From an uncultured Candidatus Saccharibacteria bacterium (lineage in GTDB: Bacteria > Patescibacteriota > Saccharimonadia > Saccharimonadales > UBA10212), in NCBI GenBank assembly GCA_964460855.1, contig CAYWQH010000005.1, positions 2,504-66,503 of the forward strand: a DNA stretch of 64,000 nucleotides, in the 5' to 3' direction. The notes under the pieces are model-generated. The model was given only the letters and a program-made list of their open reading frames with translations, had not been told where the DNA came from and did no database searches. Every line of letters begins with the position of its first letter. Positions within the stretch are counted from its first letter, which is position 1. Both the position numbers and the translations under genes were made by a program. This document shows positions 1 to 64,000 of this stretch, in pieces.

Positions 1-233
1 AATTCAGCCTCGGTTATGCCCTTTTCGAGGGTATGCTGAGGTGTGATGCCGGTTATTAAAACGGCGTCGGGCTGCGGCAATATGTCGTCTGAGAGCTTAA
101 TTAAAAAACTGTCCGGCTCGCCAATGCGGTTAAAGCTGGCGTCGGTGCGCTGGCCGGCAAATTGCATTATGCGGTCGGAGCGCGGGTTTACGCCGGTGGT
201 TTCGACATCGTAAAAATAAAAAGTTTGTGCCAT
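1..233 (-). CDS. sbcB: Exodeoxyribonuclease I, N-terminal fragment; the gene runs off the window start
   Basis: Not in the ORF track because it is truncated. Reverse translation from the ATG at 231-233 gives MAQTFYFYDVETTGVNPRSDRIMQFAGQRTDASFNRIGEPDSFLIKLSDDILPQPDAVLITGITPQHTLEKG. This follows the ExoI N-terminal pattern (YDxET..P..DR..QFA..RTD..IGEP..LPQP.AVLITGITPQ). Confidence 0.8.
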   Translation of the reverse strand, partial: MAQTFYFYDVETTGVNPRSDRIMQFAGQRTDASFNRIGEPDSFLIKLSDDILPQPDAVLITGITPQHTLEKGITEAE

Positions 234-238
234 ATTGT

Positions 239-1519
239 TTAATATTCGATCGAGCCCCTGGGCGGCGAGCCGATTGTGACGGTGTCGCCGGGCTCGACGC
301 CGCGGCGGCGCAGCTCCCGCATTATGCCCATTTTGCGCATAATATCGCGCAGCCGCTGCTCGGCCGCTTCGTTGCCAAAATGGGTGCGGTCGGCAAAACG
401 CTCGATCTTATTGCCTTTTACAATATATGCTTTACCGTTTTGCTCTACAAACCAATGGTCCGGGTTTTCTTTTAGGGTAATAACCGGCGGTTTTTTAGTT
501 TTCTTGGCCTTAGCTTTGGCTGCCTTTTGGGTTCGTTGGACGATTTTAAGAACTTCGCGAAGCAGCGGCTTTAAGCCGTCGCCGCTTTGGGCTGAAACGG
601 CAGTAAGCAATGTATTTTTAGGAAGCAGCGGCTTTAGTTTGGATTCTATATCGGCAATAATTTCGGCGTCCAGGCCTTCGGTTTTAGACAACGCTACTAT
701 CTGGGGGCGGCGGCTTAAATCCACTTTATAGTCTTTAAGTTCTTTCATAATTGTTTTGTAGGCCGATTCGACATCTTCTTGGTAGGCATCAATTAAGTGC
801 ACCAGCACGCTGGTGCGCTCGACGTGGCGTAAAAATTCGTCGCCCAGGCCTTTGCCTTGGCTGGCGCCTTCTATTAAACCGGGAATGTCGGCGAACAGTA
901 AGCTGTGTTTTTTATCGATATCCACGACGCCGAGGTTTGGCTGTAGAGTTGTAAACGGATAATTGGCGATTTCCGGGTGGGCATTGCTAACCACGCTTAA
1001 CAAAGTAGATTTGCCGGCGTTGGGCAAGCCGACCAAGCCGACATCGGCAATCATTTTAAGCTCAAAAACCAGGTCCAGTTGGTCGCCTTTTTCGCCTTTT
1101 TCGGCTACCCGCGGTGCCTGGCGGCGCGAACTCACAAAGTGGGCATTGCCAAAGCCGCCCTTGCCGCCTTTGGCGATAACCGCTTGCTGCCCATCTGTAT
1201 CCAGGTCGGCCAAGGCTTGGCCTTCGGAGTTAAACACCACCGTACCAACAGGCACATTTACGATTAAATCCTGGCCGCTTTTGCCGTGGCGCTTGGCTTT
1301 ACTGCCCGCCTCGCCGTTTTGGGCGTGAAGCTGCTTTTGGTAGCGGAAATCGGCCAGTGTATTTTCATTTCGGCTGGCCTGCAAAATAACGTTACCGCCG
1401 TTTCCGCCGTCGCCGCCGTCGGGGCCGCCCATTTCGCGGAATTTTTCGTGGCGAAAACTAACAACACCATTTCCGCCGTCGCCGGCTTGGACTTTAACCT
1501 GTACTTTATCTACAAACAT
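239..1519 (-). CDS. obg: GTPase Obg/CgtA
   Basis: 426 aa. Glycine-rich Obg fold (GDGGNGVVSF, GGPDGGDGGNGGNV); G1 GLPNAGKST; G3 DIPGLIEGA. Confidence 0.95.
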   Translation of the reverse strand: MFVDKVQVKVQAGDGGNGVVSFRHEKFREMGGPDGGDGGNGGNVILQASRNENTLADFRYQKQLHAQNGEAGSKAKRHGKSGQDLIVNVPVGTVVFNSEGQALADLDTDGQQAVIAKGGKGGFGNAHFVSSRRQAPRVAEKGEKGDQLDLVFELKMIADVGLVGLPNAGKSTLLSVVSNAHPEIANYPFTTLQPNLGVVDIDKKHSLLFADIPGLIEGASQGKGLGDEFLRHVERTSVLVHLIDAYQEDVESAYKTIMKELKDYKVDLSRRPQIVALSKTEGLDAEIIADIESKLKPLLPKNTLLTAVSAQSGDGLKPLLREVLKIVQRTQKAAKAKAKKTKKPPVITLKENPDHWFVEQNGKAYIVKGNKIERFADRTHFGNEAAEQRLRDIMRKMGIMRELRRRGVEPGDTVTIGSPPRGSIEY

Positions 1520-1612
1520 ATATTTAGATTATAGTTGATTACCCCTGGTTATTAGAAACTATTTTTAATAACTAGCAAATAATTGTAGAAAAATACGCTC
1601 TTAACGAAAGTA

Positions 1613-1641
1613 TTGACTATTATGTGCTTATGTTGTATTAT
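1613..1641 (+). promoter_or_regulatory. sigma70-like promoter of GC-rich island 1
   Basis: TTGACT (1613-1618), 17 bp spacer, TATTAT (1636-1641), in AT-rich DNA directly before the GC-rich block. Confidence 0.5.
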
Positions 1642-1760
1642 AACTTTGAATCACCCCGCGTGATGGCCGCCCTGCGACTCAGAGGCGGCAGCGAGCTCGG
1701 TCGCATACCGAGTAGTCGTGTCGGATTCCCCGACACGCAGCCGACCCGCAAGGAGGTACG

Positions 1761-1877
1761 ATGCACCACGCCGACCAGCGCGGCTCGCCGAAGCCGGTGA
1801 GCCACCCGAAACAGTGGACGCATTCGATGACGTGCGCGACGCCGTTCGACGGCGCTCTCCAGACCGACTCGACCTGA
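1761..1877 (+). CDS. Small ORF (38 codons) in GC-rich island 1, unknown function
   Basis: AGGAGG at 1751-1756, 4 nt before the ATG. 35 of 38 third-codon positions are G/C by hand count. Peptide MHHADQRGSPKPVSHPKQWTHSMTCATPFDGALQTDST. Below the ORF-track size cut-off. The same frame stays open and moderately GC3-rich after the TGA. Confidence 0.3.
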   Translation: MHHADQRGSPKPVSHPKQWTHSMTCATPFDGALQTDST

Positions 1878-1973
1878 ACCGCCGGCGCCGCCGGCCGAGC
1901 CAGCAGTGAACACCCTCCACTGAACCAAGTGGACTCACCAACGTTCATTGCCCCCGGCCGGCTGCACAACCAA

Positions 1974-2033
1974 GCGCCCCCCGTCACTTCGACGGGGGGC
2001 GCGCCCCTAACTTAGCCCAACAGGGCTTTTTTT
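1974..2033 (+). terminator. Tandem hairpins ending island 1
   Basis: Perfect 12-bp stem gcgccccccgtc/gacggggggcgc (1974-1985 / 1991-2002). It is followed by gccc-aaca-gggc (2015-2026) and a T7 run (2027-2033). Confidence 0.6.
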
Positions 2034-2034
2034 A

Positions 2035-3129
2035 TTAATAAATGAAGTAGTAGCCGCCCAAGGCGCTAGCGGGTATAACCCGGGTGCTGGTAACGCCCCA
2101 GCCCACGGTGTTCATTTCGGATACTTTAAAACTGCCGTCTGGGAATACTGCTTCTACATAAGCTACATGGCCGAAGTAATCGTGGGGCACGCTCCAGGCT
2201 ACGGCGCCTACTTGCGGCGTCGGGCCGGTAGGCAATCCCGCCCGCTGGGCCAGGATCTTCCAGGTGCTGGCATTACCTAAGTTACTGGGTATCGGATGGC
2301 CGGTAGCCGCCCGCTTATAAGCCACATACCAAGTACAGTAGCCGTAATCATAACCATTGCTGCCGTAAATCGGCGAGTATCCGCCCCACGCAAAACCGGA
2401 GCCTATTGAGGCAACGGCACGGGGCGTAGGTACGGTACCGTTAGGGATCCAAACCTGGCCGCCAACCGGCAGCTGGCCGGATTCGGCGTCGTTAACCACT
2501 ACGAATAGGCCTTTGTCGGACTGGTATTTATTTACGATGCTATCAACCGTATCGCCCGATTTTACGGTGTATACGATGCCGTTAGCCGGGGGAATAAATA
2601 CGTCTTTGCCGGGGTCTATCTTATCTGTGGTCAGGTTTGTATTGGACCATTTAATACTTTGGACGCTAACGTTAAATTTGGCGGCCAAACTAGTAATAGT
2701 ATCGCCGTTTTGGGTGCGGTAGCGGATAATGTCTTTTTTAGACTTTTGGGTGGTGCTGACAATTTGGGGCTTGGCCACAATGCTGTCGTCGCTGGGCACG
2801 ATTGCCAGCTGGGCATTCTCGGAATCGGCCTGGTTGCGCACGGCGGTAGTTTCCGGTAAGTGTACCATTTGGGCCGTTTGCACGGCTATTTCGGCCGAAC
2901 TTAGTTGGTCTAGCGGGTTCTGGGTTTCGCTGAGCGATGCAACCGCCCCCTGAACGGAATTCTGGCGGACCGATTGGCTGGCCGAGCGGTTATTAAACAC
3001 AAAAAAGCCGACAACAAGCAGTAGCGTTATGTTGCCGATAACTAAGCTGGTTCGGATTAACCGGCGTTTGGAACGCTTTTTTAGCTTAGGCAGTGATGGG
3101 ACGCTTTTGCGCCCTTTAGTAAAATTCAT
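2035..3129 (-). CDS. Membrane-anchored LysM / CHAP peptidoglycan hydrolase
   Basis: 364 aa. N-terminal TM; two LysM-like repeats (YRTQNGDTITSLAAKFNVSVQSI, YTVKSGDTVDSIVNKY); C-terminal CHAP-like module (GYCTWYVAYK ... GHVAYVE). Confidence 0.8.
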   Translation of the reverse strand: MNFTKGRKSVPSLPKLKKRSKRRLIRTSLVIGNITLLLVVGFFVFNNRSASQSVRQNSVQGAVASLSETQNPLDQLSSAEIAVQTAQMVHLPETTAVRNQADSENAQLAIVPSDDSIVAKPQIVSTTQKSKKDIIRYRTQNGDTITSLAAKFNVSVQSIKWSNTNLTTDKIDPGKDVFIPPANGIVYTVKSGDTVDSIVNKYQSDKGLFVVVNDAESGQLPVGGQVWIPNGTVPTPRAVASIGSGFAWGGYSPIYGSNGYDYGYCTWYVAYKRAATGHPIPSNLGNASTWKILAQRAGLPTGPTPQVGAVAWSVPHDYFGHVAYVEAVFPDGSFKVSEMNTVGWGVTSTRVIPASALGGYYFIY

Positions 3130-3295
3130 ATGTAACAGTTACGAAACACTTAAAATAAGCATTTCGCCGGCATAATTGTACCAAAATAGGCATTAATAGG
3201 CAACTTGTGGAAGACTTTGCCACCCCTGTTATCAAATAAAAATTACACCTATCAGTTAACATTTGATGCTGATCTGTCAAATAAGTGCAAATTTC

Positions 3296-3397
3296 AGCGA
3301 TCAACTATCAATTCACAACAAATTTTCAATTATCAACGTGCAACTAAAATTGAACGCTGAACGTTTGTTGAACGCTGATAGTTGTGAATTGAAAGTT
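3296..3397. repeat. Intergenic repeat family, copy 1 (abuts the mltG stop)
   Basis: Contains gcgatcaactatca (3297-3310), caacaaattttcaattatca (3316-3335) and ttgaacgctga twice (3350-3360, 3368-3378). Also a 12-bp inverted repeat tcaattcacaac/gttgtgaattga. The words are shared with copies at 34200-34426 and 38487-38675. Confidence 0.6.
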
Positions 3398-4453
3398 TTA
3401 CTGACACAGTTCGTGGCAGTATTTAGCAACGGCCGCTTCGTGTTCGGCCTGGGTATGCGTAAAGTGGGTAACGCCGTCGTCGCCCGATACAAAGAACAAA
3501 TAGTCGGTGTTGGCCGGGTTGGCCACGGCTTCTAAAGAAGTGCTGGATATAGTGCCGATCGGGCCCGGCGGCAAGCCTTTGGCCGTATGGGTGTTGTACG
3601 GTGAATCGACCGTTAAGCTGCCCGGTTTGCCGGCCAGCACGCCGGCATAATAAGCCGTTACGTCCGAACCCAGCGGAATCCCCTGGCGCAGCCGGCTCAA
3701 AAATACCTGGGCGACAATCGGCCGGTCATTTATATTGGCTACTTCTTGTTCGACGATAGATGCCAAAGTTACGCACTGGTATATCGATAGCTTCTGGTTG
3801 GCGCAGCCAGCTTTAATATCGGGAGTCAGGTGTTTGTTCATTTCGGCCAGCGAAGCAGTAACTATCGTACTAAGCGGCGTGTCGTCGGCCTTGTCGTACG
3901 AATCGGGGTATAAAAAGCCTTCTAGCGTAGCCGTTTTGGGCAAATAAATCAGCGCCGGGCTGTTGGGGTAATTGGCCGGTTTGAGGGCTTCGTTTATTTG
4001 CTGCTGGCTAAAGCCGGCTTCTAGGAACTGCTTGTTGAGCTGGTCCGGCAGCCGCTTGCCGGGCAAAATGGTAAATAAATTGCGGGCTATGTCACCTTTA
4101 ACCATCTTATCTACTATCTCCTTGGTGCTCATGGCCGGGTCTAAAGTATAGGTACCCGCTATTAGTTTATCGCGGACTTCCTGGTCGCGGATGTACCACT
4201 CAAATGCTTTGGAACTGCGGATAAGTTTGGCGTTTTGTAAATTTTTGCCAATTTGCTTGGCGCTGGTGCCTTTTTCGACGGTGAAATATACGATTTTAGT
4301 GCTGTCGCTTACCGGCTGTAGGCTGTTTTCGTACTGGTGGCGGATAAACCAGGTAATTAACAAAAATGCCGCGCCCACCCCCACTAGGATAATGACGCCC
4401 ATGCTTAGTAACGGCCTTCGCCGTGAAGGCCGGCGGTTGAACCGGTATTTCAT
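3398..4453 (-). CDS. mltG: Endolytic murein transglycosylase MltG (YceG family)
   Basis: N-terminal TM; LASIVEQE, SDVTAYY, YNTH..GLPPGPI motifs. I chose the start at 4453 (MKYRFNRR) because it gives an ATGA overlap with the ruvX stop. The ORF track allows a start at 4471. Confidence 0.85.
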   Translation of the reverse strand: MKYRFNRRPSRRRPLLSMGVIILVGVGAAFLLITWFIRHQYENSLQPVSDSTKIVYFTVEKGTSAKQIGKNLQNAKLIRSSKAFEWYIRDQEVRDKLIAGTYTLDPAMSTKEIVDKMVKGDIARNLFTILPGKRLPDQLNKQFLEAGFSQQQINEALKPANYPNSPALIYLPKTATLEGFLYPDSYDKADDTPLSTIVTASLAEMNKHLTPDIKAGCANQKLSIYQCVTLASIVEQEVANINDRPIVAQVFLSRLRQGIPLGSDVTAYYAGVLAGKPGSLTVDSPYNTHTAKGLPPGPIGTISSTSLEAVANPANTDYLFFVSGDDGVTHFTHTQAEHEAAVAKYCHELCQ

Positions 4454-4860
4454 AAACGATAATCTTCCCATTTTGCCGGGTCCAGGCTTAAAAAATCACC
4501 CAAAATTATGGCCGCCGCTTCGGCGTCCGGCCCGGCGGCTGAGCGCGGCTGCTGCTCGGCCAATTGGGTGGTAGCGGCTTCGTCCTGCCAGTAAAGCGGA
4601 ACGTTTACGGATTGTTTGAAAGCCTCAGCCCACTGGCGGACCCAAGCCGTTTGGCCGGTGTCCTGGCCCTGTAAGTTGCGGGGCAAGCCAATAACAATGG
4701 CGCTGGCCGAGTGGTCTTTAACTAACTGGCCGGCTATTGCCGGGAGTTGGCTGGTCGGTATAGTGCTGAGCGGTTCGGGAATTTTAGCGACGGTGCTAGC
4801 CCGGGCTAGCCCGGTGCGCTGCTGGCCTACATCCAGTGCCAGTAGCTGCTTAGCCTCCAC
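4450..4860 (-). CDS. ruvX: YqgF/RuvX-type putative pre-16S rRNA nuclease / Holliday junction resolvase-like
   Basis: 136 aa. LALDVGQQRTGLA and IVIGLPRNLQGQDT motifs. Confidence 0.85.
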   Translation of the reverse strand: MEAKQLLALDVGQQRTGLARASTVAKIPEPLSTIPTSQLPAIAGQLVKDHSASAIVIGLPRNLQGQDTGQTAWVRQWAEAFKQSVNVPLYWQDEAATTQLAEQQPRSAAGPDAEAAAIILGDFLSLDPAKWEDYRL

Positions 4861-6592
4861 CGCTTTGGCCTGCCGGTTGGGTTATAACCTTAATTTTGCT
4901 AGCGCTAGTCGGCACTTTGCTTACCCAGAACGGACTTAAGTTGACATCCACTTGCTTAATGCCCGGCCGTTTAGTAAGTTCGTCAGAAACGTCGCCGGTC
5001 TTTTTGCCGGCCACGGCTTTTTTGATTTCGTTATTATCGATAATTGGTACGGCAGCCGTGTCTTTATGGACCGTTATGGTGGCGTCGGTGTCTGATTTTT
5101 TATCGGTAACCCGCACAGTAGCTTTGTCCAAAACATCGCCGTCTTGCAGCTTTTGCTTGGACTTATCGATTTGCTTTTCGAGGTCGGCCTTAACGATTTT
5201 TTCGAGGTCGTCTTTTTTGACGGTCAATACCGAGTAGGTCACTTCTTCGGTAACGGTTACTTCGGCGCCTTCCTCGCCAACATTGGGCGATGTTGTCAGT
5301 TTCGGTTCACTAGTAGTCGAAGTTTCTTCGAATGCATATAATCCACTGTCTGCCAGCTGTTTTTTAAAGTCGTCGTTTGTATTGGTGTTTTTGTCAGCAA
5401 TTTTCTTTTTAACGGCATCAACATCGGCCTGGGCTACGACTTTGACAACCCGGCTAGTTCCACCATCAATTGCTGCAGAATTATTTGCCGCCAAATAGGA
5501 AAAGCCTGAGACAACAAAAGTCGTATTTTTAGGTAAGTTATATTGCGTACCGGGGTTTTGCGCCACTACATTAACACTAGCGCTCCAAAAATCGCTAAAT
5601 TTATCAAGATTACAATCCGTACCAGACAGTACTCTTTGCAAAGTTACAGATTGTTGCGTGATATACGTGAGGTTGTTATAGCTAACTCCCGTACCTGCTG
5701 AGATGGTCACAATATCGTGTGAGCAATCTTTCATATAAATAGTTACCGCACCGGTGGCTTTAGCCCCGAGGTCCTTGGATCCGGTGGCCGTAACTTTATC
5801 GGTATTGCTTTGCTTGAATGTTTTTACTTCGGAAGGCAGGATTTTATTTGCTTCGTCCAGGGTTTTTGCCTGCCCGGCAGTGGTGGCTTGTACGTTGGTG
5901 GTAACCGGCGTGCTGTCGGTTGTAATGGTAACCGTGGCTTTGGGCAGCACTTTAGTGGCTAAAAATAAGAATACGATTAGGGCTACGATGCCCAAGGCGC
6001 CTAAAACCATAAGCAAGCGGAAACGGTCAAAATCCGGTATGGCCAGTTTTTTATCTTTTTTAGGCTTTGGCTCTTTGGCTGCTTCGTCTTTGGCGTCGCC
6101 ATCGGCGGCATCGTCGTCGTCCAGATCGATAGTTTCGGTATCTTTATCATCGGCGGCTTTGGCGGCCACGGCAGCGGCAGTTAAGGCGCCGATTGGCGCG
6201 CCTTTATCGACGTAAGTTTCTTTGGGCGGATCGGGTTCGGGGGTTTCTTCGGCGGCCGCGTCGTCTACGTCGCTGACCTCATCGGGGGCGGCTTGGTCGG
6301 GCGCGGCTGGGATAGCTGGCTTACTTTGCAGGCTTTTGGCCACATGGATGCCGGCAATGCCGGCCAGCGGCAATAAACTGGCTTCGCTGGTAATCAGCAC
6401 CAGGTTCTTTTTAGAACTGTCAGCCGTGCCTTTAAGCAGCCGCATGTTTACTATGCTTTTAAGCGTATTGGTGCGCTTGGGCAACACCAGCGCCACGATC
6501 TTGTGGGGGCTGGCCTCCAGCTTATCGATAATCGCGGTTATGTCGTCTTCGGCGTCAACGTAGATGGTGTCTTTGTTTTTAGCGGCGGTCAT
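4850..6592 (-). CDS. Hypothetical bitopic membrane protein
   Basis: 580 aa. Conserved-looking N-terminal cytoplasmic domain, acidic Ala/Asp/Pro linker, single TM (LLMVLGALGIVALIVFLFLA), large Thr/Val-rich extracytoplasmic part. Overlaps ftsA-like (4 nt) and ruvX (11 nt). Confidence 0.6.
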   Translation of the reverse strand: MTAAKNKDTIYVDAEDDITAIIDKLEASPHKIVALVLPKRTNTLKSIVNMRLLKGTADSSKKNLVLITSEASLLPLAGIAGIHVAKSLQSKPAIPAAPDQAAPDEVSDVDDAAAEETPEPDPPKETYVDKGAPIGALTAAAVAAKAADDKDTETIDLDDDDAADGDAKDEAAKEPKPKKDKKLAIPDFDRFRLLMVLGALGIVALIVFLFLATKVLPKATVTITTDSTPVTTNVQATTAGQAKTLDEANKILPSEVKTFKQSNTDKVTATGSKDLGAKATGAVTIYMKDCSHDIVTISAGTGVSYNNLTYITQQSVTLQRVLSGTDCNLDKFSDFWSASVNVVAQNPGTQYNLPKNTTFVVSGFSYLAANNSAAIDGGTSRVVKVVAQADVDAVKKKIADKNTNTNDDFKKQLADSGLYAFEETSTTSEPKLTTSPNVGEEGAEVTVTEEVTYSVLTVKKDDLEKIVKADLEKQIDKSKQKLQDGDVLDKATVRVTDKKSDTDATITVHKDTAAVPIIDNNEIKKAVAGKKTGDVSDELTKRPGIKQVDVNLSPFWVSKVPTSASKIKVITQPAGQSGGG

Positions 6593-7899
6593 ACCCTAAG
6601 CATCCTATTGAGTTTATCTTTGACTTTAGACGGCTCATCGTCGGTTACCCCGGGCTGTTCGATGGTATCCATACCAACCCTTAGCAGGCCCATGGCCGTA
6701 ATATAGGTGTGGTCGCTGACATCGCCGGTGGCATCGGTAATGCCAACCACTTGGTCGGGGTTGATGTGCTGCACCAGCGGTTTGCGGGTAAAAGCCGCGT
6801 TGCGGTGCCAGTCACTTTCGCTTAATCGCCGCATTAATAAATCTAAGCTGGAGCCGCCGCCGCACAATAAAATATGGTTTGGCAGGTGGTCGAGTTTAGT
6901 GAACTCGCCCAGGGCTAGCTCTACGCCATGCATCCAAACTTTTAGGGTTTTATCGAGGGCTGTTTCGATGGTTTCAATTTTGTTATGCGGCACCCGATTA
7001 GTGCTGAGCCCCACTTTTAAAGCTTCGGCTTTGTCGAAATCGGTATCCAGTTCGCGCTCGATGCTGCGGGTAAAGGCCCGGCCGCCAATGCCGAACATTT
7101 TTGTGCCTTCCACGCCGCCTTCATTAACGATAGCGATGTCGGTTGTGCCGCCGCCGACGTCCATTAATATGGCGCTCATGTTTTGGTTGGGGTCGTTGCC
7201 GATTACCGAACGGGCCACGGCGAACGGTTCGGCCGCAACGGCCAATAACTCAAGGTCAAGCTCAGCAGCCGTTCGCTCCAGCGCCCCAATGTGGATCATC
7301 GGCGCGAATGCCGTATAAAGTTCGACTAAAACGTTTTTGCCCTGGAAGCCTACCGGGTTGGTGACTTTATATCCATCAATATCAATGCGGACCAAAGCGC
7401 TGTTAACCAGCCTAACCTCTACCTCTTTGCCGCCCAGCTCCCAGGCTAGCTCTTTGCGGGCGGTAGCTTCGGCTTTTTGCTGTACCAAGCCAATTATTTT
7501 TTGGACTTCGGCGATGTCTAATTCTTTGGTGGGGTTCTTACGGTTGAAACGGACCGTGGTTGTAGTGCCTTTAACCAGCTCACCGGCAATGCCGATAATT
7601 GCTGTTCGGGCGCTAACGCCAGCTTGCTGTTCGGCTTCGGTTAAAGCCCGGTCGCAATTTTGGACCACGCCGGCAATATCAGAAATAGCGCCGGCTTGCA
7701 TGTCGGTTAATTCCTGGTGCGCGCGGCCTACGCCAATAACTTCTACTTCGTCGCCCACTACTCGGCCAACCAGAGCTTTGACAAACTCGGTTCCGATATC
7801 CAGGGCAACCATGTATTTTTCGAGCGGCGCGCCGCCTTTGGCCTCGCCCTTGCCCGCGGGCAAATTCGAAGCCAATGATTTAACTTTTCCAAGAAGCAT
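6589..7899 (-). CDS. ftsA: Actin-fold ATPase, FtsA-like cell division protein
   Basis: 436 aa. ALDIGTEFVKALVG, DVGGGTTDIAIV and LCGGGS phosphate/adenosine motifs; short basic amphipathic C-terminus. Confidence 0.7.
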   Translation of the reverse strand: MLLGKVKSLASNLPAGKGEAKGGAPLEKYMVALDIGTEFVKALVGRVVGDEVEVIGVGRAHQELTDMQAGAISDIAGVVQNCDRALTEAEQQAGVSARTAIIGIAGELVKGTTTTVRFNRKNPTKELDIAEVQKIIGLVQQKAEATARKELAWELGGKEVEVRLVNSALVRIDIDGYKVTNPVGFQGKNVLVELYTAFAPMIHIGALERTAAELDLELLAVAAEPFAVARSVIGNDPNQNMSAILMDVGGGTTDIAIVNEGGVEGTKMFGIGGRAFTRSIERELDTDFDKAEALKVGLSTNRVPHNKIETIETALDKTLKVWMHGVELALGEFTKLDHLPNHILLCGGGSSLDLLMRRLSESDWHRNAAFTRKPLVQHINPDQVVGITDATGDVSDHTYITAMGLLRVGMDTIEQPGVTDDEPSKVKDKLNRMLRV

Positions 7900-7953
7900 A
7901 ATCAGATTAATTGTACCATAAGAAAGCCTGTAAATTGGCTGAATAGCTATTGA

Positions 7954-7982
7954 TTGACACCTTAATTTCCTTAAGGTAATAT
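7954..7982 (+). promoter_or_regulatory. sigma70-like promoter of cassette 2a with a spacer palindrome
   Basis: TTGACA (7954-7959), 17 bp, TAATAT (7977-7982). The spacer is the palindrome accttaa-tttcc-ttaaggt (7959-7977). Confidence 0.5.
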
Positions 7983-8014
7983 TTAGCGATTCGTTCCCGA
8001 CACAAGGAGGAGCA

Positions 8015-8263
8015 GTGCTCGCCGATACCAGTTTGGCGTTCCGTACCTACCGGATCTATGGCGAGATCCGGGCGGACGGCACCCACATCGGCACGATGTC
8101 CGCCTGCAACGGCTTGCATCACGCGCTCTGCCGAACGGAGCAGACGTGGCGCGATGGCCAGATCATCGGCGCTACGCCACTCGGCCTCGAGATTCTCGGT
8201 GGGTGCGATGGCAACTGCGCCGACGGCCTCACCCAGAATGGTGGCATCCGCTTCGCGCTGTGA
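8015..8263 (+). CDS. Small GC-rich ORF (82 aa), unknown function (cassette 2a)
   Basis: AAGGAGG at 8004-8010, GTG start at 8015. 68 of 82 third positions are G/C by hand count, clearly more than in the other frames. No family recognised. Confidence 0.55.
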   Translation: MLADTSLAFRTYRIYGEIRADGTHIGTMSACNGLHHALCRTEQTWRDGQIIGATPLGLEILGGCDGNCADGLTQNGGIRFAL

Positions 8264-8271
8264 CGAACGAC

Positions 8272-8295
8272 GGCCCCCGGCGAAAGCTGGGGGCC
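8272..8295 (+). terminator. GC hairpin after the cassette 2a ORF
   Basis: ggcccccggc-GAAA-gctgggggcc: 10-bp stem (one G-U pair) with a GNRA loop. No U-tract follows. Confidence 0.4.
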
Positions 8296-8332
8296 AAAAC
8301 ATTACCACCTCTGTTAAATAACAATAATATAC

Positions 8333-8361
8333 TTGACATTATTAAGCTTAAGCTGTATAAT
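8333..8361 (+). promoter_or_regulatory. sigma70 consensus promoter of cassette 2b
   Basis: TTGACA (8333-8338), 17 bp, TATAAT (8356-8361). The spacer contains the perfect 10-bp palindrome ttaagcttaa (8342-8351). Confidence 0.55.
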
Positions 8362-8484
8362 ATACCAGTTCAATCAAGAGGTTGGACGTACCTTAAGGCA
8401 AGAGAGTACCTCAGGCGTTCATTATTCAGTAAAGCGTTTTACTGCGTTATGAACGTCTGAAAACAACCGATCGAAAGGAAGATC

Positions 8485-17604: not shown

Positions 17605-18891
17605 TTAGAAGCCAGTGTCAGATATAAAGACATCGCTCTTTGCATTAGTGTCGCTAGCAATTAAATTAGTAGACCCGCTTGAGTAAGCAGCTTTTTTGCC
17701 ATCTGTAGTAACTGAAATTCCTCCAGAATTTGCGTTTCCGGCTACTCCTCCTGATGATATCGATAGTAACTGAGTAGTAGCATTTGCAACATCGCGTACA
17801 TATATTTCGAAATTTCCACCTGTACTAGTTGTTACAAGATTTGTTGCACCACTGCTGAAAATTACATAGCCTAAATCACTAGGAGTGACTGCTCCTACAG
17901 TATCATCTCCTAATGTACCCCCTGTTGATTTATCTAATAGTGAAAAGCTATTACCAAGCCGATCATAAACATAACCATGCATCGTAGATGTATCAGGTAC
18001 TCCCGAAGTTAATGTATCAGCCAATGAACGAATGCCAATATAATTACCGTTGCAAGACATATTCATTGCTTGGCTGTTTGCATTACCGCTTTGAGTTAGA
18101 TTTGTAATTTTAACGCCATTTCTTAGATCAAATAAGAAAACATCGTTTACGCCGTTAGTATCGCTTGCTGTTAAGTTTGTTGCAGCAGAAGTAACTACTA
18201 CCAGAGATCCATCACAACTAATATCAGTGAGTGTTACGAATCCATTGGCCTGCGTACCACCAGATTGATCTAGAAGAGTTAGAGTGTTCAGTTGCATATC
18301 TTTTACATATAAATGCTCTATGGCGCTAGTGGTAATTGTAGTGCCTAAATTTGTTGCTTGAGTAGTAAAATATGCGAATCTTCCATCGTTACTAATTCGC
18401 GCATTCATAACTGGCATATTTGCCTCAACTCCTGAGGAATTGGTAGTAACTTCTATTACACTGCCTGTATTTCTGTTGTATTCGTATATTTGATTATTAA
18501 AATCCCACCTGAACAGTGCGTATAAGCCGTTTTGACTAATTCCGGCAGCGAAGCTATCTCCCCCTGTAAGCTGCGTTCCTGTCGTAGATAAACTTATTCT
18601 AGTAACAGAATTAGTTGTTAAATCCTTTAAAAATACGTCCGCTTTACTATTAGTATCACCACTTACCATATTGGTGGCGCTTGAACCAAATTCAATGTAC
18701 TTTCCATCTGCTGACATAAAACTACTATTTGTATTATCGTTACCTTGTGTCCCTGAGCTATCAACGCTTACTCGAGTATTTGTGCCTGGTACTGTAGCGA
18801 AAACAGAAACTTTATTTATTATTGAAGGACTTAATATTGCAATTAGCAATAAGCTTGTAGCAGCTAGGCTTTTAAATTTTGTTTTGCGCAT
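17605..18891 (-). CDS. Secreted beta-propeller (TolB/PD40-like repeat) protein, AT-rich gene
   Basis: Start trimmed to MRKTKFKSL (GGGAGGG upstream). Signal peptide. At least five repeats of S.ATNL...DTN...DVF..D. The gene is visibly AT-richer (about 40% GC) than its neighbours. Confidence 0.7.
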   Translation of the reverse strand: MRKTKFKSLAATSLLLIAILSPSIINKVSVFATVPGTNTRVSVDSSGTQGNDNTNSSFMSADGKYIEFGSSATNMVSGDTNSKADVFLKDLTTNSVTRISLSTTGTQLTGGDSFAAGISQNGLYALFRWDFNNQIYEYNRNTGSVIEVTTNSSGVEANMPVMNARISNDGRFAYFTTQATNLGTTITTSAIEHLYVKDMQLNTLTLLDQSGGTQANGFVTLTDISCDGSLVVVTSAATNLTASDTNGVNDVFLFDLRNGVKITNLTQSGNANSQAMNMSCNGNYIGIRSLADTLTSGVPDTSTMHGYVYDRLGNSFSLLDKSTGGTLGDDTVGAVTPSDLGYVIFSSGATNLVTTSTGGNFEIYVRDVANATTQLLSISSGGVAGNANSGGISVTTDGKKAAYSSGSTNLIASDTNAKSDVFISDTGF

Positions 18892-18972
18892 AAATACCCT
18901 CCCCATTTGCTTAGTTTATTAAGCATAAGCATAAATTTGAATTGCTAAAGTTAGAATTGCTATTGACATAAA

Positions 18973-18999
18973 AAATCGGGCGCCCGAAACGCCCGATTT
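18973..18999. terminator. 10-bp hairpin between paralog B2 and the beta-propeller gene
   Basis: aaatcgggcg-cccgaaa-cgcccgattt. Confidence 0.5.
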
Positions 19000-19020
19000 A
19001 AGGAGAAGCTTAATTTTTAA

Positions 19021-20391
19021 CTAGTATGTTGCAGTCGCAACGTAGGTGCTGGTTACACCATAAGAACCGGTTGGCGTTGTGATGTTAGCCGTGGCGGCGT
19101 ACCGCAGGACAATGGCTTCGTCGTCAACAACCGTTGAGGAATTTGCAATTGGTTGCGCGGTTCCTGATTCGTCCCAGGCAAAGCCGTTAGCGACGCCGTA
19201 GGCTTCGGTGCCAACTCCACCTGAACCTAAGTAATTGGTTGCTGGCTCTAGTTTGCATGTGTTGGGGCTAGCAGTATAGCTACATACATAAGATGTAGTA
19301 CTGCCATTATTTATCCCACCTACTGTCATGCCAAACTTTTCTACGCCGGCAGTAAATGTTCCCTGCGTGGTACCCTTCGCGTCAATACATTGGTCGGTAT
19401 TAACGTTACCGGCGTTACAAGTTGAGCCCGCCACACGTAGAGTTCCTAAGTGGTTTGAACCCGTGTCTTGCTCGGCAAAATATACTACCTGTACCCCATT
19501 AGCAGCATTGGTTCTGACCATAGCAGCACCGTTACATGTATTACCGTTAGTAGATGTAGACACTGGGCTTGTGTAGACAGAGGAACTATCTAGGACACCA
19601 AGGTCGATCGTCGTACCGCTTGCGCCACAACTTGCTGCGCCAGTGAACGCTGCCGAACAGTCGGAGGCTACCGAAGTAGTGGCATCGTTTACTGTAGTAC
19701 CGCCGACGCAGAACTGTAATTGTTCTTGCACGCGGGCGTTTACGGTCAGTTGGTTAGCCGTGCTCATAGCCACGCCACCGTCGTCTAGGTGAGTGCCCGG
19801 AGTAGTTGAAGTATAGTCGTCAGCACCAGTGCTGTTACCGAAGGTGCCGTCTCCAGCCGCGTATGTCAAAATGCGACCGTAGAAACTTCCTGGCGTACCA
19901 CTGCTAGAAGCAGTTCCAGAGGGGTTAGTGGCAGTGAATGACAATGTAATTGTGTCGCCGGAAGCACAGCCAACTACACCTGTGGCGTGTCTTAGCAATA
20001 ATCTACCAGTCGATGTAGAGTGAGAATCAACTGTAAAGGCTGTTGGACCTGCCGTACATCCGCCGGTACCCGTTACGTTTATAGTACTGGATGTTGGGGT
20101 GTTGGTAACACCATTTGTAGTGCTGCAAGCGGTGCCAATCAACGGACTATCTTGGCAAATTTCTACCACGATACCCTTAATAGTAGTTGTGCTAGCAACC
20201 CTAAACGATACCGCATAAGTAACGCTTGATTGGCTTAGTTTAGAACTTGATATTGTTATGCTTCTATGTGATAGCTGTGCTGCAGCTGATTTCTGCGGTT
20301 GTACCAATGCTGGTACTGCTAGTGCCATTACGAACAGAAAAGCGGTTCCAAAAGCTAATACTCTTCGGGGCACATGTCGTGCGAGTAGCAT
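19021..20391 (-). CDS. Secreted Thr/Gly/Cys-rich surface protein, paralog B2
   Basis: 456 aa, collinear with B1 over its full length (AAQLSHRSITISSS ... GSYGVTSTYVATATY). AGGAGA upstream of the ATG. Confidence 0.75.
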   Translation of the reverse strand: MLLARHVPRRVLAFGTAFLFVMALAVPALVQPQKSAAAQLSHRSITISSSKLSQSSVTYAVSFRVASTTTIKGIVVEICQDSPLIGTACSTTNGVTNTPTSSTINVTGTGGCTAGPTAFTVDSHSTSTGRLLLRHATGVVGCASGDTITLSFTATNPSGTASSSGTPGSFYGRILTYAAGDGTFGNSTGADDYTSTTPGTHLDDGGVAMSTANQLTVNARVQEQLQFCVGGTTVNDATTSVASDCSAAFTGAASCGASGTTIDLGVLDSSSVYTSPVSTSTNGNTCNGAAMVRTNAANGVQVVYFAEQDTGSNHLGTLRVAGSTCNAGNVNTDQCIDAKGTTQGTFTAGVEKFGMTVGGINNGSTTSYVCSYTASPNTCKLEPATNYLGSGGVGTEAYGVANGFAWDESGTAQPIANSSTVVDDEAIVLRYAATANITTPTGSYGVTSTYVATATY

Positions 20392-20499
20392 GTGTTTCTC
20401 CTTTTATATACGAATTTTTATTTTTAATGTTACCCGGTAAATGTATCACAAGCATTATGGGGGTGCAAGTATATAACGAAACGTTTATCCACAAGCAGT

Positions 20500-21246
20500 T
20501 TAATATGTGCCGACCACTACAATGTCGTGGTTCATGGTGTACAGGCCGGCTTTAGTCAGCGGTGCCATGTTGGCAATGTAGCTAACTGTGTAGTCAGTTT
20601 CGCCTATCCCTTGGTTGCTGGCGGTTTTAGGTGAGCTGGCAATTAAATCGCCCTGGTTATATTGGTACAAATTTGTAGTGTTATAGCCTGGGGCGGCCTG
20701 GCCGTCGGCAAAAGTGTTGTCCGGCTGGTTAACCGGGTCGGCACCGATGCTGGCCGGTACGGTATTGGCTACCAGGTTCATGCCGAATTGCTCGGTATTG
20801 GTGGCCGGCGCGGCGGCTGAAGTTATCGGATTCAACGGATTACCGGATTCATTGGTAGGCGGCGGGCTCATAGTAAATACGCTATAGCCGCTGGATAAGT
20901 ATGTTCGGACCGTAAAAGTACCGCTGCCGTAGGCAGTTGAGGATGTCGAAAGCAATCCTAAATCGATAGTTGCCGTATTTACTACCATTTCCAGGTATGG
21001 CGTTGTGTCCGAAGCATTGCCGCCGGCGTTTCGGAAGTTGGTACTGTTGCTTACATTACTACCAATACCGCCGGCCGATTGCCGGGCCTTATAGTTGGCG
21101 GAACTAGAGTCAAGCGCGCCACCGGTTCCGAAAAACACTTCTTCGACCTGGTAGCTGCTTGAACTGGCCTGGGCAAAGACTAAAGGGCTGCTGCTCATTA
21201 CGAGCAAACTGAAAGTAAACGTTATTGCGAGTCCCAAACGTCTCAT
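20500..21246 (-). CDS. Secreted surface protein, short paralog C (C-terminal domain of the family)
   Basis: Start at the ATG (MRRLGLAITF). Signal peptide. Shares QFGMNL, GDLIASSP, DYTVSYIAN and a terminal hydrophobic strand with protein A. Confidence 0.65.
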   Translation of the reverse strand: MRRLGLAITFTFSLLVMSSSPLVFAQASSSSYQVEEVFFGTGGALDSSSANYKARQSAGGIGSNVSNSTNFRNAGGNASDTTPYLEMVVNTATIDLGLLSTSSTAYGSGTFTVRTYLSSGYSVFTMSPPPTNESGNPLNPITSAAAPATNTEQFGMNLVANTVPASIGADPVNQPDNTFADGQAAPGYNTTNLYQYNQGDLIASSPKTASNQGIGETDYTVSYIANMAPLTKAGLYTMNHDIVVVGTY

Positions 21247-21310
21247 TGCTGGCAATTATACCAACCATAAGAATATTGCCGCAATATTTTTTGTTTAAGT
21301 TGGCAAGCTT

Positions 21311-21997
21311 TTAATCAAGCTTGAAGCTATCTACAATCTGCTTTAAAACATCCGTGTAATTTCGGTCGGACTGGTCTTTTAAGGAAATGCCAACGTACGA
21401 TAATGACCCTTTTGAATCATATAACGGCAAGTCGTAACTGCCGCCCACCACACCGGCCGCCACAAATTCTTCGCTGCCAATTACATCGCAGAAAAATTTC
21501 ACGCCGGCGTATTGTTGCGGGTATACGGCTTGGGTCGGCTTGCCATCGCCTTTAAATTTGCAGCGCGGTGAAACCTCTTGGGAAACGATTTTGCCGTGAG
21601 GTATGGTAACCGGAATAATATATTTAACCGGCAAGTTGCCGATAGTCTTATCCATATATATATCCAGTTCGTACTGGATCAAGCCGTTATGCGAGCTGTA
21701 ATAAACATACTTATTCGGCAGTTGGCTGGCCGGGCGCGAGAATTGCCATTCGTATGATGATTCGAAATAAAACTTTCCGCTGTCGTACTGGTGCTTGGGG
21801 TTGCCGTAATAAGTTTCGGTAACCTTTTTTTGGTTTTCGACGGCTGTTTCTTTTATTGAGGATTGCTGCCATACATATACGCCTACCGCAACTACTGCTA
21901 AAAGTACTACTATAAAACCTACCAAAAATACACGATGTGCCCTCTCCCACCGTTTGACACGCCGATTCAGGTTCTTTTTGTAGTAGTAGCCTCTCAT
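21311..21997 (-). CDS. Hypothetical membrane-anchored protein
   Basis: 228 aa; N-terminal TM (VFLVGFIVVLLAVVAVGVYVW); no recognised domain. Confidence 0.5.
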   Translation of the reverse strand: MRGYYYKKNLNRRVKRWERAHRVFLVGFIVVLLAVVAVGVYVWQQSSIKETAVENQKKVTETYYGNPKHQYDSGKFYFESSYEWQFSRPASQLPNKYVYYSSHNGLIQYELDIYMDKTIGNLPVKYIIPVTIPHGKIVSQEVSPRCKFKGDGKPTQAVYPQQYAGVKFFCDVIGSEEFVAAGVVGGSYDLPLYDSKGSLSYVGISLKDQSDRNYTDVLKQIVDSFKLD

Positions 21998-22105
21998 CTT
22001 ATAGTAATGCTTAGCTTAATTGTTGCTTAAAAGGGATGAAAGTGCAAGAAAGTGTTTACGCTTAGCTATTAAGCATATATTATAGGGGCAATAGCCAACA
22101 GGTAA

Positions 22106-23095
22106 TTGGTGGTAATGGAAGAAGATAAAAAAGACAAAGGCCCGTCGGTTGATGACAATTTAAACGGCACGCTGGACGGCGACACGTCGGCCGAAACAGC
22201 CGCCCAAATCGACAAAGACGACAAGGCCCTCAAACCCAAGAAAGCAGGCGGCCCGATTGGAATAATAAAGCGGCTGGCTAGCCATTTGAATATCTATATG
22301 CTGCTGTTTATTTTTATCTTAATCGTAGCCGGCGGCATTACTTACGTGGCCCAGCAAAGCAGCAAAAAAGCCGCCGACCAGCAAAAAGCCCAGGACAAGC
22401 TAAGCGCCGACCAGTTAAGCGCCCTGCAAAACAGCTCGACTAAAATTGGCGACCCCAAGCAAGTTTTAAACATAGAAAGCAGCACGATTTTTAGCGGCAA
22501 AGTATTGGTTAAAGACAGCCTGGACGTGGCCGGCACCATCCACGTCGGCGGCGCGTTGGCTTTGCCGGGCATTACGGTTAGCGGCACCAGCAGTTTCGAC
22601 ACTATAGTGGCAAACAGCTTAAATGTTACTGGTAATACGAGTGTCCAAGGGTCGCTGACAGTTCAAAAAGGCTTGAACGTGAGCGGCCCAGTGACCTTTG
22701 GCGGGCCAATTTCGGCGCCGCAAATTAATATCGAAAACCTGCAGGTAACCAAGGATTTGCTAATAAACAGCCATATAAATCCAACTGGCGTTACACCCGG
22801 CAAGGCAGACGGTGGCGCACTGGGAGCCGGCGGTACGGCCTCGGTTAACGGCAGCGACACGGCCGGGACGGTTACTATTAACACTGGCGCCGGAGCACCT
22901 TCCGGTTGTTTTGTGACAGTTAATTTCAGCCAGCACTTCGGCAGCACGCCGCATGTTGTAATTTCACCCGTAGGCCTGGGCGCCGCCAGCTTGCAGTACT
23001 ACGTTAACCGCACCAACGTGAACTTCTCGATCTGCACGGCTAACGCCCCGCCCTCGCAAACAACCTTTTTCTTCGACTATATTGCTCTAGACTAG
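22106..23095 (+). CDS. Hypothetical membrane-anchored protein with beta-helix-like repeats
   Basis: 329 aa. One TM (IYMLLFIFILIVAGGITYV), then short repeats of the type V.G..SV.GSLTV.KGLNVSG. Confidence 0.5.
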   Translation: MVVMEEDKKDKGPSVDDNLNGTLDGDTSAETAAQIDKDDKALKPKKAGGPIGIIKRLASHLNIYMLLFIFILIVAGGITYVAQQSSKKAADQQKAQDKLSADQLSALQNSSTKIGDPKQVLNIESSTIFSGKVLVKDSLDVAGTIHVGGALALPGITVSGTSSFDTIVANSLNVTGNTSVQGSLTVQKGLNVSGPVTFGGPISAPQINIENLQVTKDLLINSHINPTGVTPGKADGGALGAGGTASVNGSDTAGTVTINTGAGAPSGCFVTVNFSQHFGSTPHVVISPVGLGAASLQYYVNRTNVNFSICTANAPPSQTTFFFDYIALD

Positions 23096-23123
23096 CGCTC
23101 GCCATAAATTTTCAGCGACATTC

Positions 23124-23260
23124 GCAAACGATATTGAATTTTGACTAGCCAGGTGCCGCGCCGAAAAAATCCCTAAAGAGTCTTCTTCGCATTATTTAAG
23201 ATTGCTCAGAAGAGATTTTCGGCTTTACTCGGCAATATAAGTCAAAATTCATCTGTTTGC
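23124..23260. repeat. Long imperfect nested palindrome downstream of 22106..23095
   Basis: Nested arms: gcaaac/gtttgc (23124-23129 / 23255-23260), gaattttgact/agtcaaaattc (23136-23146 / 23240-23250), gccgaaaa/ttttcggc (23160-23167 / 23216-23223), tcttct/agaaga inside. Confidence 0.5.
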
Positions 23261-23359
23261 TCGAGCCGCTTCGAATCTTAGGGCTCGCTTTACTAAAGAA
23301 GGGTGGCTCACGTCCGGTGGGAAATCGGCGGTTCGCATTGCTCAACCACTGATATAGCA

Positions 23360-23388
23360 TTGCTATATTCTTTTAATTATTGTATTAT
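23360..23388 (+). promoter_or_regulatory. sigma70-like promoter of cassette C
   Basis: TTGCTA (23360-23365), 17 bp, TATTAT (23383-23388). Confidence 0.5.
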
Positions 23389-23422
23389 ATGTTATTCGGC
23401 AGTACCGAAACCCCTGGAGGGA

Positions 23423-23731
23423 ATGGTGGGTACGAATTCGAACGGAAAGACTTTGCAGGAACTGAACACTGAGTACCTGCGCTGGGAAAAGATCCGCAAG
23501 TACGGCATTATCGTACACGCGATAACTGTGTGGTCCTTCATCACGATCATCTTCATTCTGGGCGCCGCGCTGCATGTGGTGAACGCCAACGGCTTCCTCC
23601 ATTCGCCCATCATGAACTTCTATGTAGTGGTGGCGCTCGGGAGCCTGGCGATGGTACTCGTGGCGAATCACAGGAGACTCGACGTCAAGAAGAAGTTCGA
23701 GAGCCGCCGCGGAAGGATCACCAGTGTGTGA
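23423..23731 (+). CDS. Small 2-TM membrane protein (102 aa), unknown function (cassette C)
   Basis: SD ctggaggg, ATG at 23423. MVGTNSNGKTLQELNTEYLRWEKIRKYG, then helices IIVHAITVWSFITIIFILGAAL and FYVVVALGSLAMVLVA, then a basic tail. GC3-rich. Confidence 0.6.
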   Translation: MVGTNSNGKTLQELNTEYLRWEKIRKYGIIVHAITVWSFITIIFILGAALHVVNANGFLHSPIMNFYVVVALGSLAMVLVANHRRLDVKKKFESRRGRITSV

Positions 23732-23745
23732 AGCTGGCCGCGCTA

Positions 23746-23774
23746 GGGTGAGGGCGAACATGCGGCCCTCACCC
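23746..23774 (+). terminator. GC hairpin after the cassette C ORF
   Basis: gggtgagggc (23746-23755) / gccctcaccc (23765-23774): perfect 10-bp stem. Confidence 0.5.
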
Positions 23775-23803
23775 GCCCACCGGTACTGCCGAATTTTTAT
23801 AAT

Positions 23804-24073
23804 TTACACGTCTAGAAAAACTATAACTTTATCCGCTTTAACGTGCATGACGCCGCGGGTAATTTTGAGCTTGAAGTCGTCGGCCCCGTGCTTGCGTACC
23901 ACAACTTCGCCGGGGTTTAGCAAAGTCATAAAGTTTTTATGGTGCGGCAGTATGTCGAACGGGCCGGTATCGTTAACGGCGCTGATACTGTTGGCATCAT
24001 CGTCGAAATAATTTTTAAACGGCGAATAGATTTTAATCCTTACTGTATCTGTAATGGCAAACTTGTCGGCCAT
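23804..24073 (-). CDS. atpC: F1 ATP synthase subunit epsilon (short, beta-sandwich only)
   Basis: 89 aa, last gene of the atp operon. GPFDILPHHKNFMTLL pattern. Lacks the C-terminal helical hairpin. Confidence 0.75.
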   Translation of the reverse strand: MADKFAITDTVRIKIYSPFKNYFDDDANSISAVNDTGPFDILPHHKNFMTLLNPGEVVVRKHGADDFKLKITRGVMHVKADKVIVFLDV

Positions 24074-24075
24074 GG

Positions 24076-26236
<2,161 letters not shown>

Positions 26237-26240
<4 letters not shown>

Positions 26241-27811
26241 TTCGCCTCCACCTTCTGTTTTTCCTTGTCTTTTTTATCTTCTTTCTTATCTTTATCGTCT
26301 TTTTTGTCACCGTCTTTGGCCTCGGTTGGCGGCGGGGCATCGGGGTCGCCGGTTTTAGGCGCCGGTTTGGCGTCGGGCGCGCCCTTAAGCTCTACAACGC
26401 ATTGGGTTTTAAGTTCTTTGCTGACCGCTTCGAAGTTTTTGCCGTCGGCATCGACCTTTTTGGCGAATTCACCCACCGAGTCTTTTAGTTTCTGGACATC
26501 AATTTGTTCGTTATCGCCAACGTGCAACACAATATCGAAAATTAATTGCTGGGCCATAAACGAAAAGGTTTCGCCGGGCTTTTGGTTGAGCGCTTCGAGA
26601 ATTAATTTACCCAGCTTCATATCTTTTTGGGCGCTCAGGGCCAGCTCGGAACCGAAGTGCGAAAATTCCTGGGCCTGGCGGTAGGCGGCCATGGTTTTAA
26701 GGGTGGTAGCGGCCTGGTCTTTTTGGCGGTCGTTGTGTCCGGCGCCGCCGATACGGGTGACGCTTAAGCCGATGCTCATGGCCGGGCGCAGGCCGTCGCG
26801 AAAAACGTCCATGTCTAAAATCCACTGCCCGTCGGTAATCGACATAATGTTTGTCGGCAGGTAAGCCGTGATGTCGCCGCCGGCGGCGTTAACTAGAGGG
26901 ATGGAGGTTAAATGCTTATGGTTGCGGTTAAGCCGGCCGGCCCGCTCCAGCAGCGAACTGTGCGAATAAAACATGTCGCCGGGGTAGCTGTCGCGGCCGG
27001 GGCTGACGCCGGATAGCAAAGCGATTTCTCGTACGGCATGGGCGTGGCTGGTTAAGTCGTCGTAAATAATCACGGCGTCCTGGTCGAGTTTTTGCCAAAA
27101 ATACTCGGCCATGGCGCAGCCCACGTAAGGCGCTAAGTAGCTCATAACTAAAGATTCAAACATGGTAGAGACCACTACAATCGCTTTGCTTAGCGCCTGG
27201 TTTTCTTCGAGGCGGGTTAGCAAGGTATCGACGTCGCTGCGGCGTTTGGCGATTAAAACGTAAATAACCGTTTGGTCGGTGTTTTTCTGGTTGATTGCCA
27301 GCTGGGTAGCCAGCGTGCTTTTGCCGGATTTGCTGTCGCCCAAAAGGGCCATACGCTGGCCGCGGACCACCGGGAAAATGGTGTCGACGGCAATAACGCC
27401 AGATTCCAATTGGTCGCTTAACAGCTGGCGTTCGAATATTGGCGGCGCGGTGTTAAACACCGGCCAAGTCATATCTGCCGGAATCGGGCCTTTGCCGTCC
27501 AGCGGTTCGCCGGTTACGGTTACCACCCGGCCGACAAAGTCTTTGCCGACTTTAGAAACCAGTTCGTTGTGCTGCACGACAGCCACCATACCCACCCGCA
27601 GCGGCGTGGCGCCGAGGTGCAAAATAGTGACGTCGTCTTCCAAAACATGCTGGACAAAGCCTTTGGAGCCGTCTTCGAACATAACCAACGTGTGGACGGT
27701 TACCGGCTGCAGGCCGCGGACTTTTACCAAAAAGCTGTTAACGGCCACGACTTCGCCGACGGGATTGCCCATTTCGACAAATCTTTTGAAATGCGCATTG
27801 TCACTATTCAT
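26237..27811 (-). CDS. atpA: F1 ATP synthase subunit alpha with a Lys/Asp/Pro-rich C-terminal tail
   Basis: 524 aa. Walker A GDSKSGKS. About 60 aa of low-complexity tail ([36 protein letters not shown]). Confidence 0.9.
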
Positions 27812-28286
27812 CAGCGACCCCTTCGATCAACTCGACTAGGTAGCCCTCTTGTTGTTTGAGGTGGTTGCGCAAGCTCAAATCAAAAAATAAGTTGGGCGAA
27901 CGGACAGTACAGCCGGCGGCAATGCTCGGCTGCAAGCCAACCTGTAATAGTACCTGGGGGTGGATATTCAGCCGCATCCACTGCAGTATTTTTTGGACAG
28001 CTAAGGCCGAAGGTTCGGCGGCAAAACTTACGTGCACCAGCGGGCCTTTGCCCAAAACTGCGTTTAGCATGGCGTAAAGCTGCTTGCGGGCCGGTTCATC
28101 CAGCAGGTTAATACCGTTTTCTTTGGCCAGTTCTTCTAATGGCCGGGTCAGCCTGGGCAGCACCATAGGCGTACCCGGCACCCGTACTTGCACCTGTATC
28201 ATGTAGTCTTGGAGCGCGTTAAGCTCGCGCATCATGCGCGCCACGTCAACTTTACTGGTAACCGTTAATGGCAGTTTAAGTTCCAC
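27804..28286 (-). CDS. atpH: ATP synthase subunit delta (OSCP)
   Basis: 160 aa. Called from its position between b and alpha and from size and helical character; the sequence is divergent. Confidence 0.6.
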
Positions 28287-28899
28287 GTTTAATATCCTCT
28301 AAGATGGCTTCCTTATTGCTGTCTAACTCGGCGAGGATATAGTCGAGTTGGTCGGACAGTTCAATCTGGTTGCCAATAGCCCGCAAAACATAGTGGTTAA
28401 CAATACCGGCCATTTCTTTTTCGAAACGCGAAAGGATGCGCATTTTTTCGGCCTCAACCTGGGCGTGCAGTTGCTCTTCCAGAAGCGACCTTTGTTGCTC
28501 GATAGTGGTACGGGTTTTTTCGATGGAATCGAGGGCGATTTGCTTGGCGTCGTTAATCGACTGCTCGTACTTTTTAAACTCCTCTTGCAGCGTGCTGGTG
28601 ATTTGGGCCCGCATGTAATCGTTAAGCTGGGCGGTAGTGGCCTGCAAGTCCTGTTGCAGGAACATGGCGTTTTCGCCGATGATTTTTTCGAAATGCAGGC
28701 GCCCGCGGTTGCGCAGTTCTTCGCGGAATTCGGCGTTAAATATATGCTCTACGTCTTTTTCGGCGCCTTCTTCGTAGGTGGCTGCCAAGGATTTTTTGCC
28801 TTTCCTTTGGCCGCCGTTAACACTGAAAGCCAGCCACAAAAAAGCGCCCGTGGCTGCGAGCAGTGATCCGACAACAAGTATTAGCCCACCCGTATTCAT
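28276..28899 (-). CDS. atpF: ATP synthase subunit b
   Basis: 207 aa. Single N-terminal TM followed by a long charged coiled coil; operon position. Confidence 0.6.
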   Translation of the reverse strand: MNTGGLILVVGSLLAATGAFLWLAFSVNGGQRKGKKSLAATYEEGAEKDVEHIFNAEFREELRNRGRLHFEKIIGENAMFLQQDLQATTAQLNDYMRAQITSTLQEEFKKYEQSINDAKQIALDSIEKTRTTIEQQRSLLEEQLHAQVEAEKMRILSRFEKEMAGIVNHYVLRAIGNQIELSDQLDYILAELDSNKEAILEDIKRGT

Positions 28900-28908
28900 G
28901 TTTTTATC

Positions 28909-29739
28909 CTAAATCTTTAGTAGTAAATATACTCCAAAAATACCAATTACTAAAACAATTAACCCAAACAACAACACCTGTACCATGCCCTTGGTAATCG
29001 ATTTTTTACTAAGCGGGTTACGGCCGATGCTAATCAGGGCGTTACGTATACCGGAATATAAAATCGAAACGGTAATAAAGCCGGTAACCAGCAATATTCC
29101 CAAGCCTAGGTAAATACGCAGCGGGTTAACCGGTTTGCCGGCGATGGATTCGCTGGTTTTTCGCAAAAAATCAGGCAGAATGTCGTTACTTTTAAAACTG
29201 GGGTTGCGGCCGATGCTGACATCAACCGTGATGCGGCCTACCGAATTGCCGCTGCTGGTCTTTAAAATCGAGCCCTGCGAACCGTCAAAACTCTGCAGCG
29301 CCTTGCCAAAAATATACTTTTGGCTGGGCTGGGCTTTGGCGCCGATGCCATCAGAAACGGCTAAAGAAATATAGTCGTCTGGGGCGATATTGCCATTTTC
29401 GGTACTTACCAGCACCTGGTAGCGGCCGCCGGCGGCTACGAAAGTCCGTTGGCCGGTTTTCGTAAGGGTTACCGGGGCGTCGTTAGGGTCAACCACCACG
29501 CCATACATTTTATCCAAATGGTCACTGGTAGCCGCCACTATTTTGGTTGTATCCTTGGGGTCGAGCATTACGATCCGGCCTTTTTCGAGGGACTGGTCGC
29601 TGCCAAAACCTTGCACTACTGGCTGCTGGGCCCGGGCATGGCCAATTAGGGCGGCCGCAGCTATCAGCAGCGCCAAGCCGAATACGGCGGGCGTACGGTG
29701 CAAAAAAATATGACGAACCTTCTTTGTTATGGGGTTCAT
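28909..29739 (-). CDS. Secreted-domain protein with a C-terminal c-subunit-like 2-TM hairpin; first gene of the atp operon
   Basis: 276 aa. Signal/anchor, about 170-aa extracytoplasmic domain, then two TMs joined by the loop SIGRNPLSKK, which resembles the IARQPE loop of F-type c subunits. No Asp/Glu in the second helix. Confidence 0.5.
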   Translation of the reverse strand: MNPITKKVRHIFLHRTPAVFGLALLIAAAALIGHARAQQPVVQGFGSDQSLEKGRIVMLDPKDTTKIVAATSDHLDKMYGVVVDPNDAPVTLTKTGQRTFVAAGGRYQVLVSTENGNIAPDDYISLAVSDGIGAKAQPSQKYIFGKALQSFDGSQGSILKTSSGNSVGRITVDVSIGRNPSFKSNDILPDFLRKTSESIAGKPVNPLRIYLGLGILLVTGFITVSILYSGIRNALISIGRNPLSKKSITKGMVQVLLFGLIVLVIGIFGVYLLLKI

Positions 29740-29776
29740 ACTTGAGCTTAATTATAGCTGTTATGCTTACAAAAAC

Positions 29777-30919
29777 CTATAAGTGTAACGCTTTATTTAG
29801 CAATTTGAGCGTCAGGCTGATTTCGGCAGCCGTCGTTGGCCGGCCTAAGGTGAAGCGCAAGCTGCTTTGGGCGTCGGTGTCGCTAAAGCCCATTGCCTTA
29901 AGTACGTGCGACGGTTCGTCGCCGCTGGCGGCGCAGGCGCTGCCAGATGCGGCTTGCACGCCATACTCATCCAGCTGCATTATTAGCCTCTCGTTGTCCT
30001 GGCCGGCAAAAGTAACATGAATGTTATTTGGCGAACGCGGCTTGAGCGGCCCGTTAATTTTAGCTGCCGGCGTGATTTGCAATACCCCGTCAAAAAATTG
30101 TGACTGAAGTTTGGCCAGCCGGGAGGTTTCGGCCGGCCGCAAAGCCTGGGTTTTGACTAAAGCCGTGGCAAAACCTGCTACCGCCGCCACGTTTTCGGTG
30201 CCGCTGCGCACGCCCCATTCTTGCCCGCCGCCGTCTATCAAAGGCAGCAAGCTAATACCGGTTTTTACATATAGCGCGCCGGATTGCTTTGGGCCATAAA
30301 TTTTACTGCCATTTAAACTCATTAAATCGACGCCCAAACTGGCAACCTGGAGGTTAAAATAATTGGCGGCCTGGGCAGCGTCGGTGTGCAGCCAAACCGG
30401 CAGCTTTACGCCCCGCTCAAGGCGATCCTGCCGAACAGCATCAATTAGGCGGGCGATTTTGCTCATAGGTTGAACTGTGCCGACTTCGTTATTTACCAGG
30501 CCGATACTTACAAGTACCACATCGTCAGTTAGCTGCTTAGCCAGTTTGTCTAAAACGACCTGCCCCTTGGAATTAACTTCTACCAGATGGTGCTTGTACC
30601 GCGCTGCCGGTACAATTATTGATTCATGGTCGATGGCGCTAACCAGCACTTTTGCATCTGGATATTGTTCCATAACCCCTTTGATAGCCAGGTTATTAGC
30701 TTCGCTGCCGCCGGCCGTAAAAATAATTTCCGGGGCCCGGGCGCCCAGCGTTTGGGCCACTTGGGAGCGGTACTTTTCCAGCTCGAGATGAACTTTTTTA
30801 GCCGGCAAATAAATGGCCGATGGGTTATAAAACTCACGGCTAAAATACGGCTGCATGGCCGCTAAAACTTCGTCATCAAGAGGCGTCGCCGCCGCGTAGT
30901 CTAAGTAAATCTTTTTCAC
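29777..30919 (-). CDS. Cysteine desulfurase (class V aminotransferase, NifS/IscS-like)
   Basis: 380 aa. PLP-lysine context SLNGSKIYGPK. C-terminal catalytic loop ASGSACAAS. Confidence 0.85.
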   Translation of the reverse strand: MKKIYLDYAAATPLDDEVLAAMQPYFSREFYNPSAIYLPAKKVHLELEKYRSQVAQTLGARAPEIIFTAGGSEANNLAIKGVMEQYPDAKVLVSAIDHESIIVPAARYKHHLVEVNSKGQVVLDKLAKQLTDDVVLVSIGLVNNEVGTVQPMSKIARLIDAVRQDRLERGVKLPVWLHTDAAQAANYFNLQVASLGVDLMSLNGSKIYGPKQSGALYVKTGISLLPLIDGGGQEWGVRSGTENVAAVAGFATALVKTQALRPAETSRLAKLQSQFFDGVLQITPAAKINGPLKPRSPNNIHVTFAGQDNERLIMQLDEYGVQAASGSACAASGDEPSHVLKAMGFSDTDAQSSLRFTLGRPTTAAEISLTLKLLNKALHL

Positions 30920-31293
30920 TGCGCCGGTATGGCGTAGAGCTTGTCCAGCACGTGCGTTTTATACAAGTCTACCGCACGCTGAAAGCGGTCATATTCTTCT
31001 TTGCTGATCTGCTGGTAGCCATAGCCATCTTGTTCTTTGAGGATGCCGCTGGGCCGGACGTCGTAACGGGTGGTAACATACTGCGCCTTGCCGTTTTGGT
31101 CTTTCCATTCTTCGTGCCAAACCCAAGTGTGGCGGTCGAGGCAAAAGAATTCGCGGCGGTGGCCGGCCGGCACGGGGCCGAATAGCTGGCCGCCCAATTG
31201 GGCTTCGCGGCGGATCATCGCCCGGTAAAAGCCGGCTTGGCGGCTGTTTATTGCCTGTCGGCCGGCATTGCGGGTAAAAATATTATGAATCAT
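30916..31293 (-). CDS. Hypothetical protein
   Basis: 125 aa. Overlaps the upstream and downstream genes, so it is translationally coupled. No recognised motif. Confidence 0.5.
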   Translation of the reverse strand: MIHNIFTRNAGRQAINSRQAGFYRAMIRREAQLGGQLFGPVPAGHRREFFCLDRHTWVWHEEWKDQNGKAQYVTTRYDVRPSGILKEQDGYGYQQISKEEYDRFQRAVDLYKTHVLDKLYAIPAQ

Positions 31294-31933
31294 GGCGGAA
31301 AACCCCGGTATCGTCGTCTTTTTCCAGTTCGCCTAAAACCAGTCGAGGCTGCTTGGAATTTAGTTCCTCTAAATGCCTCTTATAGCCAGCATAATTAAAC
31401 GATTGTCGGTTAAGGTTATGGTTTGGTGCAATATCTTCGAATTCGGACATTATTCGTTTAGATGTCTGGTCGGCGTCAACCGGCGGCTCGGCCCGGTAAA
31501 GTTCGGCGGGCAAGGTTTTATTCAGGCTGGCCTGCTCCACCTTCTGGCGGGCTTCTTCGATTTGCCGGTCGCGCTCTTCGCCGGCTTGCTGGACATCTTC
31601 TACTTTATTTAATGCTTCAAGATAAGCGTCTTGGCTGGGGTTATTATCTTTGTGGTCCAGATATATTTGGTTACGGTCCACAACTAATGGCGCGTTTTGG
31701 TCAATTTGCGGCACTTCCAAATCGTTTTTGGACCAATTTTCCAATGATTTTTTATTCATAGGAGGTGGGACAGCTTTCGCATTTGTCCAACCGGAGTAGC
31801 CTTCGCGGCTACGGCCGCTAATCGTATCAAATAATTCCGGCTTCATTACAGAATAAAAATTCTCCGCTTGTACTGGAGCCGGCGGCGCTTCGCGCCCAAT
31901 TTTAAAGTTTGGTATAAAGCTCATAGCATGCAA
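31283..31933 (-). CDS. Hypothetical protein
   Basis: 216 aa, charged, with no TM. Confidence 0.5.
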   Translation of the reverse strand: MHAMSFIPNFKIGREAPPAPVQAENFYSVMKPELFDTISGRSREGYSGWTNAKAVPPPMNKKSLENWSKNDLEVPQIDQNAPLVVDRNQIYLDHKDNNPSQDAYLEALNKVEDVQQAGEERDRQIEEARQKVEQASLNKTLPAELYRAEPPVDADQTSKRIMSEFEDIAPNHNLNRQSFNYAGYKRHLEELNSKQPRLVLGELEKDDDTGVFRHDS

Positions 31934-31952
31934 AAGGCCCGGTACAACTTAC

Positions 31953-32729
31953 CTACGCGAGCGAAAACAGGTCTGAAGCGTTGCGGGACGTGTCGGAAGC
32001 CAGGGCTTCAAGAGTGGTCATGCGAAGATTAGCTAAAAATTCCGCCGTGCTCACAACATGCTTGGACTCGCATATCTTACCACGATAGGGTATAGGCGTC
32101 AAGAAGGGCGCGTCTGTTTCAAGGAGTAGTTTATTGGCCGGCACGGCTTTAGCGGCGTCTAATTGCTCTTCGTCTTTAGTAAAAGTCATAATCCCGTTTA
32201 ACCCAACGTAAAGATCCCTTTCGAGAATTTGGCCGAGTTCTTTCCGGTGGGCCGAAAAACTGTGTACTACCCCTGTAATTCTGGAACCTTTGTAACTATC
32301 GAAAATTTCCCAGAAATCGTCGAAAGCTTCGCGCACATGGAAAATAAATGGCAGGCCGGACTCCAGGCCGATTTCCAACTGCCGCCGAAACGCCTGCTTT
32401 TGGGCATCGCGGTCGGTGTTATCGTAATGATAGTCGAGGCCAATTTCGCCAACGGCTACGACTTTGGGCTGTTTTAATAAGTCCGCAAGCTTTGTATCAG
32501 CATTCTTATCCGTTAAATAATCGGCGCCGTCGTGCGGGTGGGCGCCCACCGCGGCCCAGGTTCCGGGCCTGTTATTAACAAAGTCAACAGCCCGCTGGCT
32601 ATCTGCCAAGCTGCAGCCGACACATATTACTTTTGTAACTCCAGCCTCTGAAGCATCTATTAAAACCTGGTCGGGATCCAGGCCGTAGTCGGCAAAATGT
32701 ATATGGGCGTGGGTATCGGCCAGCTGCAT
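31953..32729 (-). CDS. tatD: TatD-family metal-dependent hydrolase/DNase
   Basis: 258 aa. ADTHAHI start motif. EIGLDYH, HVREA and ETDAPFL blocks. Confidence 0.9.
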   Translation of the reverse strand: MQLADTHAHIHFADYGLDPDQVLIDASEAGVTKVICVGCSLADSQRAVDFVNNRPGTWAAVGAHPHDGADYLTDKNADTKLADLLKQPKVVAVGEIGLDYHYDNTDRDAQKQAFRRQLEIGLESGLPFIFHVREAFDDFWEIFDSYKGSRITGVVHSFSAHRKELGQILERDLYVGLNGIMTFTKDEEQLDAAKAVPANKLLLETDAPFLTPIPYRGKICESKHVVSTAEFLANLRMTTLEALASDTSRNASDLFSLA

Positions 32730-32730
32730 G

Positions 32731-34194
32731 TTATTTACTGGCGGGTGCGGCTGCTTCGGGGTGAATATTTGCTTTAGGAAAAAGCGGGCCTTTTAAGGGG
32801 CGGATAAAGCCGTCGCCAAATACGGCGCGGATTTCTTGAGCGGTAACCGGCATAAAGGGGTGCAGCATGTCGCTAATTTCCAACAAACAGCCGACCATGT
32901 AGGCTAAAACTTCTTTTAGGTGGTCGGGGTCGCTTTTGGCCAATTCCCATGGCTTTTCTTCGTCGATATATTGGTTTAAGCCCTTAACCTGCTCCCAAGC
33001 TTCGTCCAGGGCCCGGTCGAACCGGCAATCGGCGATTGCTTGCTGGAACTGGGCCAGGTCGTGGTTGGGCGCCGGCACGTCGCCGATTAGCCCGTCCTGG
33101 TATTTCTGGATCATAGCCACCGTGCGGCTAACGGCATTGCCTAATTGGTCGGCCAGTTCGTTGTTATAAGCAGCTTCGATACGGTCCCAGTTAAAATCGC
33201 CGTCTTCGTAAGATGGTATATGGCGCAGGAAGAAATAGCGGTAAACATCGGAATTGTATTTTTGCAGGATTTCGGCCGGCGTAACGTAATTGCCTTGGGA
33301 TTTGCTAAGCTTTTTACCGTTTAGCATTATGTGGCCGTGAACGTAAAGCAGTTTTGGTAATTGCAAACCAAGGCCAAGCAAAATGCCGGGCCAAATAGCG
33401 GCGTGGAAACGCAAAATATCTTTGCCGATAACCTGCACGTTGGCCGGCCAGAACATCTGGAATTCGTGGGTTTCGGGGTAGCCTAAAACCGTAATGTAGT
33501 TAAGCAGCGCTTCGAACCAGACATACATGACCTGGTCGGCATCGCCGGGTACCGGGATTCCCCAGCTGATTTTGGTTTTCGGGCGGCTGATGCTGATGTC
33601 TTCCAGCCCCGAATTAATCACCGACATTATTTCGTTGCGCCGGGTTTTGGGTACCACGCGGTACTTGCCGCTTTCGATGGCATGCTTGATTTGGTCGGTG
33701 TATTTGCTTAGGGCGAAAAAGTAGTTTTCTTCTTCGAGTTTTTCGTACTTGCGGTTGTGCAGTGGGCAGACACCATTATTGGCCTTAACGGTCGTTTCCG
33801 GGTAAAACTCTTCGCAGCCGGTGCAGTACCAGCCCACGTAAGTGCCTTTGTAAATATCTTTTTTGAGGTTTTGCCAAACTTGTTGGGAGCGCTTAATGTG
33901 CTGCTTGTCGGTAGTACGGACAAAGCGGTCGGCCGAAATATTTAAATCTTCTAAAAGCTTTTCGAAACTTTTAACCATTTTGTCGACGAATTGTTGGGGA
34001 GTCAGGTCCTGCTCTTTGGCTTTTTCGGCGATTTTGCCGCCGTGCTCGTCTGTTCCGGCCTGGAAAATAACCGGAGAGCCTTGCTGGCGCTGGTAGCGGG
34101 CAATGACGTCGGCCACGATCAAATCAATGGAGTTGCCAACATGCGGCTCGCTGTTGACATAAGGAATAGCCGTACAGATATAGAAATTACTCAT
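32731..34194 (-). CDS. metG: Methionine--tRNA ligase, minimal form
   Basis: 487 aa. HIGH-type PHVGNS, KLSKS, and zinc knuckle CTGCEEF...CPLH. No C-terminal tRNA-binding domain. Confidence 0.9.
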   Translation of the reverse strand: MSNFYICTAIPYVNSEPHVGNSIDLIVADVIARYQRQQGSPVIFQAGTDEHGGKIAEKAKEQDLTPQQFVDKMVKSFEKLLEDLNISADRFVRTTDKQHIKRSQQVWQNLKKDIYKGTYVGWYCTGCEEFYPETTVKANNGVCPLHNRKYEKLEEENYFFALSKYTDQIKHAIESGKYRVVPKTRRNEIMSVINSGLEDISISRPKTKISWGIPVPGDADQVMYVWFEALLNYITVLGYPETHEFQMFWPANVQVIGKDILRFHAAIWPGILLGLGLQLPKLLYVHGHIMLNGKKLSKSQGNYVTPAEILQKYNSDVYRYFFLRHIPSYEDGDFNWDRIEAAYNNELADQLGNAVSRTVAMIQKYQDGLIGDVPAPNHDLAQFQQAIADCRFDRALDEAWEQVKGLNQYIDEEKPWELAKSDPDHLKEVLAYMVGCLLEISDMLHPFMPVTAQEIRAVFGDGFIRPLKGPLFPKANIHPEAAAPASK

Positions 34195-34199
34195 CCGTT

Positions 34200-34426
34200 A
34201 TATCTTATCAAATCTGTTAGTTCGAGTCTTGGTAAACTTTCAGCTCTCAACTTTAATATCTCAACAAATTTTCAATTATCATTTATCACTTCACTATTGC
34301 ACAATTTATTTAACATTTGTCATTTGATATTTGAGTAAATGCAAAATGAAAAATAAATGAGCGATGATAGATGATAAATGAAAGCTGATTGCTTGCTGAA
34401 CGCTGACAGTTGATCGTTGAAAGCTT
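34200..34426. repeat. Intergenic repeat family, copy 2 (abuts the trehalase stop)
   Basis: caacaaattttcaattatca (34262-34281) is identical to 3316-3335. gcttgctgaacgctgacagttgatcgttgaaagctt (34391-34426) is the near-exact reverse complement of 38487-38524. Confidence 0.6.
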
Positions 34427-35652
34427 TAAAGCCAATCCTTTGCAAAACGTACAAATATTGCATTGGTCCAACCGAAACCGGTTTGGTTGGGGTATACACC
34501 TTCTACCGGTTCTTTCTTAGGATGGACGACATTATACTTTTCGATAAATTCGTGGTGCTTATTAAACCAGTCCAGGTTGGTGGCCAGCCACTTTTGGGCG
34601 ATACGGCGGGCGTCGCTTTCGTAGCCGTACTTTTTGAGCCCTTCGACCACCATAAACTGCAGCGGCGCCCAGCCATTAGGATAAGCCCATTGGATTGGTA
34701 TGGATGACGGCCAGCTGCTCATAATGCTGTTTTCGGTAGTTGATAAGCCGCCGCTATGTTCGAAACGCTTTAATTGCTTGGCCATCCGCTGGGCTTGCTG
34801 CGGCGTAGCCAGGCCGGCCCACATTGTATAATAGCCAGCCACCGAAGAAACCCGCCCCAAACGCTGCTTTTTGTAATTGTAGTCGTAATAAAAGCCACGG
34901 AGCTTGTCCCACATTAATTCGTACATGTTTTCGCGGCGTTTTTTTGCTACCTTGTGCCACTTAAGGGCCTCGGCGTCATTGCCTAAAATTTCGGCAGCTT
35001 TGGCAAAATCCATTTCGTATTTGTAAAGCAGCGCGTTTAAATCAACCGGTAAAAAGTCGAGGCATTTACGGCCAAACCGGTTGGTCATGTCCCAGCCGCT
35101 TTCGGCCTCGGCTAAATTATGAAGCATATTTATATCGTAATAGCGGCTCAGTCCCTTATAAACCCGCCTCCAGTTAGGGTGTTGGTCGAACATCCAAACA
35201 TGCTCATATTCTTGTTTAGCCAATTCGATCCGCTTGGCCAGCCATTTATTGCTAAAACCGCCCAAGTCGTAAACGTCAAAAATAAAGCTGGTTAAAAACG
35301 GCGGCTGGGAACGGCCGGTAAAGTATGTGCGGCTGGCGTTAGGAATTACATGGAAGCGCTCGAGCATGGCGCACAAATTATCGAGCATTCCGGCAACCAG
35401 CTCTTTATGCTCCTGGTCCAGCAAGCCCTGGATAATAAAATAGGTGTCCCAGTAATACTGTTCGTTAAAACCAAACGGCGCTGTTTCGTTATAGCCGGGC
35501 ACAAGATATTTATGCGGCAGCCCGACTAAAGTATGGTCGTCTTTGGGGTGGTAGCGCGTGAGCTTAGGCCAATACGCGTCTATATACTTTAAAGCCGGGT
35601 CTATATTTTGGGCGCTTAAAGCCTTATAGCTTTTGCTTTTTAGCAGTAACAT
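34426..35652 (-). CDS. Trehalase (glycoside hydrolase family 37)
   Basis: 408 aa. QYYWDTYF, GRSQPPFL, AESGWD, DLNALLY, YPNGWAPLQ, EKYNV, GFGWTNA. Confidence 0.85.
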   Translation of the reverse strand: MLLLKSKSYKALSAQNIDPALKYIDAYWPKLTRYHPKDDHTLVGLPHKYLVPGYNETAPFGFNEQYYWDTYFIIQGLLDQEHKELVAGMLDNLCAMLERFHVIPNASRTYFTGRSQPPFLTSFIFDVYDLGGFSNKWLAKRIELAKQEYEHVWMFDQHPNWRRVYKGLSRYYDINMLHNLAEAESGWDMTNRFGRKCLDFLPVDLNALLYKYEMDFAKAAEILGNDAEALKWHKVAKKRRENMYELMWDKLRGFYYDYNYKKQRLGRVSSVAGYYTMWAGLATPQQAQRMAKQLKRFEHSGGLSTTENSIMSSWPSSIPIQWAYPNGWAPLQFMVVEGLKKYGYESDARRIAQKWLATNLDWFNKHHEFIEKYNVVHPKKEPVEGVYPNQTGFGWTNAIFVRFAKDWL

Positions 35653-35882
35653 AAACCCTCGGTTATTTCTTTATGCTAGCTCTACTGTAAGGTCGGCCGG
35701 CACCTATCGTCAAGGACTTTAAAGCTTATGCTGATGACAAGTGCCACAGCCCGCAATATTTACACAGGTATGCTTTGAGCTTCGTGCCTTTTTGGTAGAG
35801 CAAGGTTGTGGCTGCCGCATCGGCCTGGCGCCGGGTATCAAATACTAGTTTGCCGTGGCAAGGCAGCTCCGTTTGGGGCTCC

Positions 35883-36056
35883 TCAGCCTTCAACGGATTT
35901 GCCAATTTTATATCCGAGCCATAAACCAGCTAAACTGCCGACGGCCGAAAATAAGATACTGGCCGCGCCCAAAAAGTTATGGTCGCCCCATAGCACTGGA
36001 ATATAGGCGCCAACTAAGCCGCCAACGGTTATGCCTATCCAGATAAGCATTTTCAT
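35883..36056 (-). CDS. Small membrane protein (57 aa), GlsB/YeaQ-like Gly-rich 2-TM
   Basis: Below the ORF-track cut-off. MKMLIWIGITVGGLVGAYIPVLWGDHNFLGAASILFSAVGSLAGLWLGYKIGKSVEG. Host-like composition. Confidence 0.5.
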   Translation of the reverse strand: MKMLIWIGITVGGLVGAYIPVLWGDHNFLGAASILFSAVGSLAGLWLGYKIGKSVEG

Positions 36057-36070
36057 AATGGCATTATAGC

Positions 36071-36499
36071 CTATATTGCTTTAGCTAACCTTTTGGCATG
36101 GGCAGCTAAATCGGCTTTAACAACTCTTGAAGAATCAATAATAACTACTTCTACCGCTCCACTAACCGCATTATGTCCAAAGGCACCTAAAGAATCATGG
36201 GTGCGCATAATTTGAGTTGGCGCTTCGCCTAAAGGCGAATCATCAATTTCCATATGCGGCGCTAAGCCGTCTTCAATATTCAGCCAAACTAACGGTGAGC
36301 CAACATACGTATATTCATTTGGTGCTTGATGGCCGTCGCGCGGAGAAACTATTTTCTGGATAAATTCTACTTTAACGAAAATCCCGAACAGTTTGCGGGC
36401 ATCATCTTCAAGTAATTCTTCAGGGGTTAAAAGCCGTTCGTCCTGGGTTTGCGGCAAGGCTGATTCGGTAGACTGTATTGATTCGATTATTTGGTTCAT
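36071..36499 (-). CDS. Hypothetical protein (AT-richer gene)
   Basis: Start trimmed to MNQIIESIQ (ATG at 36497-36499). The longer ORF-track version runs into the cassette D1 tail. Confidence 0.5.
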   Translation of the reverse strand: MNQIIESIQSTESALPQTQDERLLTPEELLEDDARKLFGIFVKVEFIQKIVSPRDGHQAPNEYTYVGSPLVWLNIEDGLAPHMEIDDSPLGEAPTQIMRTHDSLGAFGHNAVSGAVEVVIIDSSRVVKADLAAHAKRLAKAI

Positions 36500-36514
36500 A
36501 AACTTATTGGAGTT

Positions 36515-36918
36515 TTGGGAGGAAGTTTTTCGGGCGGGGGCCAGGCAATCGCTAAATCGCCCGGCCCCGTTGCCCATCCGCTACTGGCAGTGCACCGGCG
36601 TGACGTGCCAGCCGATGTCATCCAGGATGGCGTTGACATTGAGCACGTCGCCAAACAGGTCACGGACGTACTCCACGAACCTGTCGGCCTTGAAGTATTC
36701 GATTCCGCTGTGCTCTTTGTGGCCGTGGCCGTAGTCGAGCACATGGTATGCGACTTGCTCCAGGATCTGGTAAAGCTCCTGGTTGTCGCAGACCAGCTCG
36801 AGCTCTTGGCGGATGCCGCGAGCGGCATCGGTCCTGCCGAGCTTGACGGCGTCTTCCAGTTTGACGCCTAGCGTCACGGCTTGTTGTTGGTCACAAACCA
36901 TCAAGGGCTTCCTCCCAA
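36515..36918. repeat. 11-bp perfect inverted repeat bracketing cassette D1; the 3-prime arm is an anti-SD
   Basis: ttgggaggaag (36515-36525) and cttcctcccaa (36908-36918). On the minus-strand mRNA the 5-prime arm UUGGGAGGAAG contains the SD. The 3-prime arm lies just after the hairpin at 36537-36568. Confidence 0.75.
36581..36901 (-). CDS. Small acidic GC-rich ORF (106 aa), unknown function (cassette D1)
   Basis: GGGAGGA SD, ATG at 36899-36901. MVCDQQQAVTLGVKLEDAVKLGRTDAARGIRQELELV... No family recognised. Confidence 0.55.
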   Translation of the reverse strand: MVCDQQQAVTLGVKLEDAVKLGRTDAARGIRQELELVCDNQELYQILEQVAYHVLDYGHGHKEHSGIEYFKADRFVEYVRDLFGDVLNVNAILDDIGWHVTPVHCQ

Positions 36919-37013
36919 GTTGTAATGTGCTCCGTCCACGTTATTGCGGACAGAACCGGGTACTCAAATCTCTTCATTTCCCCGCCAAGAGATTTGTATT
37001 TAAATCCACTGGC

Positions 37014-37196
37014 CAGAAAACGAAAACCGGACTGTTGTAGCCCGGTTCTCTGTTTTTCTAATTTTTGATTGGCTTGGCGATATTTTTCGGAACTACAACT
37101 AAAGTGCTCGCCTAAGGAGCACAGTATTGATAATTCCAATCTTTTCCCGCGTAAAAGCCATGTATTTTTTATAACGCAGCGGGGCTCTCGGGTCAA
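37014..37196 (-). promoter_or_regulatory. Promoter plus about 150-nt AT-rich leader/sRNA ending in an intrinsic terminator, upstream of D1
   Basis: Minus strand: TTGACC (37191-37196), 17 bp, TATAAA (37168-37173). Hairpin aaccgg/ccggtt (37025-37047) followed by UUCGUUUUCU. The upstream segment aGTTGTAG can pair with the terminator loop CTACAAC. Confidence 0.4.
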
Positions 37197-37245
37197 TAGT
37201 AAAGTTACAAAACGTTAGTGTTTTGTGTATAAGTCTGAGTTAATT

Positions 37246-37678
37246 TCCGCAAGTACCCGGGCTGCCAGCGGCGCGGTCGTCCATGACCGCGCCGCCAGTT
37301 GGCAGTTCAGCGAGCAGCTGTGAAGGGCACGAGCGTCTCGGGCTGCGACAGCGCGAGTAGCAGGTAGTACGGGTTCACGCCGTCTTCGTACTGGTCCTTG
37401 ATGGACTGCAGCTCGTCGAGCTCGCGGCACGCCTGCGGGTAGCGGTGCATGTCGTCGGTAACGACGTGCACGTGCGGCGACTCAGCGGCCGTCTTGGTGA
37501 ACATCGCGAACTGGTCGATCTCCCGCCGCGTGGCGGTGATCTGGTCTTCCAGCCTCGACACGAAGTCCTCGCGAGCGAAATTTCCGGTTCGCGGGTCCTC
37601 AGCATCGAGCAGGTCAGCCAGCTGCTGATGCGCGTCCTGCGTCACTGGTTCTCCTTCTGTTCGAGGGGTACTTGCGGA
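37246..37678. repeat. 13-bp perfect inverted repeat bracketing cassette D2
   Basis: tccgcaagtaccc (37246-37258) and gggtacttgcgga (37666-37678) are exact reverse complements. The 5-prime arm lies about 10 nt upstream of the SD on the minus-strand mRNA. Confidence 0.8.
37307..37645 (-). CDS. Small acidic GC-rich ORF (112 aa), unknown function (cassette D2)
   Basis: GAAGGAGA SD, GTG start at 37643-37645. MTQDAHQQLADLLDAEDPRTGNFAREDF... Followed by an 11-bp GC hairpin (37268-37295). Confidence 0.55.
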   Translation of the reverse strand: MTQDAHQQLADLLDAEDPRTGNFAREDFVSRLEDQITATRREIDQFAMFTKTAAESPHVHVVTDDMHRYPQACRELDELQSIKDQYEDGVNPYYLLLALSQPETLVPFTAAR

Positions 37679-37728
37679 GTACCGGTAGCAAACTCCCCTT
37701 GCTGGGGAGTGCGACCATGTTGCAAATT

Positions 37729-37756
37729 ACTATATCATACTAATGTTTTATGTCAA
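37729..37756 (-). promoter_or_regulatory. sigma70-like promoter of cassette D2
   Basis: Minus strand: TTGACA (37751-37756), 16 bp, TATAGT (37729-37734). Confidence 0.5.
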
Positions 37757-37812
37757 TCAAGGTGCTTACGCTACAACCGGACAGTTATAATTAAATAAAA
37801 GGAGGTAGATTT

Positions 37813-38487
37813 ATGAAGGTAGGCGTACTAGGAACGGGAATTGTAGGCCGGACGCTGGCCGCTAAACTGGCCCAAGAAGGCAAGCAAGTTATGATTGGCG
37901 GGCGCGACGTCCAAACCTCCAAAAAGTCGGCTACCCGCGATGGCCAAACGCTGGAGCAATGGCTCATCGAAAACCCGGATGTGCAGTTAGGTACGTTTAA
38001 ACAAACTGCCGAATTCGGCGAATTATTATTTAATGCCACCAATGGCATGCATTCCCTGGACGCCCTAAAACTGGCCGGCCCGGAAAGCATTGACGATAAA
38101 ATTCTAATCGATGTAGCCAACCCGCTTGATTTTAGCCACGGCATGCCGCCTTCGCTGGGCATCGTTAATACCAGTTCTTTAGGCGAAGAGGTTCAAAAAT
38201 TGCTGCCGCGCGCCCGGGTGGTAAAAGCTTTAAATACGGTTACGGCGGCTTTGATGGTCAACCCTATGGCGGCAGCGGCCGGCGACCACCACTTAATTAT
38301 TTGCGGCGATGACGACGGCGCCAAAAAATCAGTCAGCAAACACCTTAAAGAATGGTTTGGCTGGCAAAACGTTATTGATTTGGGCGACATCACCAATGCC
38401 CGGGGCAGCGAAATGTACCTGCCATTGTGGGTGCGGCTCATGGGAGTCACTGGCACCCCGCTATTCAACATAAAGATCGTTAAATAA
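37813..38487 (+). CDS. NAD(P)-binding oxidoreductase (NADPH-dependent F420 reductase-like / P5C-reductase fold)
   Basis: 224 aa. N-terminal Rossmann motif MKVGVLGTGIVGRTLA. AGGAGG SD. Confidence 0.6.
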   Translation: MKVGVLGTGIVGRTLAAKLAQEGKQVMIGGRDVQTSKKSATRDGQTLEQWLIENPDVQLGTFKQTAEFGELLFNATNGMHSLDALKLAGPESIDDKILIDVANPLDFSHGMPPSLGIVNTSSLGEEVQKLLPRARVVKALNTVTAALMVNPMAAAAGDHHLIICGDDDGAKKSVSKHLKEWFGWQNVIDLGDITNARGSEMYLPLWVRLMGVTGTPLFNIKIVK

Positions 38488-38675
38488 AGCTTGCAACGAT
38501 CAACTATCAGCGATCAAAAAGCTTCCAATTTTACAATTTTAAAATTCCAACTTTCATTCAATTACCAATAGTTGAATATCCAAACTAGTTAATTAGATAA
38601 TTGTTTTACAGAAAATTATTTGTAAATTGAAAATTGAAAATTTGCTGAGATTTGAAAGTTTAGCGCTGAAAGCTA
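38487..38675. repeat. Intergenic repeat family, copy 3
   Basis: aagcttgcaacgatcaactatcagcgatcaaaaagctt (38487-38524). AT-rich ttcaatt/ttgaaa words. gaaagtttagcgctgaaagcta sits at the far end. Confidence 0.55.
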
Positions 38676-39845
38676 TTTTACGGGTTTGAGCTGGCGGGGG
38701 TCATCGTATTTACGCGTATCGTAATGTTTGTGCGGCATGTGCTCGCGGAGCTTGACTAATATCATGCCCACACCCAGCCAGTAGGCGACTACAAAGGCAA
38801 AGAAATCAACTACCGGAATGAGATACAGCAATATCAGCAATATCGAACCAGCCAGCATGATCAAGATAGGGTTATGCTGGCCGTGCCATAGCCGGCGGCC
38901 TAAATAGTAAGCGCTGAAGATTCCGCTTAGCAGTGAGATGGCCAGCCAGCCAAACAACAGCAGCAATGCCAGTGGAATTCCAACTACCGTTATAAACAAC
39001 AGTACCAGTAAAAATGGCATTATTATGGCCGCCAGCAAGCCGGTTAAAAAGGCCCGCCAAAAAGATGTTATAGCTACGTTAGTAGTATCATGGATGACTT
39101 TCGGAAACAGCGCCACCAATACCAGGGCCATTACCAGCATGGCCAGCGCCAGATAAAACGCGAACCAGGCGGCGCTATGCCACAGCCCGAAATTATTGCC
39201 GCTGCGCTGCTGCGGCTCGGATTTAATGGTTTGGCCGCCAACTACCGCGCCGGGCAAAATGCTGGCGTCATTGTTGCTGGTATACGCCAGGTTGCCGCCA
39301 ACTTTGGCATTCGATCCGAGCGTTAAGTTTTGAATGCGGGCCCGTACATTACGGCCAATTGAATTATGGACAGTCAGCGTGTTGCCGGCTGCCAGTAAAT
39401 CGCGGCCGACGCTGCCATTTAAAGTTATATCCCGGCCAGCCAGGCTTAAATCGCCATCCACTTTACTTTTACCGTCGCTGGTAATGCTTTGCCCAGCGAC
39501 CGATACGTTATGGCTAACCGAACCGTTAAGCGAAATAGTTTGCCCGGCTACCCGGATGTCGCCGTCAACCGTACCGCTGATGTTAATAGTTTGGCCGGCG
39601 CAGATAACGTCTCCGTGCACCGTACCGCTGATATTTATATTTTGCCCGACACAGTAAATATCGCCGTTTACTTCGCCGGCAACGTCGATGTCATGGCCGG
39701 CCATCCATAGTGAACTGTCGATTTTTTCGCCGGCTGCCACACTAGCCGAATTGCCGGATTTAATACTCTGGGCGTGGGCCGCCCCTACTACTAAACAAAA
39801 TAGCCCCACCGTTATCACTGAGACACTCAATAATAAACGACGCAC
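38673..39845 (-). CDS. Membrane protein with N-terminal bactofilin-like beta-helix repeats and a polytopic C-terminal half
   Basis: 390 aa. Signal peptide. Repeats such as GDIYCVGQNINISGTVHGDVICAGQTINISGTVDGDIRVAGQTISLNGSV. Then 5-6 TMs. Confidence 0.55.
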   Translation of the reverse strand: MRRLLLSVSVITVGLFCLVVGAAHAQSIKSGNSASVAAGEKIDSSLWMAGHDIDVAGEVNGDIYCVGQNINISGTVHGDVICAGQTINISGTVDGDIRVAGQTISLNGSVSHNVSVAGQSITSDGKSKVDGDLSLAGRDITLNGSVGRDLLAAGNTLTVHNSIGRNVRARIQNLTLGSNAKVGGNLAYTSNNDASILPGAVVGGQTIKSEPQQRSGNNFGLWHSAAWFAFYLALAMLVMALVLVALFPKVIHDTTNVAITSFWRAFLTGLLAAIIMPFLLVLLFITVVGIPLALLLLFGWLAISLLSGIFSAYYLGRRLWHGQHNPILIMLAGSILLILLYLIPVVDFFAFVVAYWLGVGMILVKLREHMPHKHYDTRKYDDPRQLKPVK

Positions 39846-39911
39846 GCGACACCTCCTGCCCTAATTTGCTATTATTATAACTTTCTTTTCTGGGAACCGG
39901 CAACTAAGAGT

Positions 39912-40625
39912 TTAGCAAGCGTAGTCGCGGTCGGTTGCCCCAATATATTGCGTCAGCCAGGTGCCGCCGCCGGTAATGTCGTGGTCCCGGCAAAATGCCT
40001 TGGCAGTATCTAAGCTTGGTGAGCCGGTGGCCGCCCAGTTAGGCAAATAGTTTTGCCAGCCACCGGTGATTTTTCGCCATTGCTCGGGCGTGCTGTATAT
40101 GCCAATCGTATAGGCTTTTGCATAATCACGTAAAGCATCGATTTCACCGGACAGGCTTTGCTGGTTGTTAGCAAAACTATCGCTCCAGCTATTGACCGTT
40201 TCGACGTCCAGCCACCAGGCCGCCGCGTAAACCGCTTGGCCCAAGGCATAATCGGCGGCATATTTGCCGGCGTTATAACCGTAATTATAAGCCAGGCAAT
40301 TGCCGTCATTTCCGCCGCAATTTTTGGGCCAAAACCGGTATTTGCGGGCAATGTCGTTGCCCGGGTAACCGGTATTTACGTAGAGTGAGAGGTTTTTAAA
40401 ATGGGCGGCTTCGGCGGCCAGGCAGTTATTAGCCGTGTAGCCTTTGCCGCCATTAACGCCAACGACGCCGAAAGCTATTTTATCGGGAATATGGGCTTGG
40501 CAATTAGGCCAGGAAATATCGGCGCCGGCAGCGCCGGAGTTAAGAATACTTTGGGCGGAAGCTGCCCGTCCAACCACTACGGCAAAGATTGATGCGGCAG
40601 CCAGCAAACCAACAAATTTTTTCAT
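39912..40625 (-). CDS. Secreted glycoside-hydrolase-like protein (GH25/DUF1906-like)
   Basis: 237 aa. Signal peptide. GADISWPNC...FGVVGVNGG...WWLDVE pattern. Confidence 0.45.
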   Translation of the reverse strand: MKKFVGLLAAASIFAVVVGRAASAQSILNSGAAGADISWPNCQAHIPDKIAFGVVGVNGGKGYTANNCLAAEAAHFKNLSLYVNTGYPGNDIARKYRFWPKNCGGNDGNCLAYNYGYNAGKYAADYALGQAVYAAAWWLDVETVNSWSDSFANNQQSLSGEIDALRDYAKAYTIGIYSTPEQWRKITGGWQNYLPNWAATGSPSLDTAKAFCRDHDITGGGTWLTQYIGATDRDYAC

Positions 40626-41641
40626 CAGGCCGATTTAATATCTAGCCAGCCGCGTTCAACGCAATCGCGCAGCCCCCAGGCCGGCATAGTTTCGGTGCGG
40701 TAAGCCCAGTAGTACCAACTGTGGGCCCGGCTGAAAGCTTCTAACTGGGCCCGGCCGTATTCTTGCATGGCATTATGCTCGCCGGCTTCGGCCAGGCCTT
40801 TAGTGTCGCCGGGCAAAGCTATGCTCCACTCACCTACCATGACCGGTTTGGTGGCTTCCATATTATCCAGCTGGTGGGTCCATTCGTCGCGGGCCTTGTG
40901 CAAATGGCCGGCTAAATCCAGGGCTTTATCGGTAGTCGAAAATACCTGGTACATATGGGTGTCTAAAACTACATTTTCGTATTGGTCCTTACTCAACACG
41001 GCGTGCCAATCGTATGGCCGGAAACTATCGCTTATAACTACCTCGACATCCGGCCGGGCATGCTTGCGTACGGCGGCATAACCTTTTTCGTAAAAATTAG
41101 TTAGCACCGAAAATTCGACCGTCCAGTGCGGCTCGTTAATAAGCTCGATGCCGGCCAAGTTAGGCCGTAAACCGTAACGCTGGGCCAGCAGCTCTATAAA
41201 AGCCAGTGTTTTATCGATATTTTTAGGCTGCGGCCATTCGATGGGCCCGGTTTTGCCGCTATGGTCCCAGCCATTTTGCGAGCCGGGAGCGGCATGCACG
41301 TCCAGCACTACCTGCATGCCGTGTTTGGCGGCCTGGTCAAATGTAAAGTCAATATAATCGGCGCATTCGGCATAGGGCTCTTCGCCGCCCAACGCCCAGT
41401 AACCTATGGGCAACCTGATGGCCTGGACCCCGGCTCCGGCCAGCCAAGTAAAATCGGCGGCTGTGATAAAAGTGTCGCGGTGCGGTTTTATCCGCTGCAG
41501 CAAATTATTGCCCAGCTCCAGGCAAAATGAGTATTCGTCGATGGCTTTTAAACCATGGAATAAACTGGGCGTTATCCAGCGCTCTAAAACCAGCCACCCG
41601 CCAAAATTTACGCCGCGGCGGGCAGTTGCTTTATTGGACAA
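40625..41641 (-). CDS. Glycoside hydrolase family 5 (beta-glucanase/glucosidase-like)
   Basis: 338 aa. GVNFGGWLVLERW. Acid/base ELINEP. Nucleophile context MVGEWS. Confidence 0.8.
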   Translation of the reverse strand: MSNKATARRGVNFGGWLVLERWITPSLFHGLKAIDEYSFCLELGNNLLQRIKPHRDTFITAADFTWLAGAGVQAIRLPIGYWALGGEEPYAECADYIDFTFDQAAKHGMQVVLDVHAAPGSQNGWDHSGKTGPIEWPQPKNIDKTLAFIELLAQRYGLRPNLAGIELINEPHWTVEFSVLTNFYEKGYAAVRKHARPDVEVVISDSFRPYDWHAVLSKDQYENVVLDTHMYQVFSTTDKALDLAGHLHKARDEWTHQLDNMEATKPVMVGEWSIALPGDTKGLAEAGEHNAMQEYGRAQLEAFSRAHSWYYWAYRTETMPAWGLRDCVERGWLDIKSA

Positions 41642-42092
41642 TAATCGTTCCCCGCTGCGTCGGGTCTTCGTGGTTGTGGTAGCCCCAGGTGCCTTTGTTG
41701 TTTACAGTGAAGGTTTTACTTTGGCCGGAGCTAACAATGCCAACATTAAGTTCGGTATTATCGGTATGAGTTGGGTGCGGGTCAGAATTAAAACTCAGTT
41801 CCCCGGAAGTATTTTTTATAGTTATAGTGGTACCGGCTTTTACGGTTAACGTGGACGGGCTGAAGCTTGAGCCATCGTAAGTAATCGTGCTGCCGGATGA
41901 CGTTTGGTCGGTATTGCTTCCGCTTTGGGTGCTGTTAGTAGCGGGCGTGGTTTGGGTAGTCGATTGGCTGGTAGAAGTTGTTGGAGTAGTTGAGCTGCTG
42001 GAATTATTGCTTTTTTTAGTTAAGGCTAAAACTCCGGCGACAACTAAAACGATAGCGATTATTCCGGTTACGATAATTCCATTCCGACTCAT
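41631..42092 (-). CDS. Membrane-anchored cupredoxin-like protein
   Basis: Start trimmed to MSRNGIIV, 9 nt after AGGAGG. TM, Ser/Thr-rich linker, beta-rich domain with HPTH...HNHE. Confidence 0.45.
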   Translation of the reverse strand: MSRNGIIVTGIIAIVLVVAGVLALTKKSNNSSSSTTPTTSTSQSTTQTTPATNSTQSGSNTDQTSSGSTITYDGSSFSPSTLTVKAGTTITIKNTSGELSFNSDPHPTHTDNTELNVGIVSSGQSKTFTVNNKGTWGYHNHEDPTQRGTIIVQ

Positions 42093-42193
42093 CAAGAACA
42101 TCCTCCTCAGATTTATACTTCCATTATATACGCCGCTATGTTGCGCGGCGACAGGAAAGGCGCATGCACCGTCCGGCCGCAAGTGTCGCCAAC

Positions 42194-42308
42194 AAAAAAG
42201 GGCCCTTGCGGGTCCTTCTTTGTTCGCTGCTACTCCCTTGCGGGAGGAGCCGCTAACCACCTCACGGTGATTACTTACCAGTCTATGCCCAGCCACCGGA
42301 CTTGTCAA
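42194..42308 (-). ncRNA. Promoter plus about 80-nt hairpin-rich RNA with intrinsic terminator (sRNA or attenuator leader of the cupredoxin gene)
   Basis: Minus strand: TTGACA (42303-42308), 17 bp, TAGACT (42280-42285). Two GCAA-tetraloop hairpins (gctcctccc-GCAA-gggagtagc; ggaccc-GCAA-gggccc), the second followed by a U6 run. Confidence 0.35.
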
Positions 42309-42458
42309 ACGTATTATTATATTATATAAAAGCTAGTGTTTATACTTGTGGATAACTTGCATTCTTATATCTTTAATTGTCTAATATGCTTATGCTACAG
42401 CCTGTGGACAATTTTTTAAGCCTCAGCTAGGCCGGACTGAGGACGGGCGGTGCGTGGC

Positions 42459-42698
42459 TTAAACCTCAAACTTCTCTATGTGATCATTTAAGTCTTTGAG
42501 AAACTCTTTAGCCTGCGCCTTGGTCATGGCCACGCGCGTAACCATATTCTGCTGGTCGGTACCGGGCATAGCCTGGGCAAAGTTAAACGTAACGACGTGT
42601 TCGTTGCTGCCGATTAAATAAGTATCAATATAAAATACCGGCACTTTGCTGGCATCCAAACTAAAATTAAGCTGCTTTTTATTGCCTTGATCGGCCAT
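42459..42698 (-). CDS. Small protein, DUF3467-like
   Basis: 79 aa. Pattern FYIDTYLIGSNEHVVTFNFAQ...VTRVAMTKAQAKEFLKDLNDHIEKFE. Confidence 0.4.
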   Translation of the reverse strand: MADQGNKKQLNFSLDASKVPVFYIDTYLIGSNEHVVTFNFAQAMPGTDQQNMVTRVAMTKAQAKEFLKDLNDHIEKFEV

Positions 42699-42728
42699 AA
42701 TTTCTCCGCCTTATGTTAGGTATTATAC

Positions 42729-43196
42729 CTAACCGTTAGCGGGCTGCTGGCCTTCGACCTTTCCCTGGTTAGCGACGGTTTCTACAACAATGTCCACGAC
42801 TTGGCGCGGCACGTAATCGCTTTTGATAATGTACTTTAGCGCTCCGAGTTTAAGGGATTTTTGAATGTCTTCGTCGTCAGCTAAATTAGATAGCATAATT
42901 ACCGGGATATTTTTAAGGTCGGGGTCGTTTTTCATGTCTTGCAGCATTTCGATGCCGTTTTTGCGCGGCATCATAACGTCCAGCAACACTACGTCCGGCT
43001 TAAAGCTGCGGCATTTTTCGAGGCCTTCGACGCCGTCGACCGCCAAGTCTATTTCGTACTTATGGAAGCGGAATATAGTAGCGTAGAGTTCCTGGATCAT
43101 CAGGTCGTCTTCTACCAGCAAAATCTTTCGTATTGGCGAAGAGGCGACAGGATTGGAAGGTGTGTCTTGTGGTGGCATATTGTTATTATTCCACAC
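42729..43196 (-). CDS. Single-domain response regulator (CheY-like receiver)
   Basis: 155 aa. LLVEDD, DVVLLDVMMP and a conserved Lys region. Confidence 0.85.
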   Translation of the reverse strand: MWNNNNMPPQDTPSNPVASSPIRKILLVEDDLMIQELYATIFRFHKYEIDLAVDGVEGLEKCRSFKPDVVLLDVMMPRKNGIEMLQDMKNDPDLKNIPVIMLSNLADDEDIQKSLKLGALKYIIKSDYVPRQVVDIVVETVANQGKVEGQQPANG

Positions 43197-43205
43197 TTGG
43201 CTGGC

Positions 43206-45119
43206 TTAAGCTACTTGAAGCCAAAACGTAAAGGTCGTGCCTTTGCCCGGGGCTGAGCGCTCCAGTTTTATGCTGCCGCCCATCTGTTCGACCAGCAGTT
43301 TACTGATATATAGCCCCAGCCCGGTACTGCGGCCGTCTTCGCGGGTATAGATATTATCGGTAGCTTGCTGGAATTTATGGAAAAGAAGAGCCTGGTTTTT
43401 AGCGCTAATGCCTTTGCCGGTATCGGCTACGCTAATAGCTAGCCTTTTGCCGCTGCGCTGGGCGGTAATTTCTATCTGGCCTTCTTCGGTAAATTTAATG
43501 CCGTTACTAATTAAATTGACTAGCACTTCTTGCAAGCGGCTGGCATCGGCTTTAACCGGCGGGGGATCAACCGGCAAATTAATCCAAATTTTTAAGCCTT
43601 TTTGTTCGGCCAGCTGGCGCATGTGGCTGACGGCATCATTAACGGCAACATGGATATCGACGGCCTCCAGTTGGAACAAAGTTTTGCGCTGTTCGAGGCG
43701 GGTCATGGTTAAGAACTGGTTTACGATAATTACCATCCGTTCGGTTGAATCGTTGATGTTTTCCAGCAAATGGCGGATGTCTTTATCTACGGCTTTGTCG
43801 GGGTAAATTTCTTTGATATTGCTGATGTAGCCTTGGATGATGGTTAACGGCGTGCGCAGTTCGTGGCTGGCGATGGCCACGAACTCGTCTTCGATCCGCT
43901 CCAACATTTTAGCTTTGGTCATGTCTTCAAATAGCAGCACAGTGCCAATCGCACCTTCGGCTCCGCTTAGCCTGATTGCCGCGCCTAAAATGCGGACGAA
44001 TTTATCGCCGATCGGCAAGTCGCTGGCTTCGAATGATTTACGGCTGCGCAAACAATTTTCGATGGATTGTTTCAAATCGTAATTGTCGCCAAATTTTTGG
44101 CTTAGGGCCTCCAGCACCGTCGACTCGCTAAGGTCTTCGCTTAAGCCGCAAATGCGCAGCAGCGCCGGGTTGTAAGTTATTACAGTGCCGTCGTGCAGGG
44201 TCATTAAAAACCCTAGTTCCAAAGTAGCGATCGAGGCGTTCAGGCGGGCTTGTTCTTCGCGAAGCTCCTTGGTACGTAACTCAACTTGGTGTTCGACGCC
44301 TTCTTTTTCCAGGCGCAATTCCTCCGACAATCGGTTAGACATGTTTAAAGCTTTGGTCAGTTTATCTTGGGCAACTTCTAACTGCTGGTTTTTTACATTG
44401 GTGGCTTGCAACGATTTCTTGAGCTCGATTTCCAGTTTGTAACGCTCCGTCAGTTGCTCGTTTAGCTCGTCGTTTACCCGCTTAATACGGGCATCGCGTT
44501 CGGCGACCCGCCGCTCGTTGGCGTCGTTGGCGACTTCGTAGATATATAAAAAGGCCGAGCTTAGCACGACGGCCAACGAAACATATGCCAGGTTATGGGC
44601 GTCGACATACAGCCTTAGTTCGCCGCTATTGCCAATAACGAAACTCACGGCGTTTAAAAACAAAAGTAAAAATGTCCAAATTACGCCAATGTTTTTACCC
44701 AGCAAAAAGTAAGCAAAAATAAGGATCATTGGCTGTAAATAAATGGTACGTGTGGCTGTAGGCGTAAAATAATTGGCGAAAATTACCGCCGTTAAAACGA
44801 TAATCGTACTCCAGTAAAACAGACGGTACCAACCCGTAAAACGGGTTAAAACAAAGTGGCCGGCGATGGCCGCCATTAAAATAATGTCCAGGCTGAAATC
44901 GGCCGGGTCGTGGAGGCCGTAGTCGCTAAAGCTAAGCCCGACCGTATATAAAAAGCCAATCGACGAGGCAAAACATAAAAAGCGCAGCCGCTTGTAGTCG
45001 CGGTCCGTTAGGGTATGCGACCAATTACCGGCTACCAGGTTAAATGGCAAGCTATAAAGCGCTTCTAACCATTGGCGCAAACCGGACGATTTGGCTTTAT
45101 CCACCGGAATTGTTCCCAA
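43206..45119 (-). CDS. Sensor histidine kinase (multi-TM, coiled coil, PAS-like, HisKA-HATPase)
   Basis: 637 aa. H-box ASHELRTPLT. G-boxes DTGKGI and GLGLYISK. Confidence 0.9.
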   Translation of the reverse strand: MGTIPVDKAKSSGLRQWLEALYSLPFNLVAGNWSHTLTDRDYKRLRFLCFASSIGFLYTVGLSFSDYGLHDPADFSLDIILMAAIAGHFVLTRFTGWYRLFYWSTIIVLTAVIFANYFTPTATRTIYLQPMILIFAYFLLGKNIGVIWTFLLLFLNAVSFVIGNSGELRLYVDAHNLAYVSLAVVLSSAFLYIYEVANDANERRVAERDARIKRVNDELNEQLTERYKLEIELKKSLQATNVKNQQLEVAQDKLTKALNMSNRLSEELRLEKEGVEHQVELRTKELREEQARLNASIATLELGFLMTLHDGTVITYNPALLRICGLSEDLSESTVLEALSQKFGDNYDLKQSIENCLRSRKSFEASDLPIGDKFVRILGAAIRLSGAEGAIGTVLLFEDMTKAKMLERIEDEFVAIASHELRTPLTIIQGYISNIKEIYPDKAVDKDIRHLLENINDSTERMVIIVNQFLTMTRLEQRKTLFQLEAVDIHVAVNDAVSHMRQLAEQKGLKIWINLPVDPPPVKADASRLQEVLVNLISNGIKFTEEGQIEITAQRSGKRLAISVADTGKGISAKNQALLFHKFQQATDNIYTREDGRSTGLGLYISKLLVEQMGGSIKLERSAPGKGTTFTFWLQVA

Positions 45120-45234
45120 GCATAAGCCGTATTATAAAGAAAATCGCGGCCAGTGTAATTATTTCAACTGCTCTGGCGCAACGCGGCGATATATACGATA
45201 ATGGTTATGTAAGAAATGGGAGGTAGCGGCGCCT

Positions 45235-45453
45235 ATGTTTATGAGTGACGAAGAAATTATGTCAGCACTTAGAGGCATGGAGCACGACCCCGCACTAATA
45301 ACCGAATCAGCCTACCGGGCAAATACCCAAAAATGGCCGGGCAACCGGATTTCTTTTGTTGATTGCCACATGATGTATTTAAAAACCCACCCCGGCATAA
45401 ACCCCAAACACTATTTAGCCAACCTGCGCTTGCAGCTTCGCAAAAAACCTTAA
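45235..45453 (+). CDS. Hypothetical small protein
   Basis: 72 aa; GGGAGG upstream. Confidence 0.45.
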   Translation: MFMSDEEIMSALRGMEHDPALITESAYRANTQKWPGNRISFVDCHMMYLKTHPGINPKHYLANLRLQLRKKP

Positions 45454-45456
45454 TTA

Positions 45457-45729
45457 TTAATAAGAAGGTTGGGCAACCGACTGGTCGCCGGACGAATTAT
45501 TTGATACCGGGGCGGTAGACTGGAAACTGTCTCCGCCTCCAATTTGGTTCATACTTTCGTCGCTCATGCCGTTTTGAAGCTGGTCCGGCCCGTTGTCGGT
45601 AAGCGGAATAAGTACCCCGTGGTCCGGAGCTTCGGGAACTTTGCTGTCGTTTTGGGTAATTTGCCAGATAAAGCAGCCTGCCAAAACGACAGCCGCCATA
45701 AACATTAAAACCAGTTGCATTCGTCGCAT
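45457..45729 (-). CDS. Hypothetical small secreted/anchored protein
   Basis: 90 aa; N-terminal hydrophobic helix. Confidence 0.45.
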   Translation of the reverse strand: MRRMQLVLMFMAAVVLAGCFIWQITQNDSKVPEAPDHGVLIPLTDNGPDQLQNGMSDESMNQIGGGDSFQSTAPVSNNSSGDQSVAQPSY

Positions 45730-45765
45730 AACATACCAGTATGAATCAGTGTTATTATTCTTTCA

Positions 45766-46626
45766 ATGACCAAGCATAAGCGTAAAACCAAGGGCGGCAT
45801 ATTCGGCCGCCTGCATACCCAGTTTAAGCATTGGCGGCCGCTATACCGGCGGGCAGTTTACCTTTTGCTTTTGGTGGGCGCGCTGGCCATATATTTAAAC
45901 TGGGCTAACGTGCATTTTTACCACCGTTTGTACACCGCCAGGCTGGTGTGGCCCCAGCTGCAACACACTTATTTAATTGGTGATAGCAGCGGGCCAACAG
46001 TAAAGTACGTAGCCTTGGGCGACAGCCTGACGGCCGGCGTCGGCGCCGAAAGTTACGACCAGTCTTACCCCTACATTTTAGCCCGCTGGTACGCCGGCAG
46101 TTCCGGCCGCCAGGTAGAGCTCAGGCCGCTGGCCACGCCGGGCTATAAAACCTCGGATTTAATCAAGCGCCATTTAGATAACGCTATTAAACAACGGCCC
46201 GATATCGTAACAGTATTAATTGGCAATAACGACGTTCACAGCTTGCAGCCTTCGGCCGCCGAGTTCCATAAAAATTACGCCCTAATATTAAAACGCCTGA
46301 CTACCGAAACCAACGCCCGGGTTGTGGTGATGACGCTGCCTTACACCGGTGCCGACACGCTAATATTGCCACCGTACAATTATTACTACCAATACCGCAC
46401 CCACGTGCTCAACCGCGAAATCCGCAGCGTAGCCGCTGAATATAACGTGCCGGTTGTAGATTTATATACGCCAACCTGGCCGCTGGCTACCAACACCGGG
46501 CCGCATTATGCCCGCGACGCGTTCCATCCCTCTTCTTTTGGGTATGCCTGGTGGGCTAGAATTATAATTGATGATGTCCATAAACAATGCGCCTTTCCAA
46601 ACATACGTCCTGATTGCGCTCCTTAG
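45766..46626 (+). CDS. SGNH/GDSL hydrolase with N-terminal TM
   Basis: 286 aa. Block I ALGDSLTAG, block III GNND, block V DAFHPS. Confidence 0.8.
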   Translation: MTKHKRKTKGGIFGRLHTQFKHWRPLYRRAVYLLLLVGALAIYLNWANVHFYHRLYTARLVWPQLQHTYLIGDSSGPTVKYVALGDSLTAGVGAESYDQSYPYILARWYAGSSGRQVELRPLATPGYKTSDLIKRHLDNAIKQRPDIVTVLIGNNDVHSLQPSAAEFHKNYALILKRLTTETNARVVVMTLPYTGADTLILPPYNYYYQYRTHVLNREIRSVAAEYNVPVVDLYTPTWPLATNTGPHYARDAFHPSSFGYAWWARIIIDDVHKQCAFPNIRPDCAP

Positions 46627-47692
46627 CGCGGCCCTGCTACTTTCGGTCCGCCGTAAAAAAGAAGACTCCTGGCTTAACATCCCGGTCACTAACGAACTTA
46701 AAGGCCTGGCCATATTAATGGTGGTGTTCGGCCACATCGGCTATTTTTTGGTGGACGGCCAGCGGTTTTTGTGGCCGCTTTCGACCATGGCTGGCGTTGG
46801 GGTAAACATCTTCTTATTTTTGTCGGGCTTTGGACTGACTTTATCAGCGCTGAATAAACCGCTGGGCATCATTGGCTTTTACAAGCGCCGGCTGGGCAAG
46901 CTGTATATCCCACTTTGGATTACACTGGCGTGCCTGTTTTTGATAGATTGGCTGGTACTGCACCGGACATACAGTGTGAGTTATATGGCCCGCTCGTTTG
47001 CCGGCTACTTTCCGACGGCCGATTTATATAATGATGTTGATTCGGTGCTGTGGTACTTTACGCTGATTTTGTTTTATTACCTGGCTTTTCCGGTAGTATT
47101 TTTGCGCCGCCACGCCTGGATGTCGGCGGCTTTTTTGCTGCTGGCTGTTTACTGGGTTGTCCGGCTGGACCCGGTGCGGCTGCACGGCGTAAACAATCTA
47201 TACGGCGTACATTACGTGGCATTTCCGCTGGGAATGATGGCCGCCTGGCTGCCATTTAAATTCGCGCATTTAAAAAACGAAAAGATCATGCCGTCGCTTA
47301 CGGCCTGGCGGGCCCGCACCAGGTTTAAGTACGACCGCTCGGTGGCTGCCGGCTTGTCGCTAGCCGCCCTGGCTTACCTGGCGATTAATTCCGGCGTAGG
47401 CGATACGCCCCGGAAAGAACAGTTTATAAGCTTGCTGACTATGCTGGCGGCCATCGCGTTTGTCAGTTTCAAACGCTTCGAATTCCGGCTGCTGCTGCTA
47501 TTTGGAGTGTTGTCTTATGAGATTTATTTATTCCATTGGCCGATATTGTCGCGCTACGACTTTTTATACGGCCATGTACCCGCTTGGCTGGCAACGTCTC
47601 TTTACTTAGGGTTGTTTGTTTTGCTTGGCTGGCTGCTGCATTTGACAGATAATTTGCGCCAGCGGCCAAAAACTAAAAAAGCTGGCGCTTGA
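46571..47692 (+). CDS. Acyltransferase-3 family membrane O-acyltransferase
   Basis: About 373 aa, polytopic. LKGLAILMVVFGH motif. Overlaps the SGNH gene end. Confidence 0.8.
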   Translation: MMSINNAPFQTYVLIALLSAALLLSVRRKKEDSWLNIPVTNELKGLAILMVVFGHIGYFLVDGQRFLWPLSTMAGVGVNIFLFLSGFGLTLSALNKPLGIIGFYKRRLGKLYIPLWITLACLFLIDWLVLHRTYSVSYMARSFAGYFPTADLYNDVDSVLWYFTLILFYYLAFPVVFLRRHAWMSAAFLLLAVYWVVRLDPVRLHGVNNLYGVHYVAFPLGMMAAWLPFKFAHLKNEKIMPSLTAWRARTRFKYDRSVAAGLSLAALAYLAINSGVGDTPRKEQFISLLTMLAAIAFVSFKRFEFRLLLLFGVLSYEIYLFHWPILSRYDFLYGHVPAWLATSLYLGLFVLLGWLLHLTDNLRQRPKTKKAGA

Positions 47693-47735
47693 TTTTAGCA
47701 AAACTCCCCTTCAAAATAAATTAATTGGAGGAATT

Positions 47736-48140
47736 ATGGCAGTTCAAAAACAAAGTGATAAATCAGCCCAACAAGGATCAAGCGCCCAGGCTTTATGCGC
47801 CGAAATAACCGCCGCGGCAGCTCATTACGGGGATGCTTTAGAATCATTAAAATCCGCTGAGCGTCAAATGCGCGAAGCTAAAACAGCTTCTTTTTTTAGG
47901 GAATGCGACTTTTTGTTTAGGGTTTACCCCGACGCCGGGCTTGAATCGTACGTTACCTACCAAGACGCAGTAATCGAAGAGCAGCCACTGTATTTTGACG
48001 CAACTGAATTATCGGATATAAACCCGCGCTACATTGAATTCTTCAACCGCTTTAAAGATAGAAGGTTGGTAATTGGCGGCTACAAATTTACTATCGAACC
48101 GGTAAACGGGCAATCAGGCCAGGCCCAAAGCGGCGTCTAG
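47736..48140 (+). CDS. Hypothetical protein
   Basis: 134 aa; GGAGG upstream; no motif. Confidence 0.5.
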   Translation: MAVQKQSDKSAQQGSSAQALCAEITAAAAHYGDALESLKSAERQMREAKTASFFRECDFLFRVYPDAGLESYVTYQDAVIEEQPLYFDATELSDINPRYIEFFNRFKDRRLVIGGYKFTIEPVNGQSGQAQSGV

Positions 48141-48365
48141 CTTAGCTTTATCGAAACCTAATATCCGCTCTTCGCCGCCGTCGTCTTTAACGATGTGGGT
48201 ACAGGGCACGCCCAAAGAATTGCAAATGTGCACCGATTCGGCGGCCCGTTCGGGATTTTGGTCGAGGTTGACGTCTTCGAATTCAACGCCTTTGCTTTGT
48301 AAATAGTTTTTTTCCATGTGGCAGTAAGGGCAGGTTGAGGTCGAATAAATAGTTACTTTGGCCAT
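48114..48365 (-). CDS. Glutaredoxin/NrdH-like redoxin
   Basis: 83 aa; CPYC active site. Confidence 0.8.
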   Translation of the reverse strand: MAKVTIYSTSTCPYCHMEKNYLQSKGVEFEDVNLDQNPERAAESVHICNSLGVPCTHIVKDDGGEERILGFDKAKLDAALGLA

Positions 48366-48380
48366 ATTAATCTCCTTAAA

Positions 48381-48704
48381 TTATTGTTGGATATTACCGA
48401 GAGCTTCGCCGCTTTGCGGGTTGCCCGAGCTATTAGCTGCCGAGCCGGCCGGCTGGACCGGACTTGAGGTGCCGCTCAAGCCTTGCAGGCCCGAACTTTG
48501 GGTGCTGCCTTGCATTAATGAATTGTTCGGGTCATTGAGCGGAATGCCCGCGCCCGAGCCGCTATCGTCCGAGGAAGTTTGCGAAGTTTGGTCGGCAGCC
48601 GGCTTGGGATGGTGCTGCTGCCACAATAAAATACCGCCGTAAATACCGAAGCCGATAACTCCGATAAACGCCAGTGTCCTAAGGGTATAAATCCAATCTT
48701 TCAT
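48381..48704 (-). CDS. Small membrane-anchored Ser/Gly/Gln-rich protein
   Basis: 107 aa; one TM. Confidence 0.45.
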   Translation of the reverse strand: MKDWIYTLRTLAFIGVIGFGIYGGILLWQQHHPKPAADQTSQTSSDDSGSGAGIPLNDPNNSLMQGSTQSSGLQGLSGTSSPVQPAGSAANSSGNPQSGEALGNIQQ

Positions 48705-48781
48705 GGTAATTAAGTATGCACTAAAAAGTTGGCTTATGCTAAAGTTAAGTCAGAAATTTTCAAATAAAAAAGATAGCTTTT

Positions 48782-49549
48782 ATGCTCATAATTATTATAG
48801 CGTTTTTGGTAATGACCGGCCTGCTGGTTTGGTATTTACTGACCCACGACCACGGCCGTAAAATGCCGGCTAAAGCACTATGGGCGGCCGCCGGTTTTGG
48901 CCTGTTGGGCATTGCCGCTGCCTTATTTTTGGAATTCAGGCTGTTGCCGGACGGATTTGATACCGAAAACGTCCATAATATCCAACTGGGCTGGGGATTA
49001 CTATTTTTCCTGGTGGTGGGCGTAATAGAAGAAGCCTGCAAATTCGGCCCGCTGGCCGCCTGGATTTATAAAAAGCCATACTTTAACGAGCATATAGACG
49101 GTATCGTAATTTTTGCCATTTGCGGCCTGACATTTGGTTTACTGGAAAATATCGCATACACCCTAGAGTACGGCGCCTCGGCCGGTATTTCGCGGTTGGT
49201 GCTAACACCGTTTTTCCATGCCGCCGGCACCGGCATTTTAGGTTATTACCTGGTAAGCATGAAGATAAATCCGCGCCATAAAACTAAGTTCTGGCTGGCC
49301 CCGCCGGCTGTTATGGCGTTGCATGGAATTTATGACTATGGGCTGTATTCGCAAATACCTTTGTTGCTGATGGCCTCATTAATGATTACCTTATTGTTTA
49401 GCCTGGGTTTATTCTTGTATTACATGGAGGCCAACGACTTGGACAAAGTCGCAGAGAGGGTCAAGGCCAACGATAATTTTTGCCCGCACTGCGGGCGGCC
49501 CAATTTAAAGCATAAGGCTTTTTGCACTTATTGCGGCCGCCATCTATAA
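48782..49549 (+). CDS. PrsW-family intramembrane protease with C-terminal zinc ribbon
   Basis: 255 aa. EEACKF and HAAGTG/HGIYD motifs. CPHCG...CTYCG. Confidence 0.7.
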   Translation: MLIIIIAFLVMTGLLVWYLLTHDHGRKMPAKALWAAAGFGLLGIAAALFLEFRLLPDGFDTENVHNIQLGWGLLFFLVVGVIEEACKFGPLAAWIYKKPYFNEHIDGIVIFAICGLTFGLLENIAYTLEYGASAGISRLVLTPFFHAAGTGILGYYLVSMKINPRHKTKFWLAPPAVMALHGIYDYGLYSQIPLLLMASLMITLLFSLGLFLYYMEANDLDKVAERVKANDNFCPHCGRPNLKHKAFCTYCGRHL

Positions 49550-49558
49550 TTTTGCTAA

Positions 49559-50440
49559 GTGAACTGTCCGAATTGCCACCAACCGTTGGAGCCCGGTGCC
49601 GCTTTTTGCGGTAACTGCGGCCTGCAAGTAAGCCAGGCTCCCGATACGCCGGGCGGCCAAACCGGGCATGCCGCGCCGGCCCACCAGCCGCAATTGGTGC
49701 ATCCCGAAGACCAGCCGCCTACTGCCCCGGCCCCGCCGCTAAACGGGTCGGCTGACGCCGACACCTTACCTGCTGTCCCAACTAATGGCAAAGCCATTGC
49801 CTCATTAATTATTGGCACGCTTGGTTTAGTCGGCAGCTTAATACCATTACTTGGTTTTATTATGGGCACTGCGGCCATTGCCCTGGGCGCCACCGCCAAA
49901 AAAACCATGCACCGAAAATTGGCGGTCACCGGCATAGTTATGGGCAGCATAGTTATCGTTTTATCCGCAGGTCTAACTGCTTATAGCATCCGCTACCAAT
50001 CGCAAGCCAGCAACCAAGCCGGCACCCAAACGGTATTTTCGCCATGTTATGAAGTTAAGCTAGATGCCAGCCTTAAAATTAACCAAAGCTCCGAAAGTTG
50101 TTCGTTTAACGCCGTGAGCGCCGATGACCAAGAACAATACGTTGTTAAAGCATTAACCATCCAGGACTTATCGGCGGCTAATTTAAAACAAAAGGCCGAA
50201 GCCGATGCCGCCAACACCGTTAATTTGATACCCGGCAGCCAAATAACCAGCAGCCAGGCCGGTACATTTGCCAATAGCCCGGCTTATACGGTAAAGTTCT
50301 TAACCAAAGATGGGACGGTTACGGTTGCCAGCTACGTTTACCATAAATTTGATGGCGGGCTGAATATGATAATCGTGACCCACGCCAATAATAAGGACGC
50401 AAGTTTGGACAGCATCGAAAGAGATTGGAACTGGCTATGA
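49559..50440 (+). CDS. Zinc-ribbon / Pro-rich / 2-TM (DUF4190-like) protein with extracytoplasmic domain
   Basis: 293 aa; GTG start. CPNCH...CGNCG. Confidence 0.55.
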   Translation: MNCPNCHQPLEPGAAFCGNCGLQVSQAPDTPGGQTGHAAPAHQPQLVHPEDQPPTAPAPPLNGSADADTLPAVPTNGKAIASLIIGTLGLVGSLIPLLGFIMGTAAIALGATAKKTMHRKLAVTGIVMGSIVIVLSAGLTAYSIRYQSQASNQAGTQTVFSPCYEVKLDASLKINQSSESCSFNAVSADDQEQYVVKALTIQDLSAANLKQKAEADAANTVNLIPGSQITSSQAGTFANSPAYTVKFLTKDGTVTVASYVYHKFDGGLNMIIVTHANNKDASLDSIERDWNWL

Positions 50441-50664
50441 GCAAAGTCAACAAAAGCAATATTTTGAGGTCGGCGGTTATAGCCGGCGCGCTGGCTGTGT
50501 TTGCTTTGCCGTTTTACGCCGAACGAAGCCAAATAAAAGATTTGAATAATGCATATACCGCGGCTAGCAGGGTAGTGCAGGTGAAAAAATCCAATCCACC
50601 GGCTGCGGCCGCTAATCCCGGAACGACCGCGACCGAGTTAATCGGTCAAACTTTTCCTCAGTAA
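50425..50664 (+). CDS. Hypothetical small secreted protein
   Basis: 79 aa; signal-like N-terminus. Confidence 0.4.
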   Translation: MELAMSKVNKSNILRSAVIAGALAVFALPFYAERSQIKDLNNAYTAASRVVQVKKSNPPAAAANPGTTATELIGQTFPQ

Positions 50665-50752
50665 CAGTTCGTGCCCTTCGACTCGCTTGCTTTGCGCTGA
50701 CAGTAGGTGCCCTTCGACTCGCCCGCTTGTCAGCGGGCTCGCTCAGAGCACC

Positions 50753-50783
50753 AAAAAAAGACGAACTCTCGTTCGTCTTTTTT
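50753..50783. terminator. Bidirectional intrinsic terminator, directly 3-prime of ssrA
   Basis: A6-agacgaac-tctc-gttcgtct-T6. Confidence 0.75.
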
Positions 50784-51185
50784 TGGTGGAGCTGGCGAGT
50801 TTGAGCCCGCGTCCGCTTGGTAACTTCTCCGATGCCTACAGGTTTATACCGTTTAGGTGTTTCTTTGCCGAACAAACGGTGAACGGTCAAAAGCAAGTCC
50901 AGCGCAGTCCTAAAGTCTTATCCGACTAGAACGGACCGTTCCAGTACGGGGCAACCAAATAAATATGGCACCAGCGAAAGCCTATTTGGCGTCAGCGTGC
51001 TGATGGCAGCTTAAATAATTAAGCTACAGCTGCGGCTTGGCGCCCGGCGAGAACAGAGTTCACGCTAGCAACAAAGTCGCTAACTTTGGTTTTGGCAATT
51101 AAAGCCTGTGCACCAGCTAACGTGTAGTGCAAACCGACCTGCCATGCGGAGATGTTAAGGTCCAACCGTCAAATTAGTCAGCCCC
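50784..51185 (-). ncRNA. ssrA: tmRNA (SsrA)
   Basis: 5-prime GGGGCUGA. 3-prime GGACGCGGGCUCAAACUCGCCAGCUCCACCA (T-arm plus acceptor with the G3-U pair). Internal tag frame 51019..51096: GCC resume codon to UAA, AKTKVSDFVASVNSVLAGRQAAAVA. Confidence 0.9.
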
Positions 51186-51330
51186 CCAAAAACATTAACC
51201 GCTCCGCGGCGCCTCCTAGCGCTTCATCCGCATTAATGCTTTTGGGTAACTGACAATTAAGGATTTAACACATTAGAATTGTTAAGTTGCTAAGTAATAT
51301 TATAACACTATTTTGCTTATAATGGTAGTG

Positions 51331-51774
51331 CTAATGATCGTGCGCGCCAACGGCATGCAGCATGCGGTTGGTGAAAGCCAGAAACGCTTCGACTTCGCCG
51401 TCGTCCATTTGCTTTAAGGCTTGCTGGTGAGCCGAATTTAGGTGTTTAAATCCGGAATGCAACATGGTTTTACCCTTATCAGTTAGCAGTACGTGGTGGC
51501 GGCGGTTGTCTTTTTTATCCCGCACAATTTCTATTAAGCCCATATCAAGCATAACTTTCATCTGGCGGCTAACGCTTGCTTCGGTTTGGCCTAAAAAGTG
51601 GGCCAGTACGCGCTGTTCGCAATCGGGATGTTTCTCTAAACCGATCATCAGCTTGAATTGCGAATAGCCTAGACCCAAGGTGGATTGCAAAAGTTCATCT
51701 GATTGTCGTTGTAAAATAAACGCCAATCGGTGCAGGGCGTATGGCAATGCTTCCCTCGGAGTTTTGCTCGGCAT
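51331..51774 (-). CDS. MarR-family transcriptional regulator
   Basis: Start at MPSKTP. Winged-helix core. TGcTATAAT lies 6 nt upstream of the ATG, so the mRNA is possibly leaderless. Confidence 0.75.
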   Translation of the reverse strand: MPSKTPREALPYALHRLAFILQRQSDELLQSTLGLGYSQFKLMIGLEKHPDCEQRVLAHFLGQTEASVSRQMKVMLDMGLIEIVRDKKDNRRHHVLLTDKGKTMLHSGFKHLNSAHQQALKQMDDGEVEAFLAFTNRMLHAVGAHDH

Positions 51775-51832
51775 AAACCAATTATAGCACAATACTTAAC
51801 AACTCAAGCATTTATCGGCGGAGCAGGGGAGG

Positions 51833-52111
51833 CTACAACAGCGAGTTAACGTCGCTGTTTAACTGGCCGGGGTCAAGGTCTTGGTCTACCTGCTCGTTAT
51901 TTAGCGTTTGGGTGGCAGCCGGTATATCGCTCTTGGAGCTCAACTTGGTGTTGCTGGTTTTTACTGTAGAGTTATTTACCCCGGCATCCAGTTTACTCTT
52001 TTCGTTGTTCATTACCCGGTAGCCAACTAAGCCGATGGCTACTAAGGCTATTACTAATACCACCAGGCCGACGTGGCCGAAGCCGCGCTGTGATTTGAAA
52101 TTCGTTTTCAT
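51833..52111 (-). CDS. Small membrane-anchored protein
   Basis: 92 aa; one TM (HVGLVVLVIALVAIGLVGY). Confidence 0.45.
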   Translation of the reverse strand: MKTNFKSQRGFGHVGLVVLVIALVAIGLVGYRVMNNEKSKLDAGVNNSTVKTSNTKLSSKSDIPAATQTLNNEQVDQDLDPGQLNSDVNSLL

Positions 52112-52125
52112 ATTACTGGCCTCCT

Positions 52126-52839
52126 TTAATTAGTGGAACTATTAGTTGATGAATCGTCAGTGTTGCTGTCGTTGGTGGTCTTGTTGGCGGCATTTAAGGC
52201 GTTCAAGATGTCTACGATAGATTTGCGGTAGGCTTTAAGCGAATCGCGGGTATTGCCCACGGCTGTGCGGAAAGCGGCGACATTGTCGGCCACGTTATTG
52301 CTGGTACAGTCGATGTTAATATCGAGGGCTTTAAGGGTGTCTATATTAGTTTGGGCATTGGTTTGGGCCGTTTTAGCGGCGGCTACCAAGGCGTCGTAAT
52401 TGTCGGCGTTCAGTTTTTGGGTGTCGTGCAAGCTTTGGGCCTTGGCGAATATTTTATCGAATACCGCTTTGTGCTTGGTGGCCTGGGCCACGGCATTATT
52501 CATGCGCTTGGTCAGGTTGGCTTTGCGGGCTTCGCAGCTCTTCATGCGCTTTTCTTTGCCCTGGTCCTTAAGGTTGGTACGAGCTGCTTCAATTTCCTGG
52601 TGGGCTTCGGTCTTAATACCGTTAACCCGGTCTTCTACATGTTGTTTTTCGGTTGTTTGGTTTTCGGTTTCGTTTTGTGTTTCGGTAGAGGTTGTGGTTG
52701 ACGAACTGTCACTGGAGCCGGAATTGCTGCCGGAGCCGGAGCTGCCGCCTTCGGCCAACACTGGAGTCGAAACGCCCAGCGCCGCTACAAATACCACTGC
52801 CAAGCCAGAAGCCAGTAAACGTTTGCTGTTAGCAATCAT
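52126..52839 (-). CDS. Secreted Ser/Thr-rich coiled-coil protein
   Basis: 237 aa. Signal peptide, SGS-rich linker, helical repeats. Confidence 0.5.
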   Translation of the reverse strand: MIANSKRLLASGLAVVFVAALGVSTPVLAEGGSSGSGSNSGSSDSSSTTTSTETQNETENQTTEKQHVEDRVNGIKTEAHQEIEAARTNLKDQGKEKRMKSCEARKANLTKRMNNAVAQATKHKAVFDKIFAKAQSLHDTQKLNADNYDALVAAAKTAQTNAQTNIDTLKALDINIDCTSNNVADNVAAFRTAVGNTRDSLKAYRKSIVDILNALNAANKTTNDSNTDDSSTNSSTN

Positions 52840-52917
52840 TATTACCCTTTCATAATCGTCTTAAATAAGCATTTCACTTGTGCTTTTTAATATACCATGA
52901 AATTGCTTAAGATAGAG

Positions 52918-53700
52918 CTATCCCATAACTGACTGGTACAAGCGGTACCAGTCTTGCAGCGACAGAGCCTGGGCCCGCAAGCTGGGGTCTATGCCGGCCT
53001 GCTTTAGCAATGCTTCGGCTTCGGCCTTGCCCAGGTGCAAACCGGCGCTGATGCTGCCGCGCAGCATTTTGCGCCGGCCGGCAAACCCGGCTTTAACCAG
53101 CCGGAAAAACTTTTTAGTATCAACCGTAAAAGGTGGTTCGGCGTGCCGCTCCAATATTAATATTTGGGAGTCTACTTTTGGCATCGGCGTAAACAGCTCG
53201 GCTGGCACCACCTGCCCTAACGCGCACTCATAATAAAATTGGACGCTGACGCTTAATAAGCTCATACCCCCCGGTGATGCGGCTACCCGCTCCGCTACTT
53301 CCTTTTGGACCAGCAAAGCGGCCCGCGACGGCTGGTTGGGCGTTTCGCCGATAATCCTCAGCAAATGGCTGGTTAGGTAGTACGGGATGTTGGCGGCGAT
53401 TTTATAATCGTTCGGCAGCTGGCTGAAGTCGAACTTTAAGATGTCGCCTTCTACAATTTGTAAATTATTAGCTGTAACTTGCTGCTTTAATTTTTGGGCC
53501 AGGGCCGTATCGAACTCAACGGCAATAACTTTTGCAGCCTTTTTAACCAAAATGTTTGTCAGCGTGCCAAAGCCGGCGCCAATTTCCAGCACAGTATCGC
53601 CGCCCGTAATTCCGGCCGCTTCAACCATAGCTTCTAAGGCCGGACGGTCAAACAGCCAGTGCTGGCCCAAGGCTTTTTTGGCGGCGGGTGTTTCGGACAT
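52918..53700 (-). CDS. rsmA: 16S rRNA (adenine1518/1519-N6)-dimethyltransferase
   Basis: 260 aa. LGQHWL, EIGAGFGTLT, NIPYY. Confidence 0.9.
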   Translation of the reverse strand: MSETPAAKKALGQHWLFDRPALEAMVEAAGITGGDTVLEIGAGFGTLTNILVKKAAKVIAVEFDTALAQKLKQQVTANNLQIVEGDILKFDFSQLPNDYKIAANIPYYLTSHLLRIIGETPNQPSRAALLVQKEVAERVAASPGGMSLLSVSVQFYYECALGQVVPAELFTPMPKVDSQILILERHAEPPFTVDTKKFFRLVKAGFAGRRKMLRGSISAGLHLGKAEAEALLKQAGIDPSLRAQALSLQDWYRLYQSVMG

Positions 53701-53702
53701 AT

Positions 53703-54125
53703 TTATAAATCAAGTAGCGGCAGGCCGATGTTTTCATCGGGCTTGCGATTAATGCCATCTTTGAACCAGTGGTGGAAGAATATTTCGCACGTTGCATTTA
53801 CTTCCAGCTCTTTAACGTGCCCGGCTACGCTTTGAAAATCATTATTCGATAGTACAGCATGAATGTGCGCGAACGGCTGGCCGTCTTTAAGCGCGATATT
53901 GCCCTGCAAGTTGACAATTTCCATTGGCTGGTCAAATTTTTGCCAAGTATAGCTTTTGGTTTCCAGATTATAAAAGCCAAGCTCAGCCCAGCGGCAGGCT
54001 CCCAATCCCATAACCCAGCCGGTTTCGAGGTTATTAATTTTAGCGAATTCAACTAATGACTCCATCAATAGCTCGCCTTTTTCCAGCCGCAGCAAATGAT
54101 TGAACCCGTCAAACCGGTATTTCAT
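53703..54125 (-). CDS. PPC (DUF296) domain protein
   Basis: 140 aa. FAHIHAVLS...GHV pattern. Confidence 0.6.
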   Translation of the reverse strand: MKYRFDGFNHLLRLEKGELLMESLVEFAKINNLETGWVMGLGACRWAELGFYNLETKSYTWQKFDQPMEIVNLQGNIALKDGQPFAHIHAVLSNNDFQSVAGHVKELEVNATCEIFFHHWFKDGINRKPDENIGLPLLDL

Positions 54126-54128
54126 TTT

Positions 54129-55361
54129 TTACCACCAGCGGTTATAAAGCCAAAAAGTGTAAGCTCCCGGCCAGCCGCCGTATTTAGCGGCATAATTCGT
54201 AAAATAGCGAAGTTGGCAAACGCCGTCGGTTTGCCAACTCGGGCAAGCCGCCGCCAATTTACCGCCCGGGCAGGCCTGCCCCAAACCGGCGCAGCCGGAA
54301 CCGTTATAAGCATTCAGGCGCCAGTTGGATTCGTGGCTAATGATGTAATCCACGTCGCCGTATTGGCTGGCCGGGATGCCGGCGGCGGCCATTAAACCGG
54401 TTTTGTTACCGGCGTATTGCGGCGTGACTACCAAAGTGCCTTTGGCCACGATTTGGCGCACCGGGTCGGTGGCGACGATTTCCTGCAGGACGGTTCGGCC
54501 GGTTTCTTTGCCGTTAACAGTTTGGATTGAGTAGGTTACCACTTTTTTACCCGGCTGGCCCGGCGACCTGATTTGGGTCTTGCCAGCCGGCAAGCCAGGG
54601 TCGTTAATGGTAATTATTGGCATCGGGATGTCTTCTTCTTGGGTAATGATTTTTTGGCCGGCGCTGGCGATAATTACGCTCAAGCCCGGCGTAACTTTGG
54701 CTGAACCCGACGGTATAATTGTATCGCCCGGCTGCAGGGTGATATTTTTTTCTTTCATTAGTTCATTAACGGTGGTGGCCCGGGTGCGGAAATCCACTGG
54801 CGTGCCGTATAAGTTAATAGTTACCGGATAGGCCCGGTTAATAACTACTTCTTGGCCGATAATGCCTTTTTCGATATTGCCGGCTTCGAATTTAACGTCG
54901 TCTTCGGCGTAAACCCTAACGCCTGCTTGCTGTGCGGCTAGCCGCGGGCTGGTATAAGCGCTTAGCGTTGTGGCCAAGGTTTTGCTGTTATCAACTATCG
55001 TTACCGGCCTGGCCCGGTAGATATTAACGTTAAGGTTATCTTCCAGAATGGGCGTTTGGACCTTAGGTTCTACGAGGTCTTCAGGAATCAAATTAAGGTT
55101 CATATTTTTGATTAAATCACCAACGTTTGAGGCCCTGGTGGCAACGGTTTGCTGCTGGCCGTCTACAAAAACGTTAACGATCTTGGTGTCGCTGGGCGCC
55201 ACTGTTTGGCCGTTGCTTAATATCATTAATACGCAAACTACTAGAACACTGCCCACTAATCCCATCACTGGGATAATGTAGGGGTGGCGCTTTAACCCGC
55301 GCTTGCCGCTTTTTTGCAGGTAGTTATATTGTTTGGTAACGCGCTTGCGGCGAAGTTTCAT
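54129..55361 (-). CDS. RpfB/YabE-like wall hydrolase (TM, DUF348 repeats, G5, C-terminal transglycosylase-like domain)
   Basis: 410 aa. G5-like GKKVVTYSIQTVNGKETGRTV. C-terminal ISHESNWRLNAYNGSGCAGLGQ. Confidence 0.7.
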   Translation of the reverse strand: MKLRRKRVTKQYNYLQKSGKRGLKRHPYIIPVMGLVGSVLVVCVLMILSNGQTVAPSDTKIVNVFVDGQQQTVATRASNVGDLIKNMNLNLIPEDLVEPKVQTPILEDNLNVNIYRARPVTIVDNSKTLATTLSAYTSPRLAAQQAGVRVYAEDDVKFEAGNIEKGIIGQEVVINRAYPVTINLYGTPVDFRTRATTVNELMKEKNITLQPGDTIIPSGSAKVTPGLSVIIASAGQKIITQEEDIPMPIITINDPGLPAGKTQIRSPGQPGKKVVTYSIQTVNGKETGRTVLQEIVATDPVRQIVAKGTLVVTPQYAGNKTGLMAAAGIPASQYGDVDYIISHESNWRLNAYNGSGCAGLGQACPGGKLAAACPSWQTDGVCQLRYFTNYAAKYGGWPGAYTFWLYNRWW

Positions 55362-55421
55362 TTATTTCCTGGTTTTTTACATAGCAAATAAAGCCAAAAG
55401 GCACTTGCTATTGTAACAAAA

Positions 55422-55880
55422 TCAGCCCTTGGCCAACAGCCCGGCGGCTTGCAGCGCGGCGCTAATTTCCGAATGGCTGCCGGCTTGTAATTGTCGCGGG
55501 CTAAGCCATTTGTATCCGACAATTTCACGTTTTTTGAGCTGCAAGTGCGGCATTTCGGGTAAATTAATTATGTATATAAGGTAAGAAAACCGGAGTTTAT
55601 CGTGCGGCCAAAAGCCATTGGATACCAGCTCCAGGGCTTCGGGCACGACCGCCAGGCCGATTTCTTCTTCTAGCTCCCGGACTAACGCCAGCTCCGGCGA
55701 TTCGCCGCCGCGCACCCCGCCGCCCGGCAGCCGCCAATCTTGGCGGCTCAGCCAGTTCTTTACTACCAGTACCGAGCCATTGGCGTAAATAATTACGTAA
55801 GCCCGGTGGGTTCGGCGCAATACCGGCCGCATTACCGGCAACAGCATTGAGTAGCTTATCCGCCCGATAGCCGCATACAT
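55422..55880 (-). CDS. NUDIX hydrolase
   Basis: Nudix box GGGVRGGESPELALVRELEEEIGL. Confidence 0.85.
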   Translation of the reverse strand: MYAAIGRISYSMLLPVMRPVLRRTHRAYVIIYANGSVLVVKNWLSRQDWRLPGGGVRGGESPELALVRELEEEIGLAVVPEALELVSNGFWPHDKLRFSYLIYIINLPEMPHLQLKKREIVGYKWLSPRQLQAGSHSEISAALQAAGLLAKG

Positions 55881-55881
55881 G

Positions 55882-58056
55882 TCAGTCGCCTAACTTCTCG
55901 AGCGGCGCGAAAGCGATATTTAGTTTTTTGGGTCCGCGGCCTTTAAAGTAAATCGTGGCGTTTTCGCCGTCCATTTCCACCACTGTGCCCTCGCCAAAAA
56001 GCTTATGGCGGACGCCGTCGCCTTCTTGCAAGTCTGGCACATAGCGCGGCTCGTTTTGCTGCAGCAATTTTTCGGTTAAGGGGGCTTCGCCAGCCTGGGG
56101 CGCCGTATTAAACAAGCCCAGCCCGCCGGTTTCGGTAGCCAGGTCGCCGCCAATATCGCTCAAAAAACGGCTGGGCGGGTTGTGCTGCAGGCCGCCAAAC
56201 AGCACACGGCTAGTGGCGTAAATCATGTATAGCTCTTGTTTGGCCCTGGTCATGCCCACGTAACACAGCCGCCGTTCTTCTTCCATTTCGCTTTGGTCAT
56301 ACAATGCCCGGCTGTGCGGAAAAATCATTTCTTCCATGCCAGCCATAAATACCACCGGGAATTCCAACCCTTTGGCGGCGTGCAGGGTCATTAATACCAC
56401 CGCATTGCCGTTGAGGTCGGTGGTATCCAGGTCGCTGACCAGCCCGACTTCTTCTAAAAAGCCGTCCAAACCCAAGTCGCTATACTCGGCCGCTACGCTC
56501 AAAAGTTCTTTGACATTCTCTACCCGGGCTTCGCCTTGCGGCGTGCCGTCATCTATAAATTCCAAATATTGGATGCGGCGGATCAGGGCGTCTATTAAGC
56601 CCTGCACGTTGCTTTCATCGGCTACCCGGCGCAGCTGTAACAATATATCGGCCAGTTCGGTGAAAGCGATTTTGGCTTTGGGAGTTACCGGAGCCACAAT
56701 CACCTGCTCCAGCGCGTCTAACAAGTTAAAGCCATTTTCGGCTTTCCATTGCAAAAAATCATTTATTGATTTTGGCCCCAGCCCACGCGTCGGTACGTTA
56801 GCGATCCTCTCAAAGCTGACCATGTCTTCCGGCTGGTACACCAACCGCAAGTAAGCCATGATGTCTTTAATTTCTTTGCGGTCATAAAAGCGCACGCCGC
56901 CGACGATGCGGTAGGGTACGCCGTAGTGTACGAAAGCTTCTTCGATGGCCCGGCTTTGGGCATTTGTGCGGTAGAGTACGGCAAAGTCCCTATAGTCGCG
57001 GGTACCAGTATCTATATTGGTACGGATGCGACGTACGACTGCCTCACCCTCGGCCCGCTCGTTACCTACCTGGAGGATTTGTACTGGCGTGCCTTCGCCG
57101 GCAGCCGTCCACAGCTTTTTATCACTGCGGGTATTGTTTTTAGAAATTATCATGTGGGCGGCGTCGAGAATGTTTTTTGAACTGCGGTAATTTTGTTCGA
57201 GCTTAATAATCGCGGCGCTGGGGTAGTCTTTCTCAAAATTCAAAATATTGCGGAAATCGGCGCCACGCCATGAGTATATTGATTGCCAGTCGTCGCCCAC
57301 AACTGCGATATTTTTTTGCGGGTTAGTCAGCAGCTTAACTAGCTTATATTGGGCGGCGTTGGTGTCCTGGTACTCGTCTATCAATATATAGCGGAACTGG
57401 GTTTGCCATTTGGCCCGGATTTCCAAATGGTTTTCCAGCAGGCTCACGGTGCGGCTAATAAGGTCGTCAAAATCCAGCGCCCGGTTATCGCGCAGAGCTT
57501 TTTGGTAGAGCGGAAATATTTTTCCGGCTGTTACTTGGGCCGGGCTGGTAGCCAGGCCGGCATATTCTTCGGGCGTCATAAGTTCGTTTTTGGCGGCGCT
57601 GATTAACCCTGCCAGCACCCTGGCCGGAAAACTTTTTTCGTCGACATGCAGTTGCTTGCAAACTTGTTTAATAGCCGCCTGGCGGTCCAATTCGTCCCAA
57701 ATTACAAAGTTGCGCGGGATGCCGGAATGCTCGCCATCCTGGCGCAGCAGCCGCACGCAAATGGAGTGGAAGGTGCCCATAAACGGCATAAAACCGCGGT
57801 TGTTGGGGTCTTCTTCCAGTAGCTTGGCTACCCGTTCGCGCATTTCGCGGGCGGCTTTATTGGTGAAGGTAACTGCCAAAATGTTGAAAGGCGAGGCTTT
57901 GTGCGAGGCTATCAAATAGGCGATGCGGTGGGTCAGCGTTTTGGTTTTGCCGCTGCCGGCGCCGGCCAATATCAGCAATGGCCCGTCGCTTGTCGCCACG
58001 GCCCTTTTTTGCTCGTCATTAAGCCCCAAAAACAGATCTTCCGCTATTAAAGCCAT
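55882..58056 (-). CDS. pcrA: UvrD/PcrA-type ATP-dependent DNA helicase
   Basis: 724 aa. GAGSGKT, DEYQDTN, and the SF1 motif order. Confidence 0.9.
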   Translation of the reverse strand: MALIAEDLFLGLNDEQKRAVATSDGPLLILAGAGSGKTKTLTHRIAYLIASHKASPFNILAVTFTNKAAREMRERVAKLLEEDPNNRGFMPFMGTFHSICVRLLRQDGEHSGIPRNFVIWDELDRQAAIKQVCKQLHVDEKSFPARVLAGLISAAKNELMTPEEYAGLATSPAQVTAGKIFPLYQKALRDNRALDFDDLISRTVSLLENHLEIRAKWQTQFRYILIDEYQDTNAAQYKLVKLLTNPQKNIAVVGDDWQSIYSWRGADFRNILNFEKDYPSAAIIKLEQNYRSSKNILDAAHMIISKNNTRSDKKLWTAAGEGTPVQILQVGNERAEGEAVVRRIRTNIDTGTRDYRDFAVLYRTNAQSRAIEEAFVHYGVPYRIVGGVRFYDRKEIKDIMAYLRLVYQPEDMVSFERIANVPTRGLGPKSINDFLQWKAENGFNLLDALEQVIVAPVTPKAKIAFTELADILLQLRRVADESNVQGLIDALIRRIQYLEFIDDGTPQGEARVENVKELLSVAAEYSDLGLDGFLEEVGLVSDLDTTDLNGNAVVLMTLHAAKGLEFPVVFMAGMEEMIFPHSRALYDQSEMEEERRLCYVGMTRAKQELYMIYATSRVLFGGLQHNPPSRFLSDIGGDLATETGGLGLFNTAPQAGEAPLTEKLLQQNEPRYVPDLQEGDGVRHKLFGEGTVVEMDGENATIYFKGRGPKKLNIAFAPLEKLGD

Positions 58057-58093
58057 AGGCTCTATTCTAGCAAAATTAGCTAATTATTTCGGG

Positions 58094-58723
58094 CTAACGC
58101 CATTTAATTGAATCAAGCAATTGTGTGTAGATAGGATAGTATTTCATATCTATCCCGTTATCGGTGGCGGGGGCATTATAAATAATTTGAATTACTTGGT
58201 TTGGCCCATAATTTACTTCCACATTCCTGCTTCCGCCGTCTTCTGAAAAACTACCGTTTTTAAAAGCTTCTCTGCCGTCGACTCGAATATCCTGAACATC
58301 CCTAAACGAATGTGTAGTATCGGTGGACTCAAATATTTTGTCTTTGGCGTAATTAACATTTCCCGAATCGTAAGCAATGACAATTTCGGGCTCGTTAATA
58401 TTGGGCGTAGTTTTGTCATGTTCCGGAGCGTGAAGACGGTAAAGAACGTTATTTTTGTAACGATAATCAGTTTCGTTTACTAAACTCCAGTTCTTAGGAA
58501 AATTAAATGTCATAGGAATACTGGAATCCACGAATTGCTTTTGGCCATTAACTATTTTTACCGCAATTTGAGGCTGTTGTGATGAGCTGGCAATAGCATT
58601 GTTCAAAGAATTATCGGTTTTTTGGTTAGTCTGGCGAACATAATAACCAACGCTGCACAGTACAAAAACAATCAAAAGGATGAATACGCCTTCGACGGCG
58701 CTGAACCCCTTTTGGCGTTTCAT
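58094..58723 (-). CDS. Type IV pilin-like protein (prepilin-type N-terminus)
   Basis: 209 aa. MKRQKGF/SAVEGVFILLIVFVL, with Glu at +5 after the predicted cleavage site. Confidence 0.6.
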   Translation of the reverse strand: MKRQKGFSAVEGVFILLIVFVLCSVGYYVRQTNQKTDNSLNNAIASSSQQPQIAVKIVNGQKQFVDSSIPMTFNFPKNWSLVNETDYRYKNNVLYRLHAPEHDKTTPNINEPEIVIAYDSGNVNYAKDKIFESTDTTHSFRDVQDIRVDGREAFKNGSFSEDGGSRNVEVNYGPNQVIQIIYNAPATDNGIDMKYYPIYTQLLDSIKWR

Positions 58724-58731
58724 GCTACTCT

Positions 58732-60297
58732 TTAATTAGTTTCTTGAATTGATTTAGTGAATGTCGTAATGTCTTTGACTAATTGTGTAGGCAGCAGTGT
58801 TGCCGCGTTCTTTTTAAAATCATCCAGCGTAAATGAAGTTTTACTAAACGTTCCTTGTTCGTAAGTTACATCGGCGCCAGCAAAATCGGCGCTCTTATAA
58901 AACTTAACTTTGCCGTTTACCTGAATCACCATGCCGCATGGCAAATCCGGTTTATTATTAACTACATCGTAAGCATAGACTTTCTGAACCAAGTAGCGGT
59001 CAGGCTGTAGTAAAAGCAACCGGTCAAATTCTTTAGTGTTGGTAAATACAATTGGCGCGGCTGGATCTTCCACTTTTAAACTAGTATCAACACCGGTAGT
59101 ATCGTAAGAAGTAAATCCGATTGGTCCGCAAATTTGATCTGCCGGCGTATTGCCTTTTTTGACCCAATCTTTTGTCTTTAACCACATAGTTGGCGCCGAG
59201 GCGCCGCCGGTTCCGAAATCAACGATGTAACGTTTGCCGGTTAATGTGGCGGGAACTGGCGGAGTGTAACCTGCCGTTGTAACGGATAAGTCTCGAACTT
59301 CGGGAGTTCCCCATTTTTTTAAGTAGTTAAACATGAAGCCCAGGTCTTTATTTTCGTAAGTAGCCCAGCCCGCTGGAAGCGCACTAGTTGGAACAGTGGT
59401 AACTGTTTTCTTGGTAACTACCGTTGGGGTTGAATTCTGGGAAGCGGCCTGCTTTTGCTTAAAGAAATGGTAAGGCAAGGTGATATTAGTTTTAATTAAG
59501 CCGTCGTCAACAGCGGCATAAGCGCCGGCCAGGCCTAGCAGTAACAGTATTAAAATAATCCAGCCGATTTTGCCGCCGCTGCCTTTGTGCTTGCGGGCGG
59601 CGCCGATTTCGACTTTGTATTTATTACTTTCGGCCAGTTCCTGGATTTTAGCTTCGCGCTCAGCCAAGGCGGCTTCGGCATTGTTGCTGTCCTGGGCGTT
59701 GCCCAGTACCGAATTAACCGCGGCGTTGCCCGGCGAATTATCCGGTACGTCTGCAGCCTTGTCTTCTTCGGGTTCAAGCGTTTCTTCGGCTGGTTCCGGC
59801 TTTTCGTCAGGTTCGGGGCTTTCGGGCTCAGCGCTTTCCGGTTCGGCCGCTGGTTCCTCGGCCGGTGTTGTTCCTGGCTCCAGCGCGGCTGGCTCCTCGG
59901 CGGGCGCATCGTTAAGGTCTTTAATGGGAAGCGCGTCTGGTTCTTCGGCGGGCGCTTCTTCAAATTGTGGCGACGGCGGCTCCGGTTCGTCAGCCGGCAT
60001 AGCCGATTTAATCGCTATGGAAGTGGCCGTGGCCTCATTTGTTCTTTTGCCAATATGTTCTACCGTTTCGGCGGAGGGCGCGATTCTTTTACGGCCGGCT
60101 GGCGTAAGTATGCCGTTGGCCGCCGGTTTGGTTTTGGTGTCTTCGTCATCATCGCTGGCTACATTAACTTTTTTAGAAACCATCGGGTCTTTTAAGATCG
60201 GGCGGTGCGAAATAACCGGTTTGCTGGTAGCCGCGGCTTTGACGTCTTTGGGTTTGCTGACGTCGAATACTTTTTTATCGTTTTTGGCGCTGGCCAC
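58732..60297 (-). CDS. Bitopic membrane protein with acidic Pro/Glu/Ala-rich N-terminal region
   Basis: 521 aa. Low-complexity PAEEP repeats, one TM, C-terminal extracytoplasmic domain. Confidence 0.55.
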   Translation of the reverse strand: MASAKNDKKVFDVSKPKDVKAAATSKPVISHRPILKDPMVSKKVNVASDDDEDTKTKPAANGILTPAGRKRIAPSAETVEHIGKRTNEATATSIAIKSAMPADEPEPPSPQFEEAPAEEPDALPIKDLNDAPAEEPAALEPGTTPAEEPAAEPESAEPESPEPDEKPEPAEETLEPEEDKAADVPDNSPGNAAVNSVLGNAQDSNNAEAALAEREAKIQELAESNKYKVEIGAARKHKGSGGKIGWIILILLLLGLAGAYAAVDDGLIKTNITLPYHFFKQKQAASQNSTPTVVTKKTVTTVPTSALPAGWATYENKDLGFMFNYLKKWGTPEVRDLSVTTAGYTPPVPATLTGKRYIVDFGTGGASAPTMWLKTKDWVKKGNTPADQICGPIGFTSYDTTGVDTSLKVEDPAAPIVFTNTKEFDRLLLLQPDRYLVQKVYAYDVVNNKPDLPCGMVIQVNGKVKFYKSADFAGADVTYEQGTFSKTSFTLDDFKKNAATLLPTQLVKDITTFTKSIQETN

Positions 60298-60299
60298 GG

Positions 60300-61079
60300 T
60301 TAAAGTTCTCCTTTTTCACGCTGCAGCCGATAAGCAGAAAGGACGATGTCCGAAAATGAATGGTAATTCAAACTGGCCCCGCCGACTAAAAAGCCGTCCA
60401 CTCCCGGCAGATCCAAAAAGCCCCGGGCGATATCCGGCACTACGCTGCCGCCGTACAGCACCCTTACCTGCTGGCTGGCTTTTTTAGTGAAAGTTTCGGC
60501 TATATAGTGGCGGATAGTTTTAACCGCTTCTTCGCACTGGCTGGGTTTGGCGACATCGCCGGTGCCAATGGCCCATACCGGCTCGTAGGCAATAACCATA
60601 CCCGATACTTCGCGGGATGTAAGGTTAGACAGGGCCGTCATTAACTGGTCGTGTAAAACCAGGTGAGTTTCGCCGTCGGCCCGCTCGGTTTTGGTTTCGC
60701 CGACACACAGTATTGGCGTCATGCCGTTGCGCACGCAGGCTGCTACTTTATCGCGGATCATTTCGTGGCTTTCGTTAAAAATATAGCGCCGCTCGCTGTG
60801 GCCGATAATAACGTAATGCACCAGGTCTTGCAGCTGGGTAAAGCTGACTTCGCCGGTAAAGGCGCCTTCGTCGTGGAAATAAGCGTTTTGGGCGGCCAGC
60901 CGGAATTTGCGGCGGTCCATTTGTAAGCTTAGAGGTTGTAATACTGTAAAGCTTGGGGCTAATACTACTTCTACGTCGCGGTAGATTTTGATGCGCTCGT
61001 GAAGGCGGTGCAGCAGCAAGCTGGCCTGCGACGTATTCAAGTGCATTTTCCAGTTGCCGACAATTAGCATTTTACGCAT
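60300..61079 (-). CDS. tpiA: Triosephosphate isomerase
   Basis: GNWKMH, IGHSERR, AYEPVWAIGTG. Start set at MRKMLIVGNWKMH; an ATG at 61070 is also possible. Confidence 0.9.
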   Translation of the reverse strand: MRKMLIVGNWKMHLNTSQASLLLHRLHERIKIYRDVEVVLAPSFTVLQPLSLQMDRRKFRLAAQNAYFHDEGAFTGEVSFTQLQDLVHYVIIGHSERRYIFNESHEMIRDKVAACVRNGMTPILCVGETKTERADGETHLVLHDQLMTALSNLTSREVSGMVIAYEPVWAIGTGDVAKPSQCEEAVKTIRHYIAETFTKKASQQVRVLYGGSVVPDIARGFLDLPGVDGFLVGGASLNYHSFSDIVLSAYRLQREKGEL

Positions 61080-62388
61080 TGGAACCTTCTTCCTTATCGA
61101 GTAAAGCTGCAACGCCCGGCAGGGTTTTGCCGCTCATCAGCTCCAAGCTGGCGCCGCCGCCGGTTGAGACGTGGCTGAAATCGTTTACCAAGCCCTGGGA
61201 TTCTACATAACCAACCGTATCGCCGCCGCCTACCAGGGTAAACGGCTTATTGGCGTGCTGCTGGCTGCCGCCGATCATGGCATCTACTACTAAGCGGGTG
61301 GCGTGGGAAAACGGGTCGGCTGAGCCAGCCAGGCCTTTGGTTTCGGTAACGCCGCAGGTGCCGTTCCAAACAACAGTTTTGGCTAATTTTATCGCCCCGC
61401 AAATAGTAGCGGCGCTTAGCGGCCCAATATCTAAAATCATTTCCTCTGCGCCAACCGTGTGCGATTCCGGCGGAGGTACTTGTGGGTAGGCCTGGATGTC
61501 GGCAATGCTGTGGCTGCCGAGGTCGACCCAGCGGGTCGGCTGGCTGCCATCTATATTAGTCGAAACTACCGCGTCAGTCGGCACTAAAAAGTGGAACGGC
61601 CGATCGCGTTCGGCCTGGTTGGCTTTGGCTAAAACTTCTTTGGCGGTATCCAGGGCGTCGGTGTCTACCATGCTTTTACCTACCCCAAAGCCGCAGGCCA
61701 CCAAAAAGTCGTTGGCCATGGCGCCGCTAACGGCCACCACGTCTGCCATATCTATCAGGCGGTTTAAAATATCTATTTTATCGGCAATTTTAGCGCCGCC
61801 AATCAACGCCACAAACGGATGTTCGGGCTGGTCCATCACCCGGGTGATGGTATCAACTTCTTTTTCCAGCAAAAATCCGGCCACTGCCGGCAGCTGCCGG
61901 GCTACGGCATCGGTCGTGGCGTGGGCCCGGTGCACAACTCCAAAGCCGTCCTGTACAAAAACTTCGGCGCCGGTGGCTTCAACAATTTGGGTGGCAAAAG
62001 CCCCGTCGTTTTTCTCTTCTTCGGGATGGAAACGGACATTTTCAAGTAAGATGATTCCGCCTGGCTGCAGTTCGGCGCAGGCTTGTTTAACCCCGTCGCC
62101 AATACAGTCGCCTACAAAGCGGATATCGCGCCCTAAAAGTTCGCGCAGGCGGGCGGCAACCGGCTCTAAACTGCATTCGCGGTCATCGGCGCTTTTTGGG
62201 CGGCCCAAATGCGACATTAAAACCAGCGATGCGCCCTGTTCCAAAATATACTGGATGGTCGGCAGGCTTTGTTTTATGCGGTAGTCATCTGTAATTTGGC
62301 CGTCTTTAACCGGCACGTTATAGTCGGCGCGCATCAAAACCTTTTTGCCGTTTAAGTCGATATCTCGAACTGTTTTTTTGGTAAACAC
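61072..62388 (-). CDS. pgk: Phosphoglycerate kinase (long form)
   Basis: 438 aa. GKKVLMRADYNVP, MSHLGRP, GGGD(T). Confidence 0.9.
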   Translation of the reverse strand: MFTKKTVRDIDLNGKKVLMRADYNVPVKDGQITDDYRIKQSLPTIQYILEQGASLVLMSHLGRPKSADDRECSLEPVAARLRELLGRDIRFVGDCIGDGVKQACAELQPGGIILLENVRFHPEEEKNDGAFATQIVEATGAEVFVQDGFGVVHRAHATTDAVARQLPAVAGFLLEKEVDTITRVMDQPEHPFVALIGGAKIADKIDILNRLIDMADVVAVSGAMANDFLVACGFGVGKSMVDTDALDTAKEVLAKANQAERDRPFHFLVPTDAVVSTNIDGSQPTRWVDLGSHSIADIQAYPQVPPPESHTVGAEEMILDIGPLSAATICGAIKLAKTVVWNGTCGVTETKGLAGSADPFSHATRLVVDAMIGGSQQHANKPFTLVGGGDTVGYVESQGLVNDFSHVSTGGGASLELMSGKTLPGVAALLDKEEGSNA

Positions 62389-62473
62389 GGGCCCACCCTG
62401 TATTAAACTAGCGTTTTCGCTTCATTACCTGTTATTGAAACAAATTTTACCTTAAATTGCTAGTGTTTATGGG

Positions 62474-63844
62474 CTATTCCACAGCCCGGATTTCAATAGT
62501 GTCCGTCGAGCCAACCGCACCCGGTTGGCGGCCGGAACAAATTATCACGAGATCGCCCTTGTTTAAAACTTTATTTTGGCGCAGCCAAAGGGTTATTGAG
62601 GCTTGGTTGTTTTGGCTGGCCGGCCGCACAAAACTAAGCACGCCGTAAGCCAGTTCCAACTGGTTGGCGACCATTGGCTTGTCGGTTACGGCAATAACCG
62701 GCAGCGGCAGGCACATGGCGGCCAGCTGCATGGCGCTGGCGGCGCTGGAGGCATCCACTACTATGGCCCGGGCACCTGATCCTTCCGATAAATCAGCAAT
62801 CGCCCGGCTGACGGCCGACTGCCTGGTGGCAGCTGCGGCGGCCGGGCTTTTGGGCTGCATATTATGCCGAATAATCGCCTTCAGTTTTTCGACGGCTTTA
62901 GCCGGGTAGCTGCCAAAAATTGTTTCGTCGCTGAGCATTATACTGTCGGCGCCGTCATTTACGGCCGCCGACGCGCTGGCTATTTCGGCCACGGCAGGTT
63001 TGGGCCGGTCGACCATGCCCGGCAAAATTCCGCCGCTAATTATTACCGGGCGGGCAGCTTTGACGGCTTGCTTGATAACGTGTTTTTGGATGGCCGGCAA
63101 TTTTTCGGCCGCTAAAGCTATAGTTAAATTTTCGCGGTCCAGTAGTACGCCGTCGGCCTCCAGCAAAATCTTATCGAGCTGGGCCAGCGCCTGCTTGGTT
63201 TCGAGTTTGGCGATTACTTTGGTATGGCTGCCGGTAGTTCGCAGCTGCCGGCGCAGCGGGAATAAATCGCTAGCCGCCTGGATATTGCCAATCGAAACAT
63301 ATTCGATTTTATGGCGGTGGGCCAGGTTTACTATTTGCCGGTCGTCATCGGTAAATATTGAACTGCCGAGTTCGCTGTCGGGCAGATAAATTGGGCTGCC
63401 GCTGACTAGCGTGCCGTTATTATCGGCCCGCAAATGCACCACCCCGCCGCGGGCGGCGGTGATAGTCGCTTTAAGCGCGCCGCTATTAAATAAAACCGTT
63501 TCGCCGCGTTTTACCATCGGGCCGAAATCAAACCCGATGGGCAGTTGGCCGCCGTCGCGATAATTAGCCCCGTAACGCAAAGCCAGCTCGCGGCCTTTTT
63601 TAACTGCTATAACGCCTTCAAAATTACCCAGTGCCAAATACGGTCCGCGCAGCGCCAAAATTATGGCTGCCGGCTGGTTTAATTCCCGGCTGGCTTTGCG
63701 GACCCAAGCAATTTGCTGTTCAAGATAATCTAAATCGGGCCAAATTTGAATATTAAAGCCGTTAGCGCCGGCACTAAGCAGGTCTTCAATCGATTGGTAA
63801 GTGTTGACCGCCGGCCCGAGGGTAGCTATAACTTTGCTGCTCAT
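62474..63844 (-). CDS. pyk: Pyruvate kinase (divergent)
   Basis: 456 aa. IATLGPA, KLETKQA, MLSDETIFGSYP. Confidence 0.8.
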   Translation of the reverse strand: MSSKVIATLGPAVNTYQSIEDLLSAGANGFNIQIWPDLDYLEQQIAWVRKASRELNQPAAIILALRGPYLALGNFEGVIAVKKGRELALRYGANYRDGGQLPIGFDFGPMVKRGETVLFNSGALKATITAARGGVVHLRADNNGTLVSGSPIYLPDSELGSSIFTDDDRQIVNLAHRHKIEYVSIGNIQAASDLFPLRRQLRTTGSHTKVIAKLETKQALAQLDKILLEADGVLLDRENLTIALAAEKLPAIQKHVIKQAVKAARPVIISGGILPGMVDRPKPAVAEIASASAAVNDGADSIMLSDETIFGSYPAKAVEKLKAIIRHNMQPKSPAAAAATRQSAVSRAIADLSEGSGARAIVVDASSAASAMQLAAMCLPLPVIAVTDKPMVANQLELAYGVLSFVRPASQNNQASITLWLRQNKVLNKGDLVIICSGRQPGAVGSTDTIEIRAVE

Positions 63845-64000
63845 TTTGCTTAAGTTTAATTTGTTGCAGCTTTAATGTACATGGCTGGGAGTAAGCCCGG
63901 TATGTGTCTAACCATAAAATAATTATCTGGTAATAAGTCATAGATATAAAAAATAAATTGAGGTGTTTGTTTTTGTTTTAACATGCTTATGATAACTGAA

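Follow-up and report, generated by a model that had tools for sequence, protein, structure and literature searches.

Six GC-rich blocks (C1–C6) in a Saccharimonadales (TM7) genome are best explained, at somewhat better than even confidence, as lineage-specific, fast-evolving native accessory genes for small proteins that are expressed as protected, end-paired mRNAs. The blocks lie in the window, which is the whole 64,000-nucleotide stretch of DNA that was analysed, and all six of the small-ORF blocks that a sequence-only reading had placed in intergenic gaps are present. Their unusual GC-rich, end-paired transcripts look like a maintained lineage trait, and neither like a toxin system nor like imported DNA of high GC content. 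Each cassette would be its own transcription unit with a strong resident sigma-70 promoter, which is putative in the case of C5. The transcript would hide its 5' end in a terminal stem-loop (C1 and C3) or by long-range pairing with the 3' end (C3–C6; weakly C2), a GC hairpin would cap the 3' end, and in C3 a predicted hammerhead is positioned so that cleavage would release the 3' end 9 nt past the closing arm. This build probably shields the mRNA from decay that depends on the 5' end or proceeds by 3' exonucleases, and it probably defines a 3' end beside convergent housekeeping genes. An arm that is the Shine-Dalgarno sequence (C5) or abuts it (C4, C6) probably gates translation. An envelope or host-interaction role under diversifying selection is our guess for the small 2-TM and acidic helical proteins.

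Gene slots and base composition

The gene order g11049-AlaRS-FtsA-like-g4850-YceG-CHAP-Obg is kept in relatives. The six blocks sit in gaps between housekeeping genes, and these slots are hypervariable within the conserved surrounding order, with cassettes variably present or absent between relatives. In relatives the CHAP-Obg gap measures ~70-235 bp, against 515 bp in the window, and 84 loci of relatives have AlaRS|FtsA-like gaps of between 16 bp and 7.3 kb. The C1 promoter points away from Obg, which occupies 239-1519 on the - strand, and the C1 terminator directly adjoins the CHAP/LysM stop codon at 2035. The features of the cassettes are collected in Table 1.

Table 1. Features of the six cassettes, with positions in the window. 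Promoters, RNA structures and the ribozyme motif are predicted.
Feature	Position	Strand	Remark
C1 promoter, TTGACT-17-TATTAT	1613..1641	+	10/12 consensus
C1 ORF, 38 aa, AAGGAGG Shine-Dalgarno	1761..1877	+	GC3 0.90
C1 GC hairpin, perfect 12-bp	1974..2002	+	
C1 terminator, AGCCC-aaca-GGGCT + T7, canonical intrinsic	2014..2033	+	abuts CHAP/LysM stop
C2 promoter, TTGACA-17-TAATAT	7954..7982	+	10/12 consensus
C2 ORF, 82 aa, GTG start, AAGGAGG Shine-Dalgarno	8015..8263	+	GC3 0.82
C2 3' GC hairpin, 10 bp with one G·U	8272..8295	+	fold
C3 promoter, TTGACA-17-TATAAT	8333..8361	+	12/12, best in 40 kb; with leader in nine related loci (nhmmer)
C3 5'-terminal stem-loop, GUUCAAUC-aaga-GGUUGGAC, at predicted transcription start	8368..8387	+	
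C3 5' closing arm, TTAAGGCAAGAGAG	8393..8406	+	exact repeat, shuffles, fold
C3a ORF, 81 aa, 2-TM	8485..8730	+	GC3 0.85; TM-like segments
C3b ORF, 94 aa, 2-TM	8760..9044	+	third-position GC 0.70-0.83; TM segments
C3 3' GC hairpin, 12 bp with one G·U	9053..9080	+	fold
C3 3' closing arm, CTCTCTTGCCTTAA	9086..9099	+	exact repeat, shuffles, fold
C3 type III hammerhead ribozyme motif, predicted cleavage after C9108	9101..9155	+	RF00008 full-length, 38.8 bits
C4 promoter, TTGCTA-17-TATTAT	23360..23388	+	9/12 consensus
C4 5' closing arm, at predicted transcription start, 8 nt upstream of Shine-Dalgarno	23394..23407	+	
C4 ORF, 101 aa, 2-TM, basic; alternative ATG 23423	23426..23731	+	third-position GC 0.73-0.87; TM segments
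C4 GC hairpin, perfect 10-bp	23746..23774	+	
C4 3' closing arm, then TTTTT	23781..23794	+	
C5 5' arm, UUGGGAGGAAG = Shine-Dalgarno itself	36908..36918	-	
C5 ORF, 106 aa, acidic, helical	36581..36901	-	GC3 0.80 over 36581-36904
C5 3' hairpin, 14 bp with G·U pairs	36536..36567	-	fold
C5 3' arm, anti-SD (CUUCCUCCCAA)	36515..36525	-	
C6 promoter, TTGACA-16-TATAGT with upstream TG	37729..37756	-	11/12 consensus
C6 5' closing arm, 10 nt upstream of Shine-Dalgarno	37666..37678	-	
C6 ORF, 112 aa, acidic	37307..37645	-	GC3 0.85
C6 GC hairpin, perfect 11-bp	37268..37295	-	
C6 3' closing arm	37246..37258	-	

The GC content of the six intervals, from C1 to C6, is 0.63, 0.62, 0.57, 0.53, 0.60 and 0.61, and that of the window is 0.500. 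Against the initial estimate of ~60-65% GC, C3 and C4 are thus less GC-rich overall. Calculation bears out the GC3 excess, which is about 0.8-0.90 in the cassette ORFs versus 0.56±0.08 in 52 host ORFs, and the ratios claimed for 1761-1877 (0.90) and 8015-8263 (0.82) are exact. The third-position values for C3b and C4 are from sliding 90-nt windows. The 3-periodicity is clean and confined to the cassette ORFs. In C1 it is found only around 1761-1877, and the remaining GC-rich body (~1650-2005) is a hairpin-rich UTR. GC-rich DNA starts at the predicted transcription start, and the enrichment breaks off at the promoter within a few nucleotides. GC-richness and heavy predicted base pairing are features of the transcript and not of the DNA around it.

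Predicted transcript ends and end pairing

The best matches to the sigma-70 consensus within the first 40 kb are those of the predicted cassette promoters. A near-consensus -35/-10 had been proposed for all six cassettes, and this stands for C1, C2, C3 and C6; C4 has only 9/12, and no promoter adjacent to C5 was found, the nearest candidate being upstream of a terminator at 37050-37022. The GC hairpins, all described as perfect, are so in C1, C4 and C6, whereas those of C2 and C3 contain one G·U each and the 14-bp stem of C5 needs G·U pairs. The proposed lack of a U-tract is borne out only in part: C1 has a canonical terminator after its hairpin, and in C4 TTTTT follows the 3' arm.

The four inverted repeats of 11-14 nt in C3, C4, C5 and C6 are exact at the positions first given for them. 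Repeats of these lengths were matched by 0-3 of 1000 shuffles, the flanks of 50 native genes contain inverted repeats of at most 10 nt, and only 0.7% of 2000 random segments have one of at least 11 nt, which places the cassette repeats far beyond chance. The arms form the closing helix in both the MFE and the centroid predictions for C3, C4, C5 and C6, which supports the earlier idea of a fold-back at the RNA level. C1 and C2 have no long inverted repeat and no significant closure; the MFE structure of C2 pairs 7991-7996 (UCGUUC) with 8265-8270 (GAACGA). When ORF bodies were compared with codon-permutation controls, the z-scores were -0.3 to -4.9, and those of native genes were -1.0±1.4. The predicted folding of the ORF bodies is therefore only modestly stronger than that of native genes, and much of the extreme z-score thus comes from the UTR hairpins and the GC3 periodicity. 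Sense versus antisense folding energies gave a mixed outcome.

Perfect 11-14 bp inverted repeats around bodies of 370-680 bp that differ from their flanks in composition could also be the terminal inverted repeats of non-autonomous, MITE-like mobile elements, or they could come from chimeric assembly. The probability of either is close to negligible. The arms differ in every cassette, as had been noted, and each is single-copy; they are located inside the transcription unit, downstream of the promoter. Reading of the flanks at the arms of C3 and C4 revealed no target-site duplication, and there is no transposase beside the cassettes. A blastn comparison of the window cassettes with other loci gave no match apart from a 24-nt hammerhead core. 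The assembly is not chimeric: C1, C5 and C6 are identical, junctions included, in the separate Logan assemblies of SRR9179560, SRR9179561 and SRR9179563.

The C3 hammerhead motif starts 2 nt past the 3' arm and features a CUGACGA + GAAA core, a UC cleavage site and all three stems. Its score is below the Rfam gathering score of 48.5, with an E value of 1.6e-6 when 1.3 kb is searched and 0.0027 when 40 kb is searched. A descriptor search of ~2.1 Mb of related loci gave one further hammerhead match, in locus L149, and L166 proved to carry the identical core as well. This core, identical over 23 nt, ends a cassette with a GC3 of 0.98 in these two loci, the L149 copy giving only a weak type I match (18.6 bits). 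The identical core is also present in seven viral contigs, in most of them directly behind a GC hairpin.

The fold-back had been compared with hok, and in a hok-like type I toxin-antitoxin system 5'/3' pairing would hold the full-length mRNA inactive until 3' processing activates it, and an antisense RNA would act as repressor. The fold-back helices of four cassettes, the C5 Shine-Dalgarno sequence sequestered by an anti-SD, the three small membrane proteins and the predicted 3' processing element in C3 are all consistent with such a system, which is nevertheless very improbable. The ORFs encode 81-112 aa and two of the proteins are acidic and soluble, searches of Pfam, NCBIfam and PADLOC gave no toxin-family match, and no antisense promoter of at least 10/12 is present inside any cassette. 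Additionally, the C3 hammerhead would cut downstream of the 3' arm, so that the fold-back helix would survive processing and not be removed by it. Membership in the type I toxin family is thus not borne out.

Protein homology and the origin of the GC3 excess

Prediction of TM segments agrees with the protein classes first assigned, three 2-TM and two acidic soluble. Four ORFs were compared with large protein collections and two more with phage or plasmid records only, and nothing was found outside this genome. The C4 and C6 ORFs each matched only themselves among 5.8 billion proteins, and the C5 ORF has no true homolog among 1.84 billion cluster representatives. The tblastn searches gave no match for the C2 ORF in plasmid records or for the C3b ORF in phage records, and C5 and C6 have no significant match in phage records or viral contigs. 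The AF2 single-sequence model of the C5 protein has a pLDDT of 83, and Foldseek gave no match for it in the PDB.

Diverged orthologs of the window's own cassettes were not found, and one orthologous pair is available in relatives. The L149 and L166 cassettes have GC3 values of 0.98 and 0.96 and an amino-acid identity of 0.64, and a search of 5.8 billion proteins with the lipoprotein-like ORF of L149 gave a single homolog, which occupies the corresponding slot of L166. Nucleotide identity at codon positions 1/2/3 of the cassette ORF is 0.72/0.86/0.87, and the flanking genes feature a position-3 identity of 0.59-0.72 with an amino-acid identity of 0.86-0.98. Third positions of this cassette are more conserved than those of the flanking genes while the protein diverges fast. 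This pair shows that the GC3 excess is a maintained property and not a residue of recent transfer, and we infer the same for the window's own cassettes. The excess would be due either to selection on codons or the RNA or to a recombination hot spot with GC-biased conversion.

A high-GC donor had been offered as the source of the cassettes, and recent horizontal transfer, for example from actinobacterial hosts or their phages, would account for GC3 values of 0.8-0.9 in a 50% GC genome. The excess would then not yet have been ameliorated, and the small genes would have brought along Shine-Dalgarno sequences of their own and terminators lacking a U-tract, as the GC hairpins without U-tracts in several cassettes suggest. 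Saccharibacteria in culture live as epibionts on Actinobacteria and possess natural competence, and the presence/absence of cassettes between relatives is consistent with transfer. The RSCU of the cassettes correlates at 0.93-0.94 with Rhodococcus genes versus 0.57 with host genes; however, this likeness is not diagnostic of Actinobacteria because it is generic for any GC-rich gene set, the correlation with every other set tested being 0.79-0.91. Recent import from a high-GC donor is unlikely in view of the searches above (1.8 to 5.8 billion sequences for C4, C5 and C6), the lack of GC3 decay in the L149/L166 orthologs and the start of the GC-rich DNA at the predicted transcription start. The homologs found for related cassettes all sit in the corresponding slot of other Saccharimonadales.

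The C3-type leader and possible cassette exchange in relatives

The C3 promoter and 5' stem-loop are also present in L121, L125, L142, L015, L108, L165, L140, L141 and L124. The stem-loop is predicted to fold on its own in 9/9 family members tested, and the stem sequences differ. Where DNA is available, arrays of high-GC3 small ORFs without similarity to the window ORFs are located downstream of this promoter/leader; L015 has no convincing ORF behind it and L140 is cut off. L125 features an 11-nt closure of its own.

Conserved flanks around such dissimilar cargo would fit an integrase-free cassette exchange, in which the promoter/5' stem-loop and a 3' module serve as homology arms and natural transformation swaps promoterless cargo between Saccharimonadales. 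This explanation, which is possible at a low probability, overlaps with that of native end-paired genes and differs from it on the cause of the GC excess, here a by-product of GC-biased gene conversion at a hot spot, and on cargo turnover. A 3' motif consisting of a GC hairpin and then a CGCUCUCACA-like sequence is common to L142, L165, L125, L015 and C3, and in L124 the same GGCCAAGCGGGGCCGTGAA element comes after each of two array ORFs. The spread of gap sizes and the high dN with constrained GC3, a possible product of biased conversion, also agree with exchange. On the other hand, C1, C4, C5 and C6 are in other slots and have leaders without obvious similarity to that of C3, and the edge of the GC enrichment is sharper than expected for conversion tracts. 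No integrase or attC-like sites were found, and cassette exchange is therefore an analogy only.

Native genes behind resident promoters agree with a further comparison of relatives. The promoter is located directly upstream of Obg in L149, and in L166 a cassette is inserted behind the same promoter. This pair shows the predicted AT-rich promoter as resident DNA behind which a cassette may or may not be present.

Composition and anatomy of the cassettes

The six GC-rich small-ORF cassettes, C1 to C6, which a sequence-only reading had picked out of gaps between housekeeping genes, are all present. Their GC content is 0.53-0.63 per interval, where roughly 60-65% had been estimated, and the GC content of the window is 50.0%. 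C3 carries two ORFs, C3a and C3b, and the other cassettes carry one each. The proposed excess of G/C at third codon positions was borne out, as the called ORFs have a GC3 of 0.80-0.90 versus 0.56 ± 0.08 in 52 host ORFs, and the counts of 35/38 and 68/82 third positions made for two of them are correct. Sliding windows over C3b and C4 give a third-position GC of 0.70-0.87, and frame plots feature a strong 3-periodicity in exactly the called ORF frames. Three sequencing runs (SRR9179560, SRR9179561, and SRR9179563), each assembled separately in Logan, gave the same sequence for C1, C5, and C6, so chimeric assembly is excluded for practical purposes. The cassettes are real and non-random.

A near-consensus promoter had been assigned to every cassette. 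This holds for C3 (12/12 consensus positions), C6 (11/12), and C1 and C2 (10/12 each), whose promoters are the top sigma-70 matches within 40 kb, whereas the C4 promoter matches at 9/12 and a consensus scan gave no verifiable promoter adjacent to C5. The minus strand between C6 and C5 features a promoter-like TTGACC-17-TATAAA and, about 120 nt downstream of it, a hairpin plus U-tract terminator; this element may encode a small RNA or act as an attenuator located before C5, and its Rfam match is at noise level (rli52, E = 0.9). The 3' GC hairpins, described previously as perfect and free of a U-tract, are perfect in C1, C4, and C6, while C2 and C3 contain one G·U pair each and the C5 stem contains G·U pairs. 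Additionally, the hairpin of C1 precedes a canonical U-tract terminator.

The four reported inverted repeats that join the leader to the 3' end, the arms of C3, C4, C5, and C6 (11-14 nt), are exact and were equalled in 0-3 of 1000 shuffles. The flanks of 50 native genes share at most 10 nt of this kind, and 0.7% of random segments of 250-750 nt reach 11 nt. C1 and C2 have no long 5'/3' inverted repeat. A separate perfect 12-nt inverted repeat is located in the spacer upstream of the C4 promoter, which is AT-normal.

The ORFs encode 38-112 amino acids. The assignment to protein classes was confirmed, with two TM-like segments in each of C3a, C3b, and C4 (81-101 aa) and acidic soluble products for C5 (pI 4.9) and C6 (pI 4.5); the C1 product is hydrophilic. 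Searches of all seven ORFs with Pfam, PHROGs, NCBIfam, and PADLOC gave nothing over threshold. A single-sequence model of C5 features five helices (pLDDT 83, pTM 0.77) and the C6 model is weaker (pLDDT 64); Foldseek against the PDB returned no match with E below 0.3 for either model. The coordinates of the cassettes and of the other features discussed are collected in the table.

Positions of the cassettes and associated features (window coordinates unless a related locus is named)
Feature	Position	Strand
C1	1613-2033	
C2	7954-8295	
C3	8333-9099	
C3a ORF	8485-8730	
C3b ORF	8760-9044	
C3 3' arm	9086-9099	
Weak antisense promoter site	8513-8485	
Hammerhead motif	9101-9155	+
AlaRS gene	9153-11030	-
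Three successive large ORFs	16081-20391	-
Middle ORF of the three	17605-18906	-
12-nt inverted repeat near C4	23135-23146 / 23240-23251	
C4	23360-23798	
C5	36515-36918	
Element between C6 and C5	37022-37200	-
Promoter-like site of the element	~37197-37169	-
Terminator hairpin of the element	37050-37022	-
C6	37246-37756	
18-bp hairpin and A/T run	50749-50788	
tmRNA gene	50784-51185	-
209-aa ORF	58094-58723	-
ORF array in related locus L124	~850-2121	-
C3-type unit in related locus L015	7756-8549	-

Predicted end pairing and the hammerhead motif

The whole predicted transcripts fold with z = -4.0 to -9.8 relative to dinucleotide shuffles, compared with -0.7 ± 1.05 for native 400-nt gene segments. 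When the ORF bodies were set against codon-permutation controls, z was -0.3 to -4.9 versus -1.0 ± 1.4 in native genes. The idea that whole ORFs are exceptionally structured was dropped, as this signal is mostly gone under codon permutation, and the modest values place the robust structure in the UTR hairpins and closing helices rather than in the coding bodies. A comparison of sense and antisense MFE for strand-specific RNA selection was mixed.

The earlier suggestion that the two ends of the transcript fold back on each other in four cassettes is right at the level of modeled RNA architecture, since the arms form the outermost helix in both the MFE and the centroid structures predicted for C3, C4, C5, and C6. 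Folding predicts that all six transcripts are paired almost from their first nucleotides: C1 and C3 have a terminal stem-loop there, C6 has a structured leader, and in C4, and weakly in C2, the closing helix takes up the 5' end. In C5 the Shine-Dalgarno sequence (SD) itself (UUGGGAGGAAG) makes up the 5' arm, and the 3' arm is the matching anti-SD, without a mismatch; the arm of C4 and that of C6 stop at most 10 nt upstream of the SD. Among the loci of related genomes, L125 has its own 11-nt 5'/3' closure, and in L121 and L165 the conserved leader motif UUUGAAGCC pairs with the sequence right after the last stop, each pairing being individually non-significant.

An Rfam scan at gathering thresholds found tmRNA as the sole family, and scanning by E-value yielded noise matches only for the regions of C1, C4, and C5/C6. 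A perfect 18-bp hairpin with an A/T run overlaps the 3' end of the tmRNA gene and is probably its terminator.

The E-value scan of the C3 region revealed a full-length type III hammerhead (RF00008) motif on the plus strand, which was absent from the sequence-only reading. The motif scores 38.8 bits, under the Rfam gathering threshold of 48.5 bits, with E = 1.6e-6 in a 1.3-kb search and 0.0027 in 40 kb. Its core is complete, with CUGACGA, CGAAA, and the GCUC/U cleavage site aligning to the RF00008 core, and it features a stem I of 6-7 bp, a stem II of 4 bp, and a stem III of 6 bp, with the open end at stem III. It extends from 2 nt past the C3 3' arm to the AlaRS stop codon. Compared with RF00008 hammerheads, which are known from bacteria and phages, the C3 motif has minimal stems, and it closes an accessory mRNA beside a long-range helix in a Patescibacteria chromosome. 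The motif is a candidate ribozyme, and a cut at the predicted site, after C9108, would give a 3' end made up of the GC hairpin, the closing helix, and a 9-nt tail.

A descriptor search of ~2.1 Mb of related loci returned one other hammerhead match, in L149, where the copy has weak Rfam support. The 23-nt core with stem II (CTGACGAGTCCAAAAGGACGAAA) is identical in the window, in L149, and in its relative L166, and in the latter two the motif stands at the end of a cassette with a membrane ORF of GC3 0.98 (L149) or 0.96 (L166). Seven IMG/VR viral contigs also carry this 23-mer, which in most of them directly follows a GC hairpin. Judging from this recurrent placement, a hammerhead core after GC hairpins would be consistent with a role in 3'-end formation. 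The literature searched contained nothing relevant on hammerheads in Saccharibacteria, on hypervariable islands, or on the SRA runs.

Variable slots and a conserved leader with changing cargo

The window encodes Obg, a CHAP/LysM hydrolase, YceG, an FtsA-like protein, ATP synthase subunits, and tmRNA. Searches with AlaRS and the FtsA-like protein led to MAGs of Saccharimonadales (Saccharibacteria/TM7) as the nearest genomes, with at most 77% amino-acid identity, and genome and metagenome scans for strain-level empty sites gave only relatives within this same limit. The gene order g11049-AlaRS-FtsA-like-g4850-YceG-CHAP-Obg is kept across Saccharimonadales relatives. The CHAP-Obg gap, which contains C1, is 515 bp in the window versus ~70-235 bp in relatives, and C2 and C3 share the AlaRS-FtsA gap, whose length in 84 loci varies between 16 bp and 7.3 kb. 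The slots are bordered by the genes for AlaRS, the FtsA-like protein, CHAP/LysM, Obg, ATP synthase, and an F420-type oxidoreductase. The AlaRS itself is short (625 aa), and its residues 1-464 share 62-63% identity with Rhodococcus contigs (L060, L068), about equal to the identity with other Saccharimonadales; as a sequence likeness this may reflect an ancient transfer or merely strong conservation.

An nhmmer profile of the C3 promoter and leader identified the same module in nine further loci. The module is located in or beside the AlaRS-FtsA gap (~1.8 kb from FtsA in L140) and is always divergent from the FtsA-like gene. All nine members that were folded, C3 and eight relatives, feature an 8-13 bp stem-loop at the predicted start, and the stem sequences differ between members. 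Most members have an SD-like GAGGU(G/U) in the loop or the 3' strand of the stem-loop. Such an arrangement, a hairpin within a few nucleotides of the predicted start together with an SD-like sequence, is analogous to the ompA leader stem-loop of E. coli and to STAB-SD of Bacillus thuringiensis cryIIIA, which are said to stabilize mRNAs from the 5' end.

The cargo downstream of the module is an array whose small ORFs number from 1 to 5 or more; their GC3 exceeds the local host level by up to 0.2-0.35 in L121, L124, and L125 and by less in L141. The window ORFs have no tblastn match in any locus with the C3 module, and in blastn the window cassettes match other loci only in the 24-nt hammerhead core. 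C1 showed no homology to the cassettes in the same slot of L149 and L166. An all-versus-all comparison of high-GC3 ORFs across loci was swamped by off-frame ORFs of conserved genes and yielded nothing further than the L149/L166 pairs. In L124, high-GC3 ORFs (GC3 up to 0.91) stand in tandem, and two of them have the same element, GGCCAAGCGGGGCCGTGAA, behind them, which recalls cassette arrays. The unit in L015 has a C3-type promoter, a 5' stem-loop, a 3' GC hairpin, and a terminator, and ~600 nt inside it are without a convincing ORF or Rfam match; a non-coding RNA is its possible cargo.

The promoter appears to be resident at these sites. L149 features a TTGAAN-17-TATTAT promoter directly upstream of Obg, and L166 has the same promoter followed by an extra GC-rich cassette of ~480 bp with a 96-aa 2-TM ORF. 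The presence of one promoter with and without a cassette indicates that the promoter is chromosomal and that it is the cassette downstream which comes and goes.

Origin of the GC excess and comparison with known systems

The sequence-only reading had offered cassettes bounded by terminal inverted repeats (TIRs) and acquired from a high-GC donor as one explanation. The codon usage of the cassettes does resemble that of Rhodococcus genes (correlation 0.93-0.94); however, all other GC-rich sets tested gave correlations of 0.79-0.91 as well, so the argument that codon usage proves an actinobacterial origin was rejected. C4, C5, and C6 found nothing beyond themselves in collections of 1.8 to 5.8 billion sequences, and a full HMMER search with C5 gave two weak matches to long repetitive proteins that were judged spurious. 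By tblastn, C2 had no hit in plasmid records and C3b none in phage records, and neither phage records nor viral-contig scans gave a significant match to C5 or C6. The lipoprotein-like ORF of the L149 cassette has as its sole homolog found an ORF in the same slot of L166, another Saccharimonadales.

The L149/L166 pair also bears on whether the GC excess decays. The flanking genes have amino-acid identities of 0.86-0.98, position-3 identities of 0.59-0.72, and a GC3 of 0.55 (CHAP), whereas the cassette membrane ORF has an amino-acid identity of 0.64 and identities of 0.72, 0.86, and 0.87 at positions 1, 2, and 3, with GC3 at 0.98/0.96. Its changes are mostly at first positions and leave the residue hydrophobic, while the protein diverges quickly. 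Third positions are thus kept G/C more tightly than the neutral sites of neighbor genes. Within this aligned pair, which consists of related cassettes and not the window's own, the pattern appears to be the opposite of post-transfer amelioration. With no donor homologs found and GC3 not decaying, the donor explanation is not sustained.

The mobile-element part of the same proposal fares no better. The arms are exact and paired at the two ends of four cassettes, but the four arm pairs are unrelated in sequence, so that no TIR is shared, each cassette is single-copy, and the sequences bordering the C3 and C4 arms show no direct repeats of a target-site duplication. The arms are internal to the transcription unit, the C3 5' arm coming after the promoter and the 5' stem-loop that are conserved in relatives, and the indel boundaries in L149/L166 are not inverted repeats. 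REP/BIME elements, a first guess, were dropped after megablast against E. coli genomes gave no match.

Type I toxins of the hok kind were the other explanation proposed. Like the fbi/tac pairing of hok, the predicted folds join the 5' end of the full-length mRNA to its 3' end, and small membrane proteins are among the products. Hok/Sok-type toxins are small and hydrophobic, typically under about 60 aa, whereas the cassette ORFs are larger and some products are soluble and acidic. There is no toxin-family match, and the processing geometry is wrong, as the predicted cut after C9108 lies downstream of the 3' arm and would leave the fold-back helix intact, whereas 3' processing of hok mRNA takes the fold-back element away and thereby activates translation. 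On ORF size and type and on processing geometry, membership in this toxin class was not upheld. Hok/Sok systems also have a cis-encoded antisense RNA gene that overlaps the toxin mRNA; a consensus promoter scan, which may miss an sRNA, gave one weak antisense site (9/12), within C3a, and none of at least 10/12 within the cassettes. A likeness in RNA architecture is also offered by icaR of Staphylococcus aureus and hbs of Bacillus subtilis, which reportedly feature 5'UTR-3'UTR pairing, in icaR with an anti-SD in the 3'UTR. The cassettes share the predicted long-range helix between the leader and the 3'UTR of one mRNA and, in C5, a perfect anti-SD; in contrast, their perfect 11-14 bp helices would close nearly the whole transcript and occur in four of six neighboring units.

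As genetic units the cassettes resemble the phage 'morons' of Hendrix and colleagues, which are said to be promoter-ORF-terminator units of deviant base composition between conserved genes. They too are self-contained transcription units with one or two small, mostly orphan ORFs and a composition unlike their flanks, and they occupy gaps in a conserved, syntenic gene order, where some relatives have a cassette and others lack it. However, they reside in a TM7 chromosome rather than a phage, the promoter is apparently resident and not carried in, the GC excess is maintained over divergence, and 5'/3' closure and a hammerhead motif are added. Integron arrays likewise feature one strong upstream promoter (Pc) before a variable array, here of 1 to 5 or more mostly orphan ORFs, with a structured element behind the ORFs, the same one behind two ORFs in L124. 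Scanning the flanking neighbors of the slots revealed only housekeeping genes and no IntI integrase with attI, and on this account the cassettes do not qualify as integron cassettes. At 24-32 nt, the 3' hairpins are plain GC stem-loops that fall short of a typical attC in length, and those in the window are unrelated to one another in sequence, unlike in integron cassettes.

The most economical reading is that the cassettes are a class of native, fast-evolving accessory genes, and the known kinds behind them are accessory 'moron-like' units and end-paired mRNAs. Strong promoters would express them as protected mRNAs, the protection coming from a 5' stem-loop or 5'/3' closure together with the 3' GC hairpin. 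A hammerhead or a terminator would form the 3' ends beside convergent housekeeping genes, and the SD would be gated in C5 and possibly in C4 and C6. The GC excess may result from selection on RNA or codons, or from GC-biased conversion at a recombination hot spot, and the cassettes provide a test case for distinguishing such selection from GC-biased gene conversion in bacteria. What is unusual is that the GC3 excess is held while the protein evolves rapidly, that a conserved expression platform carries swappable orphan cargo, and that a hammerhead motif is located at the 3' end. No paper describing such loci in Saccharibacteria was found in the literature searched.

Saccharibacteria are ultra-small epibionts whose accessory genome is mostly unannotated and whose dealings with their hosts are largely obscure. 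A highly improbable extension is that the cassettes are tuned to a high-GC host cell, to which the transcripts or the encoding DNA would be delivered and there translated as effectors. The generic GC-rich codons, the GC hairpins without U-tracts, the presumably nuclease-resistant end-paired mRNAs, and the fast-diversifying small membrane or acidic proteins prompted this idea; if it were true, selection would be holding GC3 near 1 despite the epibiont's own 50% GC. For the native accessory genes preferred here, the cassettes form a definable locus class in fixed hypervariable slots, which can be found by position, GC3 outlier, and leader motif. In the AlaRS/FtsA-like slot a conserved strong promoter and 5' stem-loop would drive orphan small membrane or acidic proteins, and the cassette loci are natural candidates for host-interaction or envelope factors. 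The predicted mRNAs closed by a 5'/3' helix, one of them with a hammerhead motif, would lend themselves to work on RNA decay and on how 3' ends form in Patescibacteria.

The window also contains compositional outliers of the other sign. Three large minus-strand ORFs of 490, 433, and 456 aa follow one another without a Pfam match, and the middle one (GC 0.38, GC3 0.25) is a low-GC island, the compositional opposite of the cassettes. The 209-aa ORF, with a GC3 of 0.39 and likewise without a Pfam match, is a second low-GC outlier among the host genes.

Follow-up and report, generated by a model that had tools for sequence, protein, structure and literature searches.

In a 64-kb stretch of Saccharibacteria DNA, analysed as a whole and called the window below, an open reading frame (ORF) for a 102-aa protein with two transmembrane segments (TMs) is bracketed by a perfect 14-nt complementary pair of arms separated by 373 nt. 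The layout of this unit, cassette C, recurs in three further cassettes of the window, giving four in all. [quoted passage not shown] The unit would consist of a promoter, a Shine-Dalgarno sequence (SD), the orphan two-TM ORF and a GC hairpin, and the clamp would most likely control both the stability and the translation of the mRNA.

Organization of cassette C

The features of cassette C and of its siblings are listed in Table 1. The perfect 14-bp pair, the 10-bp GC hairpin before the right arm, the TTTTT after it and the TATTAT hexamer upstream of the left arm all lie where the initial annotation had put them, while the SD follows the 5' arm by 9 nt and not, as given there, by 8. From the promoter-like site, transcription is predicted to start at about 23394-23396, which is where the 5' arm begins, as had been claimed; the predicted transcript is ~405 nt long. 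Since promoter-like and terminator-like matches occur at chance frequency across the whole window, this promoter, and the start site with it, is to be read as a prediction only.

The two arms of cassette C are the only copies of their sequence in the window at fewer than 3 mismatches. The 5' arm contains AGTACC, a motif common to the leaders of all four cassettes, and together with the AA at 23408-23409 it can fold into a local 5-bp hairpin (UUCGG/CCGAA). No T-run directly adjoins the GC hairpin on either strand. A search of 22900-24200 with the Rfam 15 covariance models returned 0 matches at E ≤ 1.

Table 1. Coordinates of cassette C and its three siblings in the window
Cassette	Feature	Position	Strand	Remarks
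C	Promoter-like site TTGCTA-17 nt-TATTAT	23360-23388	+	9/12 matches; TATTAT at 23383-23388
C	5' arm ATTCGGCAGTACCG	23394-23407	+	Contains AGTACC
C	Shine-Dalgarno GGAGGG	23417-23422	+	
C	ORF, 102 aa + stop	23423-23731	+	Orphan two-TM protein, basic C-terminal tail
C	Second helix, 5' strand GGUGGGU	23425-23431	+	Last base of AUG and codons 2-3; partner 23775-23781
C	GC hairpin GGGTGAGGGC/GCCCTCACCC, 10 bp	23746-23755 + 23765-23774	+	Loop 9 nt
C	Second helix, 3' strand GCCCACC	23775-23781	+	C-rich linker from hairpin to 3' arm
C	3' arm CGGTACTGCCGAAT	23781-23794	+	100% complement of 23394-23407
C	T-run TTTTT	23794-23798	+	First T is last base of 3' arm
C8k	Whole cassette	8333-9099	+	Sibling of cassette C
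C8k	Promoter TTGACA-17-TATAAT	8333-8361	+	12/12 matches
C8k	5' arm TTAAGGCAAGAGAG	8393-8406	+	
C8k	Two ORFs, both two-TM	8485-8730 and 8760-9044	+	
C8k	GC hairpin	9053-9080	+	Followed by linker tcccg
C8k	3' arm	9086-9099	+	
C8k	Type III hammerhead ribozyme	9101-9155	+	Directly after 3' arm; 38.8 bits, E 1.6e-6
C37k	Whole cassette	37246-37756	-	Sibling of cassette C
C37k	Promoter TTGACA-16-TATAGT	37756-37729	-	TG immediately before second hexamer
C37k	5' arm TCCGCAAGTACCC	37678-37666	-	Followed by SD AAGGAG
C37k	ORF, 112 aa, acidic	37645-37307	-	
C37k	GC hairpin	37305-37262	-	Followed by linker CCC
C37k	3' arm	37258-37246	-	
C36k	Whole cassette	36515-36918	-	Sibling of cassette C
C36k	5' arm TTGGGAGGAAG	36918-36908	-	Contains SD
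C36k	ORF, 106 aa, acidic	36901-36581	-	
C36k	GC hairpin, 10 bp, one G·U	36568-36537	-	Followed by linker cgcccgaaaaa
C36k	3' arm CTTCCTCCCAA	36525-36515	-	

Sibling cassettes and a hammerhead ribozyme

All four cassettes are built in the same order: a leader arm, an SD, an orphan ORF with a GC3 of ~0.8, a strong GC hairpin, a linker of 3-11 C-rich nt and a 3' arm perfectly complementary to the leader arm. The sibling arm pairs begin at 8393/9086 (14 nt), 37678/37258 (13 nt) and 36918/36525 (11 nt), and the 5' arm of C8k lies 79 nt from its AUG. The products of C37k and C36k are acidic soluble proteins. The arm sequences differ among the four cassettes; since the same device recurs with different arms, it is the pairing of the RNA ends that is conserved rather than the sequence of the arms.

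In C8k the 3' arm is immediately followed by a hammerhead (core CUGAcGAG...CGAAA) with a predicted cut after C9108, and the mature 3' end of the C8k mRNA would thus be generated by cleavage 9 nt past the arm. A further ribozyme search gave a single validly folding hammerhead core, that of C8k, and none in cassette C. Because the hammerhead stands directly 3' of the arm, we infer that transcription includes the C8k arm and that this arm is close to the mature 3' end. Together, the sibling cassettes and the position of this ribozyme support a reading at the RNA level.

Cassette C is extra DNA in its lineage

Cassette C is located, as the initial annotation had it, between a surface-protein-like gene, which is conserved, and the 3' end of the atp operon, where atpC (minus strand) has its stop codon at 23804-23806. 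These two flanking genes abut or overlap in most of 59 relatives, and the cassette is therefore lineage-specific extra DNA. No DNA resembling cassette C was found at the same site in 80 related loci, and the large spacers that occupy this junction in other genomes have unrelated content. A 35-nt "repeat" considered as an analogue proved not to be one, as it consists of a self-palindromic hairpin present three times. No relatives of cassette C were found in metagenome or viral contigs. Logan contigs were 100% identical across cassette C, and 9 independently assembled Logan contigs over the cassettes, from five runs, all had the orientation of the window.

Predicted folding of the transcript

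The arms pair in the minimum free energy (MFE) structure of all four cassettes with a pair probability of ~1, in agreement with the earlier proposal that the ends of the mRNA form a closed stem. In cassette C the last 20 nt of the RNA add ~25 kcal/mol of predicted stability, and the full transcript has a z-score of -4.83. When the arms and hairpin are left out, z lies between -0.3 and -1.3, compared with a background of -0.72 ± 0.98; because the score is then at background, the structure signal comes from the clamp and the hairpin and not from the coding region, and an unusually structured coding region is ruled out. The helices are extended by G·U pairs that can form only in RNA (U23431·G23775 and U8407·G9085).

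In the clamped fold of cassette C, an 18-nt bulge contains the SD, whose GGG pairs with CCC at 23411-23413. With the clamp, the energy predicted to be needed for opening the ribosome-binding site (RBS) roughly doubles, from 5.6 to 11.5 kcal/mol (~5.5-7 for the locally folded leader, ~11 once clamped), and for C36k it rises from 12 to 20 kcal/mol. Fold prediction gave no increase in opening cost for C8k and C37k, so that RBS occlusion is not the function shared by the four cassettes.

These folds suggest how closure might proceed in cassette C. The nascent leader would first fold locally, with the pairs UUCGG/UCGAA and GUACC/GGUAC enclosing the RBS. Once synthesized, the last 20 nt (23775-23794) would pair with the very 5' end over 13-14 bp and with the start-codon region over 7 bp, including one G·U. 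The SD and the AU would then be left in the 18-nt bulge at a higher opening cost, and both ends of the RNA would be buried in helix. The expected outcome would be an mRNA that is long-lived and poorly translated.

A possible DNA-level role for the arms

Alternatively, the arms could serve in the DNA as crossover sites of a site-specific recombinase that flips the ORF and hairpin relative to an external promoter or, in a variant of this explanation, a mechanism of cassette insertion could have left them as terminal repeats. We consider a DNA-level role rather unlikely but still a serious rival, and several features of the cassettes fit it. All four arm pairs are perfectly Watson-Crick and end abruptly, like DNA recombination sites or very young repeats. 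The promoter lies outside the repeat in the three cassettes for which one is predicted (cassette C, C8k and C37k), and in 4/4 the hairpin is close to the far arm, on its inner side; the flipped state would place this palindromic hairpin right after the promoter. A half-site-spacer-half-site form can be seen in cassette C (TTCGG-CAGTA-CCGAA at 23395-23409) and in C37k (GGTAC-TCCGCAA-GTACC at 37683 to 37667), the cassette leaders have AGTACC in common, and cassette C is extra DNA relative to the 59 relatives. The C8k 5' arm, at its distance from the AUG, hardly affects RBS opening.

However, the arms are unlike one another, and that of C36k is merely the SD and its complement; arms that differ in this way argue against one DNA site recognised by a protein. 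Searches with GCAAGTACC and GGCAGTACC for a shared arm motif that might be a recombinase site gave no clear pairing of further sites. Only a single orientation was seen in the assembled contigs, and there was no recombinase among 10 window proteins tested. There is no target-site duplication at 23393/23795, and ~298 nt of the lineage-specific DNA, promoter included, fall outside the left arm. A role in RNA is indicated instead by the hammerhead that follows the C8k arm. A MITE or other mobile insertion cassette, which would have terminal inverted repeats common to its copies and a flanking target-site duplication, was rejected on the differences between arms, the lack of other arm copies and the missing duplication. 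An integron gene cassette, which has an attC site with RYYYAAC...GTTRRRY cores 3' of its ORF, usually lacks a promoter and belongs to an array, was also rejected: there is no GTT in 23732-23803, and cassette C has its own promoter-like site and stands isolated between housekeeping genes.

The 3' end of the cassette C transcript

The initial annotation had the 3' side of the closed stem double as a long-range terminator, the helix and the U5 acting together as the intrinsic terminator of the cassette C transcript. We regard this as speculative and improbable. The T-run does start at the last base of the 13-14-bp helix, 20 nt separate it from the local GC hairpin, and a canonical terminator was not detected in 22900-24300. 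Taking an intrinsic terminator to be a GC-rich stem with a short loop and a U-run within 0-2 nt, a scan found 0 sites at cassette C, where only the clamp, with its 373-nt loop, abuts the T-run. To close such a loop while the polymerase pauses would be kinetically demanding, the helix is rich in A-U at its base, and the T-run may be no more than a part of the AT-rich spacer before atpC. To our knowledge, no long-range helix closing a loop of this kind has been documented as a terminator. Furthermore, a T-run follows the 3' arm in only 1/4 cassettes and one sibling, C8k, is predicted to end by ribozyme cleavage; long-range termination is therefore not the function shared by the cassettes.

The 102-aa protein and the possibility of a toxin-antitoxin system

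The protein encoded by cassette C has hydrophobic segments at about residues 27-52 and 62-80 and a C-terminal tail with 8 K/R against 2 D/E. Its initial description as a 102-aa protein with two TMs and a basic tail thus stands, while the N-terminus, said to be amphipathic, is so only modestly. GC by codon position in the ORF is 0.49/0.35/0.79, and this GC3 of 0.79 compares with 0.55-0.65 in the surrounding genome. Every match of the protein to Pfam and NCBIfam fell below the curated cut-offs, and PHROGs and PADLOC gave zero matches. In a word-indexed search of 5.8 billion clusters the protein matched itself alone, and a full HMMER scan of 1.84 billion representatives gave no credible homologue; a 1297-aa protein that aligned over 13 short matching stretches was judged a spurious hydrophobic match.

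The suggestion of a membrane toxin or holin came from the topology of the protein and is not borne out by a family match, a lysin or an antisense promoter. Two TMs and a charged C-terminus do fit a class II holin, but there is no PHROG match and no lysis or phage context, and no lysin was found near cassette C. A type I toxin-antitoxin system of the hok kind can be envisaged, in which the mRNA for a two-TM membrane toxin would be kept inert by fold-back pairing, activated by 3' trimming and controlled by an antisense RNA. The pairing of the ends and the local alternative partner of the nascent 5' arm, both predicted for cassette C, mirror the tac/fbi fold-back and the metastable hairpin of hok (hok/sok is reviewed in PMC9841398). 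The product is small and hydrophobic with a basic tail, and the length of the predicted transcript also fits.

We nevertheless think it improbable that cassette C is such a system. Toxins of the hok/sok type are hydrophobic and usually below 60 aa with a single TM, or else show homology to an established toxin family; with 102 aa and two TMs, the cassette C protein is larger than typical type I toxins, and it matches neither Hok/Gef nor another toxin family and has no detectable homologue. The cassette is present as a single copy in the window. No sigma-70-like site was found on the minus strand of 22900-24300, although an antisense RNA could still arise by read-through from the atp operon, as no terminator follows atpC. 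The clamp is also not specific to toxins, because two sibling cassettes with the same clamp encode acidic soluble proteins.

Enrichment of the clamp over chance

In 16.5% of dinucleotide shuffles of the window, a perfect inverted repeat of 14 nt or more occurs with a spacer of 20-600 nt, and the cassette C repeat alone is therefore weak evidence. Comparison of hairpin-adjacent 3' segments with upstream leaders was more telling: 3/30 hairpin-orientation tests in the window reached 13-14 nt and the other 27 gave 11 nt or less, while 0/121 such tests in 920 kb of related Saccharibacteria DNA reached 12 nt. The chance of three such matches is estimated at ~1e-7, an order-of-magnitude figure that assumes uniform base composition. 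Among the 33 inverted repeats of at least 11 nt with spacers of 150-1300 in the window, the four cassettes are the only ones with a hairpin of -24 kcal/mol or lower within 48 nt inside one arm. When the 5' and 3' regions of 1042 ORFs were ranked with RNAduplex, cassette C came first (-43.5 kcal/mol, next best -40.4 kcal/mol); the exact-match tests are preferred, since the RNAduplex measure allows unrealistic loops. That the cassette C repeat arose by chance and has no function, as its frequency in shuffled windows might suggest, is already very unlikely from the enrichment of the class, and is opposed by its exact placement (-10 element to SD on one side, hairpin to T-run on the other), by the same geometry in three more cassettes and by the finding of none such in 920 kb of relatives.

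Discussion

Tentatively, and with more doubt than we attach to cassette C itself, the four cassettes can be viewed as a class of autonomous mini-genes with clamped mRNAs, not described before, in this Saccharibacteria genome. Members of the class may be defined by an orphan ORF of high GC3 that is served by a strong promoter and an SD of its own, and by an AGTACC leader motif, and their mRNAs may be closed by a perfect 11-14-bp 5'/3' helix after a GC hairpin, with the 3' end formed by a T-run or by a hammerhead. Such cassettes could store, insulate or conditionally unlock the mRNAs of newly acquired or newly born genes. Alternatively, they could represent mobile or invertible cassettes of a new kind.

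[quoted passage not shown] The occurrence of one geometry four times in 64 kb, with unrelated arms around unrelated orphan genes, provides a built-in comparative test of pairing, and one of the four cassettes is coupled to a self-cleaving ribozyme. If confirmed, our model would mean that an ultrasmall episymbiont routinely uses end-to-end closure of mRNAs for its lineage-specific genes; it would also supply a simple signature (hairpin, C-rich linker, leader complement) by which such genes could be found elsewhere, and a concrete biological role for a bacterial hammerhead. Should the arms be inversion sites, they would represent a new gene-flip switch in Patescibacteria.

At the level of DNA, cassette C resembles invertons, in which short, perfect inverted repeats beside a promoter are separated by a few hundred bp. 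In contrast to invertons, its promoter is outside the repeat and its gene inside, the repeats differ between loci, and neither an invertase (10 window proteins) nor a second orientation (9 assembled contigs) was seen. Phage morons are autonomous promoter-ORF-terminator units of deviant composition, and cassette C is likewise self-contained, of deviant composition and inserted between conserved genes; its setting, however, is a bacterial chromosome without phage surroundings, and complementarity of the 5' and 3' ends is no defining trait of morons.

At the level of RNA, the mRNAs with interacting 5' and 3' UTRs form a mechanism class and not a homology family. We know of no description of a hammerhead combined with a 5'/3' clamp. 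Bacterial hammerhead ribozymes have been described between genes (Perreault et al. 2011, PMC3088659); a complete hammerhead of type III stands at the 3' end of C8k, whereas cassette C has none. With hok and the H. pylori aapA, cassette C shares pairing of the very 5' with the very 3' end, an mRNA of ~400 nt, a small membrane protein, an alternative local partner in the nascent RNA and a full-length form predicted to be translationally quiet. Unlike hok, it has no antisense antitoxin that we could find and no Hok homology, its protein is twice as long and has two TMs, and sibling clamps flank non-membrane proteins.

In S. aureus icaR, a segment of the 3' UTR pairs with the region to which ribosomes bind on that mRNA, which blocks initiation and creates a substrate for RNase III (Ruiz de los Mozos et al. 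2013, PMC3868564). The closest analogue of icaR is C36k, where CUUCCUCCCAA is set against the SD, whereas in cassette C the predicted rise in RBS opening cost is indirect. The icaR element, UCCCCUG, is short and belongs to a long 3' UTR; in the cassettes, 11-14 perfect bp come directly after a GC hairpin.

The B. subtilis hbs mRNA, of ~380 nt, has a 14-bp interaction between its 5' and 3' UTRs (Braun, Durand and Condon 2017, PMC5737220), and the lengths of helix and transcript in cassette C are nearly identical to these. As in hbs and icaR, the 5'- and 3'-UTR segments of cassette C are complementary (14/14 perfect) and predicted to pair. The hbs gene is a conserved housekeeping gene whose pairing was shown experimentally, while cassette C carries a gene without detectable homologue and its pairing is predicted. 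Cassette C further differs from hbs in that its 5' arm is at the predicted +1, that a second helix of 7 bp reaches the start codon, and that the device recurs in four cassettes here.

Recurrence of paired arms behind GC hairpins

The arms, hairpin, ORF and T-run that the initial annotation described for cassette C, a 102-aa two-TM orphan ORF between paired 14-nt arms, match the sequence on inspection of the window (see table). The arms are separated by 373 nt, and no further copy of ATTCGGCAGTACCG with fewer than three mismatches was found in the whole window beyond the two arms. Since 16.5% of 200 dinucleotide shuffles of the window held a perfect inverted repeat (at least 14 nt, spacer 20-600 nt), the arm pair taken alone barely exceeds chance. 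Recurrence was assessed with all 15 strong GC hairpins of the window in both orientations (30 tests); the 32 nt past each hairpin were compared with the region 150-1100 nt upstream, and the longest exactly complementary stretch was taken. Three tests returned a complement of 13-14 nt (8393/9086, 23394/23781 and 37678/37258), and the remaining 27 returned at most 11 nt; assuming uniform base composition, we estimate at ~1e-7 the chance that 30 tests yield three matches of 13 nt or more. Applied to related Saccharibacteria loci totalling 920 kb, the scan found no complement of at least 12 nt in 121 tests. Conversely, the window contains 33 perfect repeats that reach 11 nt or more (spacer 150-1300), of which only four hold a hairpin of -24 kcal/mol or below within 48 nt inside one arm, namely the same three pairs and an 11-nt pair at 36918/36525.

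These pairs, here termed clamps, belong to cassette C and its siblings C8k, C37k and C36k. A C-rich linker separates hairpin and 3' arm in all cassettes, and the hexamer AGTACC is common to all four leaders (8405, 23401, 36964->36959 and 37672->37667), with an estimated probability of ~1.5e-4 that any hexamer would be shared by chance; three of the cassettes have it at the inner edge of their 5' arm. AGTACC aside, arm sequences differ between cassettes. The encoded proteins show no relatedness when compared with each other, and all are singletons in a 15-billion-protein collection. GC3 of the cassette ORFs is 0.79-0.86 (C8k ORF2 excluded), and that of the genome's long genes 0.55-0.65.

Features of cassette C and its sibling cassettes
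Feature	Position	Strand	Remarks
Cassette C sigma-70-like site TTGCTA-17-TATTAT	23360-23388	+	predicted promoter; left arm starts 5 nt past its end
Cassette C 5' arm ATTCGGCAGTACCG	23394-23407	+	sequence inspection
Cassette C SD GGAGGG	23417-23422	+	9 nt between 5' arm and SD
Cassette C ORF	23423-23731	+	102 aa
Cassette C 10-bp GC hairpin	23746-23774	+	6 nt upstream of right arm
Cassette C 3' arm	23781-23794	+	exact reverse complement of ATTCGGCAGTACCG; sequence inspection
Cassette C TTTTT	23794-23798	+	shares one base with right arm's last position
atpC stop codon	23804-23806	-	downstream neighbour of cassette C
C8k, whole	8333-9099	+	
C8k promoter	8333-8361	+	predicted; perfect consensus
C8k 5' arm	8393-8406	+	14 nt
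C8k ORFs	between arms	+	two, each 2-TM, 81 and 94 aa
C8k GC hairpin	9053-9080	+	then linker tcccg
C8k 3' arm	9086-9099	+	14 nt
Type III hammerhead ribozyme, complete	9101-9155	+	local search, 38.8 bits, E 1.6e-6
C37k, whole	37246-37756	-	
C37k promoter TTGACA-16-TATAGT		-	predicted; TG immediately ahead of second hexamer
C37k 5' arm	37678->37666	-	13 nt; SD 9 nt on
C37k ORF		-	112 aa, acidic
C37k long GC hairpin		-	then linker CCC
C37k 3' arm	37258->37246	-	13 nt
C36k, whole	36515-36918	-	
C36k 5' arm TTGGGAGGAAG		-	11 nt, includes SD
C36k ORF		-	106 aa, acidic
C36k 10-bp GC hairpin		-	then 11 nt, then 3' arm CTTCCTCCCAA

Several further elements were observed. Eleven nucleotides of the C37k arm (TCCGCAAGTAC) reappear in the cassette C coding region (23493-23503), and the cassette C arm has a 12/13 match (TCGGCAGGACCGA) in the C36k coding region (36840->36828); these could reflect trans pairing between cassettes, or chance. 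The C8k 5' UTR holds a long hairpin between 5' arm and SD (8411-8460, +; 23-nt arms, 83% complementary). Between C37k and C36k lies a candidate small RNA of ~130 nt (37186->37020, -). It has TTGACC-17-TATAAA, which resembles a promoter, and a U-run follows its canonical terminator (37050-37022); its positions 37126->37116 are 10/11 complementary to the C36k leader (36933->36923). Two more GC-rich mini-cassettes, 7954-8295 and 1613-2030 (both +), combine a strong promoter and a strong SD (AAGGAGG) with a GC hairpin, but neither contains perfectly paired 5'/3' arms. The former comprises an 82-aa ORF (8015-8263) and a hairpin at 8272-8295, the latter a 38-aa ORF (1761-1877), a hairpin at 1974-2002 and a canonical terminator (2014-2033). 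A tmRNA gene lies at 50784-51185 (-; Rfam 78.9 bits, E 6e-29).

Predicted folding of the cassette C mRNA

The predicted fold of 23394-23800 is closed by 13 bp of the arms and a second helix of 7 bp, in which GGUGGGU (23425-23431; the last AUG base and codons 2-3) pairs with GCCCACC (23775-23781). All 20 nt of 23775-23794 are paired in this fold, and an 18-nt bulge holds the SD and AU. These last 20 nt shift the MFE from -144.4 to -169.3 kcal/mol and raise the predicted cost of opening the RBS from 5.6 to 10.9 kcal/mol (23415-23428) or from 5.6 to 11.5 kcal/mol (-12 to +5). In shorter nascent transcripts the leader is predicted to fold locally, with the 5' arm pairing with 23429-23442 and an opening cost of 5.5-7.6 kcal/mol. 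The full-transcript z-score is -4.83; after removal of arms and hairpin it is -0.3 to -1.3, within the background of coding windows. The predicted pairing supports the closed stem first proposed for cassette C, and the siblings with the same geometry strengthen the case.

A hammerhead ribozyme behind the C8k clamp

Immediately 3' of the C8k 3' arm lies a type III hammerhead with core CUGAcGAG...CGAAA and stem I ACAAA/UUUGU, scoring 38.8 bits, under the Rfam gathering score of 48.5 bits. A ribozyme needs transcription to work. Considering that the hammerhead must be transcribed, the GC hairpin ahead of it would be an incomplete terminator and the C8k 3' arm would be present in the RNA. The predicted cleavage site is UC|U, and a cut after C9108 would therefore place the mature 3' end 9 nt past the 3' arm. 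Reading the 3' arm as a long-range terminator does not hold in general: the T-run occurs in cassette C only, and C8k ends in a ribozyme.

Pairing in RNA or inversion of DNA

We give an RNA-clamp mechanism for cassette C about an even chance. It is favoured by the hammerhead after the C8k 3' arm, by pairing kept while arm sequences differ, by the placement of arms on or close to the SD in three cassettes out of four, and by G.U pairs, possible only in sense RNA, that would lengthen two clamps. Alternatively, though we consider this unlikely, the arms are DNA-level inverted repeats that flip the enclosed segment. In favour of this reading, all arm pairs are perfect Watson-Crick matches with abrupt ends; the predicted promoters are external to the repeat, the hairpins sit immediately within the far arm, and flipping would set the hairpin directly behind the promoter. 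RBS accessibility, moreover, is unchanged by the clamp in C8k and C37k. However, all nine independently assembled contigs over the cassettes (five runs) carry the window's orientation, assemblies showing the majority state only.

Genomic context of cassette C

The source genome is a Saccharibacterium (top atpD match, 84%). In 59 relatives atpC converges with the homologue of the upstream 329-aa gene; 40 of these have a gap of <110 nt, frequently an overlap. The gap in the window is 708 nt. Since no DNA similarity of this gap to any relative was found, cassette C is taken as lineage-specific. Its ORF has the best codon score of the six frames, 0.03 bits per codon, which is at the lowest end for this genome (0.34 +/- 0.11); combined with its GC3 (0.79), the score suggests that the gene is foreign or young. 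The promoter scan found no antisense promoter at cassette C. As no terminator-like element was found past atpC on the minus strand, read-through antisense RNA could arise.

A 117-nt imperfect long hairpin (23135-23251; 12-bp outer stem TGAATTTTGACT/AGTCAAAATTCA; z-score -3.7 on one strand, -3.6 on the other) lies in the stretch from the stop of the upstream gene to the cassette C promoter and could be a 3' structure of that gene. The atpC/surface-protein junction varies among other Saccharibacteria, holding a palindromic 35-nt unit in three copies (L017, 7792-8336), a 149-aa membrane protein (L008, 7635-8084) or a 192-aa ORF (L061, 7409-7987). Logan contig L001 matches the window exactly until ~24200 and then shows 124 differences over ~440 nt of atpD (4350-4786; window 24200-24637); the probable cause is a chimeric assembly involving another Saccharibacterium.

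Comparison with known systems

In the cassette C protein, two hydrophobic segments (~27-52 and 62-80) precede a tail that counts eight K/R versus two D/E. Topology is the sole basis of the proposed toxin or holin function, and the siblings that encode acidic soluble proteins weaken it. We know of no description of a clamp that recurs within one small genome around four orphan genes unrelated to one another, of a clamp at a fixed position after a GC hairpin, or of a 5'/3' clamp coupled to a hammerhead.

The nearest documented cases are the hbs mRNA of roughly 380 nt, with a 14-bp 5'/3'-UTR interaction (PMC5737220), icaR, whose 3'-UTR pairs with the SD (PMC3868564), and hok, with its tac/fbi fold-back and metastable nascent hairpin (PMC9841398). 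Lacking homology and an antitoxin, and of unfitting size, cassette C is no member of the hok family, but its predicted working resembles hbs, icaR and hok on paper.

Follow-up and report, generated by a model that had tools for sequence, protein, structure and literature searches.

A putative ORF-spanning helix in a Saccharimonadales gene cassette is predicted to mask the Shine-Dalgarno sequence of its own mRNA

The window analysed here is one continuous stretch of 64 kb, and the relatives of its MetRS belong to Saccharimonadales (Saccharibacteria), with 61–69% identity. Several G+C-rich cassettes lie in it among housekeeping genes (MetRS, trehalase, TatD, ATP synthase, AlaRS, FtsA, and Obg). 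Rfam detected only tmRNA in the window, and only sub-threshold hairpin matches were obtained near D1, near D2, and in the leader of a related metagenome contig (L099). Cassette D1 is encoded on the minus strand and shows the following features, in 5′ to 3′ order.

37022..37050, minus strand: intrinsic terminator that ends the preceding unit; conserved in relatives, 5′ boundary of the D1 module
36919..37015, minus strand: D1 leader; by alignment, a shortened homologue of the leader conserved in relatives at the same site
36908..36918, minus strand: D1 5′ arm, the purine box UUGGGAGGAAG = TTGGGAGGAAG; holds the D1 Shine-Dalgarno (SD) sequence
36581..36901, minus strand: D1 ORF, 106 aa, acidic, orphan, predicted helical bundle; stop codon 36583-36581
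36537..36568, minus strand: G+C-rich hairpin after the ORF, 14-bp stem including three G.U pairs, without a U-run
36515..36525, minus strand: D1 3′ arm, the pyrimidine box or anti-SD CUUCCUCCCAA = CTTCCTCCCAA; exact reverse complement of the 5′ arm
36071..36499, minus strand: next ORF, 142 aa, orphan, host-like G+C; starts 16 nt past the D1 3′ arm, without an SD

On the minus strand the 5′ arm stands in the context ...acaacTTGGGAGGAAGcccttgATGgtt..., and its GGAGG core (36915-36911) is located 9 nt 5′ of the start codon ATG (36901), with which a TTG (36904) is in frame. The original prediction of an exact 11-nt complement of the D1 SD at 36515-36525 was confirmed in its coordinates. The 64 kb window contains no other exact copy of TTGGGAGGAAG or CTTCCTCCCAA, which form a unique pair (inverted repeat I13). 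The match of the 3′ arm to the SD comprises 11/11 Watson–Crick pairs, with GGGAGG covered. The leader retains a GGCGGGG motif, the hairpin CCGCAAUAACGUGG (36936-36949), and ACAAC directly 5′ of the purine box, and the box itself aligns with the one that closes the conserved leader in related genomes.

The D1 protein has a pI of 4.9, with 18 D+E vs. 9 K+R, and its ORF showed GC1/2/3 values of 0.70/0.27/0.79, compared with 0.54/0.43/0.57 in long host genes. This composition is that expected for a real gene of a G+C-rich background, and the earlier description of D1 as a 106-aa acidic protein of unknown family with GC-rich codons holds. The single-sequence model of D1 gave a confident five-helix soluble bundle (pLDDT 83), which had no significant match among PDB folds (best E = 0.36). 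Only self-matches were returned when the D1 and D2 proteins were searched against 5.8 billion protein clusters. The HMMER scan of 1.84 billion representatives with D1 resulted in two weak matches to repeat proteins (E = 2e-5 and 3e-4), the Pfam content of which was uninformative. Pfam and PHROGs assigned no significant family to any cassette protein; the sole match, that of the C3 protein to MFS_1_like, was sub-threshold (16.9 bits vs. a cut-off of 25.2). None of the 26 window ORFs scanned with Pfam, including all large ORFs within ~7 kb of D1, was a recombinase or integrase. The D1 region was identical, and in the same orientation, in four independent Logan assemblies, which therefore contain no within-population variation.

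The fold energy of the hairpin after the D1 ORF is −27.5 kcal/mol for the sense strand, compared with −19.4 kcal/mol for the antisense strand, and an 11-nt spacer (cgcccgaaaaa) separates the hairpin from the 3′ arm. No terminator was called by the terminator scan at this hairpin or between the D1 ORF and the 3′ arm, and on reading the sequence no T-run follows the hairpin or the 3′ arm. The 3′ arm had been assigned to a 3′ tail; as there is no T-run and the next ORF starts 16 nt on, it probably does not mark a transcript end, and the ‘tail’ may be an intercistronic element. The 142-aa ORF itself, with its start so close to the arm and no SD, is probably co-transcribed or leaderless. The promoter scan showed no strong promoter for D1. 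In the interval 36500-37000, the consensus scan, which is blind to weak or non-sigma-70 promoters, gave no plus-strand promoter.

Perfect inverted repeats of at least 11 nt with a spacing of 100-1000 nt numbered 28 in the window, compared with 16.5 ± 4 in Markov shuffles. For SD/anti-SD pairs in particular, the start region (−30..+3) was compared with the 120 nt past the stop in 1,611 ORFs from the window and related loci. A complement of at least 11 nt was found in 2 of the 1,611 ORFs and in 1 of the mismatched control, which indicates that such pairs are not a general habit of these genomes. It had been anticipated that many such pairs in a wide scan would weaken the case; few were found, with D1 as the top match. 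The background for a complement of at least 11 nt is ~1 in 1,000 per gene, or ~0.05 per window. By itself, the D1 11-mer is only marginally unlikely, as a chance match is expected about once per twenty windows. The weight of the D1 pair comes from the recurrence of its layout and the co-variation of its arms, and not from the 11-mer alone. Duplex energies of hairpin tails against upstream regions were indistinguishable from those of the control because large internal loops were allowed in that scan. Depletion of anti-SD-like words was not visible in the window, a small sample for this purpose.

The layout recurs in three sibling cassettes of the window, D2, C3, and C4.

37756-37729, minus strand: D2 promoter, TTGACA-16-TATAGT
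37666..37678, minus strand: D2 5′ arm UCCGCAAGUACCC, 13 nt (repeat I5); 3′ end 8 nt from the SD AAGGAG
37307..37645, minus strand: D2 ORF, 112 aa, GTG start, acidic, orphan
37246..37258, minus strand: D2 3′ arm, 13 nt; 3 nt beyond the post-ORF hairpin 37262-37305
23394..23407, plus strand: C3 5′ arm AUUCGGCAGUACCG, 14 nt; right behind a −10-like box, 3′ end 8 nt from the SD
23423-23731, plus strand: C3 ORF, 102 aa, membrane; enclosed by the C3 arms
23781..23794, plus strand: C3 3′ arm, 14 nt; 6 nt beyond the hairpin 23746-23774, with a T-run after the arm
8393..8406, plus strand: C4 5′ arm UUAAGGCAAGAGAG, 14 nt; 3′ of the consensus promoter TTGACA-17-TATAAT (8334-8370)
8485-8730 and 8760-9044, plus strand: two small membrane ORFs of C4; enclosed by the C4 arms
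9086..9099, plus strand: C4 3′ arm, 14 nt; 5 nt beyond the hairpin 9053-9080

Their common order is a near-consensus promoter or −10-like box, the 5′ arm, the SD, one or two small G+C-rich ORFs, a strong hairpin, a 3-6-nt spacer, and the 3′ arm. All arms are perfect, and their sequences differ from cassette to cassette. In none of the three does the 5′ arm cover the SD of the main ORF; in C4 it lies ~78 nt upstream of the SD or start codon. When 115 perfect inverted repeats of at least 10 nt were ranked by the fold energy of the adjoining interior 60 nt, the three longest took ranks 1-3 (−40.0, −35.5, and −28.4 kcal/mol) and D1 took rank 5 (−27.2 kcal/mol); folding that strong occurs in only ~1% of 60-nt windows. 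C5 (~1640-2040) and C6 (~7950-8300) are G+C-rich promoter–ORF–hairpin units without long arms, so the clamp formed by an arm pair is frequent, not universal, among G+C-rich units. Insertion of cassettes into terminator loops was considered and dropped, because a T-run past the 3′ arm is present only in C3 and, partly, at the related loci L099 and L025.

The D1 site was recovered in 13 further distinct genomes, taken from MetRS loci, one metagenome contig (L099), and the contexts of membrane-gene homologues. The leader pattern scan of metagenomes gave 114 loci, and a real leader was present in L099 only. The shared neighbourhood consists of the terminator, the leader, the cassette, a 56-aa membrane gene, trehalase, often a NUDIX gene, and MetRS, and the same terminator was observed 5′ of the leader in L099, L006, and L200. 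All 13 genomes carry one or two unrelated, mostly G+C-rich ORFs (53-150 aa) with a hairpin at the end. In all 13, a purine box at the leader end is matched by a complementary pyrimidine box just 5′ of the membrane gene, over 6-14 bp. Purine boxes and paired lengths are as follows.

Window D1: TTGGGAGGAAG, paired length 11
L025: AGGAAAGAGAG, paired length 11
L029: GGAAAGAGAGAGG, paired length 13
L037: GGGAGAGGG, paired length 9, then G.U and G-C
L011: GAGGGAG, paired length 7, then G.U and A-U
L099: AGAGGGAGGA, paired length 10
L006: GGGAGG, paired length 6
L023: AGGGAGAAGA, paired length 10
L199: AGGGAGGC, paired length 8
L200: CAGAGGGAGGAA, paired length 12
L202: AACAGAGGGAG, paired length 11
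L207: GGAGGAGCG, paired length 9
L208: GGAAAAGAGAGGA, paired length 13
L212: TTAAGAGAGAGGAA, paired length 14

In 9 of the 14 genomes (D1, L037, L011, L099, L006, L199, L200, L202, and L207), the first ORF has the purine box as its SD. In the remaining five, the main ORF has its own SD farther downstream of the box, and in L025 and L029 the arm is located 80-230 nt upstream of the SD or start codon. The leaders form one family with a CCGCAAU..CGYGG hairpin, which the D1 leader also retains. In ten genomes the leader starts with a 16-bp hairpin; its loop (..AAGCACCAAAGU..) is conserved, and it contains five co-varying pairs together with numerous G.U pairs.

As all boxes are purine- or pyrimidine-rich, each genome's own arms were compared with those of other genomes. 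For the 14 genomes, we determined the longest perfect complement between the 1.15 kb upstream (0.65 kb for L099) and the genome's own 70-nt tail. The sum for own-genome pairs was 149, compared with 119.9 ± 4.5 (maximum 138) for mismatched genome pairs, and 0 of 7,364 derangements reached 149. Some cross-genome box pairs reach 10-13 nt, and the purine/pyrimidine make-up of the boxes raises the background complementarity. In L025, L029, L037, and L099 the arm pair exceeds in length every other complement that the leader forms with the sequence downstream of it. The helix flanks on both sides are A/C-rich and mutually unpairable, which is the reason for the abrupt helix ends. Being conserved and co-varying at the shared site, the arm pairing appears to be under selection.

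A comparison of L207 and L208 links the arms to the cassette. The two genomes have an identical membrane protein and flanks of 93-98% identity, and carry different cassettes. Homology breaks within the leader and restarts 17 nt 5′ of the membrane-gene ATG, which gives an exchanged block of ~550-600 nt. Both arms are inside this block, so the arms travel with the cassette and are not marks of the recombination site.

Several signs concern the RNA. In D2, C3, and C4 the promoters are outside the arms, and the arms are therefore transcribed. In L037 and L011 the helix is lengthened on the sense strand by a G.U pair and then by more Watson–Crick pairs. For the D1 hairpin, folding of the sense strand is favoured over that of the antisense strand by 8 kcal/mol, and a similar preference was seen for the hairpins of C4 and C6. 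Wobble pairs thus favour the sense RNA. As judged by these comparisons together, the complementarity is real, recurs in sibling cassettes, is conserved and co-varying, and is linked to the cassette; the strand bias points to RNA.

The D1 arms pair with a probability of 0.8-1.0 in the predicted ensemble, and in the full cassette RNAs the pairing probability is near 1 at most arm positions. The mean unpaired probability of the D1 SD arm is predicted as 0.67 if the RNA is cut before the 3′ arm and 0.03 at full length. The proposal that a downstream anti-SD can mask its own SD is supported by this loss of openness and by the pairing conserved and co-varying in 13 other genomes. For a perfect helix of 11-14 bp, a prediction of pairing follows almost automatically, and it says nothing on in vivo kinetics.

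We interpret the D1 pair as the ORF-spanning closing helix of a clamped cassette mRNA that would bury the SD and act as a self-masking brake, with a probability of roughly 0.55. The module order would be leader, purine box, G+C-rich orphan ORF, stable hairpin, and pyrimidine box. During RNA synthesis the purine box would be free and act as the SD, so that ribosomes could load. The pyrimidine box would be made ~390 nt later, and an 11-bp helix could then form, looping the whole cistron and burying the SD. Finished transcripts would be translated poorly and, by analogy with tested cases, might be more prone to decay. The net outcome would be a brake, acting in cis, on a variable gene that was probably acquired. 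For D1 we infer that both arms are on one transcript, that the helix forms in vivo, and that translation or stability is lowered. Of the mechanisms considered for D1, self-masking of the SD has the best support, on evidence that is all computational, and we judge it somewhat better than an even bet. As D2, C3, C4, and 5 of the 14 genomes leave the SD uncovered, the closing helix may have a more general role, with SD masking as one of its uses.

One alternative accepts a real closing helix and assigns its main job to RNA stability or processing, through end protection or RNase III trimming, with the SD overlap in D1 being incidental. It draws on the arms that lie upstream of the SD or start by 8 nt (D2 and C3), ~78 nt (C4), and 80-230 nt (L025 and L029), and on the stable hairpin that is always just inside the 3′ arm and could stop 3′ exonucleases after cleavage. 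The C3 5′ arm also abuts a −10-like box and a T-run trails the 3′ arm, so the transcript ends would pair. A precedent is known in the hbs mRNA of Bacillus subtilis, where pairing of the 5′- and 3′-UTRs controls RNase access (PMC5737220). At the D1 site, however, 9 of 14 genomes have the box as the SD of their first ORF, more often than expected of an incidental overlap, and a leader of ~70-150 nt separates the D1-type 5′ arm from the 5′ end. Classical RNase III substrates, moreover, have longer helices than 11-14 bp. For D1 we regard this explanation as unlikely, while giving it real weight; for the clamps off the SD (D2, C3, C4, and five shared sites) a role in RNA stability or processing is, by comparison with hbs, equally plausible.

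The remaining alternatives are much less probable. The arms could be inverted repeats acting in DNA: the halves of a host palindrome split by insertion, the repeats at the ends of a mobile cassette, or the sites at which a segment inverts. Their perfection and abrupt ends would fit, as would G+C-rich orphan genes at sites variable among relatives and arms that are cassette-specific, as split host hairpins would be. This is nevertheless very improbable, because the arms are transcribed from outside promoters in D2, C3, and C4, the L207/L208 arms lie within the exchanged block and not at its edges, and the wobble pairs are strand-specific. The arm contexts showed no target-site duplications, no recombinase was present among the 26 Pfam-scanned ORFs, D1 had the same orientation in four independent assemblies, and where relatives lack the C3 cassette, their sites contain no hairpin that its arms would form. 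A coincidence of a purine-rich SD with a pyrimidine-rich stretch might be argued from the background of ~1 in 1,000 genes (~0.05 per window) and from the 28 inverted repeats of the window; it is barely credible given three sibling cassettes with the same layout and longer arms, and pairing that is conserved and co-varying at the shared site in 13 other genomes. The original prediction had also invoked the logic of hok-type fold-back inhibition. As a hok-like locus, D1 would be a type I toxin–antitoxin with full-length mRNA inert by fold-back and activated by 3′ trimming. Long-distance 5′–3′ pairing that hides the start region, the hallmark of hok and aapA1 mRNAs (PMC9841398, PMC6733600), is indeed predicted for D1. 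The hok-type toxin is, however, a small hydrophobic membrane protein of ~30-60 aa, whereas the D1 product is a 106-aa acidic protein predicted as a soluble helical bundle. No antisense promoter was found in the consensus scan, the D1 arm is not at a demonstrable 3′ end, and the ORFs that this clamp surrounds in other genomes are unrelated, with lengths of 53-150 aa; the hok-type logic was abandoned as extremely improbable.

By analogy, the self-masking pair of D1 would work like the icaR-type pairing, as a mechanism and not as a homologous family, and more loosely like hok/aapA1. In the icaR mRNA of Staphylococcus aureus, an anti-SD in the 3′-UTR pairs with the SD, blocks initiation, and makes an RNase III site; the motif is 7 nt (UCCCCUG) in the long 3′ UTR of one regulator gene (PMC3868564). 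In both cases a pyrimidine-rich anti-SD past the ORF reaches back over the whole cistron to pair with the SD of its own mRNA, for D1 by prediction. Unlike icaR, the D1 helix is 11 bp, perfect, and located 11 nt past the terminal hairpin, and the clamp belongs to a swappable cassette module with a conserved leader and recurs at several loci. Its arm sequence varies from genome to genome yet stays complementary. In hok/Sok and aapA1/IsoA1 mRNAs, a long-distance 5′–3′ interaction holds the full-length mRNA translationally inert (PMC9841398, PMC6733600), and such pairing over the start region is predicted for D1. D1 differs from them by having no small hydrophobic toxin and no sign of activation by 3′ trimming; the clamped ORFs are diverse, most of them acidic and soluble, and an antisense RNA was not detected.

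In B. subtilis, anti-SD-like 8-mers hundreds of nucleotides downstream pair with the ribosome-binding site, with a drop in translation and RNA level, and anti-SD-like sequences are depleted from native genes (PMC12697547). The downstream pyrimidine tract of D1 resembles these words in position and predicted partner. Whereas the words are depleted there, the anti-SD is conserved and co-varies with its partner here, which suggests selection for pairing. The UTR–UTR pairing of hbs is a model for the sibling clamps off the SD, but it concerns a single housekeeping gene, and no cassette family or variable-locus co-variation is described for it.

Few tested examples are known in which the two UTRs of a single bacterial mRNA pair with each other, and recent work reports selection against anti-SD-like sequences as the normal state. 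Here the pairing is seemingly selected for, as it occurs in several cassettes of one genome, is kept through sequence change across a family of candidate-phyla-radiation (CPR) bacteria, and moves with the swappable orphan gene. What is new is the perfect helix, its presence at several loci, the tie to swappable orphan cassettes and a conserved leader RNA, and the co-variation in a CPR lineage. A broader and decidedly tentative proposal, which we think more doubtful than the self-masking of D1, is that Saccharimonadales possess a hitherto undescribed class of clamped cassettes. These would be G+C-rich orphans with leader and hairpin, each closed by an ORF-spanning helix of its own sequence, and swapped whole among near-identical strains at a fixed hotspot behind a conserved structured leader RNA. 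The clamp would silence the genes, possibly of host interaction or defence, until a leader signal opens the helix. If the selected pairing is confirmed, ORF-spanning helices would be a regular design element of expression in Saccharibacteria. They would also provide a sequence signature for the variable cassettes of hard-to-culture epibionts, with natural compensatory variants available.

The cassettes can also be compared with phage morons and integron cassettes, with which they share small, compositionally foreign genes of unknown function at variable sites; like morons, the window units are self-contained (promoter, ORF, and hairpin). Unlike in both, the flanking repeats here are inverted, cassette-specific, and transcribed. 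The integron gene cassette was rejected as a class, as reading by eye showed no attC-type R/L boxes (RYYYAAC...GTTRRRY) at the D1 hairpin and no integrase was found nearby among the 26 ORFs. The inverton was likewise rejected, with one orientation in four assemblies, no recombinase nearby, and arms that differ between cassettes. The IS element was also dropped for the cassettes; locus L019 is an ordinary IS, unrelated to the cassette family.

Three different cassettes, of 141 aa (loci L207 and L210), 108 aa (L208 and L209), and 97 aa (L211), precede an identical 56-aa membrane protein, P0031, at the chromosomal site of the orphan-gene cassette D1. As one and the same P0031 stands behind three cassettes, sequence comparison indicates that the cassette is exchanged among very close strains. 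In the L208 and L209 contigs only, a gene for a 526-aa serine recombinase (Pfam Resolvase; contig positions 1-239) lies upstream, its end being about 1.7 kb from the cassette, and no tie between it and the cassette was established.

Ten relatives (L025, L029, L037, L011, L099, L199, L200, L207, L208, and L212) share a conserved leader, located about 120-165 nt upstream of the purine box, which is the 5' arm of the proposed clamp helix closing the cassette. The leader starts with a 16-bp hairpin. Across the ten loci the loop of this hairpin is invariant (..AAGCACCAAAGU..), five of its pairs co-vary, and G.U pairs are numerous; variable hairpins follow on its 3' side. The leader matched no Rfam family; it might sense a signal controlling the clamp.

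No SD precedes the small membrane gene that follows the cassette in L037, L025, L029, and L011, where an extended -10 box (TGnTAT..T) was observed only 6-7 nt before its start codon:

L037, about 2585-2607: extended -10 box of the membrane gene
L025, about 1565-1589: extended -10 box of the membrane gene
L029, about 7240-7263: extended -10 box of the membrane gene
L011, about 3705-3722: extended -10 box of the membrane gene

This short spacing and the missing SD suggest a leaderless membrane-gene mRNA, starting directly 3' of the pyrimidine box (the clamp's 3' arm).

Within the window, the interval between cassettes D2 and D1 carries a promoter-like sequence and hairpin terminators:

37100-37200, minus strand: possible small transcription unit

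The promoter-like sequence (TTGACC-17-TATAAA) lies at about 37196-37168, and the unit, ending about 50-130 nt after it at hairpin terminators 37122-37104 and 37050-37022, could encode either a small RNA or a peptide of 20 aa. The independent assemblies L002 and L004 both break off or diverge at window position ~36325-36327, inside the 142-aa ORF, a possible sign of a strain-level variant or of a repeat boundary.

Two features were observed around cassette C3:

23135-23146 / 23240-23250, just 5' of C3: perfect 12-nt inverted repeat TGAATTTTGACT, enclosing 93 nt
23493-23503, within the C3 ORF: 11 nt of the D2 arm (TCCGCAAGTAC)

The D2 and C3 arms are also alike (T.CG..AGTACC); this may be due to chance (about 3%). 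The entire stretch 23100-23800 is missing in most relatives at the intergenic site between atpC and the bactofilin-like gene.

Two further G+C-rich units showed no long closing arms:

1640-2040, plus strand: C5, very G+C-rich
7950-8300, plus strand: C6, immediately 5' of cassette C4

C5 combines a promoter (TTGACT-17-TATTAT) with a 5' region that is long and structured, an ORF of 38 aa (1761-1877, GC3 0.92), and, on its 3' side, a G+C hairpin and a separate terminator (hairpin and T-run); it may represent a non-coding RNA instead of a gene. C6 has a promoter (TTGACA-17-TAATAT), the SD AAGGAGG, and an orphan 82-aa ORF with a GTG start (8015-8263, GC3 0.83), and its G+C hairpin is followed by just a weak anti-SD-like tract, CCACCUCU.

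The tmRNA gene was detected by Rfam and was absent from the ARAGORN output:

50784-51185, minus strand: tmRNA (RF00023, 78.9 bits)

Several intergenic sites of Saccharimonadales carry a dispersed, conserved element, about 100 nt long (core ..GGCGCATTACGGCGTCAGCGGCTCC..GTATGTTAAATACAGCTC..CTTCCTTGTACTGCATCC):

window, 13671-13741, minus strand: dispersed element
L037, 4182-4326, 14628-14714, and 1779-1850: dispersed element
L207, 4008-4150: dispersed element
L208, 1756-1846: dispersed element
L013, 8277-8376: dispersed element

The element matched nothing in Rfam; it may be a small RNA gene, or else a miniature mobile element. In L037, a perfect, locus-specific inverted repeat of 12 nt closes it.

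What the first reader, a model, noticed from the sequence alone, without database searches (positions are those of the whole stretch)
37246..37756. Cassette D2: GTG-initiated 112-aa acidic ORF with tetraloop hairpins in the leader and a 13-bp end-pairing repeat
A TTGACA-16-TATAGT promoter on the minus strand drives a roughly 77-nt leader. The leader carries two small GCAA/AGCAA-loop hairpins, cucccc-agcaa-ggggag and gguac-uccgcaa-guacc. Next come GAAGGAGA, GTG, the ORF, and an 11-bp GC hairpin (37268-37295).

The leader segment uccgcaaguaccc pairs perfectly with ggguacuugcgga (plus-strand coordinates 37666-37678 / 37246-37258). The same leader nucleotides can therefore form either the local hairpin or the long-range helix, which gives a built-in two-state switch.

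D1 and D2 are adjacent and co-oriented, separated by an AT-rich leader with its own promoter and terminator. They could be a two-component pair.
Basis: partly seen in the sequence, partly recalled or inferred. Interest (0 to 1): 0.7.

Follow-up and report, generated by a model that had tools for sequence, protein, structure and literature searches.

The report
Orphan gene with end-paired mRNA
D2 is a small stand-alone gene of unknown function in a Saccharibacteria-type genome; the front and back of its message carry 13 perfectly matching bases that should zip together, and other small G+C-rich genes in this genome and its relatives show the same layout.

Summary
These are the TTGACA-16-TATAGT promoter (with an extended -10 TG), two leader hairpins, GAAGGAGA-GTG, the 112-aa acidic ORF, the 11-bp GC hairpin and the perfect 13-nt complement 37666-37678/37246-37258.

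The complement is not chance: 0 of 2000 dinucleotide shuffles reach it. It belongs to a pattern. Across this window and five related Candidatus Saccharimonadales loci, 6 of 9 GC3-rich small cassettes have a perfect 5'/3' flank complement of at least 10 nt, against 7 of 168 ordinary ORFs (Fisher p=3e-6).

D2's protein is a true orphan, matching only itself among about 15 billion proteins. Its composition is foreign for this genome (GC3 0.85 against about 0.55-0.6).

Best reading: an autonomous accessory gene whose mRNA is closed by a 5'/3'-UTR helix, as in B. subtilis hbs. The likely effect is on mRNA lifetime.

The "two-state switch" holds geometrically but is very lopsided (-24.3 against -5.6 kcal/mol), and ribosome-binding-site access hardly changes.

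The "D1-D2 pair" idea is not supported. The D1 locus, with its conserved leader, occurs in five relatives without any D2, and D2 lies at the edge of a 5.2-kb accessory block.

The function of the protein remains unknown.

The parts
37729..37756 (-). Sigma-70-type promoter of D2: -35 TTGACA (37756-37751), 16-nt spacer, TG at 37737-37736 (extended -10), -10 TATAGT (37734-37729)
   Evidence: It matches 11 of 12 consensus positions and is the best site in 35600-38700. The transcription start itself was not mapped.
37646..37722 (-). Predicted 5' UTR of about 77 nt, with the 5' end inferred. It contains hairpin 1 (37692-37710), hairpin 2 (37667-37683) and the SD GAAGGAGA (37650-37657).
   Evidence: The leader alone folds to -27.1 kcal/mol, with hairpin 1 at -12.5 and hairpin 2 at -5.6. 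The 5' end is almost fully paired from nt 3.
37666..37678 (-). 5' arm UCCGCAAGUACCC of the long-range helix. It overlaps the loop and the 3' half of hairpin 2.
   Evidence: (I5), (0 of 2000 shuffles). Pair probabilities are 0.91-1.0.
37307..37645 (-). D2 ORF: GTG start, 112 aa, acidic (pI 4.53), predicted all-helical, no signal peptide evident, orphan
   Evidence: The ORF is listed. GC1/GC2/GC3 are 0.70/0.37/0.85, against 0.38-0.61 GC3 for the window's ordinary (native-composition) genes. It matches only itself in 5.8 billion clusters and in an exhaustive phmmer of 1.84 billion representatives. AF2 gives 4 helices at pLDDT 64. Foldseek finds no match with E below 0.4.
37262..37305 (-). 3' GC-rich stem-loop: an 11-bp perfect core at 37268-37295, extendable by CUGCCA/UGGCAG. 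No U tract follows it.
   Evidence: (I11). It was not scored as an intrinsic terminator.
37246..37258 (-). 3' arm GGGUACUUGCGGA of the long-range helix. It starts 48 nt after the stop codon, directly after the GC stem-loop, at the 3' edge of the GC-rich segment.
37015..37196 (-). Context, not part of D2. This is the promoter (TTGACC-17-TATAAA, 37196-37168) and conserved structured leader of the D1-type locus, ending in the intrinsic terminator AACCGGGC-loop-GUCCGGUU plus a U run (37050-37022).
   Evidence: The element is conserved in L084, L090, L092, L096 and L097.
36515..36918 (-). Context. The neighbouring cassette D1 (ORF 36581-36904) has its own 11-nt end pairing: the SD UUGGGAGGAAG (36908-36918) pairs with the 3' anti-SD-like CUUCCUCCCAA (36515-36525).
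   Evidence: I10; 19 of 2000 shuffles; 2 of 1000 shuffles.

Best explanation
D2 is an autonomous, single-gene accessory cassette in a Candidatus Saccharimonadales (Saccharibacteria, CPR) genome.

**Proposed layout and action**
- A near-consensus extended -10 promoter makes an mRNA with a tightly folded 5' end.
- A strong SD and a GUG start direct synthesis of a 112-aa acidic, helical, cytoplasmic orphan protein. Its codon composition (GC3 0.85) is foreign to this roughly 50% G+C genome.
- Transcription runs through a GC stem-loop that lacks a U tract, and then through a 13-nt segment perfectly complementary to the 5' UTR.
- Once that segment is made, it should invade the small second leader hairpin, using the hairpin's 7-nt loop as a toehold. 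This forms a 13-bp helix of -24 kcal/mol that ties the two UTRs together, so the mRNA becomes a closed loop.

**Proposed function**
- By analogy with the 14-bp 5'/3'-UTR interaction of B. subtilis hbs mRNA, the closure mainly shields both ends from ribonucleases and so sets mRNA lifetime. It is not an equilibrium riboswitch.
- The same layout recurs in other GC3-rich small cassettes of this genome and its relatives: GC3-rich small ORF, then a GC stem-loop, then a 3' arm 40-56 nt after the stop that pairs with the leader. D2 is therefore one member of a recurring gene design, not half of a D1-D2 pair.

**Shown:** the anatomy, the non-randomness, the recurrence, the orphan status, the thermodynamic preference, and the absence of D2 from relatives.

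**Inferred:** the transcript ends, formation of the helix in vivo, the stabilising effect, and a foreign (high-G+C donor) origin. The biochemical role of the protein is unknown. A small acidic accessory protein such as an immunity or anti-defence factor is only a guess.
For: **Anatomy.**

**Non-randomness of the 13-nt pair.**
- 0 of 2000 dinucleotide shuffles reach it.
- Ordinary ORFs of the window reach 6-8 nt.

**Thermodynamics.**
- The whole-transcript MFE uses the helix, with z = -5.4.
- Pair probabilities are 0.91-1.0.
- MFE is -222.6 kcal/mol, against -203.7 when the 3' arm is blocked.
- The duplex is -24.3 and the local hairpin -5.6 kcal/mol.
- The ORF body alone is not unusually structured (z = -1.2), so the signal comes from the UTRs.

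**Recurrence of the layout.**
- Cassette C has a 14-nt pair (0 of 2000 shuffles) and D1 an 11-nt pair.
- L092 has 10 nt, L096 13 nt, and L093 has 12 and 10 nt.
- The 3' arm always begins 40-56 nt after the stop, just past a GC hairpin.
- 6 of 9 cassettes against 7 of 168 ordinary ORFs have a complement of at least 10 nt: Fisher p = 3e-6, Mann-Whitney p = 1.4e-5.

**Coding and foreign composition.** GC1/GC2/GC3 are 0.70/0.37/0.85, against about 0.55-0.6 GC3 for neighbouring native-composition genes.

**Orphan status.** No match beyond itself.

**Organism.** MetRS is 66-73% identical to proteins named Candidatus Saccharimonadales.

**Accessory position.** Synteny with L084 shows a 5.2-kb block ending in D2 inserted between DUF3467 and the D1-type promoter.

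**Experimental precedent.**
- hbs has a 14-nt 5'/3'-UTR interaction that restricts RNase Y cleavage, shown by compensatory mutations (PMC5737220).
- Long-range pairing occurs in vivo in bacteria (PMC12697547).
Against: - The 3' end of the transcript is unknown. The 3' arm lies downstream of the GC stem-loop. If that stem-loop terminates transcription, as U-less terminators do in some high-G+C bacteria, the arm would not be in the mRNA and the helix could not form.
- D2 has no sequence variants or homologues, so there is no covariation test for its own helix.
- Two of the five cassettes in the window (A and B) lack end pairing, so it is not obligatory for this kind of gene.
- Whether these organisms have RNase Y or RNase J type decay was not examined.
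- Predicted SD accessibility is unchanged by closure, so no translational effect can be claimed.
- A foreign origin is inferred from composition only; no donor homologue was found. The neighbouring D1-type genes stay GC3-rich across six genomes, so high GC3 can be maintained in situ and need not mean recent transfer.
Confidence: 0.5

Rival explanations
1. This is a hok-like kinetic or processing switch. The full-length, end-paired mRNA would be a stable and poorly translated store. 3' trimming would remove the 3' arm, let the leader refold into the local hairpin, and activate translation.
For: - The two structures are mutually exclusive, and the closed form dominates only when the 3' arm is present.
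- The hok tac/fbi system works this way (PMC9841398).
- In the neighbouring D1-type cassettes the 3' arm really does cover the SD: 11 nt in the window, 9 nt in L090, 8 nt in L097.
Against: - In D2 the 5' arm ends 20 nt before the GTG and does not include the SD.
- Predicted unpaired probabilities of the SD and start codon are about the same with and without the 3' arm.
- D2 is a 112-aa acidic soluble protein, not a small hydrophobic toxin.
- There is no plus-strand promoter-like site for an antisense RNA over the leader.
Confidence: 0.15
2. The 5'/3' helix, stacked on the adjacent GC stem-loop, is a double-strand-specific RNase processing stalk of RNase III type, like the stems flanking rRNAs. 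It would mature or destroy the mRNA, so the effect could be destabilising rather than stabilising.
For: - The helix closes the whole coding unit and abuts a 16-17-bp stem.
- The same geometry recurs in many cassettes.
- For icaR, 5'/3' pairing promotes RNase III cleavage (PMC3868564).
Against: - A helix of 10-14 bp is shorter than the roughly two helical turns that classical RNase III substrates have (established knowledge).
- No cleavage data exist.
- Whether the genome encodes RNase III was not examined.
Confidence: 0.15
3. This is a DNA-level element. The 13-bp inverted repeats would be recombination sites for inverting the SD-ORF-hairpin segment relative to its promoter (phase variation), or a scar of insertion or inverted duplication with no RNA role.
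For: Perfect inverted repeats bracket exactly the promoterless part of the cassette. The 3' arm sits at the 3' boundary of the GC-rich segment.
Against: - The arms have a different sequence in every cassette, so there is no common recombinase site.
- In the D1-type loci the arms are the SD and an anti-SD-like tract whose sequence differs between genomes while complementarity is kept, which fits an RNA-level role.
- No recombinase, integrase or transposase domain was found among the genes scanned from 31953 to 45119; the response-regulator ORF at about 42786-43139 was identified only by tblastn to L084's Response_reg gene.
- There are no target-site duplications next to the arms (read).
- Three independent assemblies show the same orientation.
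Confidence: 0.07
4. D1 and D2 form a two-component pair, either toxin-antitoxin or interacting partners.
For: They are adjacent, co-oriented, similar in size, both acidic, and both orphan cassettes with the same compositional signature.
Against: - Each has its own promoter, and an intrinsic terminator lies between them.
- Neither hits a TA or defence family.
- The D1-type locus occurs without D2 in L084, L090, L092, L096 and L097.
- D2 belongs to an accessory block absent from L084.
Confidence: 0.05
5. D2 is a plain horizontally acquired orphan gene, and its 13-nt complement is a coincidence or a neutral by-product.
For: D2 has no homologues, so its own helix has no comparative support. Two cassettes (A and B) work without any such pairing.
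Against: - 0 of 2000 shuffles reach 13 nt.
- The same feature sits at the same relative position in many unrelated cassettes and is strongly enriched over ordinary genes.
Confidence: 0.08

Closest known systems
B. subtilis hbs mRNA 5'/3'-UTR long-range interaction (Braun, Durand and Condon 2017, PMC5737220)
   Same: - Both have a perfectly complementary segment in the 5' UTR, next to a leader hairpin, and in the 3' UTR of a short monocistronic mRNA for a small protein: 14 nt and about -19 kcal/mol in hbs, 13 nt and -24 kcal/mol in D2.
- Both have a strong SD.
- In hbs the pairing limits endonuclease access to the leader and also affects 3' decay.
   Different: - In hbs the 3' element lies just upstream of the terminator. 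In D2 it lies just downstream of a U-less GC stem-loop, so its presence in the transcript is unproven.
- hbs is a conserved housekeeping gene, whereas D2 is an orphan of foreign composition.
- There are no experimental data for D2.
S. aureus icaR mRNA 3'-UTR/5'-UTR pairing (PMC3868564) and anti-SD-like long-range repression (PMC12697547)
   Same: In both, base pairing between the 3' UTR and 5' UTR of one mRNA controls expression. The neighbouring D1-type cassettes match this closely, because a pyrimidine-rich CCUCC-containing 3' arm pairs with the SD.
   Different: D2's arms are not an SD and anti-SD pair. The SD stays outside the helix, and its predicted accessibility is unchanged.
hok mRNA tac/fbi end pairing in type I toxin-antitoxin systems (PMC9841398)
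   Same: Both have 5'-3' end pairing that locks the full-length mRNA. In both, an alternative local structure in the leader can form only when the 3' partner is absent.
   Different: D2 has no small hydrophobic toxin, no antisense RNA promoter, and no SD sequestration.
Phage 'morons': independent transcription units with their own promoter and terminator and deviant base composition (Hendrix/Juhala concept; from my own knowledge)
   Same: D2 has its own strong promoter, a 3' stem-loop, a composition unlike its surroundings, a small accessory ORF, and was inserted between unrelated genes.
   Different: D2 is not in a prophage. Its neighbours are chromosomal housekeeping and accessory genes, and it matches nothing in 50,697 phage genomes or in IMG/VR.
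Integron gene cassettes
   Same: Both are small, unrelated ORFs in co-oriented tandem, each followed by an imperfect or perfect palindromic element. Cassettes are often orphans.
   Different: - Each D-type cassette has its own promoter.
- The arms and hairpins share no core site such as GTTRRRY.
- No IntI or attI is present.

Membership tests
5'/3'-UTR long-range interaction mRNAs (hbs type) | Complementary segments of at least about 10 nt in the 5' UTR and the 3' UTR of the same gene, beyond chance | tested here: met
   13 nt perfect, with 0 of 2000 shuffles reaching it. Ordinary ORFs of the window reach 6-8 nt.
5'/3'-UTR long-range interaction mRNAs (hbs type) | Both segments lie within one transcript, with the 3' segment upstream of the actual 3' end | not testable with these tools
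   The 3' arm follows a GC stem-loop that has no U tract. The TSS and the 3' end are unmapped.
5'/3'-UTR long-range interaction mRNAs (hbs type) | The helix is thermodynamically favoured in the full-length RNA | tested here: met
   Pair probabilities are 0.91-1.0, and blocking the helix costs 18.9 kcal/mol. The MFE structure uses it.
5'/3'-UTR long-range interaction mRNAs (hbs type) | The pairing alters RNase cleavage or half-life in vivo, shown by compensatory mutants | not testable with these tools
   This needs experiments.
3'-UTR anti-SD repression (icaR type) | The 3' arm pairs with the Shine-Dalgarno sequence | tested here: not met
   D2's 5' arm ends 20 nt before the GTG, and SD accessibility is unchanged. 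The feature is met for neighbour D1 (I10).
Type I toxin-antitoxin (hok-like) | A small hydrophobic toxin peptide | tested here: not met
   D2 is 112 aa, with pI 4.53 and GRAVY -0.60.
Type I toxin-antitoxin (hok-like) | An antisense RNA gene overlapping the leader | tested here: not met
   There is no plus-strand promoter-like site between 37640 and 37760. This is only a consensus scan, so the evidence is weak.
Type II toxin-antitoxin or two-component pair (D1+D2) | The two genes co-occur and are co-transcribed across genomes | tested here: not met
   Five relatives have the D1-type locus but no D2. A promoter and a terminator lie between the two genes.
Type II toxin-antitoxin or two-component pair (D1+D2) | Recognisable toxin or antitoxin domains | tested here: not met
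   No hits in Pfam, PHROGs, PADLOC or NCBIfam.
Phage moron | Own promoter and 3' stem-loop, with a composition unlike the flanks | tested here: met
Phage moron | Embedded in a prophage or phage genome | tested here: not met
   The neighbours are an F420-type oxidoreductase, a bactofilin-like protein, GH5, trehalase and MetRS. There are no phage or IMG/VR matches.
Integron cassette | An attC with a conserved core and inverse core, plus an IntI/attI platform, and a promoterless cassette | tested here: not met
   The arms differ in every cassette. D2 has its own promoter. No recombinase domain was found among the genes scanned from 31953 to 45119.
Invertible DNA segment (inverton) | Both orientations are present in reads, and an invertase is encoded | tested here: inconclusive
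   Three assemblies show one orientation, and no invertase is nearby. Raw reads were not available.
Retron (a1/a2 repeats flanking msr-msd) | An adjacent reverse transcriptase, with repeats flanking a non-coding RNA | tested here: not met
   The repeats flank a bona fide coding ORF with GC3 periodicity. No RT domain appears among the neighbours.
Known RNA families (Rfam 15) | A match at the gathering score | tested here: not met
   The only hit in the window is the tmRNA. In 36400-37850 there are only chance-level hits with E of at least 0.3.

The most novel reading that the evidence does not exclude
Saccharimonadales genomes may carry a previously undescribed class of small, fast-evolving or exchangeable, GC3-rich orphan genes built as "closed-loop mRNA" cassettes: a GC3-rich ORF, a U-less GC stem-loop, and a 3' arm that pairs with the leader.

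Some of these sit on a conserved platform that has a structured leader containing a terminator. The D1-type locus is an example, found in six genomes with mostly non-alignable ORFs.

Their composition resembles that of Actinobacteria and persists even where the locus is inherited. That could reflect selection tied to the epibiont's high-G+C hosts, for example host-directed effectors or repeated capture of host or host-phage transcription units, rather than simple recent transfer.
Probability: 0.15. Interest if true: 0.8.

Novelty: new variant of a known kind. Interest (0 to 1): 0.5.

Why it matters

Here the same device appears as a recurring design feature of one compositionally distinct class of orphan accessory genes. 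The organisms belong to an uncultivated, host-dependent lineage (Saccharibacteria/CPR) whose gene regulation is almost unstudied.

If confirmed, it would give three things:
- a simple sequence signature for finding such genes;
- a natural set of compensatory variants for studying mRNA end pairing;
- a handle on a pool of lineage-specific proteins that may mediate interaction with high-G+C hosts.

For D2 alone the practical message is more modest. It is a real, probably well-expressed orphan gene with a likely stabilising mRNA closure, and it is not a partner of D1.

Tried and rejected
**Homology searches for D2**
- Searched the 5.8-billion-cluster protein database, exhaustive phmmer on 1.84 billion representatives, GTDB genomes, phage genomes, plasmids, IMG/VR and PDB sequences.
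- Also searched Pfam, PHROGs, PADLOC and NCBIfam.
- Only D2 itself was found. The single extra phmmer hit, P0003, is a repetitive 764-aa protein at E = 2.6e-4 and was judged spurious.

**Structure**
- The single-sequence AF2 model has pLDDT 64.
- Foldseek against the PDB gave only generic helical bundles, with the best E at 0.42, so it is not informative.

**Known RNA families**
- Nothing was found in the D region.

**Looking for relatives of the locus**
- The F420-type oxidoreductase neighbour retrieved only matches of 57% identity or less from unrelated phyla, so it was useless for synteny.
- A metagenome scan with the downstream 142/180-aa protein found nothing.
- A metagenome scan with the leader-hairpin DNA pattern hit only high-G+C coding sequences (apparently nitrile-hydratase-like, judged by eye).
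- Relatives were finally obtained through MetRS homologues.

**Tests between cassettes**
- D2's promoter and leader do not align with the D1-type platform.
- The cassette proteins show no significant similarity to each other, apart from L090 and L097 at 57% identity.
- A resemblance I saw by eye between D1 and the L096 ORF failed a Smith-Waterman shuffle test (p = 0.41).
- A short D2/L084 motif reached an uncorrected p of 0.004 and was treated as chance.

**Ideas rejected**
- Transposon or MITE: no target-site duplications and cassette-specific arms.
- Integron, retron and DGR: no long direct repeats.
- Assembly chimera: three independent assemblies are identical.
- Non-coding RNA: clear GC3 periodicity and an SD.

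**Literature**
- Searches for the SRA runs and for GC-rich cassettes in Saccharibacteria found nothing relevant.
Full report
**Observation**

- The promoter is TTGACA (37756-37751), a 16-nt spacer, and TATAGT (37734-37729), preceded by TG. It scores 11 of 12 and is the best promoter-like site in the 3-kb surroundings.
- The leader is about 77 nt. It contains ACUCCCC-AGCAA-GGGGAGU (37710-37692) and GGUAC-UCCGCAA-GUACC (37683-37667).
- The SD GAAGGAGA is at 37657-37650 and the GTG at 37645. The ORF of 112 aa ends at 37307.
- An 11-bp perfect GC stem sits at 37268-37295 and can be extended to 37262-37305.
- The 13-nt perfect complement is 37666-37678 / 37246-37258.
- The loops are 5 to 7 nt long, so "tetraloop" is a loose label.
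- The protein is acidic, with pI 4.53.
- The DNA is real. Three independent run assemblies (Logan SRR9179560, SRR9179561 and SRR9179563) are 100% identical over it.

**Is the end pairing more than chance?**

- Dinucleotide shuffles of the 5' flank never reach 13 nt (0 of 2000; mean 6.8, maximum 12).
- In a greedy set of 72 window ORFs, the longest perfect complement between 130-nt 5' and 3' flanks is 6-8 nt for nearly all. D2's own ORF was displaced from that set by an overlapping antisense ORF.
- The outliers are GC-rich cassettes: C with 14 nt and D1 with 11 nt, and D2 with 13 nt when tested separately.

**What the ORF is**

- D2 has GC1/GC2/GC3 of 0.70/0.37/0.85. The window's native-composition genes have GC3 of about 0.4-0.6.
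- That periodicity, together with the SD, indicates a genuine coding sequence with a composition foreign to this roughly 50% G+C genome.
- It is a true orphan. It matches only itself among 5.8 billion clusters and in an exhaustive phmmer of 1.84 billion representatives. The one extra hit is a spurious repetitive protein.
- Nothing was found in GTDB genomes, phages, plasmids, IMG/VR or PDB sequences.
- Nothing was found in Pfam, PHROGs, PADLOC or NCBIfam.
- A single-sequence AF2 model gives four helices at pLDDT 64. It has no significant structural neighbour.

**Organism and context**

- MetRS in the window is 66-73% identical to proteins named Candidatus Saccharimonadales.
- The window holds at least five GC-rich islands with GC3 of 0.78-0.90. 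Each has its own promoter-like site read by eye, near-consensus except D1's TTGACC-17-TATAAA; only D2's was scored by the promoter scan.
  - Cassette A is at 1620-2030.
  - Cassette B holds the ORF at 8015-8263.
  - Cassette C holds the ORFs at 8485-8730 and 8760-9044.
  - D1 and D2 are the other two.
- These islands are set between housekeeping genes such as Obg, a LysM-CHAP hydrolase, FtsA, AlaRS, trehalase and MetRS.
- The closest relative recovered is L084, with MetRS 73% identical. Its gene order is HK, RR, DUF3467, then a promoter, leader and GC-rich ORF, then a 180-aa protein, a Gly-zipper protein, a Zn-ribbon protein, trehalase and MetRS.
- The window has the same order, except for a 5.2-kb block between DUF3467 and the D1 promoter. 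That block holds a cupredoxin-like protein, GH5, a 237-aa protein, a bactofilin-like protein, an F420-type oxidoreductase and D2.
- D2 is therefore the terminal gene of an accessory insertion.

**The neighbour D1 is a separate, conserved locus**

- The AT-rich spacer between D2 and D1 is a conserved element. It consists of a promoter, an RNA of about 120 nt, and an invariant intrinsic terminator AACCGG(G/A)C-loop-GUCCGGUU followed by a U run (window 37050-37022).
- The same element occurs in L084, L090, L092, L096 and L097.
- In every case it is followed by three things:
  - a GC3-rich ORF of 58-167 aa;
  - a GC hairpin;
  - a pyrimidine-rich 3' arm complementary to a purine-rich or SD segment upstream of the ORF, of 11, 7, 9, 10, 13 and 8 nt respectively.
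- Only the L090 and L097 ORFs are demonstrably homologous, at 57% identity. The rest do not align.
- None of these genomes has a D2 homologue.

**A recurring design**

- A further relative, L093, has two tandem GC3-rich cassettes with 12-nt and 10-nt end pairing.
- Pooling the window and six related loci, 6 of 9 GC-rich cassettes have a perfect 5'/3' flank complement of at least 10 nt, against 7 of 168 ordinary ORFs (Fisher p = 3e-6).
- One of those seven ordinary ORFs is itself the L093 GC-rich gene.
- One of the six cassette cases, B's 10-nt match, lies in its promoter spacer and I discount it.
- The 3' arm always starts 40-56 nt after the stop, immediately past the GC hairpin.
- Cassettes A and B lack the feature.

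**Mechanism for D2**

- The full predicted transcript folds with z = -5.4 and uses the 13-bp helix.
- The helix has pair probabilities of 0.91-1.0 and contributes 18.9 kcal/mol. As an isolated duplex it is -24.3 kcal/mol, while the competing local hairpin is -5.6.
- The two structures share nucleotides, so they exclude each other, but the balance is one-sided.
  - The local hairpin can exist only before the 3' arm is transcribed or after it is removed.
  - Its 7-nt loop would serve as a toehold for invasion by the 3' arm. This step is inference.
- Closure leaves the predicted SD and start accessibility essentially unchanged.
- The ORF body alone is not unusually structured (z = -1.2).
- The nearest experimentally characterised analogue is the 14-nt 5'/3'-UTR interaction of B. 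subtilis hbs mRNA. Compensatory mutants showed that it limits RNase Y cleavage in the leader and affects 3' decay (PMC5737220).
- I therefore favour mRNA-lifetime control as the function of the helix.
- The neighbouring D1-type cassettes instead resemble icaR (PMC3868564) and the anti-SD long-range repression described in PMC12697547, because their 3' arm covers the SD.
- The main weakness is that the 3' arm lies downstream of the GC stem-loop. That stem-loop has no U tract and was not scored as a terminator, but the true 3' end is unknown.

**Rivals**

- A hok-like processing switch (PMC9841398) fits the geometry. It does not fit the protein, the SD position, or the lack of an antisense promoter.
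- An RNase III-type processing stalk remains possible.
- A DNA-level role, such as an inverton or an insertion scar, is disfavoured for these reasons:
  - The arms are cassette-specific.
  - The D1-type arms follow an SD/anti-SD logic.
  - There are no nearby recombinases and no target-site duplications.
  - Three assemblies show a single orientation.
- The D1-D2 pair idea is contradicted by comparative genomics.

**Origin**

- The codon composition looks like that of high-G+C bacteria, which are the known hosts of cultivated Saccharibacteria (my own knowledge).
- No donor homologue was found, however.
- The D1-type genes stay GC3-rich across six genomes, so high GC3 may be maintained in place and need not mark recent transfer.
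- This question is unresolved, and it is the most interesting open point.

**Verdict**

- D2 is a new, orphan member of a recurring cassette design whose defining RNA feature, 5'/3'-UTR pairing, is a known kind of mechanism seen here in a new and systematic setting.
- The protein's function is unknown.

Noticed in passing
window 37015-37196 (minus strand); also L084:4950-5125, L090:4545-4720, L092:5985-6155, L096:7020-7185, L097 around 3409: A conserved promoter and structured leader RNA of about 120 nt, ending in an invariant intrinsic terminator (AACCGGRC-loop-GUCCGGUU plus a U run). A 6-7-nt upstream segment is complementary to the terminator loop in the five genomes read (GUUGUA/UACAAC; GCUGUAG/CUACAGC; GCUGUUG/CAACAGC); L097's upstream segment was not read. 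This suggests a possible pseudoknotted attenuator. There is no Rfam family for it.
   Followed up: partly
window 36515-36525 / 36908-36918 (cassette D1): The 11-nt perfect pairing of D1's Shine-Dalgarno region with a CCUCC-containing 3' tract resembles icaR. Equivalent but differently sequenced purine/pyrimidine arms occur in five relatives (7-13 nt).
   Followed up: partly
window 8330-9100 (+), cassette C: The promoter is TTGACA-17-TATAAT. The leader has a hairpin with 23-nt arms (8411-8460). Two small membrane proteins follow (81 and 94 aa, GC3 0.84 and 0.78), then a GC hairpin. A 14-nt perfect 5'/3' pair joins 8393-8406 and 9086-9099 (0 of 2000 shuffles).
   Followed up: partly
window 1620-2030 (+) cassette A; 7950-8300 (+) cassette B: Two more GC-rich islands with consensus-like promoters and GC hairpins, but no end pairing. 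A holds only a 38-aa ORF followed by about 100 nt of GC-rich sequence and a canonical terminator, so it may be an RNA gene rather than a protein gene.
   Followed up: no
window 36581-36904 (D1 ORF) and 8760-9044 (C2 ORF): These coding regions fold far better than dinucleotide shuffles (z of about -4.5). D2's ORF (z = -1.2) and eight segments taken from ordinary genes of the window (z from -2.3 to +2.0) do not.
   Followed up: no
L093:4650-5507 and 5677-6081 (NCBI GCA_900299395.1, OMJO01000007.1): A tandem pair of GC3-rich genes (GC3 0.83 and 0.84) in another Saccharimonadales genome. Each has a GC hairpin followed by a 3' arm complementary to its own leader (12 nt and 10 nt). This mirrors the D2-D1 arrangement.
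   Followed up: partly
window 37813-38487 (+): The best matches to the F420-dependent NADP-oxidoreductase-like gene next to D2 are only 45-57% identical and come from Anaerolineae, Myxococcota, Actinomycetota and other phyla. It lies in the 5.2-kb block that L084 lacks, so it was probably acquired horizontally.
   Followed up: partly
window 37770-37786: Just upstream of D2's -35, the sequence ACUGUCCGGUUGUAGC combines two pieces of the D1 leader element (GUCCGGUU and GUUGUAG). This could be chance, a shared protein-binding half-site, or a remnant of the platform.
   Followed up: no
window 50784-51185 (-): Rfam finds a tmRNA here (78.9 bits), but ARAGORN reported no tmRNA or tRNA anywhere in the window.
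   Followed up: no
window 17605-18906 (-) and 58094-58723 (-): These genes have unusually low G+C (0.38-0.39; GC3 0.25 and 0.39). They are compositional islands in the opposite direction to the GC-rich cassettes.
   Followed up: no
window 36071-36577 (-) and L084:5675-6217: A conserved protein of unknown function (SPRDGH motif, about 32% identity over the aligned stretch, no Pfam hit) lies immediately downstream of the D1-type cassette in the window and in L084, followed by Gly-zipper and Zn-ribbon mini-proteins. Its real start in the window is probably the ATG at 36499, 15 nt after D1's 3' arm.
   Followed up: partly
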